From Carpediemonas membranifera BICM (lineage: Eukaryota; Protista; Fornicata), in assembly GCA_019828565.1 (NCBI GenBank), contig JAHDYR010000009.1, positions 62,001 to 126,000 on the forward strand: DNA of 64,000 nucleotides. Direction: 5' to 3'. Position 1 is the stretch's first letter. Each line of letters starts with the position of its first letter. This document shows, piece after piece, positions 1 to 64,000 of the stretch. The notes under the pieces were generated by a model. It was not told the DNA's origin and ran no database searches. It worked only from the letters and a program-made list of their open reading frames with translations. Made by a program: the position numbers and the translations under genes.

Positions 1-22
1 CGACTTCTATAGCAACCCGGAC

Positions 23-2905
23 ATGTTTGCATCGCTGCATGACGAGTTGCCCGACCTCGGCCTGCCCCCCTTCGCCCCAACACCCGAGGAGTTCATCAGC
101 TGGCACAGGAGTCGCCTCGAGCACCACAAGGTCTCTGCCCGTCTCCACCGGTGGATCGACATCACATTCGGTGTTGGTCTACTCGGTCAGGCGGCTGAGA
201 AGAACAAGAACGTCCCAGCCCAGTGGGCCGCCCCGCTCGACTCGCCCGACTCGCACATGTCTGCCCCGGGGTACGTCGCCCTCTTCCACACCCCACACCC
301 GCCCCACCTCAAGGAGGCACAGAGTAGGGCCGATCGGGCAATGGCCCACGCAGCACCCAGCGCCCCCTCATCCCGCCCCGAGAGCCCCATGTCCAGCCAC
401 GAGTCCGACCTGGGGTTGCCCGGCGTCAGGGGGGTCGGCTACGACCGCGTGGACTTCGAGCCGATGACTCCGGACAACGGCGGCGAGTCAGACTCCGACT
501 TTGACTCGGACTACTGCCCTGTACCCACCCCAGCCCCCACGTCTGTCTCGATCACCCAGGCCAAGTCGGGTAAGAACCTCGCACAGCGTCTGGGCACTAA
601 CCTCGGACGGATTGCGGGGATCAACTCAATTTTTAAGGAGGGGTCTCGTCGGAACTCGGCCTCGGAGCTCGGCAGGAACCCCCTGAACGCGGCCATCAAG
701 CAGAGTGCCAACGTGGAGGACCACATCCGATTCTGTATGACTAATCCGCTCGGCCTGGGGGATCGCGGTTTCAGCACCGAGGATAAGACCGTCGAGGAGC
801 TCCAGGCCATCGACCGCAACTCCCTGTGTCACGTGCTGTCCGTGCTCGACGCCAAGGCCGCCCTCCCGACCTGGGGGTCTGCGGGCCCACTCAAACCTAT
901 CATAGCAGCAATCAAATCCGCCGGACTCCAGGAGGCGCTGAGCCGCCTGCCCAGCCACATCCACCGACTGACGGAGCTTTACTCGACCATCTCTGCCCTC
1001 CGCACTACCCAGGCTCGACTCGAGGCCATCGCCTCTGGTGTGGGGGCTCTGCCCCGCTTTGGTAACTTCTTCCTGGCCGTCCTGCCGCTTTGGCGCATGG
1101 CAGTGGAGACGGCGACGATCCCTGACCTGGTGGAGCCGAGCCTCAGGGCCATTGTCGCCATCTGTCGCATGCTCGACATCACCCAGATGAGGGCCGCGTA
1201 CGCACACATCCAGCGGAAACTCCGCGCTGTCATCGTAGCTGCGGACCAGAGAAACACTCCCGCAGCCAAGGATCTGCTCGACAAGCTCATGGCGGTGTAC
1301 ACGCCGACGCTCACGGGGGGCGACATCAGGCATTTGGCAGAGGTCGCCACGAACATGTTCCTCGCAGACGCCATGCAGGACGGCCCCCCGCTCCCATTCG
1401 TGTCCTACGACGGCGTGCTGGACGCCCCGCCCTCGGCCGCGGTGCTCACGCTGCTCAGGCAACAGCACGACCTTGCCATCAGGTTCCAGGGCTTTGCCAT
1501 GGAGCTGATCGAGTCAACCCTCCGCGCCCTCCACACTGACACCCAGACCATCGGTCAGGTAGGCACCCTGGCGGCTGCAGTGACCGTGCTTGACTCAACT
1601 CTGGATGGGTTACAGACCGACGCCCTCGTGACGGGGGCAGTCAACCATCTTGGGCCAATCCTCACTGTCGCAGCACTCGAGGCGGCGGACAGCGATATCC
1701 TACGCCGCGCAGCAGTGGTCCTGTGCAGCGGACTCGCGTCGATTACTGCCAAGTGCCCCGCCGTAACCGGCTCCGTCCTCGCAGTCGCCCTGCTCGGCTG
1801 GACCTCGCCCAGGGAAACCCGACTGGACCGTCTGCAGTCACCCCTCATCGATCTGATGAAAACGGAGCCGAGACTGCTGCCCGGCATGTATCTTCTGATG
1901 GACCGGCTGATCTCTGACCGCCGTATCCAGGTCCAGACGGCGATCGTCCCCATCCTCCCTGACGACCTCCCAGCCCCTTGGGCCAGCCTCATCGCCAACC
2001 TTGGCACGCACACTCCCAAGGTACGGCCCAAGCCGGTCCAGGTGCCCTCCAGGGACCCGGCTGCCATGCTCGGCGGGCTCGTCGTGTGCAAGAAGCTGCT
2101 GCCGTGTGTCACCCCGCACGCTAAGGTCGTCAACCACGGAACCCGCGCCCTTGTCTGGACCCCGGGTGTGCCTGGCGTGACCCTGCTCGACACGGTGCTC
2201 CTCGAGTCGCTTCCGGCAGAGGGCCTCGAGACATGCGCCGCACCGGATACTGCAGACTTGCTCTCGGATGCGATAGTCACCGCGGGGGACGGCAAGGTCT
2301 CGGTTTACACCCTGCAGGGAGACCTCCTAGGCCGGTGGAGACTCGGGCCCGCCGGTTCGTCCGCGGCAGTTGTTGTGACTCAAGAGGAGTCTAATCAATT
2401 GATTAAGGTCGCCGTGGCCGGCAATCTGGTGACAGTCGACCCGAAGGAGCTTTTGGTCCTCGAATCTATTCGGATCCCAGACTATATCCGGACAATCTGG
2501 GCTGATGCCGGCTCCCGTCTCTTGGGCCACACCAAGCGGAGCATTTACCTGCTGAGCGCGACGAGCCCTCTCGTGGCAACGACCCCGTCAGACATTGTTG
2601 CCGTCGCGGCGCATCCCACCATTGATGGTGCGCTGATTGCCACCGCGGACAAGGCCGTCTACGCTGTGAATACGACGACAGGGCTCACCCGCATCGCCAC
2701 GCTCCCGGACGCCGCAGTGGGCATCGGCAATGTGTGCGGGCATGCGCTATTTGCCCACAGCCTCGGGGTCTCGCTGCTCGTTGACGGCTGTCTCGAATCG
2801 TACAAGGTTGCCGAGTTCAGCAAGCTTTCGGCGTTTTGCGAGGCGAGCGCGGGCATGAATAGTTGGCTCGCGTTCTTTGATGGCCATGTGGGCCTCTTCT
2901 CGTAG
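23..2905 (+). CDS. WDR81-like BEACH/WD40 protein (5' end probably outside the window)
   Basis: PEEFISWHRSRLE...LHRWIDITFG...AAEKNKNV matches the BEACH-domain C-terminus of WDR81-type proteins; beta-propeller-like C-terminus. Confidence 0.7.
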   Translation: MFASLHDELPDLGLPPFAPTPEEFISWHRSRLEHHKVSARLHRWIDITFGVGLLGQAAEKNKNVPAQWAAPLDSPDSHMSAPGYVALFHTPHPPHLKEAQSRADRAMAHAAPSAPSSRPESPMSSHESDLGLPGVRGVGYDRVDFEPMTPDNGGESDSDFDSDYCPVPTPAPTSVSITQAKSGKNLAQRLGTNLGRIAGINSIFKEGSRRNSASELGRNPLNAAIKQSANVEDHIRFCMTNPLGLGDRGFSTEDKTVEELQAIDRNSLCHVLSVLDAKAALPTWGSAGPLKPIIAAIKSAGLQEALSRLPSHIHRLTELYSTISALRTTQARLEAIASGVGALPRFGNFFLAVLPLWRMAVETATIPDLVEPSLRAIVAICRMLDITQMRAAYAHIQRKLRAVIVAADQRNTPAAKDLLDKLMAVYTPTLTGGDIRHLAEVATNMFLADAMQDGPPLPFVSYDGVLDAPPSAAVLTLLRQQHDLAIRFQGFAMELIESTLRALHTDTQTIGQVGTLAAAVTVLDSTLDGLQTDALVTGAVNHLGPILTVAALEAADSDILRRAAVVLCSGLASITAKCPAVTGSVLAVALLGWTSPRETRLDRLQSPLIDLMKTEPRLLPGMYLLMDRLISDRRIQVQTAIVPILPDDLPAPWASLIANLGTHTPKVRPKPVQVPSRDPAAMLGGLVVCKKLLPCVTPHAKVVNHGTRALVWTPGVPGVTLLDTVLLESLPAEGLETCAAPDTADLLSDAIVTAGDGKVSVYTLQGDLLGRWRLGPAGSSAAVVVTQEESNQLIKVAVAGNLVTVDPKELLVLESIRIPDYIRTIWADAGSRLLGHTKRSIYLLSATSPLVATTPSDIVAVAAHPTIDGALIATADKAVYAVNTTTGLTRIATLPDAAVGIGNVCGHALFAHSLGVSLLVDGCLESYKVAEFSKLSAFCEASAGMNSWLAFFDGHVGLFS

Positions 2906-3138
2906 GGCCGTGGATAGTTTTATTTAAATTGTACTGTGCGCTGACCAAGCCAGTCGTTCAAACTTCCCCTGCTTCGGCGACACGCTTCCGTCGTCCATGC
3001 AAGCTCCGGCCAAGACAAGAGGGTTCAGTGGGTTCCTTCGTGCCGAGTGCCATGGAGGCGGCTGTACGGCGGCCGTTCGACTCTCATCATTTTCATTTTT
3101 GATCGGCTTGCGTTGCATTGCGTTGCGAAAAGGGCGAT

Positions 3139-4032
3139 ATGTACCGGAAACGCAAGTATGTGAAGATGCAGCAGGACTACCTGTATAGAAAGAGCAAGGA
3201 GTCCTCCCAACAGGAAGAAACGGACAAACGGAACAAGATTGTATCGGCTTTGAAAGAAGGCAAGGCTATTCCGACCGAGCTCCGCCGGGACGCGTACCAA
3301 CTTGCGAAAGATGCCGAGTTTGACGACGTTATCTCCTCAGAAATTGTCCAAAACCACCTAGACGACGAATACCAAGAGGTCGGCATCCGGGAGCCCCGAA
3401 TCCTCATCACCACATCCCACAACGCCTCAGGACCCCTCAAAACGTTCGTTAAGGAGCTGAAGCTCATGATCCCCAATGCTGAGAAGGTGAATCGAGGGAA
3501 GGAGACGATGCGTGACGTCATTGAGAATGCTCGGGACAACTTCACGGACGTGATCCTCGTTCACGAGCACGGTGGCAAGCCCGACACCATGATCATATCC
3601 CACCTGCCCTATGGGCCTACCGCCTACTTCAGCCTCGAGAACGTAGTGCTCCGCAGCCAGGTGCTGGCTGCTCTCGAGCGCCGCAACCCTGGCGCGAGCA
3701 AGAAGCCGACCAGCGGGGCCGCTCCGCACCTGATATTTGACGGGTTCAGTACCCTCCTGGGTCAGCGCCTTCGTATGATCCTGAAACACATCTTCCCCGT
3801 GCCAAAAGTTGCATCAAGACGCGTTGTCACATTCGCCAACGAAAACAACCACATTGTCTTCAGGAACCACATCTACACGCGCGGGAAGAATGACGAGGTG
3901 GAGCTCGAGGAGCTCGGGCCCCGGTTTGACATGAGACCCTTCCGTATTCAGGCCGGTACTTATAATGAGAAGGCGACGGATGACGAGTGGGCTCTGAGAG
4001 GATTCATGAACAAGAGCCGCGTGGACTTGTGA
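3139..4032 (+). CDS. IMP4: U3 snoRNP protein Imp4 (Brix domain)
   Basis: Motifs YLYRK, IPTELR, HLPYGPTAYFSL, ELGPRFDMR; first ATG at 3139. Confidence 0.93.
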   Translation: MYRKRKYVKMQQDYLYRKSKESSQQEETDKRNKIVSALKEGKAIPTELRRDAYQLAKDAEFDDVISSEIVQNHLDDEYQEVGIREPRILITTSHNASGPLKTFVKELKLMIPNAEKVNRGKETMRDVIENARDNFTDVILVHEHGGKPDTMIISHLPYGPTAYFSLENVVLRSQVLAALERRNPGASKKPTSGAAPHLIFDGFSTLLGQRLRMILKHIFPVPKVASRRVVTFANENNHIVFRNHIYTRGKNDEVELEELGPRFDMRPFRIQAGTYNEKATDDEWALRGFMNKSRVDL

Positions 4033-4294
4033 GGCGCGCGGCCGCGGTAAATATTTTCGGATTGGTCGGGTGGGAAGCAGAGCGACGTGCGTCGGGTCCC
4101 ACGCTGGGTGTGTCGGAACACGAAGCTGTTCTCGTTCAGCATGTGCCCCCAGAGGTCCTGCGGCGGTGGTTCTTCGGATGGCGACTAAATTGATGCCTAA
4201 TAAATTTGCTCAAAAAGGCAAATGTGTCGATCTTCCATGCATTACCACTGTTTACCGGCGCGATTAGGACCTCGGGCGGCCTGGCGGCGGCTGA

Positions 4295-5704
<1,410 letters not shown>

Positions 5705-5900
5705 ATGCAATGTCCAGGATGACCTCTTCACAGTCAAGCCGCTGCACATGACTACGGTCTCCAACGAGCATGTTGTGGGCGCGCGACCTCGGCCCGGGAG
5801 TTCACACGTGCGCTCCAGACCATAGTGCCTATCCTGAGGTGACTGGGCCCAGGTTATCCGGGCCGCAGTTTAGCGTTGTAGATTTGGCGGTGCTGCGCAA

Positions 5901-7169
5901 ATGCAGTTCAACAAGCCCACACACTGCACATCGTACATTGATTTCGGCACAGAATACAATTTCTTGCCGACATCCGTTTCATTTTCCACTGAGGGGCGTT
6001 ACTTCGCTGTCGGAGGCTCCTTTGTCGATTCCAAGGATACTGGGGAGCCTGACGCTGTCCTAATCCTTGATGCGTTTGATCAGTTCCTTGTGCGCAAGAT
6101 CAATGTCCGTAACCTTGCTCAGGATGATCCGCTTGAACACCTTGCATTCGGCCAGTCAAACGCCACGATTTTCACACTGAGCAGGTTCGGTAAGCTTTCA
6201 GTCTGGGCAATCACTGACCCATACTGCGATCCTGTCCTTCTGAATGCGGCTGAGCTCCTCCCTGAAACTGAAAGGACGACCAGCGTCAGCCAGCTCACAC
6301 TCAAGTTTGAAAACGGGACCCCCAAGGCGCTGGTCACCTTCCTCAACCAGCCCCCTGTGTTAATCAGCTGGGACTCAAGCTGGAACCTGGCACGCGAGCA
6401 CTTGGACCTGAGCGCCCTTTTCGGCGTCGACCAGACCCTCCAGGACGTTGCAGCCAGCTGGGTCGACCATGGCATCATACTCACACACGCGGCCACCACA
6501 GACATTGTCCTTCTCGACCCGACCACCAGGGCTGTCCTGGCCAGGAGAAAGGATCCGAAGCTCCGGGGCCATCTGGTCAAGAAGGTCGTCGCACACGGGC
6601 CGGACGTCGTCATTCTCAGCCAGAGTCTGAAGGTGTATATCTCTACTATCATGTCCTATCGAGTTACTCAATCAAAGATATCGGATTCGACCAACTTATC
6701 AGATTCGACGGCCCAGCAGTTTTATGTCGACGTTGACCTCAACTCCGATGGGTCCTACGCCCTGGGCATCACTGCTGGCCTAATCAGCATGTTCTCCATT
6801 GAGCGGGGCATGTTCGACTCGTCCATTACTGGGCCAGAGGCCACACCGTACGCCAAGACGGCTGATTTCACTATACAGAAGGTCAGCGCCACACCTGCCA
6901 TGCCGCCCGCCCCGCCCATGGTGATCGTGCTCAGCGAGGGCGTGGCTTGGGTCCTGTCAGTTGACCCACCCCAAAACTTCGCTGCATATAAGCCCGATTT
7001 CATTTATTACGACCAGAACAGGGCGTATGAGGAGCGCGAGACGGAGTTTGACAAGGAACCTGAGGCCCAGCCCGAAGATGACGCAGAGAAGGCCCAGGAG
7101 GAGATGGACGTCAGGCTGATGGGCGAGCCTGCCATTGCTGATTTATCAGGGACCCTACGGTGTATATGA
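5901..7169 (+). CDS. RBBP5: RBBP5/Swd1-like WD40 COMPASS subunit
   Basis: WD40-like body followed by FAAYKPDFIYYDQNRAYEERETEFD, matching the RBBP5 APDF...EYEERESEFD motif. Confidence 0.75.
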   Translation: MQFNKPTHCTSYIDFGTEYNFLPTSVSFSTEGRYFAVGGSFVDSKDTGEPDAVLILDAFDQFLVRKINVRNLAQDDPLEHLAFGQSNATIFTLSRFGKLSVWAITDPYCDPVLLNAAELLPETERTTSVSQLTLKFENGTPKALVTFLNQPPVLISWDSSWNLAREHLDLSALFGVDQTLQDVAASWVDHGIILTHAATTDIVLLDPTTRAVLARRKDPKLRGHLVKKVVAHGPDVVILSQSLKVYISTIMSYRVTQSKISDSTNLSDSTAQQFYVDVDLNSDGSYALGITAGLISMFSIERGMFDSSITGPEATPYAKTADFTIQKVSATPAMPPAPPMVIVLSEGVAWVLSVDPPQNFAAYKPDFIYYDQNRAYEERETEFDKEPEAQPEDDAEKAQEEMDVRLMGEPAIADLSGTLRCI

Positions 7170-7552
7170 GTCATGTAAATGGCCTAGGTGGGGTAGTATT
7201 ATGGTGCCAGTGGTGTCCGGGGCTGGTTGAATGCCCCACAAATCTTCAGAGTCACAATGCGGTGCTAAACTAGCGGACAATGACAGATACCCTGGGAACA
7301 ACCAGTGACCATATGCACGGAGCCAGGATGACTCAGTGACTCGCTTACTTGGATCTGATCCGGTTGAAAATGGTTAAAAACTAAGAGATGCCCCTCACCT
7401 CTGGCTGACACCCCCACCCTCTTGGGAGCCCTATTCCATTTTCTCGGCCCTCCCAATAGGTCACGATTCGTCTGCGCTATGATTCCCGTAAGGAATACTC
7501 GGAGCAAATCGTATCTAGGTAAGGCAGAACGAGAGTTGTTTAGAACTTTTCA

Positions 7553-8326
7553 ATGTCCACTTGCGCGTCCCTTTTCAACGTTAAGGATAAGGTTGCCATC
7601 ATTACGGGTGCCTCTTCCGGTCTCGGAGTCCAATTCGCTGAATGCCTTGCCCAGAACGGCGCCAAGACTGTCATCATGGCTCGTCGCGTCGAGAAGCTCG
7701 AGGAGATCGCCAAGAACATCACTGCTGACGGCGGTGAGTGCTTCCCTATTCAGTGCGATGTCGGTGAGCTCGATGACGTGAAGAAGGCCGTCGCTGCCAT
7801 CAAGGAGAAGTATGGCCGCATCGATATTCTTGTCAACAACGCCGGCATCGCCGAGTTCTCCACCGGTGTGCTTGACCACACCCTCGAGGCCTGGGATCGC
7901 GTCATGAAGTGCGACCTGACCGCAGTTTTCCTCATGACCCGCGAGTGTGCCTATGTCATGAAGGAGAACAACTACGGCAAGATCATTAACATCGCCTCCG
8001 TCGGCGGCATCCAGGCTAACAACCTCCAGACCTCCTACCACGCTGCAAAGGCGGGAGTAATCGGCTTCACCAAGACTGCCGCCAACTCCCTTGCCGAGCA
8101 CGGCATCACGGTCAACGCCATCGGCCCCGGCGTCTTCGTGTCCGAGATGACCGACCAGGTCAAGGACGCCCCCGCCATGGTCCAGATCCGCGAGCGGACG
8201 GCCATGAAGCGCTTCGGCAACCCCGGCGAGCTCAACGGCGCCATGCTCTACTTCGCCACCGACGCCTCCACATACACCACCGGGCAGTCTATCTTCGTCG
8301 ACGGCGGCCTCACCTGCTCCCTGTAA
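7553..8326 (+). CDS. Short-chain dehydrogenase/reductase (gluconate 5-dehydrogenase/FabG-like)
   Basis: TGASSGLG, NNAG, catalytic YHAAK, VDGG. Confidence 0.92.
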   Translation: MSTCASLFNVKDKVAIITGASSGLGVQFAECLAQNGAKTVIMARRVEKLEEIAKNITADGGECFPIQCDVGELDDVKKAVAAIKEKYGRIDILVNNAGIAEFSTGVLDHTLEAWDRVMKCDLTAVFLMTRECAYVMKENNYGKIINIASVGGIQANNLQTSYHAAKAGVIGFTKTAANSLAEHGITVNAIGPGVFVSEMTDQVKDAPAMVQIRERTAMKRFGNPGELNGAMLYFATDASTYTTGQSIFVDGGLTCSL

Positions 8327-8559
8327 ATCACCGTGATCGTTCCTTTGTCCAAATCCGGAGAATGATCTGATCGTGATCAAATGCGGGAATGTGCGAGAAA
8401 ATGAAAACTAGCGCGAGCCGGTCGTACGGCGGGAGTATGGCCGACCTGCCACTCGTTTTGCACATTTGGTCTGGCCGTATCTTTTGGGATCTAGTCCATG
8501 TCGGTCAATGCAGACCGATTGAGACTCAGAACACCGTCTTGAAAGACAAACCTTCCAGC

Positions 8560-10033
8560 ATGCCCGCTACCATCGAGAACCTTATCGAGATCATCAAGCG
8601 CCGCGATCCCGTTCGTCTCCTGCAGTTTCAGCGCTCAGCGACTGCTCCTTCCTTGACAACCGCTGCACAATCCGTGCAGGCGGCTCATTGAAGGCGTAGC
8701 AGAAGCTCTAGCAACGATTTCTGCTTATTAACCACTAACGCAGGGCCAGCCCGAGTTCCAGCAGGCCGCTTTCGAGGTTATCGAGTCCGTCCGCCCCCTT
8801 CTTGAGAAGGAACCCAAGTACATCCCCATCATGGAGCGCATGCTCGAGCCCGAGCGCGTCATCCAGTTCCGCGTCCCCTGGATCAACGACAAGGGCGAGC
8901 AGGAGGTCAACCGTGCCTTCCGCGTTGAGTTCAACAGCGCCCTCGGCCCCTACAAGGGCGGCCTCCGCTTCCACCCCAGCGTGAACCTCTCCATCATCAA
9001 GTTCCTCGGCTTCGAGCAGATCCTCAAGAACTCCCTTACCACCCTCCAGATGGGTGCCGGCAAGGGTGGCTCCGACTTCGACCCCAAGGGCAAGTCCGAC
9101 AACGAAGTCATGCGCTTCTGCCAGTCCTTCATGACCGAGCTCTCCCGCCACATCGGCGCTAACACTGACGTCCCCGCTGGTGACATCGGTGTCGGCGGCA
9201 GGGAGATCGGCTACATGTTCGGCCAGTACAAGCGTGTCCGCAACGTCTTCGAGGGTGTCCTTACCGGCAAGGGCCTCAACTGGGGTGGCTCCCTCATCCG
9301 GCCCGAGGCTACCGGCTACGGCGCCGTCTACTACGCCCAGAACATGATGGAGGCCAACGGCATGACCCTCAAGGGCAAGCGCTGCGCCGTCTCCGGCTCT
9401 GGCAACGTTGCTCAGTTCGCCATCGAGAAGCTTCTCGACCTCGGCGCCATCCCCGTGACCTGCTCCGACTCCTCTGGCTACATCCTCGAGGAGAGCGGCT
9501 TCACCCGTGAGCAGCTCGCCGAGATCATGCGCATCAAGAACGTCGCCCGCGCTCGCATCTCCGAGTACACCAAGTTCTCCAAGACCGCCAAGTTCTTCCC
9601 CGGCAAGCGCCCTTGGGAGGTTGCCTGCGATGCCGCTTTCCCCTGCGCTACCCAGAACGAGGTCGAGAAGGCTGATGCCGAGGCCCTCGTCAAGGGCGGC
9701 TGCAAGTGCATCTCCGAGGGTGCCAACATGCCCACCACCCCCGAGGGTATCGAGGTCTACCTCGCCAACGGTGTCCTCTACGGCCCCGCCAAGGCTGCCA
9801 ACGCCGGCGGTGTCGCTGTCTCTGGCCTCGAGATGGCCCAGAACTCCCAGCGCCTTGCCTGGACCCGCGAGGATGTTGATGCCAAGCTCGCTAGCATCAT
9901 GAAGAACATCTTCGACAACTGCGCTAACAACGCCAAGCTCTACGCCGACAAGCCCACCAACTACATGGTTGGCGCCAACATCGCTGGCTTCGTCAAGGTC
10001 GCCGACGCCATGCTCGACCAGGGCTGCGTGTAA
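8560..10033 (+). CDS. gdhA: NADP-dependent glutamate dehydrogenase copy 1; exons 8560-8610 and 8744-10033
   Basis: [17 protein letters not shown] joined to GQPEFQQA across intron GTTCGT..ACTAACGCAG (8611-8743); [25 protein letters not shown]. Confidence 0.95.
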
Positions 10034-10507
10034 GTTTCGTGTTTTAAAATCATGTTTAATGCTTGATGCCCACCACTGCCAGCCTGGCTATGCGTGTTCT
10101 TGATGCCATGTGAGTGGAGCGGTGGGTCGGGTCGACCTGATCCATACTGCCCAATCCCCTAGGTTATCTGTTAGCAGTTTTGTCACATAACATAAGGTGT
10201 GGCTTGCAGTGGCCTCCACATACACCACCGGGCAGTCTATCTTCGTCGACGGCGGCCTCACCTGCTCCCTGTAAATCACCGTGATCGTTCCTTTGTCCAA
10301 ATCCGGAGAATGATCTGATCGTGATCAAATGCGGGAATGTGCGAGAAAATGAAAACTAGCGCGAGCCGGTCGTACGGCGGGAGTATGGCCGACCTGCCAC
10401 TCGTTTTGCACATTTGGTCTGGCCGTATCTTTTGGGATCTAGTCCATGTCGGTCAATGCAGACCGATTGAGACTCAGAACACCGTCTTGAAAGACAAACC
10501 TTCCAGC

Positions 10508-11981
10508 ATGCCCGCTACCATCGAGAACCTTATCGAGATCATCAAGCGCCGCGATCCCGTTCGTCTCCTGCAGTTTCAGCGCTCAGCGACTGCTCCTTCC
10601 TTGACAACCGCTGCACAATCCGTGCAGGCGGCTCATTGAAGGCGTAGCAGAAGCTCTAGCAACGATTTCTGCTTATTAACCACTAACGCAGGGCCAGCCC
10701 GAGTTCCAGCAGGCCGCTTTCGAGGTTATCGAGTCCGTCCGCCCCCTTCTTGAGAAGGAACCCAAGTACATCCCCATCATGGAGCGCATGCTCGAGCCCG
10801 AGCGCGTCATCCAGTTCCGCGTCCCCTGGATCAACGACAAGGGCGAGCAGGAGGTCAACCGTGCCTTCCGCGTTGAGTTCAACAGCGCCCTCGGCCCCTA
10901 CAAGGGCGGCCTCCGCTTCCACCCCAGCGTGAACCTCTCCATCATCAAGTTCCTCGGCTTCGAGCAGATCCTCAAGAACTCCCTTACCACCCTCCAGATG
11001 GGTGCCGGCAAGGGTGGCTCCGACTTCGACCCCAAGGGCAAGTCCGACAACGAAGTCATGCGCTTCTGCCAGTCCTTCATGACCGAGCTCTCCCGCCACA
11101 TCGGCGCTAACACTGACGTCCCCGCTGGTGACATCGGTGTCGGCGGCAGGGAGATCGGCTACATGTTCGGCCAGTACAAGCGTGTCCGCAACGTCTTCGA
11201 GGGTGTCCTTACCGGCAAGGGCCTCAACTGGGGTGGCTCCCTCATCCGGCCCGAGGCTACCGGCTACGGCGCCGTCTACTACGCCCAGAACATGATGGAG
11301 GCCAACGGCATGACCCTCAAGGGCAAGCGCTGCGCCGTCTCCGGCTCTGGCAACGTTGCTCAGTTCGCCATCGAGAAGCTTCTCGACCTCGGCGCCATCC
11401 CCGTGACCTGCTCCGACTCCTCTGGCTACATCCTCGAGGAGAGCGGCTTCACCCGTGAGCAGCTCGCCGAGATCATGCGCATCAAGAACGTCGCCCGCGC
11501 TCGCATCTCCGAGTACACCAAGTTCTCCAAGACCGCCAAGTTCTTCCCCGGCAAGCGCCCTTGGGAGGTTGCCTGCGATGCCGCTTTCCCCTGCGCTACC
11601 CAGAACGAGGTCGAGAAGGCTGATGCCGAGGCCCTCGTCAAGGGCGGCTGCAAGTGCATCTCCGAGGGTGCCAACATGCCCACCACCCCCGAGGGTATCG
11701 AGGTCTACCTCGCCAACGGTGTCCTCTACGGCCCCGCCAAGGCTGCCAACGCCGGCGGTGTCGCTGTCTCTGGCCTCGAGATGGCCCAGAACTCCCAGCG
11801 CCTTGCCTGGACCCGCGAGGATGTTGATGCCAAGCTCGCTAGCATCATGAAGAACATCTTCGACAACTGCGCTAACAACGCCAAGCTCTACGCCGACAAG
11901 CCCACCAACTACATGGTTGGCGCCAACATCGCTGGCTTCGTCAAGGTCGCCGACGCCATGCTCGACCAGGGCTGCGTGTAA
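10508..11981 (+). CDS. gdhA: NADP-dependent glutamate dehydrogenase copy 2; exons 10508-10558 and 10692-11981
   Basis: Same as copy 1 at offset +1948. Confidence 0.93.
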
Positions 11982-12090
11982 GTTTCGTGTTTTAAAATCA
12001 TGTTTAATGCTTGATGCCCACCACTGCCAGCCTGGCTATGCGTGTTCTTGATGCCATGTGAGTGGAGCGGTGGGTCGGGTCGACCTGATC

Positions 12091-12159
12091 CATACTGCCC
12101 AATCCCCTAGGTTATCTGTTAGCAGTTTTGTCACATAACCTAGGGGATTGGGCAGTATG
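12091..12159. repeat. 25-bp perfect inverted repeat (hairpin or mini-MITE)
   Basis: CATACTGCCCAATCCCCTAGGTTAT (12091-12115) and its reverse complement (12135-12159), flanked by TC on both sides. Confidence 0.85.
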
Positions 12160-12585
12160 TCAGCGTGTTGTCTGGCAGAACTGAGAGACCAGTCTCTGCG
12201 AAGGCTTCCGCCTGAGTGGTCGTCAGCATGGCTTAAAGAACCCCATCTTGCTCATGTTGTGACAGTCTGGTCGAGGATGGCTGGACTGGTCACACCCATG
12301 ACGCAGCGGCTCGGCCTTGACAGAGGGACGGGCGCCGGCCGTAAAAGGAGTCAGCTGCGGGGCACGGTCGGCAGGACGGGTAGAAACCGTGACAGGCGGA
12401 GGGCGCGAGGTGGAGCATGTGCGGACGCGGTCTCAAACAGCACGACGACTCAACGGGCCTCGGCTTGGTCGTCAACTAGGAAGAGGGCGGCCCTCTTGGC
12501 GTCGACCAGAGTCTCGGAATGCAGATGCTTGACATGCTCCCGGAGGGCAGCGGCACTCAGATTCTCACGACGACTACTCGCATTC

Positions 12586-13347
12586 ATGGCCGGTCACCTT
12601 CGCTATGCGTACTACGCAAAGCCAATGCAGACAGAACCCACTGAACACAACCGAGCGAAGAGGAGGACGATTCAAGGAGACATTGACGGTCGTATCCAAG
12701 AACAAGCTTTAATCCAGTCTAATATCGAGCGTGTAACAAGTTTAGCCTCCGAGATGATTGAAATGACGAACGATGCCCGCCATGGCTTTGCTGAGCTCAT
12801 AATTGATCTTGAGCGGACATCAGTGGTAGCTAATGAGCTCGAAAAGGTGGTTACTTCGTGTGATGACATCTTTATAGGTATAGAGGCGGTGGAGCGTGGC
12901 CTCAACCTCCTGTCGTCCTTGAAGGGCAAGAACCAGCTACTCTCTAACGAAGCTGAGTACCTTAGAGTTATTGCAGATCACACGAAGGAGGCTGAAGCCG
13001 AACGGGTCGCGAGCCACGAGACGTGTGAAACGTTGCAAGCGGAGCTTGTTGAGGCTACCGCGAAGATGACAAGATTCCAGCAGGAAGTCGAAGCACGGCG
13101 CAAGAAGGAGAAGATATCGGGGAAGGTCTCTCTCGCAGACCGTCTCGAAGTTGCCGCCACCAGGCTCCCACGTGTCCCCAAAATGGGAGGCAGTAGAGCC
13201 AAGGCAAAGACTAAGGGCCAGGACGCTGATCTGTTGGACGTGATGCTGCCGTCATCGTCATCATCGAAGAAGAGTTCCAGCATGACTGCGGATGCCGAGT
13301 TCGCGGCGCTGGAGAACTTGCTTCTCAGCGAGATGAAGCGGAGCTAA
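12586..13347 (+). CDS. Coiled-coil protein, possibly dysbindin/BLOC-1-like
   Basis: Helical ORF from the first plausible ATG; weak visual similarity to the dysbindin coiled coil only. Confidence 0.5.
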   Translation: MAGHLRYAYYAKPMQTEPTEHNRAKRRTIQGDIDGRIQEQALIQSNIERVTSLASEMIEMTNDARHGFAELIIDLERTSVVANELEKVVTSCDDIFIGIEAVERGLNLLSSLKGKNQLLSNEAEYLRVIADHTKEAEAERVASHETCETLQAELVEATAKMTRFQQEVEARRKKEKISGKVSLADRLEVAATRLPRVPKMGGSRAKAKTKGQDADLLDVMLPSSSSSKKSSSMTADAEFAALENLLLSEMKRS

Positions 13348-13579
13348 GCGGTTGGGTTGCTAGTTTGAATGATTAGGCTGAGGACGGTGTGGCTGTATCG
13401 TAAAGATCGGGCCGGGAGGGGCGTGTCATCATTTTTCTCCATGAGCGGTTGCACCCCTGATTCGTGTCTGCCAGGGAGAGCGCCCAGCTGTCAGGTGAAT
13501 CTTGCCGATCCATGCTGGCATGGCTCCGCTGCATTCGACTCTGCTCGACTGTGGATGTCAAGATGGGGGTGGTAACAAT

Positions 13580-14422
13580 ATGAGCTTCTTGAGCGCAGCT
13601 GCCTCTCCAAAGCTGTATCAAGCTGATACTCCACCAACAAGAAAAGTACCATCGGCGGCATTTGAGGCTCTTCGGAAGCAAATATCGAGTGGTATCGTCC
13701 TCGTTCAAAAGAATGCCCACAAGCTTCGCCAAACTGCAGAAAGCGCGTCTGATGTTGAAACAGAAGAGCGAATCAGGTCCAATTTAGAGCTTATCAAGAA
13801 GATCAGCGGCCAATTGGAGCATGAGATGCAGCCGATGCTCCGACGTGAAGACGACATGGAGGTCTACAACCTCATGAACATCACATACGAACGCTTGGTG
13901 AAGTCCCTAGACGACACCCTGAAGCGGAACAACAAGTCCATGGAAGTTGCCGCCACCATTGCCCAGAAGAAGCGGGTCCATGCGGCGAGCAGATTACCCG
14001 CAGGGGAGGATGAGCCGGGCTGGAGGGGGATGGCAGACGAGGAGCGCGAACAGCTGTTCGAGGCGGTGGAGGTCGACATCGATCACCACGAGAACATCCT
14101 GCAGGAGTACCGCGCGGGCATCCGTCAGATTGAGAGCGACATCCACGACATCGGCGAGCAAATGATCGACCTTGCCCAGGGAATTGACGAGCAGGGTCAG
14201 CTTATCGACGACCTCGTCGACAACGTGGCCGTGGCCGAGACCCACGTCGACAAGGGCCTCACCGCCCTCGAGAAGGCCAAGCGGCTACAGAAAAAAGCCG
14301 GCAAGAAGGCTCTGATCCTTCTCCTGGTCATGATGTGCTCAATTCTAGTACTCGTCGCAGTCGCCCTGGTGCTACTCTTTATGAGTGGCGGGGGCGCCGT
14401 TCTCATTCACATATTCTACTGA
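13580..14422 (+). CDS. Syntaxin-family Q-SNARE
   Basis: SNARE motif IRQIESDIHDI...IDEQGQLIDDLVDNV plus C-terminal TM helix. Confidence 0.88.
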   Translation: MSFLSAAASPKLYQADTPPTRKVPSAAFEALRKQISSGIVLVQKNAHKLRQTAESASDVETEERIRSNLELIKKISGQLEHEMQPMLRREDDMEVYNLMNITYERLVKSLDDTLKRNNKSMEVAATIAQKKRVHAASRLPAGEDEPGWRGMADEEREQLFEAVEVDIDHHENILQEYRAGIRQIESDIHDIGEQMIDLAQGIDEQGQLIDDLVDNVAVAETHVDKGLTALEKAKRLQKKAGKKALILLLVMMCSILVLVAVALVLLFMSGGGAVLIHIFY

Positions 14423-14573
14423 TCGCACAGGTGCAGCATAAAACCAACGTGGCAGACGATGATGCCATCTTTCTTCATTCATAGGGAGTCGGAAGGACCC
14501 TTAAACCGCGATAAATTTTCTTGTGCAGTTTAACGTTGTTCCACTTCTTCGCGACGCAAACACGCTGAATTCG

Positions 14574-15713
14574 ATGGATGCACTGCTCGAGTTGGTACCA
14601 GCTGTATTACTGTACTACACAATGAAGCGGGGCAGCTTCAGATACTCGGTCTTGCTTCTTCATGCCATTGTTGAGGCCGTGAAGTTCGTCATCCTTGCTG
14701 CATTGATCATGCTGCAGCCAGGACATCGCCGCGCCCGTCTTCTATCAACGTTCCACTGGATGACGCTTGTAGTTCTCATTCCGAGTGCTGTATGCGATGT
14801 TTTTTACTTCTTTGGCTTCATTCTAGTCCTCGAACTCTCTGACCCTCTCGCGAACACCCTCCTTCACCAGTTCTGGTGGCTCTATGTTCTCTTCGCAAAA
14901 CTCCTCATCTCGCATCGCGTCTCAGTCTACGAAGTCATCGGCTCCCTCCTCACCCTTGGAGGGTTCCTCCTGGTCCTCAACTCAGATCCTCATTTTAACA
15001 AGTTCGGTGTCTTCTGGTGGTGTCTTGGCTATCCGTTCTTCACGAACTCGGCCAAGGCGCTCTCCGTTACCTGGAAAGCCTTCTTCCTCGGCGGCAACGT
15101 CGGCCCTGCCACCCGGCCGGCCCCGCTCGTCATTGCTGCCGGATCCGCCATGGTTGGGGCGATTTCTTCAGCTCTGCTGGCCATTGTGTTCGAGCAGAAC
15201 ATGATTCGACACTTTACCCTCGAGGACTTGTCGCTCTTTGTGCCGCTCTACGCTGTCGTCGCTGTCGTGCTCGAGTCGGCCTACATCATACGAGTCGCAT
15301 ACAAGCCGGTAACTGGATGGCCAAGGCATCTCTCAGTCGCAGCAGCCTCGTCACTGGCGCTGCTCATCGCCACCGTGCCCCCCTGGCCGCTCAACGCCAA
15401 TATCTTTATCTCTGCAGCCATCATCTCCGTCGGCTGGTTCCAGCTGAGCACGGCCAACAAGGACGACAAGGACATTCTCGGCCGGTCCCTATCAGAGCCT
15501 GCCAAGCGGATCAAACGGACAGAGTCGGTCGAGTCGGTCCGGCACGGGGACCCAGAGTCCCTGCTGGCCGGCACGCGCGTGACACAGACGGAGGACATCG
15601 ACCTCGACACCATGGGGTCGCCCGGCGTTGTGGTGAAGACACCGCGGCTGTCAGTAAGCCTGGTGCCTGTTGACGATGACGCACTCAGTGATATTGGAGA
15701 TAAGGTGACTTGA
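14574..15713 (+). CDS. Multi-pass membrane protein, nucleotide-sugar transporter/DMT-like
   Basis: About 9-10 hydrophobic helices with a hydrophilic tail. Confidence 0.6.
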   Translation: MDALLELVPAVLLYYTMKRGSFRYSVLLLHAIVEAVKFVILAALIMLQPGHRRARLLSTFHWMTLVVLIPSAVCDVFYFFGFILVLELSDPLANTLLHQFWWLYVLFAKLLISHRVSVYEVIGSLLTLGGFLLVLNSDPHFNKFGVFWWCLGYPFFTNSAKALSVTWKAFFLGGNVGPATRPAPLVIAAGSAMVGAISSALLAIVFEQNMIRHFTLEDLSLFVPLYAVVAVVLESAYIIRVAYKPVTGWPRHLSVAAASSLALLIATVPPWPLNANIFISAAIISVGWFQLSTANKDDKDILGRSLSEPAKRIKRTESVESVRHGDPESLLAGTRVTQTEDIDLDTMGSPGVVVKTPRLSVSLVPVDDDALSDIGDKVT

Positions 15714-15833
15714 GTGGAGCGGGTTTGGCAGATATACTATTGGGCTTATGTTGCAACGATAAATACCCGGTTAAGGAACAGCTTGCTGTGTCGCGGGACT
15801 CGGGGGGTTTCAGTCTGTCTGATCGCGCTTCAG

Positions 15834-15923
15834 GAATGATTGAGAGGGTAGCAACGGAAGAAAGAGGGTTTACGAGTGATGAGCAGGCTCGTCAAAGCAA
15901 CAGTATTGCTGTTTTGACTGAAG
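15834..15923. repeat. Dispersed 90-bp repeat, copy 1 (copy 2 at 19328-19417)
   Basis: Near-identical intergenic sequence GAATGATTGAG...TTTTGACTGAAG. Confidence 0.85.
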
Positions 15924-16143
15924 AAAAGAAAATTCAGGGGTTGCAGGGTGGGGTCGAGGGGGGCACGCGGAGCGTCAGGGTTGGGTTGGAAGTGACGGCG
16001 GACAATCTTCTTGGTTGCAGTCAGGATGCGGGACGGCATAACCAACGGTATCACCACCTGTGTGTGACTCTAATGTGGTGTTTCATTTTTTTCGGGAAAA
16101 AAGTGAAAACGCCTTCAAAGCTCATCATCAGTGCCCCAAAGCG

Positions 16144-16502
16144 ATGAACGACAACGTTGACGTTATCGAGCCGATTGATTCCGTAGAAATTGTCTGTTTA
16201 ACATCTCCTTGCTCTCTTACAGCAAGGGGAACACCAGCTTTCTTACATAGCCTCTTGAGGAGCGCCAAACGACTCCCTATCTCACAAAATACGAACGCGC
16301 TCGTATTCTTGGTGCCCGTGCTCTTCAACTTTCCATGAACGCCCCTGCGATGATCAATGTGAAGCCCGGTGTCACCGACCCCCTCGAGATTGCCGAGATG
16401 GAGCTTGCTGCCAAGCCCCCGAAGATCCCCATGATCATTCGGAGATACCTGCCCGATCGGTCGTATGAGGACTGGAAGCTCAGCGAGTTGAACATTGATT
16501 GA
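16144..16502 (+). CDS. RPB6: RNA polymerase I/II/III subunit RPB6; exons 16144-16191 and 16251-16502 (missed by the ORF track)
   Basis: Splicing GTCTGT..CTTACATAG gives VEI|[32 protein letters not shown]...[14 protein letters not shown]. Confidence 0.92.
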
Positions 16503-16608
16503 GCAGCGATACTAGAATATAATGCGATAAACTTGGCTGATTTAAGTACAACAAGCAGCAGGCAGAGTGGAGAGAGTGATCAATCGGCCCCTGTCTACGA
16601 AGGCGACT

Positions 16609-17440
16609 ATGCTGCGCAATTCTGACAAAATGTTCCATCGATGGCTCATCGACTCCTCCAGGCCTCAGACGGACAATTCGACATCAAGTCTAGAATCATT
16701 TAGTCGTACAATCGCGAATGTAACCGCGTTTTCCCGCCAAGGACCGCGTCCCATTCAGTTTTGCTTGCTTTCACACCTTAAAGGACCTAGCGGCCCTGGC
16801 GGCGGGAATATCGAGACATCTCTGAACTCCCTTGTATCCTTTAACGCCATCCGCGTTATTGAATACCCTGAAGAGCACCTATCCGTCGTGATGACGACCG
16901 ACCACGTCCGTCATGTCGCCCCTTTTCACACAGTACGTTCAACTCGCCAAGCAGCAGGCTACGCAGGCCTACCGCGACATAGCTGCAGGCACAACATCTA
17001 TCCAGAAGTCCGACGTGGCCAGTGTATTCGCCCAATTCGAGCACCTGCTGCTACCCATGACGGCCGTCTCCACCATCCCTGCCTCATACGCCGAGAAGCT
17101 GTTCACCTCAGGTAGTGCACCCCGTATCCTGGGCGAGTATGGCCTGATGCACGGCGGGACGATGCAAGACCGGGGCCTGGTCTACCGACTCACAATACCG
17201 GGCTTCAAAACCCTCAAGGAACAGATTATCGCCGGTAGGAAGGCTCTGTTCGAGAGGCTGAAGAAGGCAGGCATGGAGGGAGATAGCTCGGTGCTGAGGA
17301 GCAACGCGAAGCCTCTCAAGGGAAGTTCATTCGACCCTTCGTTCCACGTATTGGACCTTGTGGGGGACGGGGTGGCTATGGTCACTGCCATCGGAGGGCG
17401 TCCGACGCTGAGGTTGGTCAACCCTCTGTTTGATGTTTGA
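16609..17440 (+). CDS. STK19: STK19-like winged-helix protein; intron 16906-16933
   Basis: 28-nt intron GTCCGT..CACACAG joins two ORFs in frame; C-terminus IPG...GRKAL...FHVLDLVG...TLRL resembles STK19. Confidence 0.65.
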
Positions 17441-17629
17441 TCGGAACAGCTCGCACTTTTAAAGCAGCCCGAATGATCTTTTAATTCGAAATTAGAGCAA
17501 TCGCATGGACTCTTGTGGTTATGCAGGCAACATTTGGCACCGGCTAGCGCTGGATTAGTCTCAACCCGTTGATGTCGTCATTTTACATAAACTGCACTAT
17601 TCCCACAAACCTGACGAATTCTGACAAAT

Positions 17630-18013
17630 ATGGCGTCGCCAACAGCTACTGATGCCCAATATGTGCAAGAAACTGTAGGGCCTATTCTTGCTAAGGCTAT
17701 TGCCGAAGCTGCGATGCTTAAGCCCGAAAACCCCATCAATTTTGTTGGAAAATATCTTCTCGATGATATTGACAAGAAGAAGGCTGAAGAGGAAGTATGT
17801 CCACGCATTTGTTCACTCACTTAGTTCAGGCTGACGATTGAGCGCGCCAAGGAGCACCAGGTTGCTTGGAAGGAGGCCATGGAGGCCCAGGCCAAGCGGG
17901 AGAAGGAGGAGGAGGAGCGCAGAGTCGCCCGCGTGGCACTTGAGGCCGCTCAGCGTGAGAAAGAGGCCGAGGCCCGCGCACAAGCAGAGGCAGCGCAGGA
18001 GGAGGAGGATTGA
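17630..18013 (+). CDS. Dpy-30-motif protein (DYDC-like) with charged coiled-coil tail; intron 17795-17824
   Basis: YVQETVGPILAKAIAEAAMLKPENPINFVGKYL; 30-nt intron GTATGT..CACTTAG. Confidence 0.8.
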
Positions 18014-18175
18014 TGTTCATATGATAAACGACGCCCTGCTATCCGCTCGGGCAGGGTCACCATCTCCTGCTCATCGTTGACTCCCATGGAATAGCACAAA
18101 TAAATCGGCCCATCGCTAAAAACTGCATCTGTTCTGTGTTCGAACGAGCAACTCAGCTCAGATAGGCTCTTTTCG

Positions 18176-19239
18176 ATGCAGGCGAAGCTTAGAAAGTTAG
18201 TTAGCAAGAAGAAACGTCGCTTAGTGATCGATGGCTTCGATCTCGACATGGCCTACGTGACGCCCAACATTGTTGCCATGGGTTTCCCCAGTACCGGCCG
18301 CGAGGCCATATTTCGCAACCCTCTGAGCCATTTGAAGGGCTATCTGGATAGTAAGCACGGCTCGCACTACAAGGTATACAACCTGTGCTCCGAGGCCTCA
18401 CGTCAGTACCCCGCCACCGTTTTCGACGGACGTGTCGCCTACTTCCCATTCGACGACCACAACGCGCCGCCCTTCTTCATGATTGAGGACTGCGTCAAGG
18501 ACATGCACGCATGGCTTCAGAAAGACCCTGAGAACGTCTGCTGTGTTCAGTATGTTTCCCCTCCCCTCTCACACACAGTTGCAAGGCCGGCAAAGGCCGC
18601 ACGGGCGTCATGATCTGCGCGTACATGCTCTACTCCGGCTACTGGACCAAGGCCGTTGATTCACTCAAATTCTACGGCGCCGCCCGTACCAAGAACCAGA
18701 AGGGCGTGACGATCCCCTCCCAGACCCGCTACATCCACTACTTCGAGCGGTATCTCACACGCAGCACTGCCCCGTCCCTGCTGGCCCTGCGGCTGAAGTC
18801 GGTGAGCCTCACTGGTCTCCCAAAGAAGTACAGCAAGTTCTCCATCGTCATTCTCGTCAACACATTCGAAGTCTACAGATCCCCGATGACTGTCGCCCCC
18901 AAGGCGGGTCAGCCCCGCGAGGTCCCGCTGTCTGGAAAGGAGATCATGCTTTGCGGCGACGCCAAGTTCGTAATCTACGGCCAACACGGGTGGCGCGGCA
19001 AGAAGAAGGTGTGTGCCACAGCATGGGTCCACACTGCGTTTGTTCGAGGCGGGGCAGTAACCCTGACCAAGCCCGAGATCGACAAGGCGTGCAAGGACAA
19101 GAAGCACAAGAAGTGGCCAGAGGACACGAAGCTGTGCCTCTACTTCGACACCGCCGGGTCTGGGGCTGGCACTGGACTGGGGCGTGGCGGGTCTCTGCTG
19201 TCCCTGGGCCCAAGGCTGGTCCCGCCGCTCGCAGTGTAG
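18176..19239 (+). CDS. PTEN: PTEN phosphatase with C2 domain; intron 18550-18578
   Basis: VSKKKRR...FDLDM, FDDHNAP; removing the 29-nt intron restores the catalytic HCKAGKGRTG. Confidence 0.93.
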
Positions 19240-19327
19240 AAGGGCTGTCTGATTAGATCATTTAAAGTTGAAGTCACTTGGCTATAGGCATATGGAGAGG
19301 TAACGCATATTCTGGCATCAAGATGAC

Positions 19328-19417
19328 GAATGATTGAGGGGCTAGCAACGGAAGGAAGAGGGTTTACGAGTGATGAGCAGGCTCATCAAAGCAACAGTAT
19401 TGCTGTTTTGACTGAAG
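19328..19417. repeat. Dispersed 90-bp repeat, copy 2
   Basis: Matches 15834-15923; 19396-19413 is also repeated in inverted form at 19464-19481. Confidence 0.85.
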
Positions 19418-19519
19418 CGTGTGCATGTTTGATCATTTCATTTATCAGAATTGGCCGCTCTTTAGTCAAAACAGCAATACTATGCCCTATGAAACATGTG
19501 GATTAACCACAACGCCATT

Positions 19520-20731
19520 GTGCCCTCGTAAGCTCCCTCCCTGCCGTTGCATGTTCCATGATCACTCGAGCCTGCCCCCTGACAGCTCCATGAGGACCTG
19601 ATGCACATCGAGCACCGGCTGGGCAACCTCATTGAGTCGTCGGTAGTCTACGCATAGCCTCCACAACATGTCTTTCTTGCGCAGCAGCACGATGGGTGAG
19701 GCGAAGTGCAGCCGAGATCGTCGGATGAACCCGGCCCGTAGCCGCTCCTCGACTCGCCGATTTGCGACGTTCGCCAAGCACCCTGCCCATACGACGTAAT
19801 GTTGAGCCCGCGTCGCGGACCCTGACTAGACCACGGTCCTCGGGATGAAGGTGGCCCTGAGCGAGATCTCACTCCGGTACTCCTTGACATTAGCCAGGAT
19901 GGCTGCGTACTCGGCCATGCTTTCTGCTAGTCTGAGGCATCCCCAGCCGTCTTGGTGGGCCGTCCGGGTCTTGTCTCGGTCACCAAGTGAAAACGTCTGA
20001 AACGTCTCACCTGGTCTCTTCGGGTGGCAGACCCTTCACGCCTTAAATCCTCTCAGAGGGTTGTGTCAAGCCAGCCGGCGTCTGGCCGGCTGACCTGTGG
20101 TGGGTGAAGGGGAGAGTTGGCTGAGTCACCACGGGCTTCATGCTCGGTCTCTGACTCAGCTCTCTCCCCTTCCCCACCGTCCACTCCAGCCAGAGCAAGG
20201 AACTCTGACACGGCAGTGTCGTCGATGTTCTACGCCTCTGGCTGGGTGGGGGCCTCAGTCTGGGCGGGGGTCGGGCTCGAGGGCCTGTCACCCTGCTGTT
20301 GACGCACCGTTCGGCCAGCGGCTACGCGACACGCGTATGCTTCTGCCTCGAGGAAGGCAGTGCGGTCTCGCGCAGGGCTTGCTGGGCGGGCCTCCTCAAC
20401 GCGGCTGATCAGATGGGCGAAGGACTGGCGCCTGGTCTTCACACAACGAGATGCAATCTCAGTCGGGCGGATCGGGCGAGGGTACTCCTTCATGAGTCGT
20501 GCATCTGTCCGTCTGCCCTTTATCGTGTGTGTTCGGCGACGAAAACAGCGATCATCGCTCCAAGGTGACAGCATGTGACTCAACGGGCATCTCAACGTCA
20601 GCGTCACCCTGGCCCCAGTCTTGTCTCTCGAGGGGAACACGGCGCTGCAGGGGGAGCTCGACGAGGATGATATTGTGACGTTAAGAGTGGCGAGCGTGGA
20701 ATTCATTTAATCAACAGATTATGACTAGTCA
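19520..20731 (-). pseudogene. Decayed Ty3/Gypsy relic (RT fragment; boundaries approximate)
   Basis: 19562-19777 encodes GFIRRSRLHFASPIVLLRKKD..WRLCVDYRRLN; the surrounding frames are broken. Confidence 0.6.
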
Positions 20732-21017
20732 ACGACAACCTCGAGTGACTCGGCGTCGAAGTAAAGGACGAGCTGGGATAGCGACGCGCTGAGAGTGGAG
20801 TGTTGTGGTTGTCACGGGTCGGCTGGCTTTGAGATAACAGATTCTGGATCCTCCGGGAATCTGGAAGTATTCTCCCAACGCAAGAGTCAACATGCCAATT
20901 CCAAGCTCAGGCAAAGCATATGCACCGACTTCTAGTGAAGTGCGGATGGGGGACCGTTGAGCTATTTATGTCTCATATTCTGCACTTTTGTAGTCGCTTT
21001 CGTTCGAAACAGCGATA

Positions 21018-21563
21018 ATGAGAATGAAGAACTGGCATTTGATGCCACTGTTCTTCCTTTTATGCGCTGTTATTGCGATGGCGCCACAGCAAGAAGAGCC
21101 AGTGATTCAGACAGACCATATCGATGAGCTCGCCAAAAGTAATCAACCTCCACGCATTTCGGCCGAAGAGGTGGTCATAATCATAGCTGTGATGTTTATC
21201 ATCACCTTCTTGATCGTGTTGCACACGATGGTGTTCTGCGGGTTGTTGCTGAGCAGCAGGCCTTGCACTCCAGTGCGCCACATCCTGCTCTCGTCCCGAT
21301 TCAAGAGCAGCAAAGGCAGCACCTTGGCCATAGTCCCTCCGGCAGCGGGCCTCTTCGTCTCCTGCCCCAACGCTTTCCTGCCCACGCCCACCGTGGACAT
21401 GGAGCTCTGGGGGGAGGATCCCGAGTCGCCTGTGGAGGCCGAGGCCACCGAAGACGAGGACCTCGAGAAGGGCGCTGAGTGTAGTCAGTACCATTACGAC
21501 ACGGAGAAGTCGGCCATCGCAACAATCCGCCGCTCTCACCACCGCTTCCAGTATCTGAGGTGA
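21018..21563 (+). CDS. Hypothetical single-pass membrane protein
   Basis: Signal-peptide-like N-terminus, one TM helix, acidic tail. Confidence 0.55.
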   Translation: MRMKNWHLMPLFFLLCAVIAMAPQQEEPVIQTDHIDELAKSNQPPRISAEEVVIIIAVMFIITFLIVLHTMVFCGLLLSSRPCTPVRHILLSSRFKSSKGSTLAIVPPAAGLFVSCPNAFLPTPTVDMELWGEDPESPVEAEATEDEDLEKGAECSQYHYDTEKSAIATIRRSHHRFQYLR

Positions 21564-22065
21564 AAGGAGGTACCCCCATGTACATATCATGTATCTATAG
21601 CTATTTTATTGTTCTATCTGACCTGTAAAGTTCCCTGTATCATTGTCACAAAATCCGCCGATCACGGGCAAGGCCGGGCAGTTGACTGGGGCACCAGTGT
21701 CCGGGCGAGCGGCCCAACCCGTCTTGAGACACACACGATGAACCACGTGGAACTCTCCAGCGATTCTGAAAGGAAGTCCAGTTCCGGTCCTGTCCTCGAA
21801 TGATAGGAAGTCGCTGGGCGAATCTTCAGGTGGACCGGCCCTGGACCGTCACCACCCAAGCCAGCAACATCAACGACCTCGCGTGGTTGCTCAGCGATAT
21901 CTTCACCGCTCTCCCTTTATCTGACCTCAGTTAAGCTTGGCAGTTTATAAATGTTGCGTATAAACACATTGTTTGACCCTTCAATAGCACAATAAATGTG
22001 CTGCGCAGGATTAGAATTGTTGAGAGCCACCACAATAAAAAGTTCCTTATCCTGCGTAATACCAA

Positions 22066-22902
22066 ATGAAGAATCCGTTTCGCAACTTAGTGACGAAAGG
22101 AAACATTGCAAACGGTATTTCCTTTCTAGTACTTGTTATTGGGCTAATTTTGAAGTTCGTACCCTGGGTGCGGCATTGGTTCATCGTCACACTCATATTC
22201 AACGCTGGGTTGTTTGGATTTAGCGGCGGCGTCACAAACAGTATTGCTATTAAGATGCTGTTCGATCGTGTGCCGTTTTTGATCGGATCGGGCATCATCC
22301 CCCGCAAATTCAAGCTGATCCGCACGACGATCCGAAACGTCATCATCAACACATTCTTCGACACCAAGTTCTTGGCCGACTACGTGCGCCGCCAGTCTGG
22401 AATCATGCTTGAGGCCATCGATATCGAGGCCAAGATCTCTGCGCTCATCAACTCCCGCCGTTTCGACTCGCTTCTCGATTCGATGATCGCGGCGCTGTCC
22501 TCCAGGTCCGAGGGCATGGTGCTCGAGATGGTGGCGGGTGGGGCATGGGAAGAGAAGTTCAAGAGGGAGCTCAAGCCCCTCATTGTCGGGATGACGGCCG
22601 AGTTCACGCCCATGCTCGTCAACGCCGTCGACCCGGTCAAGCTGATCAGCGAGGACGTAATCAAGACCCAACTCGAGAAGCTCATGGACACGAAGCTGCA
22701 GGAGCTGACTCCGACGACTGTGAAACATCTTGTGGAAGACATGATCAGGTCACACCTCGGGATGCTGGTCATCTGGGGAAACGTGTTTGGTACCCTGTTT
22801 GGCGTGCTTGCTATGATTATCGTCTATGTGCTCGAGTGGGCAGGTGACTGGATCGAGTACTGGCAGCGGAAAGCCATCTTATCGGGAATAAACGCCTTCT
22901 AG
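22066..22902 (+). CDS. DUF445-family membrane protein
   Basis: GGVTNSIAIKMLF...GIIP motif; C-terminal HLGMLVIWGNVFG. Confidence 0.8.
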   Translation: MKNPFRNLVTKGNIANGISFLVLVIGLILKFVPWVRHWFIVTLIFNAGLFGFSGGVTNSIAIKMLFDRVPFLIGSGIIPRKFKLIRTTIRNVIINTFFDTKFLADYVRRQSGIMLEAIDIEAKISALINSRRFDSLLDSMIAALSSRSEGMVLEMVAGGAWEEKFKRELKPLIVGMTAEFTPMLVNAVDPVKLISEDVIKTQLEKLMDTKLQELTPTTVKHLVEDMIRSHLGMLVIWGNVFGTLFGVLAMIIVYVLEWAGDWIEYWQRKAILSGINAF

Positions 22903-23991
22903 ATTGACATCCCCATGGTTCTGTGTTGCCTCGCTCAGTGATGCAGCTCTTTGAGCTCGCAGCAGACGTGTCTGGCCGGCTGCACCTCTGCCTGTGCCTT
23001 CCCCGGTGTCTGGGTGTCAGTACTTTTTTTTTTCTCCAGTGTCCAGACCTTGGCTCCCAGGCGGATGGCTTCTCCCTCGGACATGAAGGTGGCGCAGTCG
23101 GCCCCGGAGTCGGGGTTTACCTGAGTGTCATCGAAAGAAGATTAGTTTGGCTTATTTGCTTCCTGAGTAAAAACCCGCCTGATCATGTCACGGATTGGTT
23201 CATACGAAGCTGTGTTGAAGGCGTTGGTGAAGTCGGCCAAGTGGGATGAACCTTCTCCACTTCCCTCCCATATGCATTCTGGACTCGGTCGTCAATCTGA
23301 TACCATGGCAGATGCAGTCATCACAGTCGCACTCACGGTCGGGCAGAGCACTGAGACGTAACGCGACTATCATCAGCCATGCCAGCAACAGCTGCTCAGA
23401 ACTATTGCTCCCGTGTAAGAAAGCGTCTTCTGGCGCAGCTCTGGGAATATCTTCCTCGGCGTAATGTCGTAGCGACGCAATCAGTCGACAAGACAATTCG
23501 ACCGTTCCCTGTCCGCATTGAACTCCCGGCGGTTGACCTGTTTCTATAAGAGCAGCCGATCAAGGAAGATGCGGCAGGCCAGCCAGACGCGGTCTGCGTG
23601 GGTAAGGCTCTCAATGTACTCGATGTCAGCTGGGTAACATTGGCCTTCATCCCAGAGCCATGATAAATTGAGCAAGTCATGTCAGGCCGGTGACCCTCGA
23701 AGGGAAGACTCAACACCCTCCCTGAGAACTCTGACCCGCAGGGTGTTGCCACCGTCGTTGCGACGCAGCCCACCAGGGTGTGCACACCCTTCCTGGGGGC
23801 ATTGCTGTCATACGCCCGCAAGAAAGTCGCAACCTGCGCGGTCTTGAGGCTGGTCTGCTCGACTCCCACCGGATCCCGGGTCTCTATGAGCTTCTGTACC
23901 GCATCAATGACCTGTTTATATGTCCCCATGTAACTCGTAACTGGCCAAACTTCGGCGAGAAACTCGTCGAACGGAAGAGCGAAACCTCTGG

Positions 23992-26067
23992 ATGGCTGAG
24001 TTTGAAAGATCGCCTGATCTTGGCCCATGGGATGAAAGCGACCAGCTGTTTCGTCCACGTGAATCCTACCACCAGCCCTATGGCGATATGCACCACGTTT
24101 CGCAAATTCCCCACAGCAAGACGTCCATCGCCGAGCTTCAGGGTTCCTCCAGACATACACGTAGAGATGGTTCGAAACCAGCCATGTTTGCGCACGATAC
24201 GCAGCTCTACTCGAAGCTTCTCGCCGTGCACCAGGCGCTCAACAAGAAGCTCCACGCTGGGTCCCCTGAGCCCCAGAACCACGAGGCCAACCGCGAGCAG
24301 AACCACAGCCATCCAATGCGGCCTACAGATCTGGTGATCCCCGGCCAAGCTACGTCCGAAGCCATTGAGACCAAGACGCGAGGCCAGACACAGCCCCAAT
24401 CCCGGAGACAAGACGATGTAGAGCACCAGCCGAGCCAACACACAGGCAAGTTGACCCCCACCCGTGACAGGACATGGGGCTCTGAAAAGCTCGAGTCGCT
24501 CCGGTCTCAGCTGGCTGAGTTGAACTCTCTGGTCCCAGAGTCCATCGACCATATTCTCGCAGAATACCCCGAACCACAACCACAACCGCAGAGGAGCCCG
24601 TATAGAAGCCGCACTGACCACGGCGGGGCGGGTCATACCGGGCTTGACGGCAGCGTGGCCATGGAGGTGGTACACGACGGCGAGGACGTCGAATCAGGCG
24701 AAGAGGAGCATGACAGGGGACATGCCCTTGTGGATAGAGACGACAGCGATTCCCGCCGCCATGCCCGCATCCCCGGGTCAGATTCGGCGGACGAGCTGCA
24801 GTCCGACTTCACACTGAGTCGAAGCCCAGAGGACCCAACCCACCCTGCCGGTCGACTCGACTCGACTGACTCTGAAGGACCAGGGCACAGGTCACACCCT
24901 CTATCAGCCTCGGAGCTCTCCACGGCTGATAACACATCCCATGACCACTTGGTGAGGCAGCAGAGGCTGCTCGCCCAGCTCGTGGCTGAGAGAGATGGCA
25001 CGATCGAGCAGCAGACAAAGGAGATTGAGTCGTTGAAGTCGGATATCAGCAGATTTGAGACGACTCTGAATCGTCTCGAGGCCGAGAAAGAAGAGGCGGC
25101 CAAGGCTTGGGAGAAAGAACGCGCGGAGCTTGAGCAAAAGCTGTCCAACGCGGAGGTCAAGGTCGTCGCTGCCGAATCCGAGCGAGATTCGATGAACGAA
25201 ATGCTCGAAAACGCGCAGTGGGACTCGAACGACGATAAGAAGCAGCTAGTCGAGCTCAAGGAGGCTCTGGAGGAGAAAACGAGCAGTTTAGAGGCGGTGA
25301 TGGGTGAGAACGAGACCCTGCTCGCCCGGGTTGATGATCTCAAGAACGAGGCGGCGGCCATGGCTTCAGAGATCTCCAGGCTCCAACAGGCCGCTGATGA
25401 CGCCGAGGCTGAGCTCGTTGAAGTTCAGTCGCTTCAGGCAGAGATGCTCCAGGCCCGCACCTCCCTCTCAGAAAGGCTCAAGAAGGCCGAGGAGATGCTC
25501 TCTGACGAGAGAGATACGGCAGCTCGCAGGGCAGAGCAGGAAGAGGCGATGCAGGCCCGACTAATCGAGCTCAGAGCCCAGCTTCAAGATGCGCAGGATA
25601 AGGCTAGCGATCGGGATGTGATGGAGGCGGACTACACGGCCCTGCAGGCCCACTGCGAGGACCTTGAGAGCAGGGTTGACGAGCTGGGCGATCAAACAAG
25701 TGCCCTCGCCGAGCTATCAAGGAAGGCGACACTCTATGCTCAAGAGCGGGATAGCTCTCGTCAAGCCGCGGCCAATGAGAAGAAACGGGCTGATAAGCTC
25801 GAGTTTCGGCTGCAGAACGAGCAGCGTGAGCTCGTTGCCGAGCTCAACACCCTCCGTGAGGTCAAGAACGCCCTGCAGAGCGAGCTCCTCCGCAGGAAGG
25901 GGACACAGGCTGCCATGAGTTTAGACGACTCGCCCGCGATACCGACTAATAGACCGAGGGTGGCCACCCCAGAGGATAAGGGCCAGCTTGCAAAGGCACT
26001 GGCGCGGAACCTGAGGCAGCTGAGGGACGTGCAGAACTTCTTACAGCCACATGACTTGGGCCGGTGA
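23992..26067 (+). CDS. Long coiled-coil protein with disordered N-terminus
   Basis: 691-aa ORF with heptad-rich E/K/L C-terminal half. Confidence 0.75.
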   Translation: MAEFERSPDLGPWDESDQLFRPRESYHQPYGDMHHVSQIPHSKTSIAELQGSSRHTRRDGSKPAMFAHDTQLYSKLLAVHQALNKKLHAGSPEPQNHEANREQNHSHPMRPTDLVIPGQATSEAIETKTRGQTQPQSRRQDDVEHQPSQHTGKLTPTRDRTWGSEKLESLRSQLAELNSLVPESIDHILAEYPEPQPQPQRSPYRSRTDHGGAGHTGLDGSVAMEVVHDGEDVESGEEEHDRGHALVDRDDSDSRRHARIPGSDSADELQSDFTLSRSPEDPTHPAGRLDSTDSEGPGHRSHPLSASELSTADNTSHDHLVRQQRLLAQLVAERDGTIEQQTKEIESLKSDISRFETTLNRLEAEKEEAAKAWEKERAELEQKLSNAEVKVVAAESERDSMNEMLENAQWDSNDDKKQLVELKEALEEKTSSLEAVMGENETLLARVDDLKNEAAAMASEISRLQQAADDAEAELVEVQSLQAEMLQARTSLSERLKKAEEMLSDERDTAARRAEQEEAMQARLIELRAQLQDAQDKASDRDVMEADYTALQAHCEDLESRVDELGDQTSALAELSRKATLYAQERDSSRQAAANEKKRADKLEFRLQNEQRELVAELNTLREVKNALQSELLRRKGTQAAMSLDDSPAIPTNRPRVATPEDKGQLAKALARNLRQLRDVQNFLQPHDLGR

Positions 26068-26501
26068 TGGCATGTCGTTTTACTGATGTATTTTTATGAA
26101 TCTAAAGCTCATGTCTTGAGTCGACTTACAGGGCGGGACGCCTGAAATAGCGAAGCAGAGGGTGCGATTCAGTGTGTCGGCTAACGTGTGTGGTTGGCAT
26201 GTTGTGTCTGTGCCGTCGACGATGTTCATTATTGCGGGGCGAGTACCCTGCTTCCACGCCGTCTGCATCGGAAGCACATGTTCTCCCTGCGACAATTCAC
26301 GTTCGGTATCGTCGAGCTTCTTGAGGGTAGGTTGGGTGGCTCGTATTCAGTCGACAGCGAGCAGTTTACGGTTATTGAGCTTGATGAACTGAATTTATCT
26401 TGTGTGCACTTTATGCTCCACTACACTTGATGAATGTCGCCACAATGGACTGATGTGAACAGGGTGCAGTTTATCTCACACTACATTCTCCTCCAGAGGA
26501 A

Positions 26502-29500
26502 CTAGTCCAGTCTGTTGGCACGTCTGTGACCGGACTGAGGCTTGGCCTCGAAAGCCTTGATAGCACGGTCAAGGTCAGGGTGAGATGAACGATAGTGGGT
26601 GAGAGCGGAGAGCGTCTTGATCTCAGTGTAACGCCGCTCGCTGTCTTCATCTGATTCATGCCCAAGCCAGTGAACAGTCAGAACTGGCTCGAGAGTGTCG
26701 GCTTCAAGACGCCAACCAACGATAGAGTCTACGACACCCCAGACAGTGTCGGACATGAACGCAACCTTGGCCTCTCCAACCGAGGGCTTACGAGGGAGCT
26801 TTGCGAGTCTGTTCGCATGACGCTTGATGATGACCTTGGTCACAGGATTCATCAGGCTGTAGGTATCAGGACCGTCAGCGGCTCCTGTCACCAGATAAGG
26901 TCCGCGCAAGTGGAACTCAAGACGAGGTACAGGCTGGTCACGCTTAACCAGGACCCAATCGCCGATATTGAGCTGCTTCGAACCGAATCGAGGGAAATGC
27001 TCATCCTTCCACCTCCTCCGGTGAAGCTGAGCTGCCTGTAGCTTGGCAATAACGCTCTTAGCGCGCTCCTGCGTCTCGGCAGTGATATGCGATCTGTCAG
27101 GAGTGATAGGTTCGCCGTTCTTAACAGCGTGATGGACAAGTGCAGCCGAAAGAGCAACCTCTCTAGGCGTAGCGCCTCCCAGTGACACACTGGGGGTAGC
27201 ATTGATGTTAATCTCCGCTTGGGACATAGCATTGCGCCATTGGTGGCGCGGACAATCAGATAACGTTCCAATAGCGACCCTAAGGTGCTTGTTGGCCTCC
27301 CGGTTAAATCTCTCAACGAGGCCATTTGCCTCGTGCCTTTCAGGCGTAGTTACGCGATGGTAAATGCCGAAGGTAGCGCAGAAGGTCTTAAAGTCATGGT
27401 TGCAAAACTGAGTACCACTGTCAGTTACAATCTGGTCGGGGCACGCCCAACGCGCGATGATGATCGACCGGATTGCCATAATAGTCTCGCGAGCCTCAGT
27501 GCTCCTAAGAGGGATAAGGTGGGTGAGGTGGGAACCTCCGTCAACGCATGTCATGATATACCGGTAGCCCGAGTCCTCAGGAGTTATAGGTCCGATAGTA
27601 TCCACGTGGAGCGTGGCCAACGGCCTGTCAGCTGGCAGCTGGCGCTCGATGTACATGACATTTGGTTGAGCACGGTGTGAGCGCTGACATGTCACACACC
27701 GTTCTACATAAGACTCCACGTCCTTTCGAGCCCCAGTCCAACTGAGTCCGGCAACCTCCAAGAGGTGTAGGGTGGTGTCTACTCCGGCATGATGCCTGCT
27801 GTGCACAGACTGGAAGCGAGATTGCTTGATGTCGTCAGTCAGAACAGCGTTCTCCCCAATATACATGATGGGAAGCCTTGACAGGCTGTCAGCAGCCGTG
27901 TTGTCGCGCCCGGGGATATGCACGACTTCATAGATGGGGAAGCGGGCCATCTCTAAGGCCCAACGAGTGACCTTGGGCGTCGAGGATGCAACCATCGACA
28001 CAAGGCATGAGTTGTCAGTGTGGAGTGATATGGGCGTACCAATAAGCATAGGACGGAAGCGCTCCAGAGCAGCGAACACAGCCCACTGCTCTTTCTCGAC
28101 AGTCTTCCAGACACACTGCTGTTTGTCAAAGCGGCGTGAAAAGAATGCCAAAGGGTGGCCATCCTGCACCAGGACGGCACCAACGCCCACGTTGCTCGCG
28201 TCAGTATAGAGATCGAGTGGCTTGTTGGGATTGAAATGATAGAGTGTGACCGCCTCACTTGCAGCCTCTCTCAAACACTCAAGGGAGTGGCGTCTCTGCT
28301 CAACTGAAATCGTCTCCCCGGCCTTAAACCTCTCGAGAGGGTCTGCCTTTCCGATGTAGTCCGGTATAAATCTTCTGATAAAGCCAAAAACCCCGAGCAC
28401 ATGTTGTGCTTCGGACTTGTTCAGAGGGACACGGATATTAGTCAATGAGTCGAGTCTGGATGGGTGGATCGAGACCCCCGTTCCAGACACAACCGAACCC
28501 AGATAATCAATTTGGGTTAAGCCAATGTGAGACTTGGGCCCCGACAGCCGGATTCGATGATCACAGCAGACGTCAAACAGCTCCTCAACCACAGAAAGGA
28601 GGTCTGCAGCCGAGCCTGCGTAGCAGAGTACGTCATCAACAAAGATCAGGCACTTAAGCTTGTACTTGCGACGCAGACCATCAAGTCTGGACTGAAAGAT
28701 CATAGGCCCATTCATGAGGCCAAAGGGCAGACGACGGAAGACATATCTCTCGCCACGATGTTCAAAGCCTGTCGCCATAGAGGCCTGCTCGGTCAGATTG
28801 AGCTGATGGAAACCCGAGCGGAGGTCGAAGCAGGCAAACACCTCGGAGCCTCGACATGCCTCGTAAAGCTCTTCCACAGTTGGCATAGGATGTTCCTCGA
28901 CCTCAGTAGCCGCGTTAACATGGCGGTAGTCGAGAATGGGTCTGAACGGTGGGTTCGCGGAGGGCTTACCAACCATAAACACGGGGGAGAGCCATTTCAG
29001 GTCAGCAGTTGTGCTCTCGATGGTCCCGTTATCAAGCATAGACTCAATAAAGGTATCCATGGCCTCGAGGTGGGCCTTGTTCCGGATAGGTCTCATGATC
29101 TGGGAGGGGACGATGCCATCCTTCCAGATAATGTCAAACTCTGCCAAATCAGCTCCCGATGGGTGCAACGGACCAAAGAGCTCACTATGCTTCTCGCACA
29201 GTGCATGGAACTTAGGTGCAAGATCACCGAGGTTCGAATCATGGATAGTAGGAAGAGTGTAGCCGCCGACATATAGGTTAGCTAACTCAACAAAGTCGTT
29301 GACCGGATCTGTCGAAGGAGTCTTATCCTCCTCCGGCTCTGGCTTATTAACGCCAAAGGACAGTCCTACTGCACGCATGGCAGTCTTACCCAGGATGAGT
29401 GCCGTGGGTAGGTCAGGGATAATAACAGCATCAAGCTGTCGGCCACGCACCGGGAAACAACCGGGCATGGAGACAATAGGGCTCAGCGTCGTAGTACCAA

Positions 29501-30814
29501 CATAGCAGCCACACTGGCCATTCCAGCTGTTGACGTGGCCCTCGGCCGGTGTAACGGTTAGACCCAGGCGTTCAGCCGCCTCAGGCCTCATCATAACGGC
29601 AAACTGCTTGGCACAAGAGTCGGCCTCTGCAACAACCACAGGACCGCCGTGACGTGTGCTAACCTCGACGAGGAAGTCATCGTAGGTTTCAGGCAGCTCA
29701 GTCATCATGGGTTCAACATAGATACCCGAGTGCTCAGCCTTCGGGATAAAACCATTGTAAGAGTTCTTGTTGCGTGTCGAGCGCCCTTCAGTCTTGACTC
29801 GGTCAGCGATGGACTCCAGAGTCACATTGTGCGCCTTCATAGCAGCTAAAGCAGTCTTACAAGGCTGCTTGTCGAGATCCTGAGCTCTCCGGACATGGTT
29901 CATGAGCTTGGGGATGGTAAGGACCTTAGTAATGTCGGCTTGCTGCTTTGCATTCGCAGCCTGTAGGACGTGGCAGTCACTGCTACCGTGGTCGTCGACG
30001 AGGTGGAAGCAACAGAATTTCCCACCGGAGTTCTTCGGGCCTGCGGTCATCGCCCTCGGAGCGATGTCTCCCTTAACAGTACGGGAGAAGGGCTTGGACT
30101 GAGTGGAGATGGGGGTCACAGCCTCCATGACTCCATCAACTCTACGTAGAAAGTCGCGAAGCTCAGTGGACTTCTTGAGAGCCTCGCTAATCAAGGTGTC
30201 AACAGTCACAGTATGATCGAGTATGCGCCGAGAGTACCCCGTGCCAAAGAGGTAGTTGAGGGTGACGTCATTCGGGGCACGCACTCCTTCGATGAGGAGC
30301 CTCTTAATCTCACTTCTTAGACCATGGTCATCGGAGCACTGAAGCGAATCCAGGGTCTGGCGGAAGGCCAATAGGAATGTGATGGTGGACTCGAGCGATT
30401 CGAGCCTTGTTCCGTGATTGACCTGCGACACAGCCGCCAAGATAGCTAGAGCATCAGAATCCGTCATCTTAAGTTCCTGACGCAAGTAGTCAAGGTAATT
30501 GTCGGCCTGCTTACCGAGGGCTTCGGTCTTGGATAGGGCCGTCTCCTTAGGGAGAGCGAGCGAGTGCTCTATGGTCTCCTCCATCGTCGTCAAATAGTTA
30601 GCTCTTGCCTTCGAGAGCTTGTCTTCACGCTTAGCCTTAGCATCAGGCGTCTCCTCATCGGGAACAATCTGAAGAGTAGTAATATACTCCTTAAGCATGG
30701 TTACTGTTCGAGAGAGCTTCGTGAAACGGTCAGATGAACCGTTATACATCTTCGATGAGAGGTATGGCTCTATCTCTTGGGCCAAATACGACACGAGTTC
30801 AGTAGCAGAGGTGA
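26502..30814 (-). CDS. Element A gag-pol main segment (Gag-PR-RT-RH-IN-chromodomain); N-terminal pieces at 44136-44263 and 49171-49268
   Basis: DLRSGFHQ, LPFGL, IFVDD, TDAS, integrase HHCC and DDE, chromodomain; the three pieces join in frame to 1512 aa starting MDISALKD. Confidence 0.92.
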
Positions 30815-30863
30815 TGTGCCGAATCAAGGCAAGAACTGGTGAAGTGGTTTAAACTGACAAAAC

Positions 30864-32234
30864 TCACTGGAGCAACGAGACAGGAAACGCCACATCCTGC
30901 CCCTCCTCAAGATCCTTGAGGATTAGCTTGCCCTTGGGGTGGTTGGCCAGACTGGCCATCGGCTCCTCGGTGGCCTCCGAGGCCGGGAAGCCATCCCATT
31001 CGATCAGAAATGTGTGAGCGTCTCTGTCGCAAGACAGGATGCGGGATGGGAGGAACTCCTCCCGATCACCGACGGCAAACATTCGCATCTGCTCAAGCGT
31101 GGCATCGGCGTCAAAGAGAAAAAGCTTGTCCTGGTGGACAGTGCGCTCCGACAAATCGACAAGATGCTGAATGGTGACAGCCTTGTTTTCCCCTATGCTG
31201 ACCACCTTAAAGGGGCCAATGGCACCGTGGAGCTTGGTCTCTCTCTCGTTGGCTAGGAGGACGAAGTCGCCCGCTTTGAACTGCGCTGTGACAGCGGATC
31301 TTGACCTGATGATGCGCTCCTGCTTCGCCACCGCCTTCGCGCGCAGCCCGTCAAGGTACGACTGAAGGTCGGACATGTAGTCGTCCAGAGAAGCCAGTGG
31401 CTCGGTCTCGGCCCTGTCAGCCGGCTCGTGTACAAACGTGAGGCCGGCGGGGTAGCCGAAGAGGAGTTGGTGCGGGGTGAACCCCGTTGCGGAGTGACGA
31501 GAGTGATTGATGACATGTTGCACGTACGGCACCAGCGGGGACCAGTTGCTGTGTGTGTTAAACTTCGCGCAAAGGAGGCGGAGATGCCGTTTGATCTCGT
31601 AATTCACGCGCTCTACGATCCCGTTCGAAGCCGGGTGGTACGGCAGAGTGCGGTGGTGTGTAACGTTGAGGCGTCTGAGGAGGGCATTGAGGACCCTGTT
31701 CACAAACTCCGGGCCATTGTCAGTCCGAATTGTGGTTGGTAGGCCATGTCTGCCCATGATGGCGGTCCAAATTGCCCCTGCGACGGAGTCCGCGGTGTGG
31801 TTGGGCATGGGTACAAGCTCCACATAACGCGTGAATGCGTCAATGATGACCAGGATAAACCTGTTGCCCCATGCGTCTGTATGAAGGGGGCCGACTGTGT
31901 CGACCGAGACGGTGTCAAACGGTGTGTGTACCATGGTGGACGCGAGAGCCGACTCTCTGAAACGGGCGAGTCGCGCCTTCTGGCACAGGGCACACTTGCT
32001 CACGTAAGAACGACAGTCGTCGATGACGGCTGGCCAGGTGAAACCCATCGCGCGTAGGTTAGCGGCTGTGTTGACGGCGCCGGCGTGGTAGCGGTGGGCC
32101 TCGGCGATGAGCTTCGCCTTCAAGTCGGTAGCTCCCTCGGGGATAACGGCGACCCCATCGTGAACGTGGAGACCGTCGGCGTCAGTGGGCAGGCGCGAAA
32201 CCGAGGGGTCGGCGGCCTGAGCTGCTCGCACCTC
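30864..32234 (-). pseudogene. Element B integrase-chromodomain fragment (stop codon lies inside the 3' LTR)
   Basis: HRYHAG..CALC, VDTVGP, TDNGPEF, NGIVERVN, FLIEWDGFPASEATEEP; truncated upstream by D. Confidence 0.88.
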
Positions 32235-35200
32235 TGCAGTGGGTCTTACCCAATGTTACATAGGATTACCATTTCATAGATTTATATAGTATTGACCATA
32301 TTCACCACATCATGGGTTTTCTTATATTAAACAATCTTTCCCTAGCCATAAGGCTACATTAGTACTAATCCCACCAACATGGTATACGGGAAGGCCAAAG
32401 CGCCGATACTAAAGGGCACGTCCGTGGCTGAATTAGTCACGTTCGTGGAAGCGCTCCAAGATTATCGAGCACTCGGCGGAAAACAGCGCTCAGACCGCCT
32501 AATAGACAGCTGCGTCCGTGACTACGTTGACGGAGTACTCGGCACGGACGACAACGATCCTCCCGTGGCGCTCATCAAGACCAAGACTACACGCCGGCGC
32601 GAACAAGACATCGCTTGTGTCAAGCGTCTCGGCAAGGCCTTTAGACCACGCCACGAGGTAGCAAGGCTTGAATACTTCCGCTTGAACGCCACATCCTTCA
32701 CGCCTAGCGAGGTGGTACGCATCAACAAGCGCTTTCAGACATTGCTGGCTATTCTGCAACCCGAGTCATCACAGGAGACACTGTGTAAGACGTACGCCCG
32801 CTGCTTCAAGCAGGGAACAGGCAGAACTATGTACCGCATTCAAGAGTTGATCGAAGATTCCACTCTGAGTGATGCCATGCCTCAGGTACTCGCCATTAGC
32901 ACCGAGCTGCGGGACGGCGAAGAGCTGAGAGAAGCGTACCTAGGAGACGGACAGAAGCACCCCAAGAGCATTCACCCGACAGGCGGCCATCCTAGCGGTA
33001 ACAGAAAGAGAGCAGGCCGCAACGGCCATCCTTATCGCCAGCCGCTGCCGTCTGAGGAGGGAAGCAACAAGACGCTGAACCGGGATAAGACAGAGCGTAA
33101 GCCCCATCCCGGTAGCACTGACAAGAAGCGCGACTACACCTGCTGGAACTGCGGCGGCAAGCACGCATGGCACAAGTGCCCCAAGCCGAAGCACACGTGC
33201 TCGATCTGCAAGAAGACTGGTCACCTGGAGAGATATTGTCGGGATAAATCTCCGCAATATTCTCTCTCTATCAGTGCAGATCAGTCCAAGTCCAAGATCA
33301 ACCTACCACTCGTTCCGGTTTCAGTAGGCAAGCAGAAGCTGACAGCGTTATTAGACTCGGGAGCTAACGTGTCAAGCATCCACCCTCGCCACGCAGCCAA
33401 GCTCGAGGTCATCTCCACCACGCAGGAGCGTGTCGCAACAGCAGGCGGCGAGAAACAGTCACAGGGTCGAGTCAACGCTACGATTAAGCTGCAACCATCA
33501 TCGTTCACCCCGCGCACTTGTACATTTAACGCCGAGCTACTTCTACTCGACACCGACTTCGACCTGATCCTAGGATACCCCCATATGGTTGAGTTGGGTA
33601 TTCTCCCTCAGGCTGAGTGGAACAAGGAGGGTAGCGACGAGCTGGACATTCCGTCGCCCGCCAAGTTCGACGCTGCCGTCTACCAGTTGAACCCCACTAC
33701 GAGCGATACACAGGCCAAGATTCTCAAGGAGTTCAGCGCAGTGTTCGAAGATCGCAACGAGCCAAGCAAGCTCGAACCGTACGACTTGATCCTGAAGAGT
33801 GACAGGGTCGTGAACGCGCGACCATACTACATCCCCCCGGCGAAGGTAGCCGTCGTCAAGGAGCACATTGACGCTCTCCTGGCGAAGAGATTTATCCGTG
33901 CCTGTCAATCGCCTTACGCTTCGCCCGCGATGACAGTACCCAAGAAAGGGGGTAAGTCCCGATTCGTAGTTGACTTCAGACAAATTAACGACATCACCGA
34001 ACCTTTCAACTACCCCATACCTCGTATTGACGAGGTTATCTCCCCAGCTAGCGGGGAAGAAGGTCTTCGCAACCCTCGACCTCTCCGCCGGTTACCACCA
34101 AGTCGAGCTGACCGAGCGCTGCCGCCAGTACACCGCATTTACTACGGCTCTGGGGCAGTACGAGTACTGTCGGATGCCCTTTGGGCTACGCAATGCTGGA
34201 GCCCATTTCCAGCGGGCTATGGAGTCCGCCTTCCGGGGGCTGGTCGGCACAGCCTGTTATATATACATTGACGACATCATCATCTTCGGGGCAAGCGAAG
34301 AGGAATATCTCCAGAATCTCCGCAAGGTCCTCCTTCGCGCACGCGAGACAAAGTTACAGCTCAATAGGGAGAAGTGCCAGTTTGGCCGTGCCGAGGTCGA
34401 GTTCCTAGGTTGGGTAATCTCCGAGGGGCAGAAACACATCGCCCCCCGACCGGGTAGCCGACATTGCAGAGCTCCAGTTGCCCAAGAGCGTCCGTGGGAT
34501 GCAGGGCTTAGTAGGCTTTCTGAACTATTTCAGAGATCACGTGGACCGTTTCGCCGAGATCGCCCTCCCCTTGACTGAGGCAATGGCCGGGCGCAGGCCT
34601 ATCGGCCAGCCTGAACAGGACGCAGCGCTGAAGAAGATCAAGGATGCTCTCACATCGGCGGACGCACTCGCCATCTTCGACGCGACTAAGGAGCACACTA
34701 TTATGACCGATGCCTCAGGGCTCGGCTACGGTGCAGTACTCCTCCAAGAGGGTAGGCCAGTATGCTATATGAGTAAGGCCTTTAATGAGGTGCAGTCGAG
34801 ATGGTCCACCAGTGAGAAGGAGACGTACGCCATTATAGCTGCCGTGCAACGCTGGCGCAAGTTCCTCAGTTGGGGCCATTTCACAATCCTGACCGACCAC
34901 AGGAACCTCCTGTTCATGTTCCGGAGCGTTAACGCCAAGGTCAAGCGATGGGCTGACACCCTGTCCGACTTAGACTTCGGTATTGAGCATGTTGCAGGTT
35001 TAGACAACGCCGGAGCCGACGGACTATCGAGAGTTTTCACCGTACGCTCCCAGGCGACCACTGATCAGATTAAGAAGGCACACGAGATGGCAGGCGCTCA
35101 TTTCTCGAGAAGACAGACAATCGACAGACTGAGAGCCGACGGGTTGAGCGTATCCCGCTCAGCTGTGGACGAGTTCATCTCTCATTGCCCCACGTGCCAA

Positions 35201-35550
35201 GTGCTAGAACGACCACCCGAGCAGACTGTGGCCGGGTTACATACGGCTGTAGAGACCCCGTTCAAACGCGTAGCGATCGACACTATGGGGCCATTCCCAA
35301 CGCGGGACGGTATGACGCACATTACGGTCATGGTCGACATGTGCTCACGGTGGACCGAGCTGGTTGCCGTCTCCGGGACCACAGCCGAAGCAGCAGCTGA
35401 CGCATTCGTCAACAACTGGGTACTGCGCTTCGGGTGCCCAGAGGTGTTACAGTCCGATGGAGGGCCAGAGTTTAACAACAAGCTATTCCAACGGTTGTCC
35501 AAGGAGTTGGGCTTTGATACGCACATCACTACGGCCCACCATCCACAGTC
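32235..35550 (+). mobile_element. Gypsy element D, 3'-truncated; 5' LTR 32235-32358; gag-pol from 32379
   Basis: 124-bp TG..CA LTR; palindrome ATTAGTACTAAT 32358-32369; two CCHC knuckles, LDSG, YIDD, RNase H; integrase cut after HHPQS. Confidence 0.9.
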
Positions 35551-36624
35551 CAGACCTTACAACCGCTACGGGCTCAACAGTCAACGATCAGGAGCGCCAG
35601 CCCGATTCCAGCGTGGTTCCGGCAACCGTCGTCGGCGATTCGCGTCCGTCTCGCCGTGCTAGAGGCAAGCGCCGTATCGGCGTCCGTGATCGAGTTCTCC
35701 CGCCGGCAGTCACGGGCGCGGACGTGGTGTTCGAGCCTCCCCGCATTGATCGCGCCACACGGCTGCGGGGTGAGCTCGATCACGTCATCTCGACGGTCAC
35801 GGCGACGTTATCGACATTCTCATCGCATCTAGAGCTGTCAGTGCAGCCGTTCCTCGATGTGTTGATGAGCGGTGCGCTTAACCAGGCATCGCTGACCTCC
35901 GTTCAGCGCCTCGACGGTGGCGTCATCGCTCTGTCTGGGGCAGTCGATGACTACTATCTGCTTGTCGGCTTCCGCAAGTACTTCGATCTTGGCTCCGGTG
36001 TCAGCGACCGGGAGATCATGAACCAGGTATTCAACGGTCGCCGTGCCGGCGATATCCGCCGGGAGGTCCTGGATGAGGCGGCACGCCTTCTTGCCGTTGG
36101 GGTCGACACGGCACGTAGCCACGTCCGCCGGCTCTATCTTCTTACGCATCATGTTCCGTATTATGCAGTGCTACAGCACGCGATCTGGAGCCGGGTGCTG
36201 CAGGGCCGGCAGTGCCTGTATCGATTTGCCCATGACTGCTACGCCCTTGCCTGCGCCGAGGAGCTGCCGACCCTCAGCCTCCCCCCGGTAGGTACCCCGG
36301 TTTCTTCGTCTTACACAGGATATGACCCGCTTTCAGGTCTACGAGCGCGACCGGTATTATCGCGTGCTGGCTGTGCGTGGTCACTGGTGGCTGTTCGTTG
36401 AGCAGGCCTACCGTGGTCGCGCTGGCTCCTTCTTGCTCCTTGTCGCCTACGACGGGTTCCCTGAAGCAAGTCTGACGCCGGTTAACGCAGACCTTGTCCG
36501 CGTGGCTGTGGTCAACCAGTACCTCAGGGCTCATTCCGAGCTCTGGGACGTTCTGCCTGAGTCCCTGCAGGTAGAGTTGGAAGAAGTGGTGACCAGTGAC
36601 GAGGAGTCTGCCGGTGACGAGTAA
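35551..36624 (+). CDS. Antisense accessory gene of D' (5'-truncated; one frameshift near 36285) with C-terminal chromodomain-like module
   Basis: Two overlapping ORFs; the C-terminus aligns by eye with the 59351-60679 product. Confidence 0.7.
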
Positions 36625-36686
36625 ATGTTCTGATGATCTTGGTTAGCGCCTTGATAGTCCGTTATTTACACGGCTATGTACAAGGG

Positions 36687-39600
36687 CTATCCGTCTGTAT
36701 TGTTCGCCAGGAAGATGTCGAGAGCTGCGCAGTCCTTAACGTTCTTATATGGTTCCCACGTGGCTTCTTCGTCCTCAAATCCGGCCCAGTGCACGAGGTA
36801 CTTCTTCTGCGACATGGTACCTGACCCGCGTGCTGCTGAAATGCGGTCGACCAACCACTCGTCCCTGCTAGTTGCAGCGAGTTGCTGGATCTGGTCGTCA
36901 GTTAGTGTACCGGGGTTGAACCTTCGCACTCGTGCGGCATCGACCTTGATGGTCTTACCATTCGTGGGTGACTCTGCCATGTCTTGGACTTCATATGCCA
37001 CGGTGACGCCTGATTGCTTGATGCTCTTAACGCGCCTCATCGGGCCTCTCCACCCTGGTGATAGTTTGTCAGGTGGGCGAGAGGGGTACTTGACCAAGAC
37101 GTAACGACTCAGGATCTCCGTACGCGACGAGACGGCCTTCGACCACGCGTCCTCCTTCATCGCTTGGATGCGAGCCTTCGCCAGCTGAATTGCCGCGTCG
37201 GCGGCTGCCCGGTGTGACTGCTTGGCGCTCGCTGACGCTTGCTTGGTAACGTATATTGAGCTAGGCACGGTGAGGTTATATCCCAGGACGATCTCAGCCG
37301 GTGATAGGCGGGTTGGGACTCGCGGCGTGGCGTTGATGATAAAGCTCGCGACAGGCAGGTGATGTATCCAGTTAGAGTCTCTTATGTGGAACTTGCGTGC
37401 CTTCAAGATGCGTAACACCTCCTTGTTGGCTCGCTCCACCATCCCGTTTGACTGTGGATGGTGGGCCGTAGTGATGTGCGTATCAAAGCCCAACTCCTTG
37501 GACAACCGTTGGAATAGCTTGTTGTTAAACTCTGGCCCTCCATCGGACTGTAACACCTCTGGGCACCCGAAGCGCAGTACCCAGTTGTTGACGAATGCGT
37601 CAGCTGCTGCTTCGGCTGTGGTCCCGGAGACGGCAACCAGCTCGGTCCACCGTGAGCACATGTCGACCATGACCGTAATGTGCGTCATACCGTCCCGCGT
37701 TGGGAATGGCCCCATAGTGTCGATCGCTACGCGTTTGAACGGGGTCTCTACAGCCGTATGTAACCCGGCCACAGTCTGCTCGGGTGGTCGTTCTAGCACT
37801 TGGCACGTGGGGCAATGAGAGATGAACTCGTCCACAGCTGAGCGGGATACGCTCAACCCGTCGGCTCTCAGTCTGTCGATTGTCTGTCTTCTCGAGAAAT
37901 GAGCGCCTGCCATCTCGTGTGCCTTCTTAATCTGATCAGTGGTCGCCTGGGAGCGTACGGTGAAAACTCTCGATAGTCCGTCGGCTCCGGCGTTGTCTAA
38001 ACCTGCAACGTGCTCAATACCGAAGTCTAAGTCGGACAGGGTGTCAGCCCATCGCTTGACCTTGGCGTTAACGCTCCGGAACATGAACAGGAGGTTCCTG
38101 TGGTCGGTCAGGATTGTGAAATGGCCCCAACTGAGGAACTTGCGCCAGCGTTGCACGGCAGCTATAATGGCGTACGCCTCCTTCTCACTGGTGGACCATC
38201 TCGACTGCACCTCATTAAAGGCCTTACTCATATAGCATACTGGCCTACCCTCTTGGAGGAGTACTGCACCGTAGCCGAGCCCTGAGGCATCGGTCATAAT
38301 AGTGTGCTCCTTAGTCGCGTCGAAGATGGCGAGTGCGTCCGCCGATGTGAGAGCATCCTTGATCTTCTTCAGCGCTGCGTCCTGTTCAGGCTGGCCGATA
38401 GGCCTGCGCCCGGCCATTGCCTCAGTCAAGGGGAGGGCGATCTCGGCGAAACGGTCCACGTGATCTCTGAAATAGTTCAGAAAGCCTACTAAGCCCTGCA
38501 TCCCACGGACGCTCTTGGGCAACTGGAGCTCTGCAATGTCGGCTACCCGGTCGGGGGCGATGTGTTTCTGCCCCTCGGAGATTACCCAACCTAGGAACTC
38601 GACCTCGGCACGGCCAAACTGGCACTTCTCCCTATTGAGCTGTAACTTTGTCTCGCGTGCGCGAAGGAGGACCTTGCGGAGATTCTGGAGATATTCCTCT
38701 TCGCTTGCCCCGAAGATGATGATGTCGTCAATGTATATATAACAGGCTGTGCCGACCAGCCCCCGGAAGGCGGACTCCATAGCCCGCTGGAAATGGGCTC
38801 CAGCATTGCGTAGCCCAAAGGGCATCCGACAGTACTCGTACTGCCCCAGAGCCGTAGTAAATGCGGTGTACTGGCGGCAGCGCTCGGTCAGCTCGACTTG
38901 GTGGTAACCGGCGGAGAGGTCGAGGGTTGCGAAGACCTTCTTCCCCGCTAGCTGGGAGATAACCTCGTCAATACGAGGTATGGGGTAGTTGAAAGGTTCG
39001 GTGATGTCGTTAATTTGTCTGAAGTCAACTACGAATCGGGACTTACCCCCTTTCTTGGGTACTGTCATCGCGGGCGAAGCGTAAGGCGATTGACAGGCAC
39101 GGATAAATCTCTTCGCCAGGAGAGCGTCAATGTGCTCCTTGACGACGGCTACCTTCGCCGGGGGGATGTAGTATGGTCGCGCGTTCACGACCCTGTCACT
39201 CTTCAGGATCAAGTCGTACGGTTCGAGCTTGCTTGGCTCGTTGCGATCTTCGAACACTGCGCTGAACTCCTTGAGAATCTTGGCCTGTGTATCGCTCGTA
39301 GTGGGGTTCAACTGGTAGACGGCAGCGTCGAACTTGGCGGGCGACGGAATGTCCAGCTCGTCGCTACCCTCCTTGTTCCACTCAGCCTGAGGGAGAATAC
39401 CCAACTCAACCATATGGGGGTATCCTAGGATCAGGTCGAAGTCGGTGTCGAGTAGAAGTAGCTCGGCGTTAAATGTACAAGTGCGCGGGGTGAACGATGA
39501 TGGTTGCAGCTTAATCGTAGCGTTGACTCGACCCTGTGACTGTTTCTCGCCGCCTGCTGTTGCGACACGCTCCTGCGTGGTGGAGATGACCTCGAGCTTG

Positions 39601-40617
39601 GCTGCGTGGCGAGGGTGGATGCTTGACACGTTAGCTCCCGAGTCTAATAACGCTGTCAGCTTCTGCTTGCCTACTGAAACCGGAACGAGTGGTAGGTTGA
39701 TCTTGGACTTGGACTGATCTGCACTGATAGAGAGAGAATATTGCGGAGATTTATCCCGACAATATCTCTCCAGGTGACCAGTCTTCTTGCAGATCGAGCA
39801 CGTGTGCTTCGGCTTGGGGCACTTGTGCCATGCGTGCTTGCCGCCGCAGTTCCAGCAGGTGTAGTCGCGCTTCTTGTCAGTGCTACCGGGATGGGGCTTA
39901 CGCTCTGTCTTATCCCGGTTCAGCGTCTTGTTGCTTCCCTCCTCAGACGGCAGCGGCTGGCGATAAGGATGGCCGTTGCGGCCTGCTCTCTTCTGTTACC
40001 GCTAGGATGGCCGCCTGTCGGGTGAATGCTCTTGGGGTGCTTCTGTCCGTCTCCTAGGTACGCTTCTCTCAGCTCTTCGCCGTCCCGCAGCTCGGTGCTA
40101 ATGGCGAGTACCTGAGGCATGGCATCACTCAGAGTGGAATCTTCGATCAACTCTTGAATGCGGTACATAGTTCTGCCTGTTCCCTGCTTGAAGCAGCGGC
40201 GTACGTCTTACACAGTGTCTCCTGTGATGACTCGGGTTGCAGAATAGCCAGCAATGTCTGAAAGCGCTTGTTGATGCGTACCACCTCGCTAGGCGTGAAG
40301 GATGTGGCGTTCAAGCGGAAGTATTCAAGCCTTGCTACCTCGTGGCGTGGTCTAAAGGCCTTGCCGAGACGCTTGACACAAGCGATGTCTTGTTCGCGCC
40401 GGCGTGTAGTCTTGGTCTTGATGAGCGCCACGGGAGGATCGTTGTCGTCCGTGCCGAGTACTCCGTCAACGTAGTCACGGACGCAGCTGTCTATTAGGCG
40501 GTCTGAGCGCTGTTTTCCGCCGAGTGCTCGATAATCTTGGAGCGCTTCCACGAACGTGACTAATTCAGCCACGGACGTGCCCTTTAGTATCGGCGCTTTG
40601 GCCTTCCCGTATACCAT
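36687..40617 (-). CDS. D' gag-pol (Gag-PR-RT-RH-IN-chromodomain); two 1-bp deletions in gag relative to D
   Basis: Intact pol with YIDD, TDAS, DDE and YLVHWAGFEDEEATWEP. Confidence 0.9.
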
Positions 40618-40761
40618 GTTGGTGGGATTAGTACTAATGTAGCCTTATGGCTAGGGAAAGATTGTTTAATATAAGAAAACCCATGATGTGGTGAATATGG
40701 TCAATACTATATAAATCTATGAAATGGTAATCCTATGTAACATTGGGTAAGACCCACTGCA

Positions 40762-43700
40762 ACGGTCTGAGGGAATCCGTAGTGGCCGGCGAACTGGATG
40801 AATGCGCGGCAGGCAGACTCGGAGGAAGTTGAAGGGACAGCAACTAGCTCTGTAAAGCGTGAGAAGTTGTCAACCGTGACGATGATAAACTTGTTACCAA
40901 AGTCATCCTCCGGGAAGGGACCCATAGTGTCGATGGAGACGGCCACGAACGGGTCAGAGGAGAACGTAGGACGCAGGGTAGAAGTCGTCTTCTTGGCTGT
41001 CTCGCGGACCTTCTGACAGATGGGGCATGAGGCAATAAAGCCCTTGATGTCATCCAGCATGTTGGTCCATTCGATGCCGCGGAGCTTGAGGCGCTCCATG
41101 GTGGTCACGGCGCCCATATGGCCGGCGACGGGACCATGCACGGACTCAATGTCCACATGATGGTCAGACAGGGAAGTGACAGCCTTGAGACAGCGAGAGA
41201 GGACATCTGCGGCCGCGTTGTCGAGGCCGGGGATGTGATGAATCACGAAGACATACTCTTGGAGACGGAGGCTCCAGCGCACGACCTTCGGGGTCTCACT
41301 GCGCGACATGTAGATCAAGTTCTTATGATCGGTCTGGACCTCGAAGAACTGGCCTCGGATGAACGGATCGAACTTGGTGATGGCGAAGAAGATTCCATAT
41401 GCTTCTTGCTCGATCGTGGCCCAAGCTGACTCAGTCATCGTGAAGCGGCGCGAGACGAAGGCGACAGGTGCCTCCCTTGCCGGAGACGGGATCTTGCTGC
41501 GCGAGGAGAGCGCCACAGCCGAGCGAAGAAGCGTCGGTCTTGATCACCAGGGGCTTCGAGTAGTCTGGGAAAGATAGGAGGGGTGCCTGGACGATAGCGC
41601 GCTTGACGGTGTCCCAAGCAGTCTGTTCGGACTCACCCCACTCGAAAACGGTCTTGGAGCCGCAGAGGTCGTACAGGGGAGCCATGATACGGGCGAAATC
41701 TGCGACATGGTCACGGTAATAGTTCGCGAGACCGCAGAAGCTTCGCAGCTCGGAGGGGTTTGACGGAACGGTCATTGAGCCGAGGGCTTCCTTGCGCCAG
41801 CTGGAGATGCTGATGCCCTGTGAGCAGACCGTGTGGCCGACGAACTCGAGCTCGGTGCGGAGGAAGACGCACTTGCTCAGCTTCAGGCGTAAGTTGTGGG
41901 CGCGGACGAGTTCGAAGACCTGATGCAGAAGGGAGTTGTGGCCCTCGATCGTAGACGCGTGTACGATGACATCATCAAGGTAGCACTCGACCCCGCGGCC
42001 CAAGAGTGGAGCTAAGATCCGCATCATGCCTCGCTGGAAGTAGGAAGGCGCGTTCTTGAGACCGAAGGGGACTCTAACGAACTCGTACAGGCCGTTGTGC
42101 GTGGCAAATGCAGTCCGAGGAACAGCTGTTGCGTCGAGGGGGAACTGGTGGTAGCCACTGCGCAGGTCAAGCGTGGTGAAGTACTTGCTGCCATTCAGGC
42201 GAGACAAGATGGACTTAATGTTCTGCAGGGGGAATCGGAAGTCGCGGCTGACTGAGTTGAGGAGGCGGTAGTCTACGACCATCCTATGTTCACCGTTCGT
42301 CTTTGGCACGACGAAGCAAGGGGCGGAGTAAGCCGACTCCGATAGGCGGATGATGCCAGCCTCAAGGAGGGCCTCGACCTCTCGATCGATGACCTCAGTC
42401 ATGGCCGGGGAGAGCCGGCGAGGGGGAACGTGGGTCGGAGTTTCGTCCGTGACGGCGATCTCCATAGGCTGAACCTTGGCAGGCTCACGAGGGATGGGAC
42501 CGAAGATGTCTTCGAACTCGCGAGCGAGGGCTGCGACGTTTTCATCGAGCTCGATCTGGCCATCTTCGTCAAGGGGTGTAACCTCGCCGAGGTCCTGAGG
42601 CTCAGTCGCGGGAGGATCCAGTAGGTTGAACGTTTGGATCACGTCGAACCCAAGGATGAGGGGCTCACCGGTGTTGAGGACGTGGGCGCTGATAGTACCT
42701 CCGACTGAGTGGGGAGACCTGTTGACCTTGATGTCAAGGAGCGTGCGATGGGCAGACGTGGCGATGCCATTGGCCGTGCTTATCTTGAGCTCATCAGGGA
42801 TCATGACCAGGCCCAGAGACTTGGCCAGCACTGGGCTGATGAAGGATGAGGAGGCGCCTGTGTCGACCAGGGCGTCGACGCGGTCGGTGCTCTGGGGAGC
42901 AGGGGAGCCGACGGGCGCGAAGGCTCGTACGTTGGTGCTGAGGCGCATGACTGGTCCGCTTGTTGCCATCTTCAGAGAGATGGGCGTCGTCCGGCGGCCC
43001 GTAGCGAAGAAGCCGGGCTTGGACTTGTTGGGGCAGTCAGGCCTAAGGTGGCCGGAGAGGCCGCATCCATGGCAGACAGGCTGCGGCTTGGCAGGGGTAC
43101 CGGCAGGCTTATGGTTGTCTGGTTTGTTGGATGGGAAGTGTGGAGCAGGCGCTGCGGTAGCGTGAGGACGAGTGGGGTGGAAGCTCGGAGGCGGACGTGT
43201 GGCCTGAGGGCGCGGGACCTCGGGCTGACCGAACTCGGCGATGGTGCGCTTGGCCTCAGTCAAGGTCTCGACCTCTTGGAAGGCGGCACGCTTGGCGTCG
43301 GCGAGCGTCTCAGGTTCGGAGGCCTTGACCCGGCGGCGCAGTGAATCTGGGGACAGTCCGCGGATGAAAGTGCGGCGTAGTGTCTTCTCGTCGGGGAGGT
43401 AAGTGGAACAGAGGTCCTCGACGCGGTCGAACCTGTCGAGGTAGGCGAGCAGAGCGCTGTTGCTGGCCGTCGTGGAGGACATGGCGGTTGCTTCCAGCTT
43501 AGACAGAACGGCCTGAGTGCTCTTGGGAGCGAAGAAAGCGGAGTAGATCGCCGACAGGACGTTTTCATCTGGAAGGTCGTCAAAGTTGTCAATGCGAAGG
43601 CGGATCAGGCGTAAAACACGGCTGGAAATGAGCATACGGACAGATAGTGCTCTGTCGTCGGGAACTTGGGCGGAATAGGCCTCGAACTTGTCGTTGAAGC

Positions 43701-43872
43701 TGCAGAAGGCCGTTTCGGAACGAATGTCGTTGAGAAAAGGGGCTGAAATCGTTTGATAGTCCATGGCGGTGAGTAAGCTTACTGTGGCCAAATAAAGAGA
43801 ACTAATGACGAAGTGAGGTTTATTCGAAACCCGATCAAGGGCAAAAATGGTTATAAATAAAATTGCCCAACA
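40762..43872 (-). mobile_element. Gypsy element E, inserted in gag of B, truncated in integrase by D'; 5' LTR 43783-43872; gag-pol from 43764
   Basis: 90-bp TG..CA segment interrupts the B gag ORF; palindrome AGTAAGCTTACT 43772-43783; CCHC, VDTG, YLDD; frameshift near 41475. Only one LTR is visible, so its bounds are inferred. Confidence 0.82.
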
Positions 43873-44051
43873 GGCGTAGTGGACACAACGGAGGATGAAA
43901 GTTGCTGACGAAGGGCATCTATCTGCCCCATCAAGTAATCGACGGACTTGGTGGGCGCAGAACTCTCGATGACAGTGACGAGATCCTCCTTAACATGAGT
44001 GGATGCAACATCGTCAACAACAGGTACCTCAATTTCCGATAATGTCGACAT
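43873..44051 (-). pseudogene. Element B gag N-terminal fragment
   Basis: ATG immediately follows the B 5' LTR, inside the palindrome; the ORF is cut by the E LTR. Confidence 0.7.
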
Positions 44052-44263
44052 TGTGCCGAATCAAGGCAAGAACTGGTGAAGTGGTTTAAACTGACAAAAC
44101 TCACTGGAGCAACGAGACAGGAAACGCCACAGTGAACTTTCGTGTTGATGAAGAGTCGGAATTGGGCAGAACCTTCAGCTCCGCCGTGGGGTCATGAATG
44201 GTGGCTAAGAAAGCCAATGCGGGTGCGTTCGATAGAACCTTCCCAAGTGTCAGCACGTTCTTG

Positions 44264-47200
44264 TGTGGTGTGACTCAGGTCACAACAGGTATTATCCTGC
44301 ACATTTGGTGCAGGATTATGGCAGTATTCTCTCTAAAGTCTTTATTGGTTCCCTTGTGTCCAGGACTGACCACAATGATATCATTTCTTCCGGAGGAGAT
44401 GAGCTCAACGGTCCTGGCGCAGGAGAATCAATATAAGCAACATCAATTGACATTTTCACCAGAACCAATTTCTTCCGTTAGCGCAATGCAAATGTCTCCG
44501 CGGTGTCGACAGTTCAACTGAAATTCGCAAGCAACAACAAGTCTAGAGCGTTTAGTTCAACAAGACCATCAACTTCCACCAATGCACTATAGCATACAAG
44601 CAAACAACAGGCCAATACCAGTAACCAAGCTTCAATAAGCTCCAACAAACGATACAGCACCGCAATACCAGCTCTGGAGCGCCAATCAAGCTCCTTCAGG
44701 ACAATCGACCGAGACCAGCAACGAGACCAGTGGCCAGGCCAAGCACAAGCCGATACAGTGCAGATAGCACCAGGAATAAGCACCACCAAAGCCGCCAAAA
44801 GGCAAAACAAACCGAAACCACGCCGAGGAGCCAGCCACTTCCACGTCCAGCCAAATCGAACACCCCGAGACAGTGCGAGAAGAAGCCAAGAAGGGGCAGT
44901 GACCCCAGTAGACTCACTGACAGACCCACGCACGACTTTGACCAACGTAGACCTCCAGAATCAACGTCCCCAACCATCATCCAGAGCTACCTAGAGAGTA
45001 GCAGCTTGGCCACATGCGCCCAGAGCAAGTCATACATCATTCGGGTCATCCAGCAGACCATGAGCAAGCGTGGCACAGGGCCAATGGCCCAAGCCAGACA
45101 GGCAACTACCATCATCGACGATGAAAAACCGAAAGAGGTAACGACCCATCTGGGGACACCAAGCTCGGTTCCTACAGTCGTGGGAGCGATCCACACTATT
45201 TATATGTCTACATGAGGCCATGTATACCTTCCTAACAAATGCTCAGCAGAGCATGTGGAGCACGTAACTGCTAGCAGTGGGTCCTAGACGGCCAGTTATA
45301 TCCTTCTATCAGTGCTGAAACAGCACCCGTATTGAGCAGCTTCAAGGTTTGCTCTCCAGTTATCCCCGAACATGTGCGAACTCGCCAGCTTGCAGGTCCC
45401 TTCCACGTACAGCAACACGACATGAACCAATAGAGCTAGCACGCCACCGTCTCCGCAATTCCCTGTCAGGGGCAACCAGCGTCATAGAGCAACGATAAGC
45501 TCGACCGCTGCTCATCCACATCCTCAGTACGCGACAGCCTGGGCAGACACCCCATCTGCTGTCAACTGTATCGCGCTTGCCATCGTTCACCCCATGGCGC
45601 GAGCATCTCCATTTGAGCAACAATGGCTCGCACTTTTGTCAAGGCTAGCTGTGCTACCCGCCAAACTCAGGTAAGGTAATTACTTAGCTTCCACTTATCA
45701 TGACCGGCATCCTTGCTTTGAAGTCAATTTAGTAGACACGAGACCAACAGTCATCAGACAACAACGCGGCGACAACACAAAGTACTTCAGAGCCGCGGAG
45801 GGGCAGCGTTACCGCGCATAGCAGCTCTTCAACGAGTTTAGATAGTAGTTTCACGGGTCCCTTCCTCTGTGAGACTTGTACCGAAACCACGACCAGTCTA
45901 GTATGGTCGTATTATCACCTCATCCCGTGACGAGCAACTCACGGGTATCGCGAGCATGTTGCAGCTCGAACACATGTCGGCCCGTCCTCCAGCGATGCGC
46001 CCATCCTCTCAGTACAACACCTTCAGGCCAATAGAGGCGAGCAGCCTCTGGCACCCTAACACTTAGTCATCAATGGTACCTTCGGGCAGACCCGGAGATC
46101 ATCCGTCATGTCATGCTGCAGAGTACTCATATCGTATCTAACTCATGTCGTCACGTCGCCACATGATATCTCTACTAGGAGACAGAGCTATGGAGGAGGC
46201 TGATAACCTTCTTGACGAGCGGTAGACCCAGCAGTCACCCTCGAAGACGTCCGCAGTATCAACACTAAGCCAGATAAGCCCTCTCGTACTGACATACGAG
46301 GCCAATACCAGGACTAAAAGTCCACCCACGGTGCGTGTTCGCACCGGTTACCCATAAGTCTCCGCCACAGGAGGGCGGATACACCTTCGACGCCTGCTGA
46401 CTAGCAGTGGAACTAAGAGCTTGGCAGCGCCTTGCCTCACGAACTTAACCTTCCTTTCACATCTGTGGGATCTTCAGGCACCACCCAGTCGGGGTGACAG
46501 TGCCCTACAGCCTCTTCAATCAACCTTGCATGTTACTCGGTGTCACAGGACACTCGAGAGAGGTCGTAATGACTCTCATTCGCGCCAGCGAGAGACGAAC
46601 CAAGCGCGTTTAGCACAATACTTGCGACCCGTCAGGTCAGCCAGCAACTAGAGACTCAGCCAGATGGAGGGTAGTGTCGATGCATCTCAACCCGTGGTTC
46701 ACCCACTTCCTAGAGTCTCCACTTATCGTGGATTGTATCGTCGTTTACACTAAGCAAACGTTGCAGAGTTTCCGTATGCCCCTGAGACAGGTCTGTCTCC
46801 CGAGCACTCTGCTACCCATGTCCCGGACACTAGACAGCCAGCCTAGGTCGACAGTCATCAGCGGATGACCTAATCAACCGCGTATACTTATGCTACGTAG
46901 GAGCCGTGCCCGCGAGCAAGGGTTAGCCCAAGCAGTACACACCCGATGTTTAACCATCCGCCTCGGCCGAGCGAGTGAGTCCACCCGCAAGTACGAGAGA
47001 CATCCCCAGCCGCCTGAGCAATGTCCAGCTACCGTCAATTGACAGCATCATGTAGTGATGCGACACACGATCGAGTGGCCAATGAGTCGTCGCTCATCTC
47101 GAAGCGGACAGTTCTAGTGCCGAATAGCCGTCACAGCAGTCAAGCCTTCGCAATGTCAGCCAGGCTTGTGACATAAGCTGTGCCGACAGTCATCTACTAG

Positions 47201-49166
47201 TGCAAGAAGCACTTCATAGTATCCTGAGTCAAGCGTACTCAGCCTAACACCCAACCTGTACCGGAAGGTAGGTTACCCATGTTCAGTCAGCACCGGTGCG
47301 CTTTAACGTTACATGTACATTTATAACTCGTCGAAACTACGTTCGTAGTTCATCCAATCGGTCTCACCAGGAGGTTAATCCTCGGTGGAGACGGCCAGTG
47401 AGCTGTGTCGAACAACGGAGCATCTTGCATGCTCTGAGTAGGCGCAGAGGCCAGGTAGGTTTTGTATAGCACATGAGTGTCTACAAGCCTTTGAGCTGTC
47501 GTTCGACATCTCTATTTTGCACCGCCTTGGCAGTTAGCCAGTATAGGGGTGTCGCTTACTTACATAGGGATCCCAACAACTTGATATATATCGCGATCCA
47601 GACCAGTAGGTCTGTGGACGGGTGGTAGTGGTCAGCTGAGCGTTGATCCACGGTGCGGTGAGTCTGAGGGAGTGCACGCCCGACGACAACACGGCTGTGT
47701 GTGACACCTTGGGACCGCCATCTAAGGTTCGGGTAATGGATGCTTTGCCGACGGGCTCTGCACACCTGAGCGTCCGGAAAGGCCATGTGGCAAGTACGGT
47801 TGTTACGGAGCATGTTCTGAGTCAGCTAGCGAGCATGTATGCTCCTAGCACACGAGTGTCGTTCAACACTCTTCTATTAAGCTATCAGGTCTGAGCCAGG
47901 CCGATTAACGGCGCTCGCTGACAGCGATTAGTCATGATTACACACCAGCGAGTTAGAGCTGAGCCCAGTCGGGTGCTCATCGCTGTGCTGTTGTCTTGAA
48001 TGGTTGTGAGCCTAGGCCATCGTTCGATAGGTAAGCCCGACTCATTCATAAGCCGGAATACACGGCAGGCAGTCTATGATAGACTATGATGGAACATGAG
48101 CCGCAACGAGTCAGTGGGCCAGGGTTGAAACCCGCAGTCCGACACGTCATCCCGGAGATCGGTTGTGTTCGGAGCAGTACCGTCGTTTGAATGGTATATG
48201 TCCAAATGGTGGACGGGTTAGACCGGCCCCAAGACCACAGTTGGAGGCGATGGGGTGGCCAAGCTTACGGTTAGAGGCTTGACCGATGAGACCCTGCATC
48301 GAGGACCGAGTTGTCCTATAGATGAGTGTCAGTAATAGAGTAGCCTGCTACCTTAAGCTTTTGCTTAAGTGTGGTTGGATACGTCCCAAGAGACAGTCCC
48401 TTTTCAAAGACGTACAGCGTCATGCCATACGTGGCTATTATAGAGCCGTCAGAACAAACGCGCCTGACCAGTCTTTCGACAGGTTTGGTCGCTTCGTCTG
48501 GACCTTGAGCCCGACACGAAATGTTGCGCATGCACAGCGCAGTCATCTGTCGCCACAAATCGAACTAGTGTGGCTTTCTCCGGCTTCACCTTTACGTGAG
48601 CGCCGGGTGGTTCTCTTCCCAAACCCCTTTGAGCGCTTCAGACAGCTCAGATTTTACTCAGCAATGACCTTTTTTCTTCCGGTTTCGGGGGTTTTTTAGT
48701 CTTCACCAGGTGGTTTCTCTTTCTGATTCGATCAGTTTCTTCGCCGCCGCAGCAACTTCCCAATCATTGCCTACATGTGTTACGGCCGTCACTTAGACGA
48801 CCGTGGAGGGGCAGTAACATCTACAACCCAGCCACCACATCAGTTCCTTCATCGCAGCAAGTACATCGGACAGCTTAGAGCCGAACGGTCGGCCGTGCGG
48901 TCCACATGTGGTGTCGGAATATCTTTTTGATATCTCAACATTATGACATCGAGCAACGACAGGTTCCGTCACATGTCGCGTCACCAGACGCAACAGCTCA
49001 CCTTACATACTTTTGTCAAGGCTCATCTCTATCAAGATGACCCTTGGAGGGGCAGTGTGGTGTGACTCAGGTCACAACAGGTATTATCCTGCACATTTGG
49101 TGCAGGATTATGGCAGTATTCTCTCTAAAGTCTTTATTGGTTCCCTTGTGTCCAGGACTGACCACA
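44264..49166 (+). mobile_element. Non-autonomous LTR element C (decayed internal region), inserted in gag of A
   Basis: Identical 111-bp LTRs 44264-44374 and 49056-49166; TSD CTTG; PPT GGAGGGGCAG; palindrome AATGATATCATT 44374-44385; no long ORF. Confidence 0.9.
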
Positions 49167-49342
49167 CTTGTTATCACTGAGATTGTGATTTTTCAGTAGG
49201 AGGATCCAGTGATTCCATGCAGCATAATCCCGTTTGTTAGGGGGATCCTTCAAAGCTGATATGTCCATGTTCTTAATAGCAGTAGAAGCTTCTGTCGCCA
49301 CAATGGACTGATGTGAACAGGGTGCAGTTTATCTCACACTAC

Positions 49343-50533
49343 ATGAACAACTTCGCGGTTGCAGGAATTGACGGATATGGAGGCCTAGTATTGGACAAAA
49401 ACGACAATGAGACGATAATCCACAAGAGTTTTCACGTGAATCTCTACGACGGGGAAGACAACCGAACTGAGCACCGGAATCTTGCCGCGATTGCAACCAC
49501 ACACCGTCTAGTTATCGCTAACGAGGATCCAGGAAAGGTCGTTTACTACGAGGTTCCACTTTCGTTCGTCACAAGCGTCACCAGCAAGGGCCGCGCTCTC
49601 TTCAGGAAGCACGGCCGCGTCTATCTCACAATGACAACACGCACCGGCCACCAACCTGCATTTCCAGATACCCGCAAGGATCAGCTGATGATTACTCTCC
49701 ACGACCAGGATGAGGCCAAGCTCGCCGACAAGATCTCGAAGGCCCTTGAGGAAAAGGCATGGACGCTGGCCGAGAGGACCCGCAAGGAACAGCGGGCGGC
49801 ATATGACCGGGTGTATGGCATCGGAGGAATCAAGAACAGACAGCAGCAACAGGCCAAGAGCGGCGACGCCCTCCTGGGGGCCTTCGACGACCTGACTACG
49901 CTCATGAAAGAAGCCCAGAGATTGGCTGATATGGCCAAGACGCTTCAAACCCAGCAGGCTGCGGCCCAGCAGTCCGACGGCAATGACCGGGACAAGGAGG
50001 AGCTCGCCTCCATGTTGGCCACGGCCGGTCTGGTGTCGCCCGTCACCAAGGACGTCTCGCGGGACTCCTACTACACAGACCTTGCCCGACAGCTGGCAGG
50101 GTTCCTCGCCGGGCCGCTCAAGGAGGCGAAGGGCATGCTGCAGGTCGTGGACGCGTACGCCATGTACAACCGCGCCAGGGGCACCGCGTTGGTGACCTCG
50201 GACGACTTCATGGCCGTGCTGAGGCTGTTCCCCGAGCTGGGGATCCCCATTGAGACTGTCCGACTCAGCAGCGGGGTCAGCGTCGTTCAGGACAGTGCAG
50301 TCGGCACCACTGCGTTGTTGGAGGCGGTAGAAGGGTATCTCGCGAGATTCGCTGGCAGCATGGAAGACTTGTCGACGCTTACGCCCGTTACAGCTGCGGC
50401 GTTGGCCGAGGAGGCGGGTGTGACTCCCATCCTCGCCAAGGAGGCGCTGCTGCTGGCTGAGAAGAAGGGGCTAGTTTGTAGGGACGACCATGTGGGTGTG
50501 GCGTTCTACTCGAACTTCATGCGCGGCGGGTGA
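49343..50533 (+). CDS. VPS36: ESCRT-II subunit VPS36
   Basis: GLUE-like N-terminus (NLYDG, TTHRL), GIGGI, AFDDLTTLM, SPVTK, YNRARGTALV, GLVCRDD. Confidence 0.92.
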   Translation: MNNFAVAGIDGYGGLVLDKNDNETIIHKSFHVNLYDGEDNRTEHRNLAAIATTHRLVIANEDPGKVVYYEVPLSFVTSVTSKGRALFRKHGRVYLTMTTRTGHQPAFPDTRKDQLMITLHDQDEAKLADKISKALEEKAWTLAERTRKEQRAAYDRVYGIGGIKNRQQQQAKSGDALLGAFDDLTTLMKEAQRLADMAKTLQTQQAAAQQSDGNDRDKEELASMLATAGLVSPVTKDVSRDSYYTDLARQLAGFLAGPLKEAKGMLQVVDAYAMYNRARGTALVTSDDFMAVLRLFPELGIPIETVRLSSGVSVVQDSAVGTTALLEAVEGYLARFAGSMEDLSTLTPVTAAALAEEAGVTPILAKEALLLAEKKGLVCRDDHVGVAFYSNFMRGG

Positions 50534-50994
50534 GGTTGTTGTAGCATAAAGCGGGTCGCTCGAGCTGAACACCAGCGCCTCTGGTGTACTCTCACAGCAA
50601 CACTCCCGTTGACAGCAAACCCATTAATACATAAAGTGCTGACGCCGTCAGAAGCAGAGGAACTGTGGCCTTCGAACAGGTACTTGCCATACAGGGGCGA
50701 GCTTTTTCTTCTGGGCGAGCACTTTCTCTGGACTGCAGGCACAATACGAATAGTTCCTAGTGCTAGAAGATAAGGTTGAGGGACACGCCAGCGGGTCTGG
50801 CAGTCCCGGCATGATGGCCGTCAGGGTGACATCTGGACACATTGGATTAAGACCTTGATTCACGTCGAATATGAAGAGTCACTTGTAGCCAACGACTCTC
50901 ATACCATAGCAGCGGTGTGGCTGCCCGACCTGGGCTGTTAGACAAATCCGCAGTTTAATACCTACTGATTTGCCGACGACTATTCCAGCACCAA

Positions 50995-52798
50995 ATGAAG
51001 CCAGCCTTCCTTATTTGTGTGATCGCGGTCATCGGTGTTATCACTGCGAAGAGCTCTGTCGTTGTTGAACATCCCGTAGGAACCCCTGTTGTCCACGGCT
51101 ACCACTCGGACCAGCTCCTCGTCGGCTACGACAACGGGCTCGTCGCCTCATTCAATCCCCACGAAGGGAACCTTAGTTTGTCCGATACACATACTTCTTA
51201 CTGCAGAATGGCGCCTCCGCCTCTCCGAGAAATCAATCGACGCCCTCGACGCCATTATGCCTGATCGCAACTACCTAGCCACCGTAGGAGACCAGGAGTA
51301 CATCATTTCCCGCTTCGGCCACCTTTTGAACGTCTTCCCGGCTGGCACCACCGACCGTACCGGGCTGAAGCAGACTTACCGCCATCTCACGACGACGCCC
51401 TCCCACATCACTACCGTCGAGGGTGGCCTCGCCCTCCTGAGAGACAGCGATGACAGCAAGATCTTTGAGATCCCCACGATCGCCGTTTCTACCGATGCCC
51501 GCGTGCTCTCCCCCGACACCCACCACGCCATCCTCTGGGAGCCCGCCCAGCTCTGCACTATCACCCCTTCGGCCAGGTGTGTTGGCCTATCAGCTCCCGT
51601 CGATGACGTTAAGATCATGGGCAACTTTATCGTCACCGTGAGCTTCGGCACTCCCGCCACCGTCGTCGTCTACGACTTCGACCTGACCCAGCTCGACTCC
51701 AAGGACGTTCCCCACGCCCATGCGGTGTCCTTCGACGTGGCCCACCACACCCTCGCCCTCGTCTCAACCCAGGGCGGCTATGGATTCACCCTGACATCTG
51801 CCGGCACCCTCACCGCCTCTGCCCAGCATATGCCTGCCTTCGTGCTCTACGACACGGACGCCACGACCCTCACCGGCTACAGGTCCACCAACGGGTCACC
51901 CCGCGAGATATTCTCCCGTAATGTCACCGACCTCGCAGCCACTAAGGAGGCCTCGTCCTGCACGATCATTCCCACCAAGACACACGCTGCCACTGACCCC
52001 GTGTCGTTTGTGGCCGTATGCCACGACGACGCGGTCCAGGCCACCCTCCTCGTCTTCCGGGCAGATGTTCCCAAGGGAAGACTCGTCGCCAGAGTCGCCC
52101 TGCCCGGTCTGACTGATTCTGTGGAGTCGATCGCCCAACTCGTGATCTCAGACCCACTCGCAGTCAGTGCCACGCACTTTAAGGGCTTCTTTATGGCTGT
52201 GTCGTACATCGATACGTCTGCCCGCACCAGGGGCCGCCCCACCACCCTGGTCCTGGCCCTGCCCGCTAACGGCGACCCTGTACAAATCGGGGAACCTATG
52301 ACCAGGAAGTACGTGCTCCCTGGTCCTCTCACGGCGATTACCGCCGCGGACCACGGAGCCGCCAGTGCCATGGCCGGCCACCATGTCGGCAAGGTCGGGT
52401 TCATCGCCGGCGGGCAGACTGGCCACGTCTCCTTTGTATCGGAAGACGAGCTGCTGACTGACTTCGGATTCAACCCGCCCCGCGGTGCCAAGATCGGCAA
52501 GAACTATAAGCTCGGCGACAAGCCTCTCGAGGCCACAGCCTTCAAGTTCGACCCTGCAACCTTTATCACCGAGCACAAGGCGTACTCGCGTCCGCAAAGC
52601 CTCTCTATCGGCCGCTCCGACTCGATCGATCACTTTGTCGTGGGTGCCCTGGGCGAGGCCAGTGTGGCCCTGATTGATGTCGGGCCGACCCACCATGCGA
52701 TGGGTGTGGTGTCCAAGGAGGACTCCCTCGTACTGGGGACCGTGGCGATGGGGGCGGTACTCATGCTCGCTGGCGTGTTCGTATGGTCGCGGAGATAA
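50995..52798 (+). CDS. EMC1: EMC1-like type I membrane protein (590 aa); intron 51176-51206
   Basis: Signal peptide; VASFNPHEGNLKWR after removing the 31-nt intron GTTTGT..CTGCAG; EMC1-like pre-TM region and C-terminal TM. Confidence 0.6.
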
Positions 52799-52911
52799 AT
52801 ATTTTGTTTTCAACGGGGACATGCAGTTTGGTGGGCGTTATTGGTTCTCGGCGCGGTTTGGGGCAGGGCCCTGGGCCAGACGTGGGACAGTCGAATGGGT
52901 CGCAACACAAA

Positions 52912-53664
52912 ATGCACCTCACCGAACTCGTCCTGCCGATCCTGTGGGTTACATGCTTCATCACACCGCTTTACTTCACCCGAGTATCCAGAGTAGGCGA
53001 TCCGTACGTCCCAAAGGTCGCCAGACACCGCATCGTGCTCGCAGGCCTTGGTGTGGTGATAAGTCTCACTATACAAGCCATATTACAACATTACACCGGA
53101 GATAACATCGTTTATAGCCTCCATCTCGCCTTTAACCCCCGTGCGATCATCGTCACTGCCGCTGTGATCCTCATCGCTTACCTCCCTTCAATCATCACCA
53201 CCCTCACCGCCGGACAGCACTTCAGCCTCTCCATCAGCGCCATCCCCACTGCCCCGGGCCTCAGGGTCGTCCTATTCGCCCCCGTGTTCGAGGAGATCGT
53301 CTACCGAGCCCAGTGCATCGGGCCCTACATCATCGCCGGGGAGACACCGTGGGGAGCCATAGTGTATGCAAGCGCGGTGTTCGCAGTCTCACACGCCCAT
53401 CACGTGGTTAACCTCAGGCTCCGCGGCTTCCCGTGGTCGCACTGTGTCTCCGTCGCCGCGTTCACCGCAGCATACACCGGACTGTTTGGCCTGTTCACGA
53501 CAATGGTGCTGGTCAAGACACAGTCGACCCTGGCCTGTATCGTGGCCCACTCCCTCTGCAACTACCTCGGGCTGCCCGACCTGAGTGTGTTCAGAGGCTG
53601 GTGGGTGCTGGGGCAGCTGGTGGCGGTGGCGGTGAGCACCTATCTGTGTGTTCACGTCATGTAA
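52912..53664 (+). CDS. RCE1: CAAX prenyl protease 2
   Basis: APVFEEIVYR, FAVSHAHH, HSLCNYLGLP. Confidence 0.9.
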   Translation: MHLTELVLPILWVTCFITPLYFTRVSRVGDPYVPKVARHRIVLAGLGVVISLTIQAILQHYTGDNIVYSLHLAFNPRAIIVTAAVILIAYLPSIITTLTAGQHFSLSISAIPTAPGLRVVLFAPVFEEIVYRAQCIGPYIIAGETPWGAIVYASAVFAVSHAHHVVNLRLRGFPWSHCVSVAAFTAAYTGLFGLFTTMVLVKTQSTLACIVAHSLCNYLGLPDLSVFRGWWVLGQLVAVAVSTYLCVHVM

Positions 53665-53851
53665 CGAGAGGTGATGGAAGGGGGCACCGGTCTTTGACCA
53701 ACCACCCACAGCTGACAGACGCACCTGGATGGCCGTAGCCTTAACCTGCGTTCTTCGGATCATCTTGGCTGATGTCCGGTTCTGGTTCGACATTCTTCAG
53801 TAGTTCTGCTGCAGATGACTTTACATCGCCAGTTGTGCCCAAATGGGTTAG

Positions 53852-54211
53852 ATGGGTGATGCTGCCTTCGAGGAGGAGAAGCTGGAGGCATGCCGCATCA
53901 AGTCGCTTGATGGTGACAAGCTTGCAGTTTTCCGACACGATGGGGAGATTATCGACATCAAGCGTCCGAGGAAGTTCAGCAAGATCCACCCCTGTGTTGG
54001 CCACTTCATCCTCTTGGACGTATCAACGATGGAACTCGCACACATCCTGAACGATCGCCAGACCAAGCTCCTGATGAAGAGCGAGCACTGGCCGGCTGAG
54101 TTTGCTCCCGAAGCCTCTGAGGATGAAGAGGCAGACCCATTTGAGGCGGGGAACCCCAACCAGAGGAAGTACGCCGAGGCGCACTCCGACGACGATGACT
54201 CAGACTTCTGA
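53852..54211 (+). CDS. EIF1AD: EIF1AD-like S1/OB-fold protein
   Basis: PRKFSKI...GHFILLD...HWPAEF, acidic tail with NPN. Confidence 0.65.
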   Translation: MGDAAFEEEKLEACRIKSLDGDKLAVFRHDGEIIDIKRPRKFSKIHPCVGHFILLDVSTMELAHILNDRQTKLLMKSEHWPAEFAPEASEDEEADPFEAGNPNQRKYAEAHSDDDDSDF

Positions 54212-55357
54212 GGCCTGCCGCAGGCGATTTGTACACGGTGCTCCCCACCTTTCCTTAATTCATGCCTATTCTCACCGATTTAAAGATACGGCGTGATTAA
54301 ATCTGCAAGGGCAAAACCATGCTGAGGACGCATCAAAAACAAACCATCAACGTCGTATGCCGTGAATAACAACTAATCAACATCAAAACCAATGGAATCC
54401 AGCTTATTGTAGCTGAACACTGCTCCTTCCCCCATGGGTCCGAAGTTTCCAGCCTTTTCAGCGACTACCGCCTTAGTTCGCTTTGAACCGCAGCATCTTC
54501 CGCTGTGCAGGCAACTTCTTCGCCAAATGAGGTACTTTCTCCAAGTATCTGTCAAGTGCTTCGAGTTTGTCTAGCTCCAATGTGAATGGCTCCCACGTGG
54601 CTTCCTCAGGAAGGTACCCTTCCCAAATAACATGCAGTAGCAGCTTCCGTCCCTCGAACTTGTGCTCGTTGATCTCCTCCACCACGTATTCGTCGTCTCG
54701 CTCCGCAGCAACCTGCTTCAGCTGATCGAGCGTCAAGCTTGTCTCGAACACCCTGAGCCTGTCAGCGTGGATGCTGTGGGTCTTCCCGGACGTCAGGTTA
54801 CGGACACGATAAACGTTCGGGGACTTGTCTGGGCCTATGCACCACATCGGCCCGAGCAGAGTAGATCTCCTACCGGAGTTCGACGCCACCAGGACTGCGG
54901 TGTCTTGTAGCTCGATGTGATCGCGACTTGGCGACTCTCCATCACACAGTTGTTGCTGAACCACACGATTAACTTCAATCCTACGCCTAAAGAGCTCCAA
55001 CGAGACTGTATCGTCACTCAACTCGTCAAGCGTCGAGTCTTGCTCCTGGTCGTACAGTACCGTCCACGGGGACATGCCCGTGGTACTATTCTTCGTCGAG
55101 TTAAGGATGAACTGAGCGTGTGGAATCAGTTTCGTCCAGTCACGTGTCTTGCACTCCGTCATCAGGCACTTCAGATGCTTCTTCAGTTCCGCGTTCTGAC
55201 GTTCGACGACGCCTTGCGATGCCGGTCGGTGTCAGCCATTTATATATGAGATACGTATTTGATACGGTCTTGATCCGTCCAGCTCGACACCCTTGTGTCG
55301 AGCTCTCTTTGTAAAGTCTTTTTCCTTAGTGATCACAGTAAGCTTACTTCCAAACTA

Positions 55358-58300
55358 ATGGATAAGGGACCTTTATGTACACAGCCTGAGATTCACGCAG
55401 TCCTCTCATTTGCCGAGAAATTGGATAAGCATGTTCGCGCGGGCGGAAAGAGGCGCTTGCTTAAGCGACTCGGACCCGCGGTGACCTCATACTGCAAGGC
55501 GATGGGTACTGATATTACCAGAAAGTATCAGGCCGCAAAACATCACGATGATGGCTCCAAAAGAACGAAGCACGAACGCGAGGACATCGTATTCCAGGCG
55601 ATTGTGGACATTGTTAAGCCCTCCGATGCGATCCTTGAGCGCCGCCTTTTCGACCTATCGACCACTGGTATCGATATTGGCCGCCTATCTCTCTATATCG
55701 ACCGCTTCGCTTCCCGCCGCCGTCTCATTGCACCCACGGGCAAGGATTCAGTCCTTCGCGGCCAGTTTTTGCGCGGAATCCAAGACGAAACGCTCAGAGA
55801 GGAGGTTTCTCACGCCTCCAAGGGTCTGTCACTTGACGCGACCTTTTCGACCGCCCTCCTGACATGTAAGCGTCTGGAGGAAGCAATCAAGCTCACTTCA
55901 ACGTCCAAGCCTGCCCCTGCTCAAGAGCGCGAACGCTCTAAGCAGTCCGCTGTCCGCAAACGCCCCCCGCGTGAGCAGCGCGAGCCTCAGGATCAGCCGC
56001 GCCAAGACAAGCGGCAGCAACACCAGCCCCGCCAGTATCAGACGCACTTCCACCAGCAAGGCCAACGTCACGGTCAGCGTCAGCAGCAGACGCAACACCA
56101 CGGTCACCAGCGAGACATCGTATGCTTTAACTGCGGCAGGCCGAACCACCGCGCTTTCGAATGCACCAGAGAGAAGGCCGTGTGCGCGAAGTGCGGCAAG
56201 TCGGGGCACCTAGACAAGTTCTGTCAGGTAAACCCCAGATCATGCTTCTCTGTCTCTGTTTCTACGTCGGCGGCTGAAGGCCAGCGCTCCCCTACCCGTC
56301 GTGAGTGCCGTCGTCCCTATGGGTAGCGACGAATCTACCACATGGCACCGTGTCTTATTCGACTGTGGTGCTGACATTTCTCTTGTCAACCCGGCTTCCG
56401 CCAGAGCGGCCGAGCTCATTCCGACGAAGCTCGCTGCACCCATTAAGATCAAGACTCCGGGTGGAACGATCGAGACTGATACGTGTTATGAGGTGCCGTT
56501 GAAGATGTGTAAGTCACCTTTCACCCCGAAAGGTCTATCCACCACAGTCTCCGCGTATGGGGTTGACTGTGCTTATGATCTCCTCTTGTCATATCAGACC
56601 ATGGTCGAGTGGGGTATTCTCCCCAGCTTGTGTGAACCGTCTCAGTCTGACAATGAAGACGCCTTGGAGCCTTTCGTGCCAGAGCCTGAGCCGCTCCAGG
56701 CGTATACTCTGTCTTCGGACTACACTCTCACTCATGACCGCATCCTCGCAGCTTATGCTCATTGCTTTGATGCTCGAGAAGGGTTCTCAGCATTAGAGCC
56801 ATACGACCTCGTACTCAAGGAGGACCGCGTCGTCGCCACGAGATCCAATTACATACCGTACCAGAAGCAGGGCCTGTTCGACGAGCACGTCAACGAACTA
56901 CTGTCGAAGAAATACATCGAGGCCAGCTTCTCGCCATACTCTTCTCCAGCATTGCTCGTCCCCAAGGGCAAGGACAAGACCAGGATGGTCGTAGACTTCC
57001 GCAGAATCAATGATTTGACCACGCCATTCGACTATCCGATCCCCGAGGTTAACACGTGCTTGACCAGGCTTGCTGGTGCCAAGGTCTTCGCCACTCTCGA
57101 CCTCTCGAAAGGGTATCACCAGGTCGAGCTGACCGAGCGTTCTAGGCAATACACGGCGTTTATGACCCCCCGTGGGAAGTTCCAATACACCGGAATGCCG
57201 TTCGGCCTGAAGAACGCTGGCGCGCACTTTCAGTACACGATTGAGCGCGGGTTCCAGGACCTCTTAGGCGACGCCTGCATTATATATATAGATGACATTA
57301 TCATCTTTGGACGCTCGGAGCAGGAATATCTGGCCAACCTCGCTAAGGTGCTCCGCCGATGTGACGAGCTCAAGCTATCGTTGAACAAGGAGAAGTCGCA
57401 TTTCGGCCTAGCCGAAGTGGAGTTCCTAGGATGGGTTGTGTCCGGCTCGGGTTTCCGGATTGCTCCAGACAGGATCCGCGATGTAGAAGGCCTGCGGCTA
57501 CCGAAGACGAAGAAGGCCACGCAGGCCCTTATGGGATTCCTCAACTTTATGAGAGACTTTGTTCCTAACTTCTCCGAGCTTATCCGACCGTTAGCCCGGG
57601 CGGCAAGCGGCAAGGAGGCTCCGGACGGATTACCTCAGGCAGAGGCGCTGGCCAAGGTTAAGGACCGCCTCTGCCACGCACCGGCACTCGAGCACTTTGA
57701 CGTTTCGAAGGATCATGTGGTCATGACAGACGCGTCTGATCTCGGGATCGGGGGTGTTCTCCTCCAGGACGGCAAGCCGGTGTGTTATATGTCCCACGCG
57801 TTCTCAGATGTGCAGACGCGTTGGAGCACGATCGAACAGGAAGCGTATGCGATTGTCACCGCCCTCCAGAGGTGGCGCCGTTTCCTGTGCTGGACGTCGT
57901 TTACTCTCCTCACTGACCACCGGAACCTGGTCTACATGTCACGATCGTCTAACGCAAAAGTCCAGCGTTGGTACGAGTCAATCGCAGACCTAGACTTCAC
58001 AGTGAAGCATGTGGCCGGGGTTGACAACGGAGCGGCGGACGGGCTGAGTCGAGTCTTCTCCGCAACTGCCAGACAGGCAACAGCTACCGATGACGAGATC
58101 CAGGCAGCTCATATGCACGGCCAGGCCCACCTCCCGGTTTATACGACGGTAGAGTGGCTGAGATCTAACGGGCTCCGGGCTCCAGTGGATAGGGTAGCGC
58201 GGGTCATGGATCGTTGCCCCGTGTGCCAACTTACCGCCAAGCCGGCCGAGGCGTCCAGACCGTACCTCCACACGGCGAGCCTGCGACCGTTCCAGCGGGT

Positions 58301-59321
58301 AGCCATGGATACTATTGGCCCCCTACCAGAGTCTCGCGGGTACAAGTTCATCTTAGTTATTATTGATATGGCCTCGCGGTGGACCGAGCTCGTCCCACTC
58401 AAGTCCACAAGGGCGGACGAAGCTGTGACTGCCTTCGTCAACGGATGGATTCTCCGGTACGGCGTGCCCAGAGTTCTACAGACAGACGGTGGCAAGCAGT
58501 TCGTCAACAAGCTATTCACAGATCTATCGGTGCGCGTAGGGTTTGCTACTCACGTCACCACCCCGTACCATCCACAGTCAAACGGCATTGTGGAACGGGC
58601 GAACAGCCGCATTGAGCGCATTTTACGCAACAGGCAATACCAGCTTCGGAGCGAGTTGTGGTCAGACTCCCTCCCTGTCGCGCAGTATATCGTCAACGCG
58701 TCTCCCCACACCGCGACACGCTTAACACCGGCCGAGGTCATCTTCGGTAGCGATTTCCGTGTCCCGGCAGACGTGATGATGGCAGACGTCCAGAGTATGG
58801 CTGGACAGCCCAGCAGTAATGTTCAAGCAGCTCAGTTAGCCCGAGACTTGGCAGAGGCGAGAATCAAGGTCATGCACCAAGATGCGCTAGACAAAGTGTC
58901 AGCAACGACACCTATCTCGTCCGACTATGTGTTGGTCAAGTACCCGAATGGACCGCCGTCCAAGTTGGCGTCAGGATGGCGAGGGCCTATGAAGCTAGTG
59001 CGTCCTATCGTGAGGCAGAACCTCACGGTGGGCTATGTCGTCAAGGATGTCAACACAAAGAAGGAGTTCCAAGTCGCCTCGGAGAGAGTTCGCGCCTTTA
59101 TGGGTGAGTTGTCCGAGCAACGGGCTCAGGAACTCGCGGCAGTCACGCTCGGTGAATATCTGGTCGAGTCCATACTAGAGTCGACGAGTGAGGCCAGGAT
59201 GAGAGACAGGAAGTTCCGGGTTAGATGGCTGGGATATGAGCCGTCAGAGGACACATGGGAACCATATGGGAATGTCAAGGGTTGTGAAGCACTGGATGTA
59301 TTCCTGGGAAGGGCCAAGTAA
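55358..59321 (+). CDS. F gag-pol; pol is in the +1 frame from about 56290
   Basis: Two CCHC knuckles, FDCG protease, YIDD, TDAS, DDE, RVRWLGYEPSEDTWEP chromodomain. Confidence 0.9.
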
Positions 59322-59350
59322 ATGGCGCCCAGAGAGAGTCACAATCTGAT

Positions 59351-60679
59351 TTATTCAATGGCACCAAGGCTGTCACCAAGCTCAAAGAAGATGCCGTCAT
59401 GCTCCCAGCGCCGACGAACGCGACGCCATAAGTTATGCTCGTTGAGATAACGAGTGACAGGCATGGTGCGGCAAAGATCCTGGGTCAGGAAGGTCAGTGA
59501 CGGCAGCGGATAGCCCGAAAACTGGACGAGCAGGATGAACGACTCCTCCTGGCGGGCGTTCTCGTAGAGCTCGATGTGCTCTTTGACCTCCACCACACCG
59601 TACGCGGCGGACGTGTCCGTGAGCTGGAGCGTGAACAGCTCCTTGTTCATGGCAAGCTCCATAGCCGGGAGATGCTCAAGCCGGACACAGGTCCAATAGG
59701 CCCGAACGAAGTCGCGGGAGCGGGTGGCGGTCAGGCGCGAGGCACCGCGGTTCTCAGCCGCCATAAGCAGCGAGAACATGGCTGGGTGTCGGCCTGCCAT
59801 CACCACGCGCTTGAGGAGGTCCACCACCACATCACGAGAGACCGTGGCACCCGGCTCTCGAGTGCGCTTCAGCGCCAGGAGGGCTCCCTCAGCTGTGGCG
59901 ACGTGGTTTGTGGCAAACCGGTCGCTCGTCCCGCCCTGGACCAGAGCCGCGGCTACGGCGCGAGTGTCTTGGACACCCTCCATGGAGCGCTGGAGAGCGC
60001 ACCCGATGGCCGTCACCTCCGCGAACCGACGAAGGATGTCGGCAGAGACGTAAGCAGCCGTGACCTCGGTCATAGCGCTGCCGAAGAGCTTCCCGGTCTG
60101 AACTCGGTCGAGGAGGGCTGTGAAATTGACTTCGAAGCAGTTGGAGAAGCGAGCAGTGCTGATCTCCGCAAAGGTGGTGCGGAAGGTCTCGACCTGACGC
60201 TGCTCGCGTGCCGGAAGAGGTTCGGCGGACTCGGTCGGCTCGGCGACGGTCACAATGGCCCGAGGGGTTTCGACATTGGCGCGGTAACGGGTCTGTCGGT
60301 GGAATGGGCGGACGGGGACCTCGACGACACGCTGGTTGAACTCAGCGCCCAGCTCGCTCGTGCGGGTGATTGTTGTCTGAGCAGATTCGGGATGGCAGTC
60401 GGTGATGTGCCGTCCGGAGCGTCGAGGTCGGAGAACAGTGCGATCGGGAGCTGAACCAGCTTCTTGGTGCGAAATGGCATCACCATCGGTGGTCTCAGCG
60501 GTGTTGTCAGTGGATGGAGGCGTGTGAGAACCCTCAGTAGCTTCCTGGGAGCCGTCACCATTCAGCAGCTCGACATGCTTTCGCTTCAAGGCCTGAAGAT
60601 CGGAGATGAGCACACCAGTAGGATTGGCCGTCATATACTGGTCGATTGCAGCAAAGAGTTCCTCCTCTACGTTTGTCAT
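59351..60679 (-). CDS. Antisense accessory gene of F (442 aa) with C-terminal chromodomain-like module
   Basis: Uninterrupted ORF convergent with pol; homologous to the D' antisense ORF. Confidence 0.8.
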   Translation of the reverse strand: MTNVEEELFAAIDQYMTANPTGVLISDLQALKRKHVELLNGDGSQEATEGSHTPPSTDNTAETTDGDAISHQEAGSAPDRTVLRPRRSGRHITDCHPESAQTTITRTSELGAEFNQRVVEVPVRPFHRQTRYRANVETPRAIVTVAEPTESAEPLPAREQRQVETFRTTFAEISTARFSNCFEVNFTALLDRVQTGKLFGSAMTEVTAAYVSADILRRFAEVTAIGCALQRSMEGVQDTRAVAAALVQGGTSDRFATNHVATAEGALLALKRTREPGATVSRDVVVDLLKRVVMAGRHPAMFSLLMAAENRGASRLTATRSRDFVRAYWTCVRLEHLPAMELAMNKELFTLQLTDTSAAYGVVEVKEHIELYENARQEESFILLVQFSGYPLPSLTFLTQDLCRTMPVTRYLNEHNLWRRVRRRWEHDGIFFELGDSLGAIE

Positions 60680-63600
60680 AGCGCCGTTTGAAATCTGGGA
60701 GGCGTCCCAGATTTGATTTACATGTATACATGAGTTATATAATCTCAGGAGGACACCCACCGCGCAAGTTACAGACGCTGAGCACGCCTGTATAGCCAAT
60801 ACTGGACAAGGGACAGCCGTTCACGTATTCTCTCGCGCGTTTTATGCCGAGACGAGATCTCGAGGAAAAGGGGAAGAAAAACACCTCCAAGAAGTGATAA
60901 TGGACAAAGTTTATACGAAGAACGTGGTTTTGATGTTGGTTATTCATGATGGAGCTCGTATTCTGGGCACAAGAAGTCCGAGCGGAGACGAAGAGAAGAA
61001 AACTCCCGTATCTCGCCAAGGAAGCGGAATTGGAGCTAGTTAACTGCATTTTTGAAGCCTATGTAAGAAATAGCGGAAGAGGAGCACAAACCGCCAACTA
61101 TTCCGAATCAAGCCGAATGCATGACATAACCTGCACGGTTTGATGCAATCAGACAGAACACTGGTATGTATCGACTACTAGGAGGGGCAGGATCCCCAGG
61201 TAAGATACCCATGACACAGCGCGCTTATTTAGTGGTACCACGAGTCTTTTCGAATCTGTAGAATCTTTGCGCAATCTAGAAAATCTTTAGAGAATTTCCG
61301 TGGGTGGACTCCACGCCGGGCGATGGCTTAGGACGCTATGTCGTCAGCCTAGTCAACGGATACTATCCGGCGTACACGCAAGTCCCGTGTGCGCGACGGT
61401 CAGCCCTCTAAGTTGAACTTAGTTGGCATCCCCGGATCACTGGTCATTCCCCAGCGATCGACGGTTATAGGGTCAGCACTCTTGGGCTGTTCCCCCAAGA
61501 CCTGATTAACAATGGTATCCTTTTCGTGATGCTCTTAACAGAGCATGGGGGGGAAGTGTCAGCCATTTATATATGAGATACGTATTTGATACGGTCTTGA
61601 TCCGTCCAGCTCGACACCCTTGTGTCGAGCTCTCTTTGTAAAGTCTTTTTCCTTAGTGATCACATCGGTACGGCGTACCGATATGATGTTTCATCGATAG
61701 CTTCTCCACCATGGTGTCGACGAGCTGATTTCGGTATTGGGACCCACCGTCTGAATGGATTAAACGGGGTATACCGTAGTGGGCGACCCATTGTAATAGG
61801 GCCTCAGCTGCCTCTGCCGCAGTCGTGGAGTGGGTGGGGTATAACATCGTAAGCTTGGAGAACGTGTCGATGGCCACCACGATGTGGCGGTAACCGCCGC
61901 CAGATTCAGGTAGGGGTCCAACAGTGTCTACTTGTACTACGTCAAATGGAAGGCGTCCCATCGTCGAATGCCGGTCCTGCGGCACTCGCTCAGCTGTCTG
62001 CCGATGGACTTGGCAGACCGGGCAGGCCTTGACGAACTGTTTCACCTCATTGTACATCCCCTTCCACGTCTCTCCTTTTTCAATCAGGCGTTGTAGGGTA
62101 GCCCGAATGCCCAGATGTCCTTGTAAACCCCCATGTATGCTTTCGATCAGGTCAGTATGGCTCGTATCGGCACTTTGTAGGTGTACTAGACGGGACAAGC
62201 CGTCTGCACCGCCGTTGGCCACTCCTGGTACGTGTTCCACGGAATAGTTGAACCGTGCCATGGCCAGATGCCACCTAACCACCTTAGCGTTGGCAGAGGT
62301 GGCCAGGTAGAGCAGATTTTTGTGGTCAGTGCGCACAACGAACTCTCGTCCGATCAGTAGTCGCTCTGCCTTCTGCATTGCGAAATAAATCGCGAACGCC
62401 TCCTTCTCATACGTCGACCATCGGCGTTGGGTAGCGTCGAATGTCTTCGAGTAAAAGGCGATCGGACTAGGACCTGACGCGGATTCTTGCATCAGTACGG
62501 CACCTGCTGCGACATCACTTGCGTCGGTCTGCAATATCAGCTTCGACCCAGGCTTGGGGTGTACGAGCATTCTGTTGTCCAGCAGGCAGGTCTTGACGCG
62601 CTCAAATGCGTCTTGTTGGTCTGGTCCCCACTAAAACTTCCTGTTGGCCCGGGTGAGGGCCGCAAGGGGCTCAGTTATGTCCGCGTAGCGCTCAATCATG
62701 GGGCGGAAGTAGTTAACAGTCCCCAAGAGCGTACGAAGCGTCGACAGGTCACGGGGGGGTGCAAGATCGTGAATTCCTTGCAGGCGATCCTCTGCGATCC
62801 TCTTGCCGTCGGCGCTAACGGTCCATCCTAGATAATCGATCTCGGACGCAGCGAAGATGCACTTCTTCGCATTGAGACGGAGTCCTCGAGTGTGGAGTTT
62901 TCCGAGAACGGTCTCCAGGCGACGTAGAAATTCGGTTTTGTCCCGGCCGTAGACCACTACGTCGTCCACGTACACCAAACAGTCGGTGTACACGCTGCTT
63001 CCTAGCGCTGCCTCCAGGGCTCGTTGGCAGTACGCTGCAGCATTTTTTAGCCCAAAGGGCATCCTCGTATAACAGTATTTGACACCGTCAACGATAAAGG
63101 CCGTCATATCCTGGCATTCGTGTTTCAAGGGGATTTGAAGAAACGCCTTGCTCAAATCAAGGGCTGCAAAGTATGAGTTGCCCTGCAGCCTCTCTACGAG
63201 GTCGTCTATTAGAGGCAAGGGGTGGGTCAGGTCAGTCGTGATCTCGTTCAGACGTCTAAAGTCAAGGCACATGCGACGTGTACGGTCCCGCTTCCAAGCT
63301 AACACAACCGGGTTGTTGTACTGGCTCTCGGAACGTCTTATAACCGCCATGTTGCAAAGCTCCTCGACCTGTCGCTTCATCTCTTCCACTTCGCCCTCGC
63401 CGTAGCGGTAGGGCGGTACGTTGACCACTCTGTCATGTCGAAGGTCCAACCCGAATGGCTCCACATCGGCCGGCTCATCAATACCTCCGAACAACCCCCC
63501 TAGCTTCGCTAACACCTCTTCGACCTCCACGGTCAGGTCCATTATCACCGGCTTGGCATCATTGGTCTTCTGCGCGCTCGACAGGTAGACTTCTTCGTCA

Positions 63601-64000
63601 AACTCATCGCCCTCCAGCTCCAGGAACGTCTTGGTCCCTTCTCCAGCTGTTGGTAGGTGGATTTCCACCAAGCCCAAGGCCGTTAGCGTCGGGAATCCGA
63701 ACACTATCTGCGGCTTAAGCCTCGGTAGGATGTAGAGTACTAGCTTCGCCGTAGTACGGCGTCCTGTCTTCGGAATAACTCCTAGATCGATGTTGACTTC
63801 GATCATCTCATGCACGTTGTAAACCGTCCCGCCTTGCAATCGAACCTTCACGTTTGTGGGGATAATTTCATCCGCGAACCCCAACTCGTCGATCAACGTC
63901 TTGTCGACAAAATCTGCGTCGGCCCCGGTGTCTAGCAATGTGTTAACGTCGCGACCGTCTACACACACCACGGCTTCAGGACGCTTCGCGGTCCCCTGGG

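Follow-up and report, generated by a model that had tools for sequence, protein, structure and literature searches.

Palindromes at the primer-binding position of Ty3/gypsy chromoviruses in Carpediemonas membranifera: candidate self-priming between two genomic RNAs

A recently active clade of chromoviruses in Carpediemonas membranifera appears to use neither a host tRNA nor a Tf1-type 5' end to start DNA synthesis, and its sequences point to pairing between two copies of one short site. LTR retroelement DNA synthesis starts from a host tRNA or, in Tf1, from the 5' end of the transcript itself. In the elements described here the primer-binding position is occupied by a palindrome that is not a tRNA site, as a sequence-only reading of this DNA had proposed. 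We regard as evenly poised the proposition that this palindrome is the primer-binding site (PBS) of a deep Ty3/gypsy chromovirus clade that makes no use of tRNA and would prime itself in trans, between two genomic RNAs. If confirmed, this would constitute a third priming route, one that couples genome dimerisation to initiation, and annotation tools that seek tRNA PBSs are expected to misjudge elements of this kind.

The window analysed (the whole stretch of 64,000 nt) contains seven 5' LTR junctions, belonging to elements A to F and a second copy of D, and a palindrome was found at each of the seven positions claimed earlier. The LTR boundaries of A, B, C and F were obtained from window self-comparison and direct sequence reading, and those of D and E were set by means of LTR-only copies in other parts of the genome. 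By these LTR pairs or LTR-only copies, the first base of the palindrome is the terminal A of the 5' LTR, just as had been suggested. It was likewise borne out that none of the seven sites starts with TGG and that no palindrome follows any of the four 3' LTRs in the window. The earlier list of junctions from A to F stood, with two corrections: A is a minus-strand element, and D and D' are copies of a single family and were therefore counted once.

Element A (minus strand) has a 51-nt 5' LTR with TG..CA ends (49293..49343), a 100% repeat of its 3' LTR at 26435..26485, and a 10-nt palindrome, AGAAGCTTCT, at 49284..49293, whose first base is the terminal A of the LTR at 49293. The gag-pol ATG lies 15 nt downstream of the palindrome on the minus strand, the gag-pol ORF (26502-30827; 1441 aa, RT-RNaseH-INT) ends just before the adjoining 3' LTR, and the TSD TGAA occurs at 26431-26434 and 49344-49347. 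Element B, inserted into A at GTGA (TSD GTGA) and also on the minus strand, carries an 80-nt 5' LTR (44052..44131) that is a 100% repeat of the 3' LTR recovered by window self-comparison at 30815..30894, and the palindrome AATGTCGACATT at 44041..44052. Element C, on the plus strand, is inserted into A at CTTG (TSD CTTG) and comprises a 111-nt 5' LTR (44264..44374), the palindrome AATGATATCATT (44374..44385) and a 3' LTR (49056..49166) preceded by the purine tract ggaggggcag. It has no long ORF and so looks non-autonomous; both the palindrome and the purine tract are retained in this non-coding element.

In element D (plus strand) the 5' LTR spans 32235..32358 (124 nt, starting TGCAGTGGG, and common to copies L001 and L003), the palindrome ATTAGTACTAAT lies at 32358..32369 and the gag ATG at 32379. 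Ten LTR-only copies of this family match query positions 177-301 and the palindrome occupies query 301-312, so the copies stop on its first A. D' is a second, inverted copy on the minus strand, with its 5' LTR at 40638..40761 by window self-comparison, its palindrome at 40627..40638 and a pol region (36687..39629; RT-RNaseH-INT-chromodomain) that was used as the query for homologue searches; the nearest named protein belongs to C. membranifera. Both copies are truncated; they share 99.8% identity over 3.3 kb and meet tail to tail near 35550. Element E (minus strand), nested within B, has a 90-nt 5' LTR (43783..43872) and the palindrome AGTAAGCTTACT (43772..43783), with an ATG 7 nt downstream; no 3' LTR of E is present in the window. 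Its LTR-only genomic copies cover query 184-273 of window positions 43600-43990 and begin at query 182-184, with the palindrome at query 173-184. Element F (plus strand) has a 108-nt 5' LTR (55230..55337; TSD TCGG), the same palindrome as E (55337..55348), a pol region at 56301..59321 (PR-RT-RNaseH-INT-chromodomain) and a 3' LTR at 61557..61664 with the purine tract gggggggaag before it. Although E and F share AGTAAGCTTACT, they are distant from each other on the pol tree.

Palindromes of at least 10 nt are not enriched across the window (77 observed vs 67 +/- 8 in shuffles), so the signal is positional. By arithmetic, a 12-mer palindrome would arise by chance at a fixed site with a probability of about 2e-4 at this base composition, and a chance origin was rejected. 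Across families the palindromes measure 10-16 nt and are followed by an ATG 1-35 nt downstream; no alternative candidate PBS was found in those 1-35 nt. The genome survey covered 30 loci with sequence, together with coordinate-only searches. The same register was found in the L007 and L014 families, by LTR-only genomic copies, and in L031, L035 and L036. L037 has a 16-nt palindrome that may begin 2 nt past a CA, its LTR end not being fixable; L041 begins inside gag, and L022, L027 and L029 have disrupted 5' ends, so that these five loci are uninformative at the junction. A TGG start was seen in 0 of the 16 junctions examined, and is present in the control L038.

The proposal that symmetry rather than sequence is under conservation was upheld by comparison of 13 families. 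Mirror positions are Watson-Crick in 78 of 78 cells, without a single G-U pair, and changes on both sides were recorded in four of the six pairs (26 cells). Covariation scored 0.90, vs 0.16 in shuffles (0/500 as high) and at most 0.15 with the partner column slid, and the next outer pair is paired in 0/13 families. Among the 12-mers, invariance is limited to positions 1 and 3 with their mirrors, and the core varies freely as mirror pairs. The central 4 nt are self-complementary in every family, a constraint that a 4-bp hairpin closed by a tetraloop would not impose; a hairpin-only fold was therefore rejected, and pairing of two molecules is favoured over folding back. The RNA-RNA pairing envisaged in the sequence-only reading was partly supported, in its PBS position and its symmetry, and with two molecules preferred to the fold-back alternative offered with it. 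Duplex energies range from -8.6 to -15.5 kcal/mol; a co-folded dimer is expected of any palindrome and adds no independent evidence.

The elements are Ty3/gypsy chromoviruses (Metaviridae). Pfam pol matches were obtained in A, D', E and F, with a chromodomain in D' and F, and the domain order PR-RT-RNaseH-INT followed by a C-terminal chromodomain is that of chromoviruses. TG..CA LTR ends, 4-bp TSDs (A, B, C, F) and purine tracts (C, F) also agree with Ty3/gypsy LTR elements, whereas the tRNA-complementary PBS (TGG...) usual in Ty3/gypsy chromoviruses is absent. LTR pairs are 100% identical in four elements, which indicates recent movement; these identical pairs, and the site and purine tract kept in non-coding C, indicate that the palindromic site works. 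Within this genome the register recurs in three further families, and beyond it in two elements of another assembly and four metagenome elements; every palindrome element falls in a single clade of the pol tree (SH-aLRT 98). Two controls treated identically, L038 and L039, lie outside this clade; the former has a tRNA-type PBS (TT then TGGTATC...) and the latter a similar iMet-like sequence (AGGTATCAGAG...) without TGG. An antisense ORF matched no Pfam family and had no useful Atlas neighbour, and a search of 1.8 billion representatives gave only 2 relatives. A link to adenine methyltransferase retrotransposons (2026 preprint) was considered and rejected, PBSs not being mentioned there.

Partners for the site were sought within and outside the elements. 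In agreement with the earlier claim that a Tf1-type partner is absent from the LTR, the longest complement there measured 3-6 nt in 9 elements, and a downstream partner within 100 nt reached 4-6 nt in 9 elements, neither being better than shuffles; both the Tf1-type complement and the GalEa-type downstream partner were rejected. The six full elements hold one palindrome copy each, with no second copy of at least 9 nt and a few chance-level partial matches of 7-8 nt elsewhere. The 24.2-Mb genome contains ATTAGTACTAAT 13 times, 13/13 at D 5' junctions, and AGTAAGCTTACT 28 times (11 of these not inspectable). For the comparison with host tRNAs, 63 of 497 tRNA candidates were scored and these two 12-mers were searched; the 13 and 28 sites all lie outside the 63 scored genes. 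With no TGG and no overlap with the scored tRNA genes, a tRNA or half-tRNA primer was rejected.

Since minus-strand DNA starts at the 5' LTR end, the 3' end of the primer must pair from the last A of the LTR, and since the only complement found for the site is the site itself, the element's own RNA is the most likely primer on sequence grounds. Two co-packaged genomic RNAs would pair antiparallel by way of their identical palindromes, giving a duplex of 10-16 bp, and a nuclease would cut one of its strands at the 3' edge, the RNase H of the RT being the obvious candidate, as in Tf1. The new 3'-OH would be extended on the U5-R of the partner to give minus-strand strong-stop DNA. Plus-strand strong-stop DNA would later copy the primer, so that each half-site is recast as the other's mirror image; the site would thereby stay strictly Watson-Crick and mirror double changes would arise easily. 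A long self-primer (R-U5-PBS) would require an additional, purely hypothetical trimming step. Somewhat more tentatively, such PBS-to-PBS priming could be clade-wide: the PBS of one genomic RNA would prime its dimer partner without a host tRNA, dimerisation, packaging and initiation would be one event, and a private 12-nt code in each family would block cross-priming and renew the symmetry in each cycle.

Among the other explanations, a dimer-linkage or packaging signal beside U5, with priming by a very short primer, a protein or de novo initiation, is unlikely, though the most probable of them. Covariation indicates a two-molecule duplex and says nothing about a 3'-OH, and retroviral PBS regions may hold palindromes that have been tested for dimerisation and packaging roles (MMTV, PMC8096270). 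Against such a signal, the LTR boundary and the palindrome start fall on the same base in every resolved family, which is expected from a primer annealed there, and the leader before the ATG offers no other candidate PBS. In addition, we know of no protein or de novo priming in LTR elements. Self-priming within a single RNA, by folding of the 5' end onto the site (Tf1/sushi) or by a hairpin with a downstream copy (GalEa), is improbable: it would suit elements that are chromoviruses, the group that includes Tf1, the shared register of GalEa with its downstream partner, and, in the D clade, a short covarying hairpin just upstream of the terminal ACA, but the complements in the LTR and downstream are at shuffle level in 9 elements, further copies of at least 9 nt are missing from all six full elements, and neither fold requires a palindrome.

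An action of the palindrome on DNA, as a dimeric-protein site or as a promoter or methylation element where gag begins, is very improbable. The total lack of G-U pairs is also compatible with a DNA-level constraint, and the short distance to the ATG would suit it; however, protein sites conserve sequence, whereas here the core changes freely in mirror pairs, and such an action does not account for the exact coincidence with the LTR end. Priming by a host tRNA fragment or another small RNA is less probable still and close to refuted. Half-tRNA priming is known in some Copia groups (PMC6317226), but none of the sites begins with TGG, and a separate host RNA would be required for each of at least 13 different sequences. 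The 12-mer of D is absent outside D elements, no scored tRNA gene overlaps the sites, and the symmetry would have no explanation. The reading retained here, priming between two copies of the site, is compared below with known systems.

Tf1 uses an 11-nt self-primer that is excised from an RNA duplex by its RNase H. The present elements resemble Tf1, Tf2 and sushi in being chromoviruses with a candidate tRNA-independent PBS directly after U5, a putative self-primer similar in length to that of Tf1 (11 nt) and a small U5 hairpin that adjoins the site. They differ in that the Tf1 PBS, which is not palindromic, pairs with the first 11 nt of the transcript, so that its complement lies in the LTR, and no such copy occurs here. 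The HIV-1 DIS, the Ty1 PAL and the PBS palindromes of MMTV and HIV-2 share a self-complementarity of the 5' leader able to pair two genomic RNAs. Those retroviral and Ty palindromes either occupy hairpin loops or arise as by-products of a PBS dictated by a tRNA, and a tRNA still primes; in MMTV the PBS palindromes are not needed for dimerisation (PMC8096270). A DIS-type palindrome is loop-exposed and apart from the tRNA PBS, whereas here the palindrome itself holds the PBS position and there is no separate PBS. Skipper, of the dictyostelid chromoviruses, likewise has neither TGG nor an LTR complement and is suspected of unconventional self-priming, but carries a polypyrimidine stretch instead of a palindrome (PMC5006619).

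The novelty claimed earlier for a palindromic priming site stood for Gypsy elements, for which no description of a palindromic PBS or of dimer-based self-priming was found in the literature searched, and has a partial precedent in the 'Conserved Hairpin Site' of the fungal GalEa Ty1/Copia elements, for which the authors did not settle on a mechanism (Donnart et al. 2017, PMC5445492). GalEa also lacks a tRNA-type PBS, its post-LTR sequence is palindromic only with the last A of the LTR included, and its variants arise by paired substitutions (PMC5445492). It is a Copia group (INT before RT), however, and the elements described here are Gypsy, with the order RT-RNaseH-INT; its palindrome measures 10 nt and is almost invariant, with two main sequences, compared with 10-16 nt and high diversity here. 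In GalEa a complementary CHSeq2 located 12-41 bp downstream forms a hairpin, whereas the best downstream match in the present elements is 4-6 nt; that a downstream partner suggests a hairpin in the sole published parallel weighs against priming between two RNAs. If priming between two genomic RNAs were confirmed, the unexplained 'hairpin site' of the fungal elements would be accounted for as well.

The studied region of the window is a nest of LTR retrotransposons, as reconstructed by self-comparison, repeat finding and direct reading of the sequence. Element A (minus strand; 5' LTR 49343-49293, 3' LTR 26485-26435; LTR 51 nt, target-site duplication (TSD) TGAA) is interrupted by C and B. Element B (minus; 5' LTR 44131-44052, 3' LTR 30894-30815; 80 nt, TSD GTGA) contains E, D and D', including the nested element E (minus; 5' LTR 43872-43783, 90 nt, TSD not seen). 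A purine tract is found in C (plus; LTRs 44264-44374 and 49056-49166; 111 nt, TSD CTTG) and in F (plus; LTRs 55230-55337 and 61557-61664; 108 nt, TSD TCGG). D (plus, from 32235) and D' (minus, from 40761) are 3'-truncated copies of a single family that meet tail to tail near 35550/35551 and share 99.8% identity across 3.3 kb; 20 nt first taken for their common flank proved, from copies elsewhere in the genome, to be the LTR start (TGCAGTGGG...). The outer flanks of the pair form no TSD, and the structure reflects either a rearrangement or a join made in assembly. Elsewhere in the window, a perfect 1928-bp tandem duplication (8264-10191 and 10212-12139, a 400-aa ORF in each copy) reflects either very recent duplication of a gene or an artefact of the assembly.

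Pfam domains (PR, RT, RNase H, integrase and a C-terminal chromodomain) identify the elements as Ty3/gypsy chromoviruses, and the 100% identity within each LTR pair of A, B, C and F indicates recent movement. Element C (44264-49166, 4.9 kb) still has its TSD, purine tract, palindrome and two identical LTRs, but no ORF longer than 161 aa; the two of its ORFs that were tested matched nothing in Pfam. The element is probably non-autonomous and mobilised in trans. The LTRs of A leave very little space for U3, R and U5, though the element carries a gag-pol ORF of 1441 aa and is apparently intact.

At the 5' LTR/internal junction of all seven copies a palindrome was located where a sequence-only reading of this DNA had placed it, starting in each case at the terminal A of the LTR's CA (on the minus strand for A). 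That reading also held that no site begins with TGG and that no palindrome follows the 3' LTRs, and both statements were borne out (0 sites with TGG). Palindromes of at least 10 nt are not enriched in the window as a whole (77 vs 67 +/- 8 in shuffles), so it is position that carries the signal. As D and E have no 3' LTR in the window, their 5' regions were searched against the whole genome to fix the LTR ends: LTR-only copies of D span query positions 177-301, with the palindrome beginning at 301 (10 copies), and those of E begin at 182-184, with the palindrome finishing at 184 in that orientation. On contig C67 (749870-798606), 5' junctions of the E family return at intervals of about 11 kb (749943, 772242, 794659) with degraded copies in between, a pattern that suggests tandem amplification of a block in which E lies.

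Among 30 loci of this genome fetched with D's pol, three more families were recognized, each with a 12-nt palindrome after ..CA and the gag ATG 7-9 nt beyond: ATTAGATCTAAT (L006), ATTAACGTTAAT (L007-L013 and L026, with a 14-nt variant in L028) and ATTTCTAGAAAT (L014-L021, L023-L025). Of the LTR-only copies listed, 17/19 in the L014 family and 2/2 in the L007 family stop on the palindrome's first A. Cases outside this genome were reached through the closest external proteins. Two contigs of GCA_002919055.1 carry AATAACGTTATT and AGTATTAATACT, in elements whose pol shows 49-56% identity to the sequences of this genome, and metagenome contigs (GC 36-50%, pol identity just 28-32%) carry AGTATATATACT, AGTCAATTGACT, AATAAATATTTATT and AATAATATTATT; LTR pairs of the last two stop on the palindrome's first A. 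A further contig (L037) has a 16-nt palindrome, possibly set 2 nt beyond a CA. Identical steps applied to two more distant chromoviruses as controls gave an ordinary tRNA-type site in one (L038; TT, then TGGTATC...) and a similar iMet-like sequence without a TGG start in the other (L039; AGGTATCAGAG...). In a pol tree from a quick search, with element A on a long branch, all palindrome elements fall in one clade (SH-aLRT 98) and the tRNA-type controls outside it; the palindrome at the LTR end is clade-wide.

Other features recur among these families. A conserved ORF of ~300-480 aa runs antisense to pol in the stretch separating pol from the 3' LTR in F (59351-60799, minus), D' (35364-36401, plus) and loci L001, L007, L014, L018, L027, L031 and L032, the other assembly included; it has no Pfam match and just 2 relatives among 1.8 billion representatives, and its C-terminal block appears chromodomain-like by eye (Y.V..V..H....F.LLV.Y.GY). 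Directly upstream of the palindrome, before the terminal ACA, the LTRs of D, L006, L014, L018 and B hold a 4-5 bp hairpin that covaries across families (TAGCC/GGCTA, CTCC/GGAG, GTCC/GGAC) and recalls the U5-IR stem that retroviruses and Tf1 have beside the primer-binding site (PBS). C, F, L014 and L018 hold a larger mid-LTR hairpin, and a TCTCTTTGTAAAG-like motif, possibly a poly(A) signal, is found 25-35 nt before the LTR end. Two element flanks are themselves repeats: L007:198-386 is a repeat of at least 18 copies, and 4/4 copies checked (two each on C6 and C39) are followed 442-445 nt further on by a tRNA gene of the same strand, so the repeated unit contains or targets tRNA genes; L001:188-364 belongs to another repeat (at least 14 copies, 99% identity), which implies that this D copy inserted in another mobile element. 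L011 (pol-oriented, 253-280) has three adjoining small palindromes, ATCATGAT, TGTTAACA and ATATCATGATAT, ~100 nt upstream of an L007-family LTR.

Covariation was assessed in thirteen 12-mer junctions aligned by reference, counting pairs 1-12, 2-11 and so on. All 78/78 cells are Watson-Crick, G-U pairs are absent (0 in the thirteen) and 4/6 pairs show two-sided changes, spread over 26 cells. Covariation scores 0.90 vs 0.16 in shuffles (0/500 as high) and at most 0.15 with the partner column slid; symmetry rather than sequence is conserved, as had been proposed. No position is invariant apart from 1 and 3 with their mirror positions (A.T......A.T), and within the D clade all between-family differences are mirror pairs. 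The helix edge is sharp: the C preceding the palindrome pairs with the base following it in 0/13 families, the following base never being G. In every family the four bases at the centre are self-complementary, a feature that a 4-bp hairpin with a tetraloop does not need; a constraint of this kind points to two identical strands forming a duplex over the full length.

The longest complement to the site is 3-6 nt in the LTR (nine elements) and 4-6 nt within 100 nt downstream, no better than shuffles in either case. These values rule out, respectively, a Tf1-type fold, in which the PBS pairs with the transcript's own 5' end and whose absence had been claimed, and a GalEa-type fold. In six full elements the palindrome is present exactly once, with no other match of at least 9 nt.

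The U5/internal boundary is set by the position of the minus-strand primer's 3' end. As this boundary is the palindrome's first base, the end of the primer must be formed by the 3' half of the palindrome, the element's own sequence. The favoured reading, from sequence evidence, is self-priming in trans between two packaged RNAs. The two would pair through the palindrome (computed duplex energies -8.6 to -15.5 kcal/mol); one strand would be cut at the duplex's 3' edge, by analogy with Tf1, where an RNase H cut frees an 11-nt primer, and then be extended across its partner's U5-R. Plus-strand strong-stop DNA would copy the primer, so that any change to one half would reappear at the mirror position of the progeny plus strand; such copying would explain the perfect Watson-Crick symmetry, the lack of G-U pairs and the easy mirror double changes, and would give each family a private code.

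The weightiest rival is a dimerisation or packaging signal, which would likewise employ a duplex of identical strands; it calls for some other primer, and the boundary at the palindrome's first base speaks for the element's own sequence. Self-priming folds inside one molecule, ranked second, would also draw the primer from the element; the self-complementary centre argues for two strands. A protein site at the DNA level comes third, compatible with a symmetrical sequence, the primer-like register being its difficulty. Least weight is given to a host RNA primer: the 24.2-Mb genome has 13 sites of the D palindrome ATTAGTACTAAT, which are exactly the 13 D-family 5' junctions, so a perfectly matching RNA is not available from any host gene. 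The E/F palindrome AGTAAGCTTACT occurs 28 times, and the 17 sites inspected are 14 E junctions and 3 F or F-like ones, including a third family (C10:197786-201721). In the comparison with host tRNAs that had been called for, sites of both overlap none of 63 scored tRNA genes (497 candidates), and no tRNA gene was found inside the window. Overall, the analysis bears out the observation and widens it. The interpretation, that palindromes replace the tRNA PBS, two RNAs pair and a cut 3' of the duplex gives the primer, is partly supported: conserved symmetry, missing TGG and missing LTR partner stand, and the pairing, cut and primer steps are still inferred. The finding makes a strong candidate for a new mechanism and lends itself readily to testing.

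No description of a palindromic PBS in Gypsy elements was found within the incomplete searchable coverage of the literature. Self-priming is known or predicted in the Tf1/sushi, Tcn1 and TAR groups (PMC6317226), unconventional priming is suspected for Skipper (PMC5006619), and palindromes within tRNA-type PBSs were tested in MMTV (PMC8096270). Fungal GalEa Copia elements lack a PBS and, according to their authors, fit no known model (Donnart et al. 2017, PMC5445492); their palindrome register is identical, though they belong to another superfamily and have a hairpin partner, which the window elements lack. The palindromic junctions are therefore best filed under non-tRNA (self-) priming in LTR retrotransposons, as a new variant.

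Follow-up and report, generated by a model that had tools for sequence, protein, structure and literature searches.

Here we describe a gene family of chromodomain-bearing Ty3/gypsy retrotransposons in the metamonad protist Carpediemonas membranifera, a free-living anaerobic flagellate, encoded antisense to gag-pol in the interval between pol and the 3′ LTR. The gene is conserved in four divergent members, is very probably expressed as a separate spliced mRNA, and its product probably ends in a domain descended from a retrotransposon integrase chromodomain. We propose, with a probability of about 0.35, that this product is a nuclear, chromatin-binding factor that protects the element from silencing.

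Antisense extra ORFs behind pol (aORF-3R or eORF-3′R) are known from plant and fungal gypsy elements, and the accessible parts of the literature describe such genes of LTR retrotransposons as widespread and their function as still unknown (PMC7264820, PMC11963269; also PMC6317226 for the gypsy elements). Carriers listed there include maize Grande (gene23), rice RIRE2, Silene Retand (TRP28), PvRetro13 and fungal Boty (PMC7264820, PMC11963269), and the Grande antisense protein is reported to be nuclear and made from its own promoter (PMC7264820). The family presented here is a real variant of these ORFs, undescribed in the literature covered. It offers a handle on them: the element is compact, at 6 kb, and the predicted methyl-lysine cage belongs to a small domain that lends itself to direct assay.

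Our analysis concerns a window of 64,000 nucleotides (positions 62,001 to 126,000 of contig JAHDYR010000009.1, assembly GCA_019828565.1), whose own numbering is used throughout. The DNA is eukaryotic, and its host proteins fall into clusters with named Carpediemonas membranifera proteins. From about 26 kb onward the window contains a nest of Ty3/gypsy elements.

Element F carries a protein-coding antisense gene

Element F (55230-61664) is a complete Ty3/gypsy element. Between identical 108-bp LTRs (55230..55337, with TG..CA ends, and 61557..61664, both +) lie gag with a CCHC knuckle (55358..56326, +), pol with the order PR-RT-RH-IN and a canonical C-terminal chromodomain (56319..59321, +), and a polypurine tract (61547..61556, +); the 4-bp target duplication TCGG flanks the element at 55226-55229 and 61665-61668. 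The integrase end, at about 59157-59303, matches PF00385 above the cut-off (E 1.1e-07). F is a recent insertion that interrupts a second gypsy element (G/H) within its integrase gene, and the corresponding empty site is a single 562-aa frame that is crossed by run contigs. Two further features of F were recorded. Its gag and pol are in different frames (56232-56326, pol +1), reflecting either a programmed frameshift or an indel error, whereas D copy 1 and the related element L001 have one gag-pol frame. Behind the 5′ LTR (55338-55357) no tRNA primer site was identified; a palindrome is found there instead, and a quick check for self-priming was negative.

On the opposite strand, an ORF of 442 aa (P0001) runs from ATG to stop at 59351..60679 (-), convergent with pol as the initial annotation stated, the two stop codons being 29 nt apart. 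A stop-free run of this length has a chance probability of about 3.5e-6, and none of 1000 shuffles of the pol-to-3′ LTR interval reached it (longest 311 codons, compared with 489). Its three codon positions have GC contents of 0.66/0.47/0.70, and of the six frames at this place it has the highest host codon score, 0.16; F pol itself scores 0.025. The F antisense ORF is a protein-coding gene. An env-like ORF3 would have sense orientation and a transmembrane segment; this gene is antisense, and its protein family lacks such a segment (best Kyte-Doolittle 19-mer 1.3), so that env had rightly been set aside.

The protein begins with a predicted helical hairpin (60560..60679, -; AF2 pLDDT 64-73) that ends in a KRKH basic patch and is common to F and P0034 (0/2000 shuffles). 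A central predicted helical region follows at residues about 157-335 (59675..60211, -; low-confidence AF2), with no PDB match, no known family and no resemblance to integrase or Gag. The chromodomain-like domain, delimited by alignments, profile tests and an AF2 model, covers residues 360-418 (59426..59602, -). About 60 nt 5′ of the antisense ATG lies an AT-rich TTATATAA box (60735..60742, -), a candidate internal promoter judging by its sequence, and the antisense ATG of L001 is likewise preceded by AT-rich boxes. A homodimer prediction run without an alignment scored 0.00 and gave no answer.

The gene is conserved in four divergent members

A second copy, D′, lies at 35551-36624 (+) and is convergent with the D pol (36687..39995, -), which has a canonical integrase chromodomain. 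D′ had been read as a single ORF; its convergence with pol holds, while the sequence in fact has two frames, 35553-36287 and 36292-36624, and lacks its 5′ end, which was cut off at 35550/35551, where two inverted D copies meet. What remains is a 5′-truncated coding piece with the central helical region (35553..36287, +) and the last coding piece with the chromodomain-like domain (36319..36624, +), and both behave like the F ORF in codon-position GC and host codon score. The two inverted D copies, at 32225-40771, have different 5′ flanks and an asymmetric deletion at 35550/35551; their junction is either a real rearrangement or an assembly artefact.

An HMMER scan of 1.84 billion proteins returned two relatives: P0034 (E 8e-31), a 362-aa annotated hypothetical protein of C. 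membranifera, and P0035 (E 5e-6). When an alignment of the F and D integrases was used in a separate, independent scan, one locus, L001, emerged from 290 candidate stretches. This element is full-length, its 75-bp LTRs are identical, and gag, pol and chromodomain share one frame; its antisense gene is located at the same position as in F and ends with P0035. Word-index searches with P0001 (7995 candidates scored) and with the F/D′ profile (627 candidates) found no homolog, and viral contigs held no relative. Together with F and D′, the protein P0034 and the L001 3′ gene bring the family to four members, with genomic context known for all except P0034; in F and L001 it is a long ORF antisense to gag-pol in the pol-3′ LTR interval. 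The L001 flank at 5940-6630 contains a Cys-rich frame with no Pfam match, which we take to resemble the end of a non-LTR retrotransposon protein.

As had been noticed from the sequence, the C-termini of F and D′ align (35% identity over 81 aa, pairwise E 5e-10, 0/1000 shuffles). The C-terminal domain of the other members is 34-45% identical to that of F, whereas Gag is only 24-27% identical. Identity at first, second and third codon positions of this domain is 0.53/0.52/0.35 for F/D′ and 0.52/0.51/0.35 for F/L001, at an amino-acid identity of 34-36%; third positions have diverged while first and second are kept, which speaks against neutral evolution of the ORF. Central regions are linked for F-P0034, P0034-L001 and L001-D′ (each 0/500 shuffles; the truncated D′ piece matches L001 exon 2 with a score of 85) and less clearly for F-D′ (18/500) and F-L001 (11/500), with P0034-D′ at shuffle level (295/500), so that by sequence comparison the four are related transitively. 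The architecture comprises a short helical N-terminus, a variable basic low-complexity linker, a predicted helical core and the conserved C-terminal domain; all four members have basic patches in the N-terminal part.

L001 Pol is 56% identical to that of F and 47% to that of D, and F and D share 51% in Pol and 24% in Gag. Their reverse transcriptases group together (ultrafast bootstrap 99) in a tree of 11 sequences that has no named reference elements and leaves out P0014 as too short. The gene has been kept in four lineages whose Pol identity, where known, is only 47-56%. Retention across related families with protein-level constraint, two further homologs and the antisense intron-like segments described below bear out the proposal of a conserved, retrotransposon-encoded antisense accessory gene.

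Short intron-like segments interrupt the gene in D′ and L001

The frame changes in the family, one in D′ and two in L001, all fall on phase-0 GT-AG segments of 28-31 nt on the antisense strand. In D′ the segment is 31 nt long (GTAGGT...CTTACACAG; 36288..36318, +), and its removal leaves one open frame of 346 codons to the stop. In L001, removal of 29 and 28 nt gives a 391-aa frame, compared with a stop after 60 codons when unspliced. These segments look like host introns in being short GT-AG stretches with a branch-like motif whose removal restores the frame. The window has short host introns of its own at 16906-16933 (+, 28 nt) and 51176-51206 (+, 31 nt), each of which opens one long frame when removed; the latter has a CTTAC..CAG end similar to that of the D′ segment and is skipped in contigs of the runs X1 and X2. 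The fit of D′ to the other members is better under the intron reading than under the frameshift reading (38.8 vs 32.0 bits), and an identical 100-aa product starting just past the D′ segment is recorded on another contig.

Because removal of the segments opens one frame in each of D′ and L001, the gene is very probably spliced. D′ alone could be an error, since comparison of the D copies over 3.3 kb shows 4 homopolymer indels beside 2 substitutions, and a published assembly of this species, by the accessible text of PMC8516963, used MinION reads. An error account is harder to sustain for the two canonical-looking segments of L001. The F ORF itself is unbroken. Upstream of it, a 33-nt segment (GTTTGT...CTTAC..TAG; 61059..61091, -) is a candidate intron, as one of six window matches to a host-type pattern that was set after two examples and has 1.64 matches expected in shuffles. 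A 49-nt intron in D′ that had been judged by eye was dropped in favour of the 31-nt segment.

Introns facing antisense are not removed from genomic RNA and therefore survive retrotransposition, a logic established with retrotransposition reporters, as the accessible part of PMC12786077 sets out. If the introns are true, a retroelement retains a conventional spliced gene by hiding it in antisense. The contigs of runs X1-X5 are assembled and unstranded, and they leave the F and D′ antisense genes uncovered, which is no evidence on expression either way. X1 and X2, seemingly one data set, are probably RNA because they skip the host intron, although no listed run is recorded as RNA.

The C-terminal domain resembles an integrase chromodomain

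Targeted profile comparisons make it probable that the ancestor of the C-terminal domain was the chromodomain of a retrotransposon integrase. A profile of 17 outside integrase chromodomains, from which P0008, P0009 and P0012 were excluded as members of window families, ranked the window's five integrases first among 884 six-frame segments, followed by F and D′ in sixth and seventh place. The domain scores were low (4.5 and 3.3 bits, E 1.7 and 3.9) and were reached by 1 and 13 of 2000 shuffles. When window domains were added to the profile, D′ remained sixth and F dropped out of the top 12. In the reverse direction, the best domain found by the F/D′ profile was the chromodomain in 15 of the 17 outside proteins, many of them near-redundant, and its best non-self match in the window was the G chromodomain. 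With hhalign, the four-member profile gave E 0.009-0.011 over 56-60 colinear columns (reached by 0 and 1 of 150 column shuffles). Against the likeness, the two added members score worse.

The initial annotation held that the aromatic-cage tryptophans are replaced. One cage tryptophan has indeed become F or Y, but the cage is still aromatic in all four members, and the other tryptophan in question belongs to the TWE strand motif. At the positions corresponding to the cage residues Y24/W45/Y48 (PMC3350952, PMC6317226), assigned by alignment, the residues are Y/F/Y in F (Y360, F387 and Y390), Y/Y/Y in P0034, Y/F/Y in P0035 and Y/Y/F in D′. Among chromo-box hallmarks, the glycine of the W/y-k/r-G ending is kept in two of four members and TWE in none, and the conserved glutamate is lost. 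A motif test applied post hoc, and therefore descriptive only, picked out three of the four members, 19 of 22 integrase domains and no other of the 884 segments.

The likeness thus stands above chance in targeted tests and below every database threshold. PF00385 at its curated cut-off matched none of F, D′, P0034, P0035 and L001 exon 3, so that the domain fails formal membership, and searches of Pfam, PDB sequences, the Atlas and folds gave no significant match for it. The integrase domain of the window's B element is equally missed by Pfam, which indicates that divergent true chromodomains can escape detection. As to the fold, the AF2 model shows strands followed by helices at a pLDDT of only 58.7, and the fold search placed four chromodomain structures among 40 weak rows, all within model residues 11-78. 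Two gypsy integrases of the window, at 26502-30749 (-) and 30864-32048 (-), were also seen to have chromodomains with eroded cages or TWE, the first of them missed by Pfam.

Two suggestions as to origin were discarded. A fold-back of the element's own pol end found no support, since F and D′ match their own integrase tails at shuffle level (59-388/500), and a likeness of an LTQD stretch to the G linker was set aside, this stretch being part of the candidate intron. The one passing pairing of 32 was D′ with the G tail (score 52, 6/2000 shuffles); P0034 and P0035 show no match to it.

In another reading the gene is real and its C-terminal domain is no chromodomain at all, being a small beta-sheet-plus-helix fold such as a PH/EVH1-like one, or a new fold; the protein would then serve a different accessory role, such as that of an adaptor in translation, in the handling of RNA or in import into the nucleus. 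We regard this as unlikely, though it is the strongest of the alternatives.

Relation to known accessory genes

The F family shares with aORF-3R elements, as far as these are described in the sources cited, its position, orientation, family-wide conservation, lack of a transmembrane segment and want of a known function. No sequence link to them was found, with neither TRP28 (PF04195, no match in the family proteins at E<=1 or 10) nor any other Pfam match. The hosts also differ, a metamonad protist in the one case and plants and fungi in the other, and F carries a chromodomain integrase whereas Retand is described, in the text available, as a non-chromovirus. Neither intron-like segments nor a chromodomain-like end appears in the accessible accounts of aORF-3R elements.

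Among chromovirus integrase chromodomains, group I is reported to keep the cage and group II to have lost Y24 and usually Y48 (PMC3350952, PMC6317226, in the parts accessible). By that description the F-family domain is like group I in its three aromatic cage positions and colinear pattern, and its closest matches are retrotransposon-type domains ending YL..H..L. It differs from chromovirus domains in being unfused to integrase, on the opposite strand and below PF00385 detection, in the change of W45 to F/Y, in the loss of TWE and the conserved Glu and in a short insertion after the first strand. Selaginella SM1-Galahad is described as having its chromodomain in a short ORF of its own that lies downstream of gag-pol (PMC3350952, accessible part), so that both systems have a chromodomain, in F a likely one, outside the polyprotein. 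As described there, however, the SM1-Galahad Gag-Pol is without a chromodomain of its own and the ORF, of about 113 aa, encodes a normal group I domain, whereas the F family has a second, divergent copy in an antisense protein of 360-440 aa.

VANDAL VANC, orchid gypsy AlkB and DAM-LTR elements are, from the partial accounts available, TE-encoded accessories that act on host epigenetic control; they offer an analogy only, no sequence or fold relationship to the F family having tested positive. In the literature covered, which took in few subscription papers, we found no antisense chromodomain-like or intron-bearing extra ORF, and the accessible text of PMC13547354, PMC11728184, PMC5408684 and bioRxiv 10.64898/2026.05.21.726589 neither gives such an example nor describes the elements treated here. 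Such a case could be listed among the domains tabulated in the PMC6317226 supplement.

A proposed anti-silencing role and its alternatives

We favour an anti-silencing function over a non-chromatin accessory role, a targeting cofactor or a decoy. In this proposal a clade of chromodomain-bearing Ty3/gypsy elements would have a conserved third gene, antisense in the pol-3′ LTR interval, that is likely transcribed from its own promoter and spliced, and whose product likely ends in a degenerate chromodomain. Through the kept aromatics the protein may bind methylated nucleosomes on integrated copies, where it would compete with or block host silencing readers; being a separate antisense mRNA, the message could be made even at times when no transcription starts from the sense LTR. 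The basic patches, together with a weak helix-hairpin-helix match in the L001 core (E 0.2, below cut-off), would fit a nuclear, chromatin-bound protein. Chromovirus integrase chromodomains are said, in second-hand accounts, to direct integration, and those of F, D and L001 are intact and of Pfam grade. Action on integrated copies is more likely, given that synthesis of the protein is separate from that of Gag-Pol and that an intact integrase chromodomain already serves targeting. A more specific version is slightly less probable. In it, a metamonad gypsy lineage duplicated an integrase chromodomain, the duplicate became a free-standing antisense gene with introns, and the protein made from it recognises or covers repressive histone marks on the element's own copies. 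As to which marks a host could place, E(z) is reported absent from the metamonads studied (bioRxiv 10.1101/2021.07.16.452543, accessible part). If the duplication reading is true, the element would use one chromodomain for landing and another for remaining active, and antisense extra ORFs would have a first testable function.

The degenerate domain could instead be a chromo-shadow-like, protein-binding cofactor that helps the integration complex to find or select its target chromatin. We consider this improbable, as the integrases concerned already have chromodomains of their own, it is not evident how a protein expressed separately would enter the particle, and shadow domains are said, in the sources available, to lack the Y24 and Y48 that are kept here. 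Self-restraint is equally improbable in our view: the free domain would be a dominant-negative decoy against the integrase chromodomain, with antisense RNA silencing perhaps adding to copy-number control. With the tail-to-tail genes only 29-62 nt apart, overlapping transcripts are likely, and regulation by antisense RNA is considered in the accessible parts of PMC7264820, for ORFs of this kind, and of PMC12786077, for Ty1, yet a role of the RNA only leaves the protein-level constraint unexplained. A neutral remnant, such as an ORF arising by chance or a piece of integrase nested in inverted orientation, is largely refuted: the resemblance of the D′ end to the G-family integrase tail and the crowding of the window with nested elements speak for it, and against it stand four divergent members, frames that open once the intron-like segments are removed, third positions diverged with first and second kept, and a central region that matches no integrase or Gag.

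Other observations in the window

The gene family adds to hints that several accessory proteins, unrelated to one another and directed at host control, are encoded by transposons of this protist. An antisense gene of 119 aa, unrelated to that of F, is also present in the G/H gypsy family (53852-54211, +). In the Atlas, the second annotated copy of this gene, P0033, is similar to eIF1A (PF01176; feature score 0.90, TM 0.57), with Pfam and PDB sequence searches empty. Among variants of this gene in run contigs, 19 of 25 sites are at third positions, and the changes are silent in 16 codons and not in 7. The gypsy polyproteins P0015 and P0019 have a precomputed PF00856 (SET) domain beside the chromodomain. 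Elsewhere, 8264-12145 is a near-identical tandem gene duplication (1.9 kb, 99.9%), the duplicated gene being presumably a glutamate dehydrogenase.
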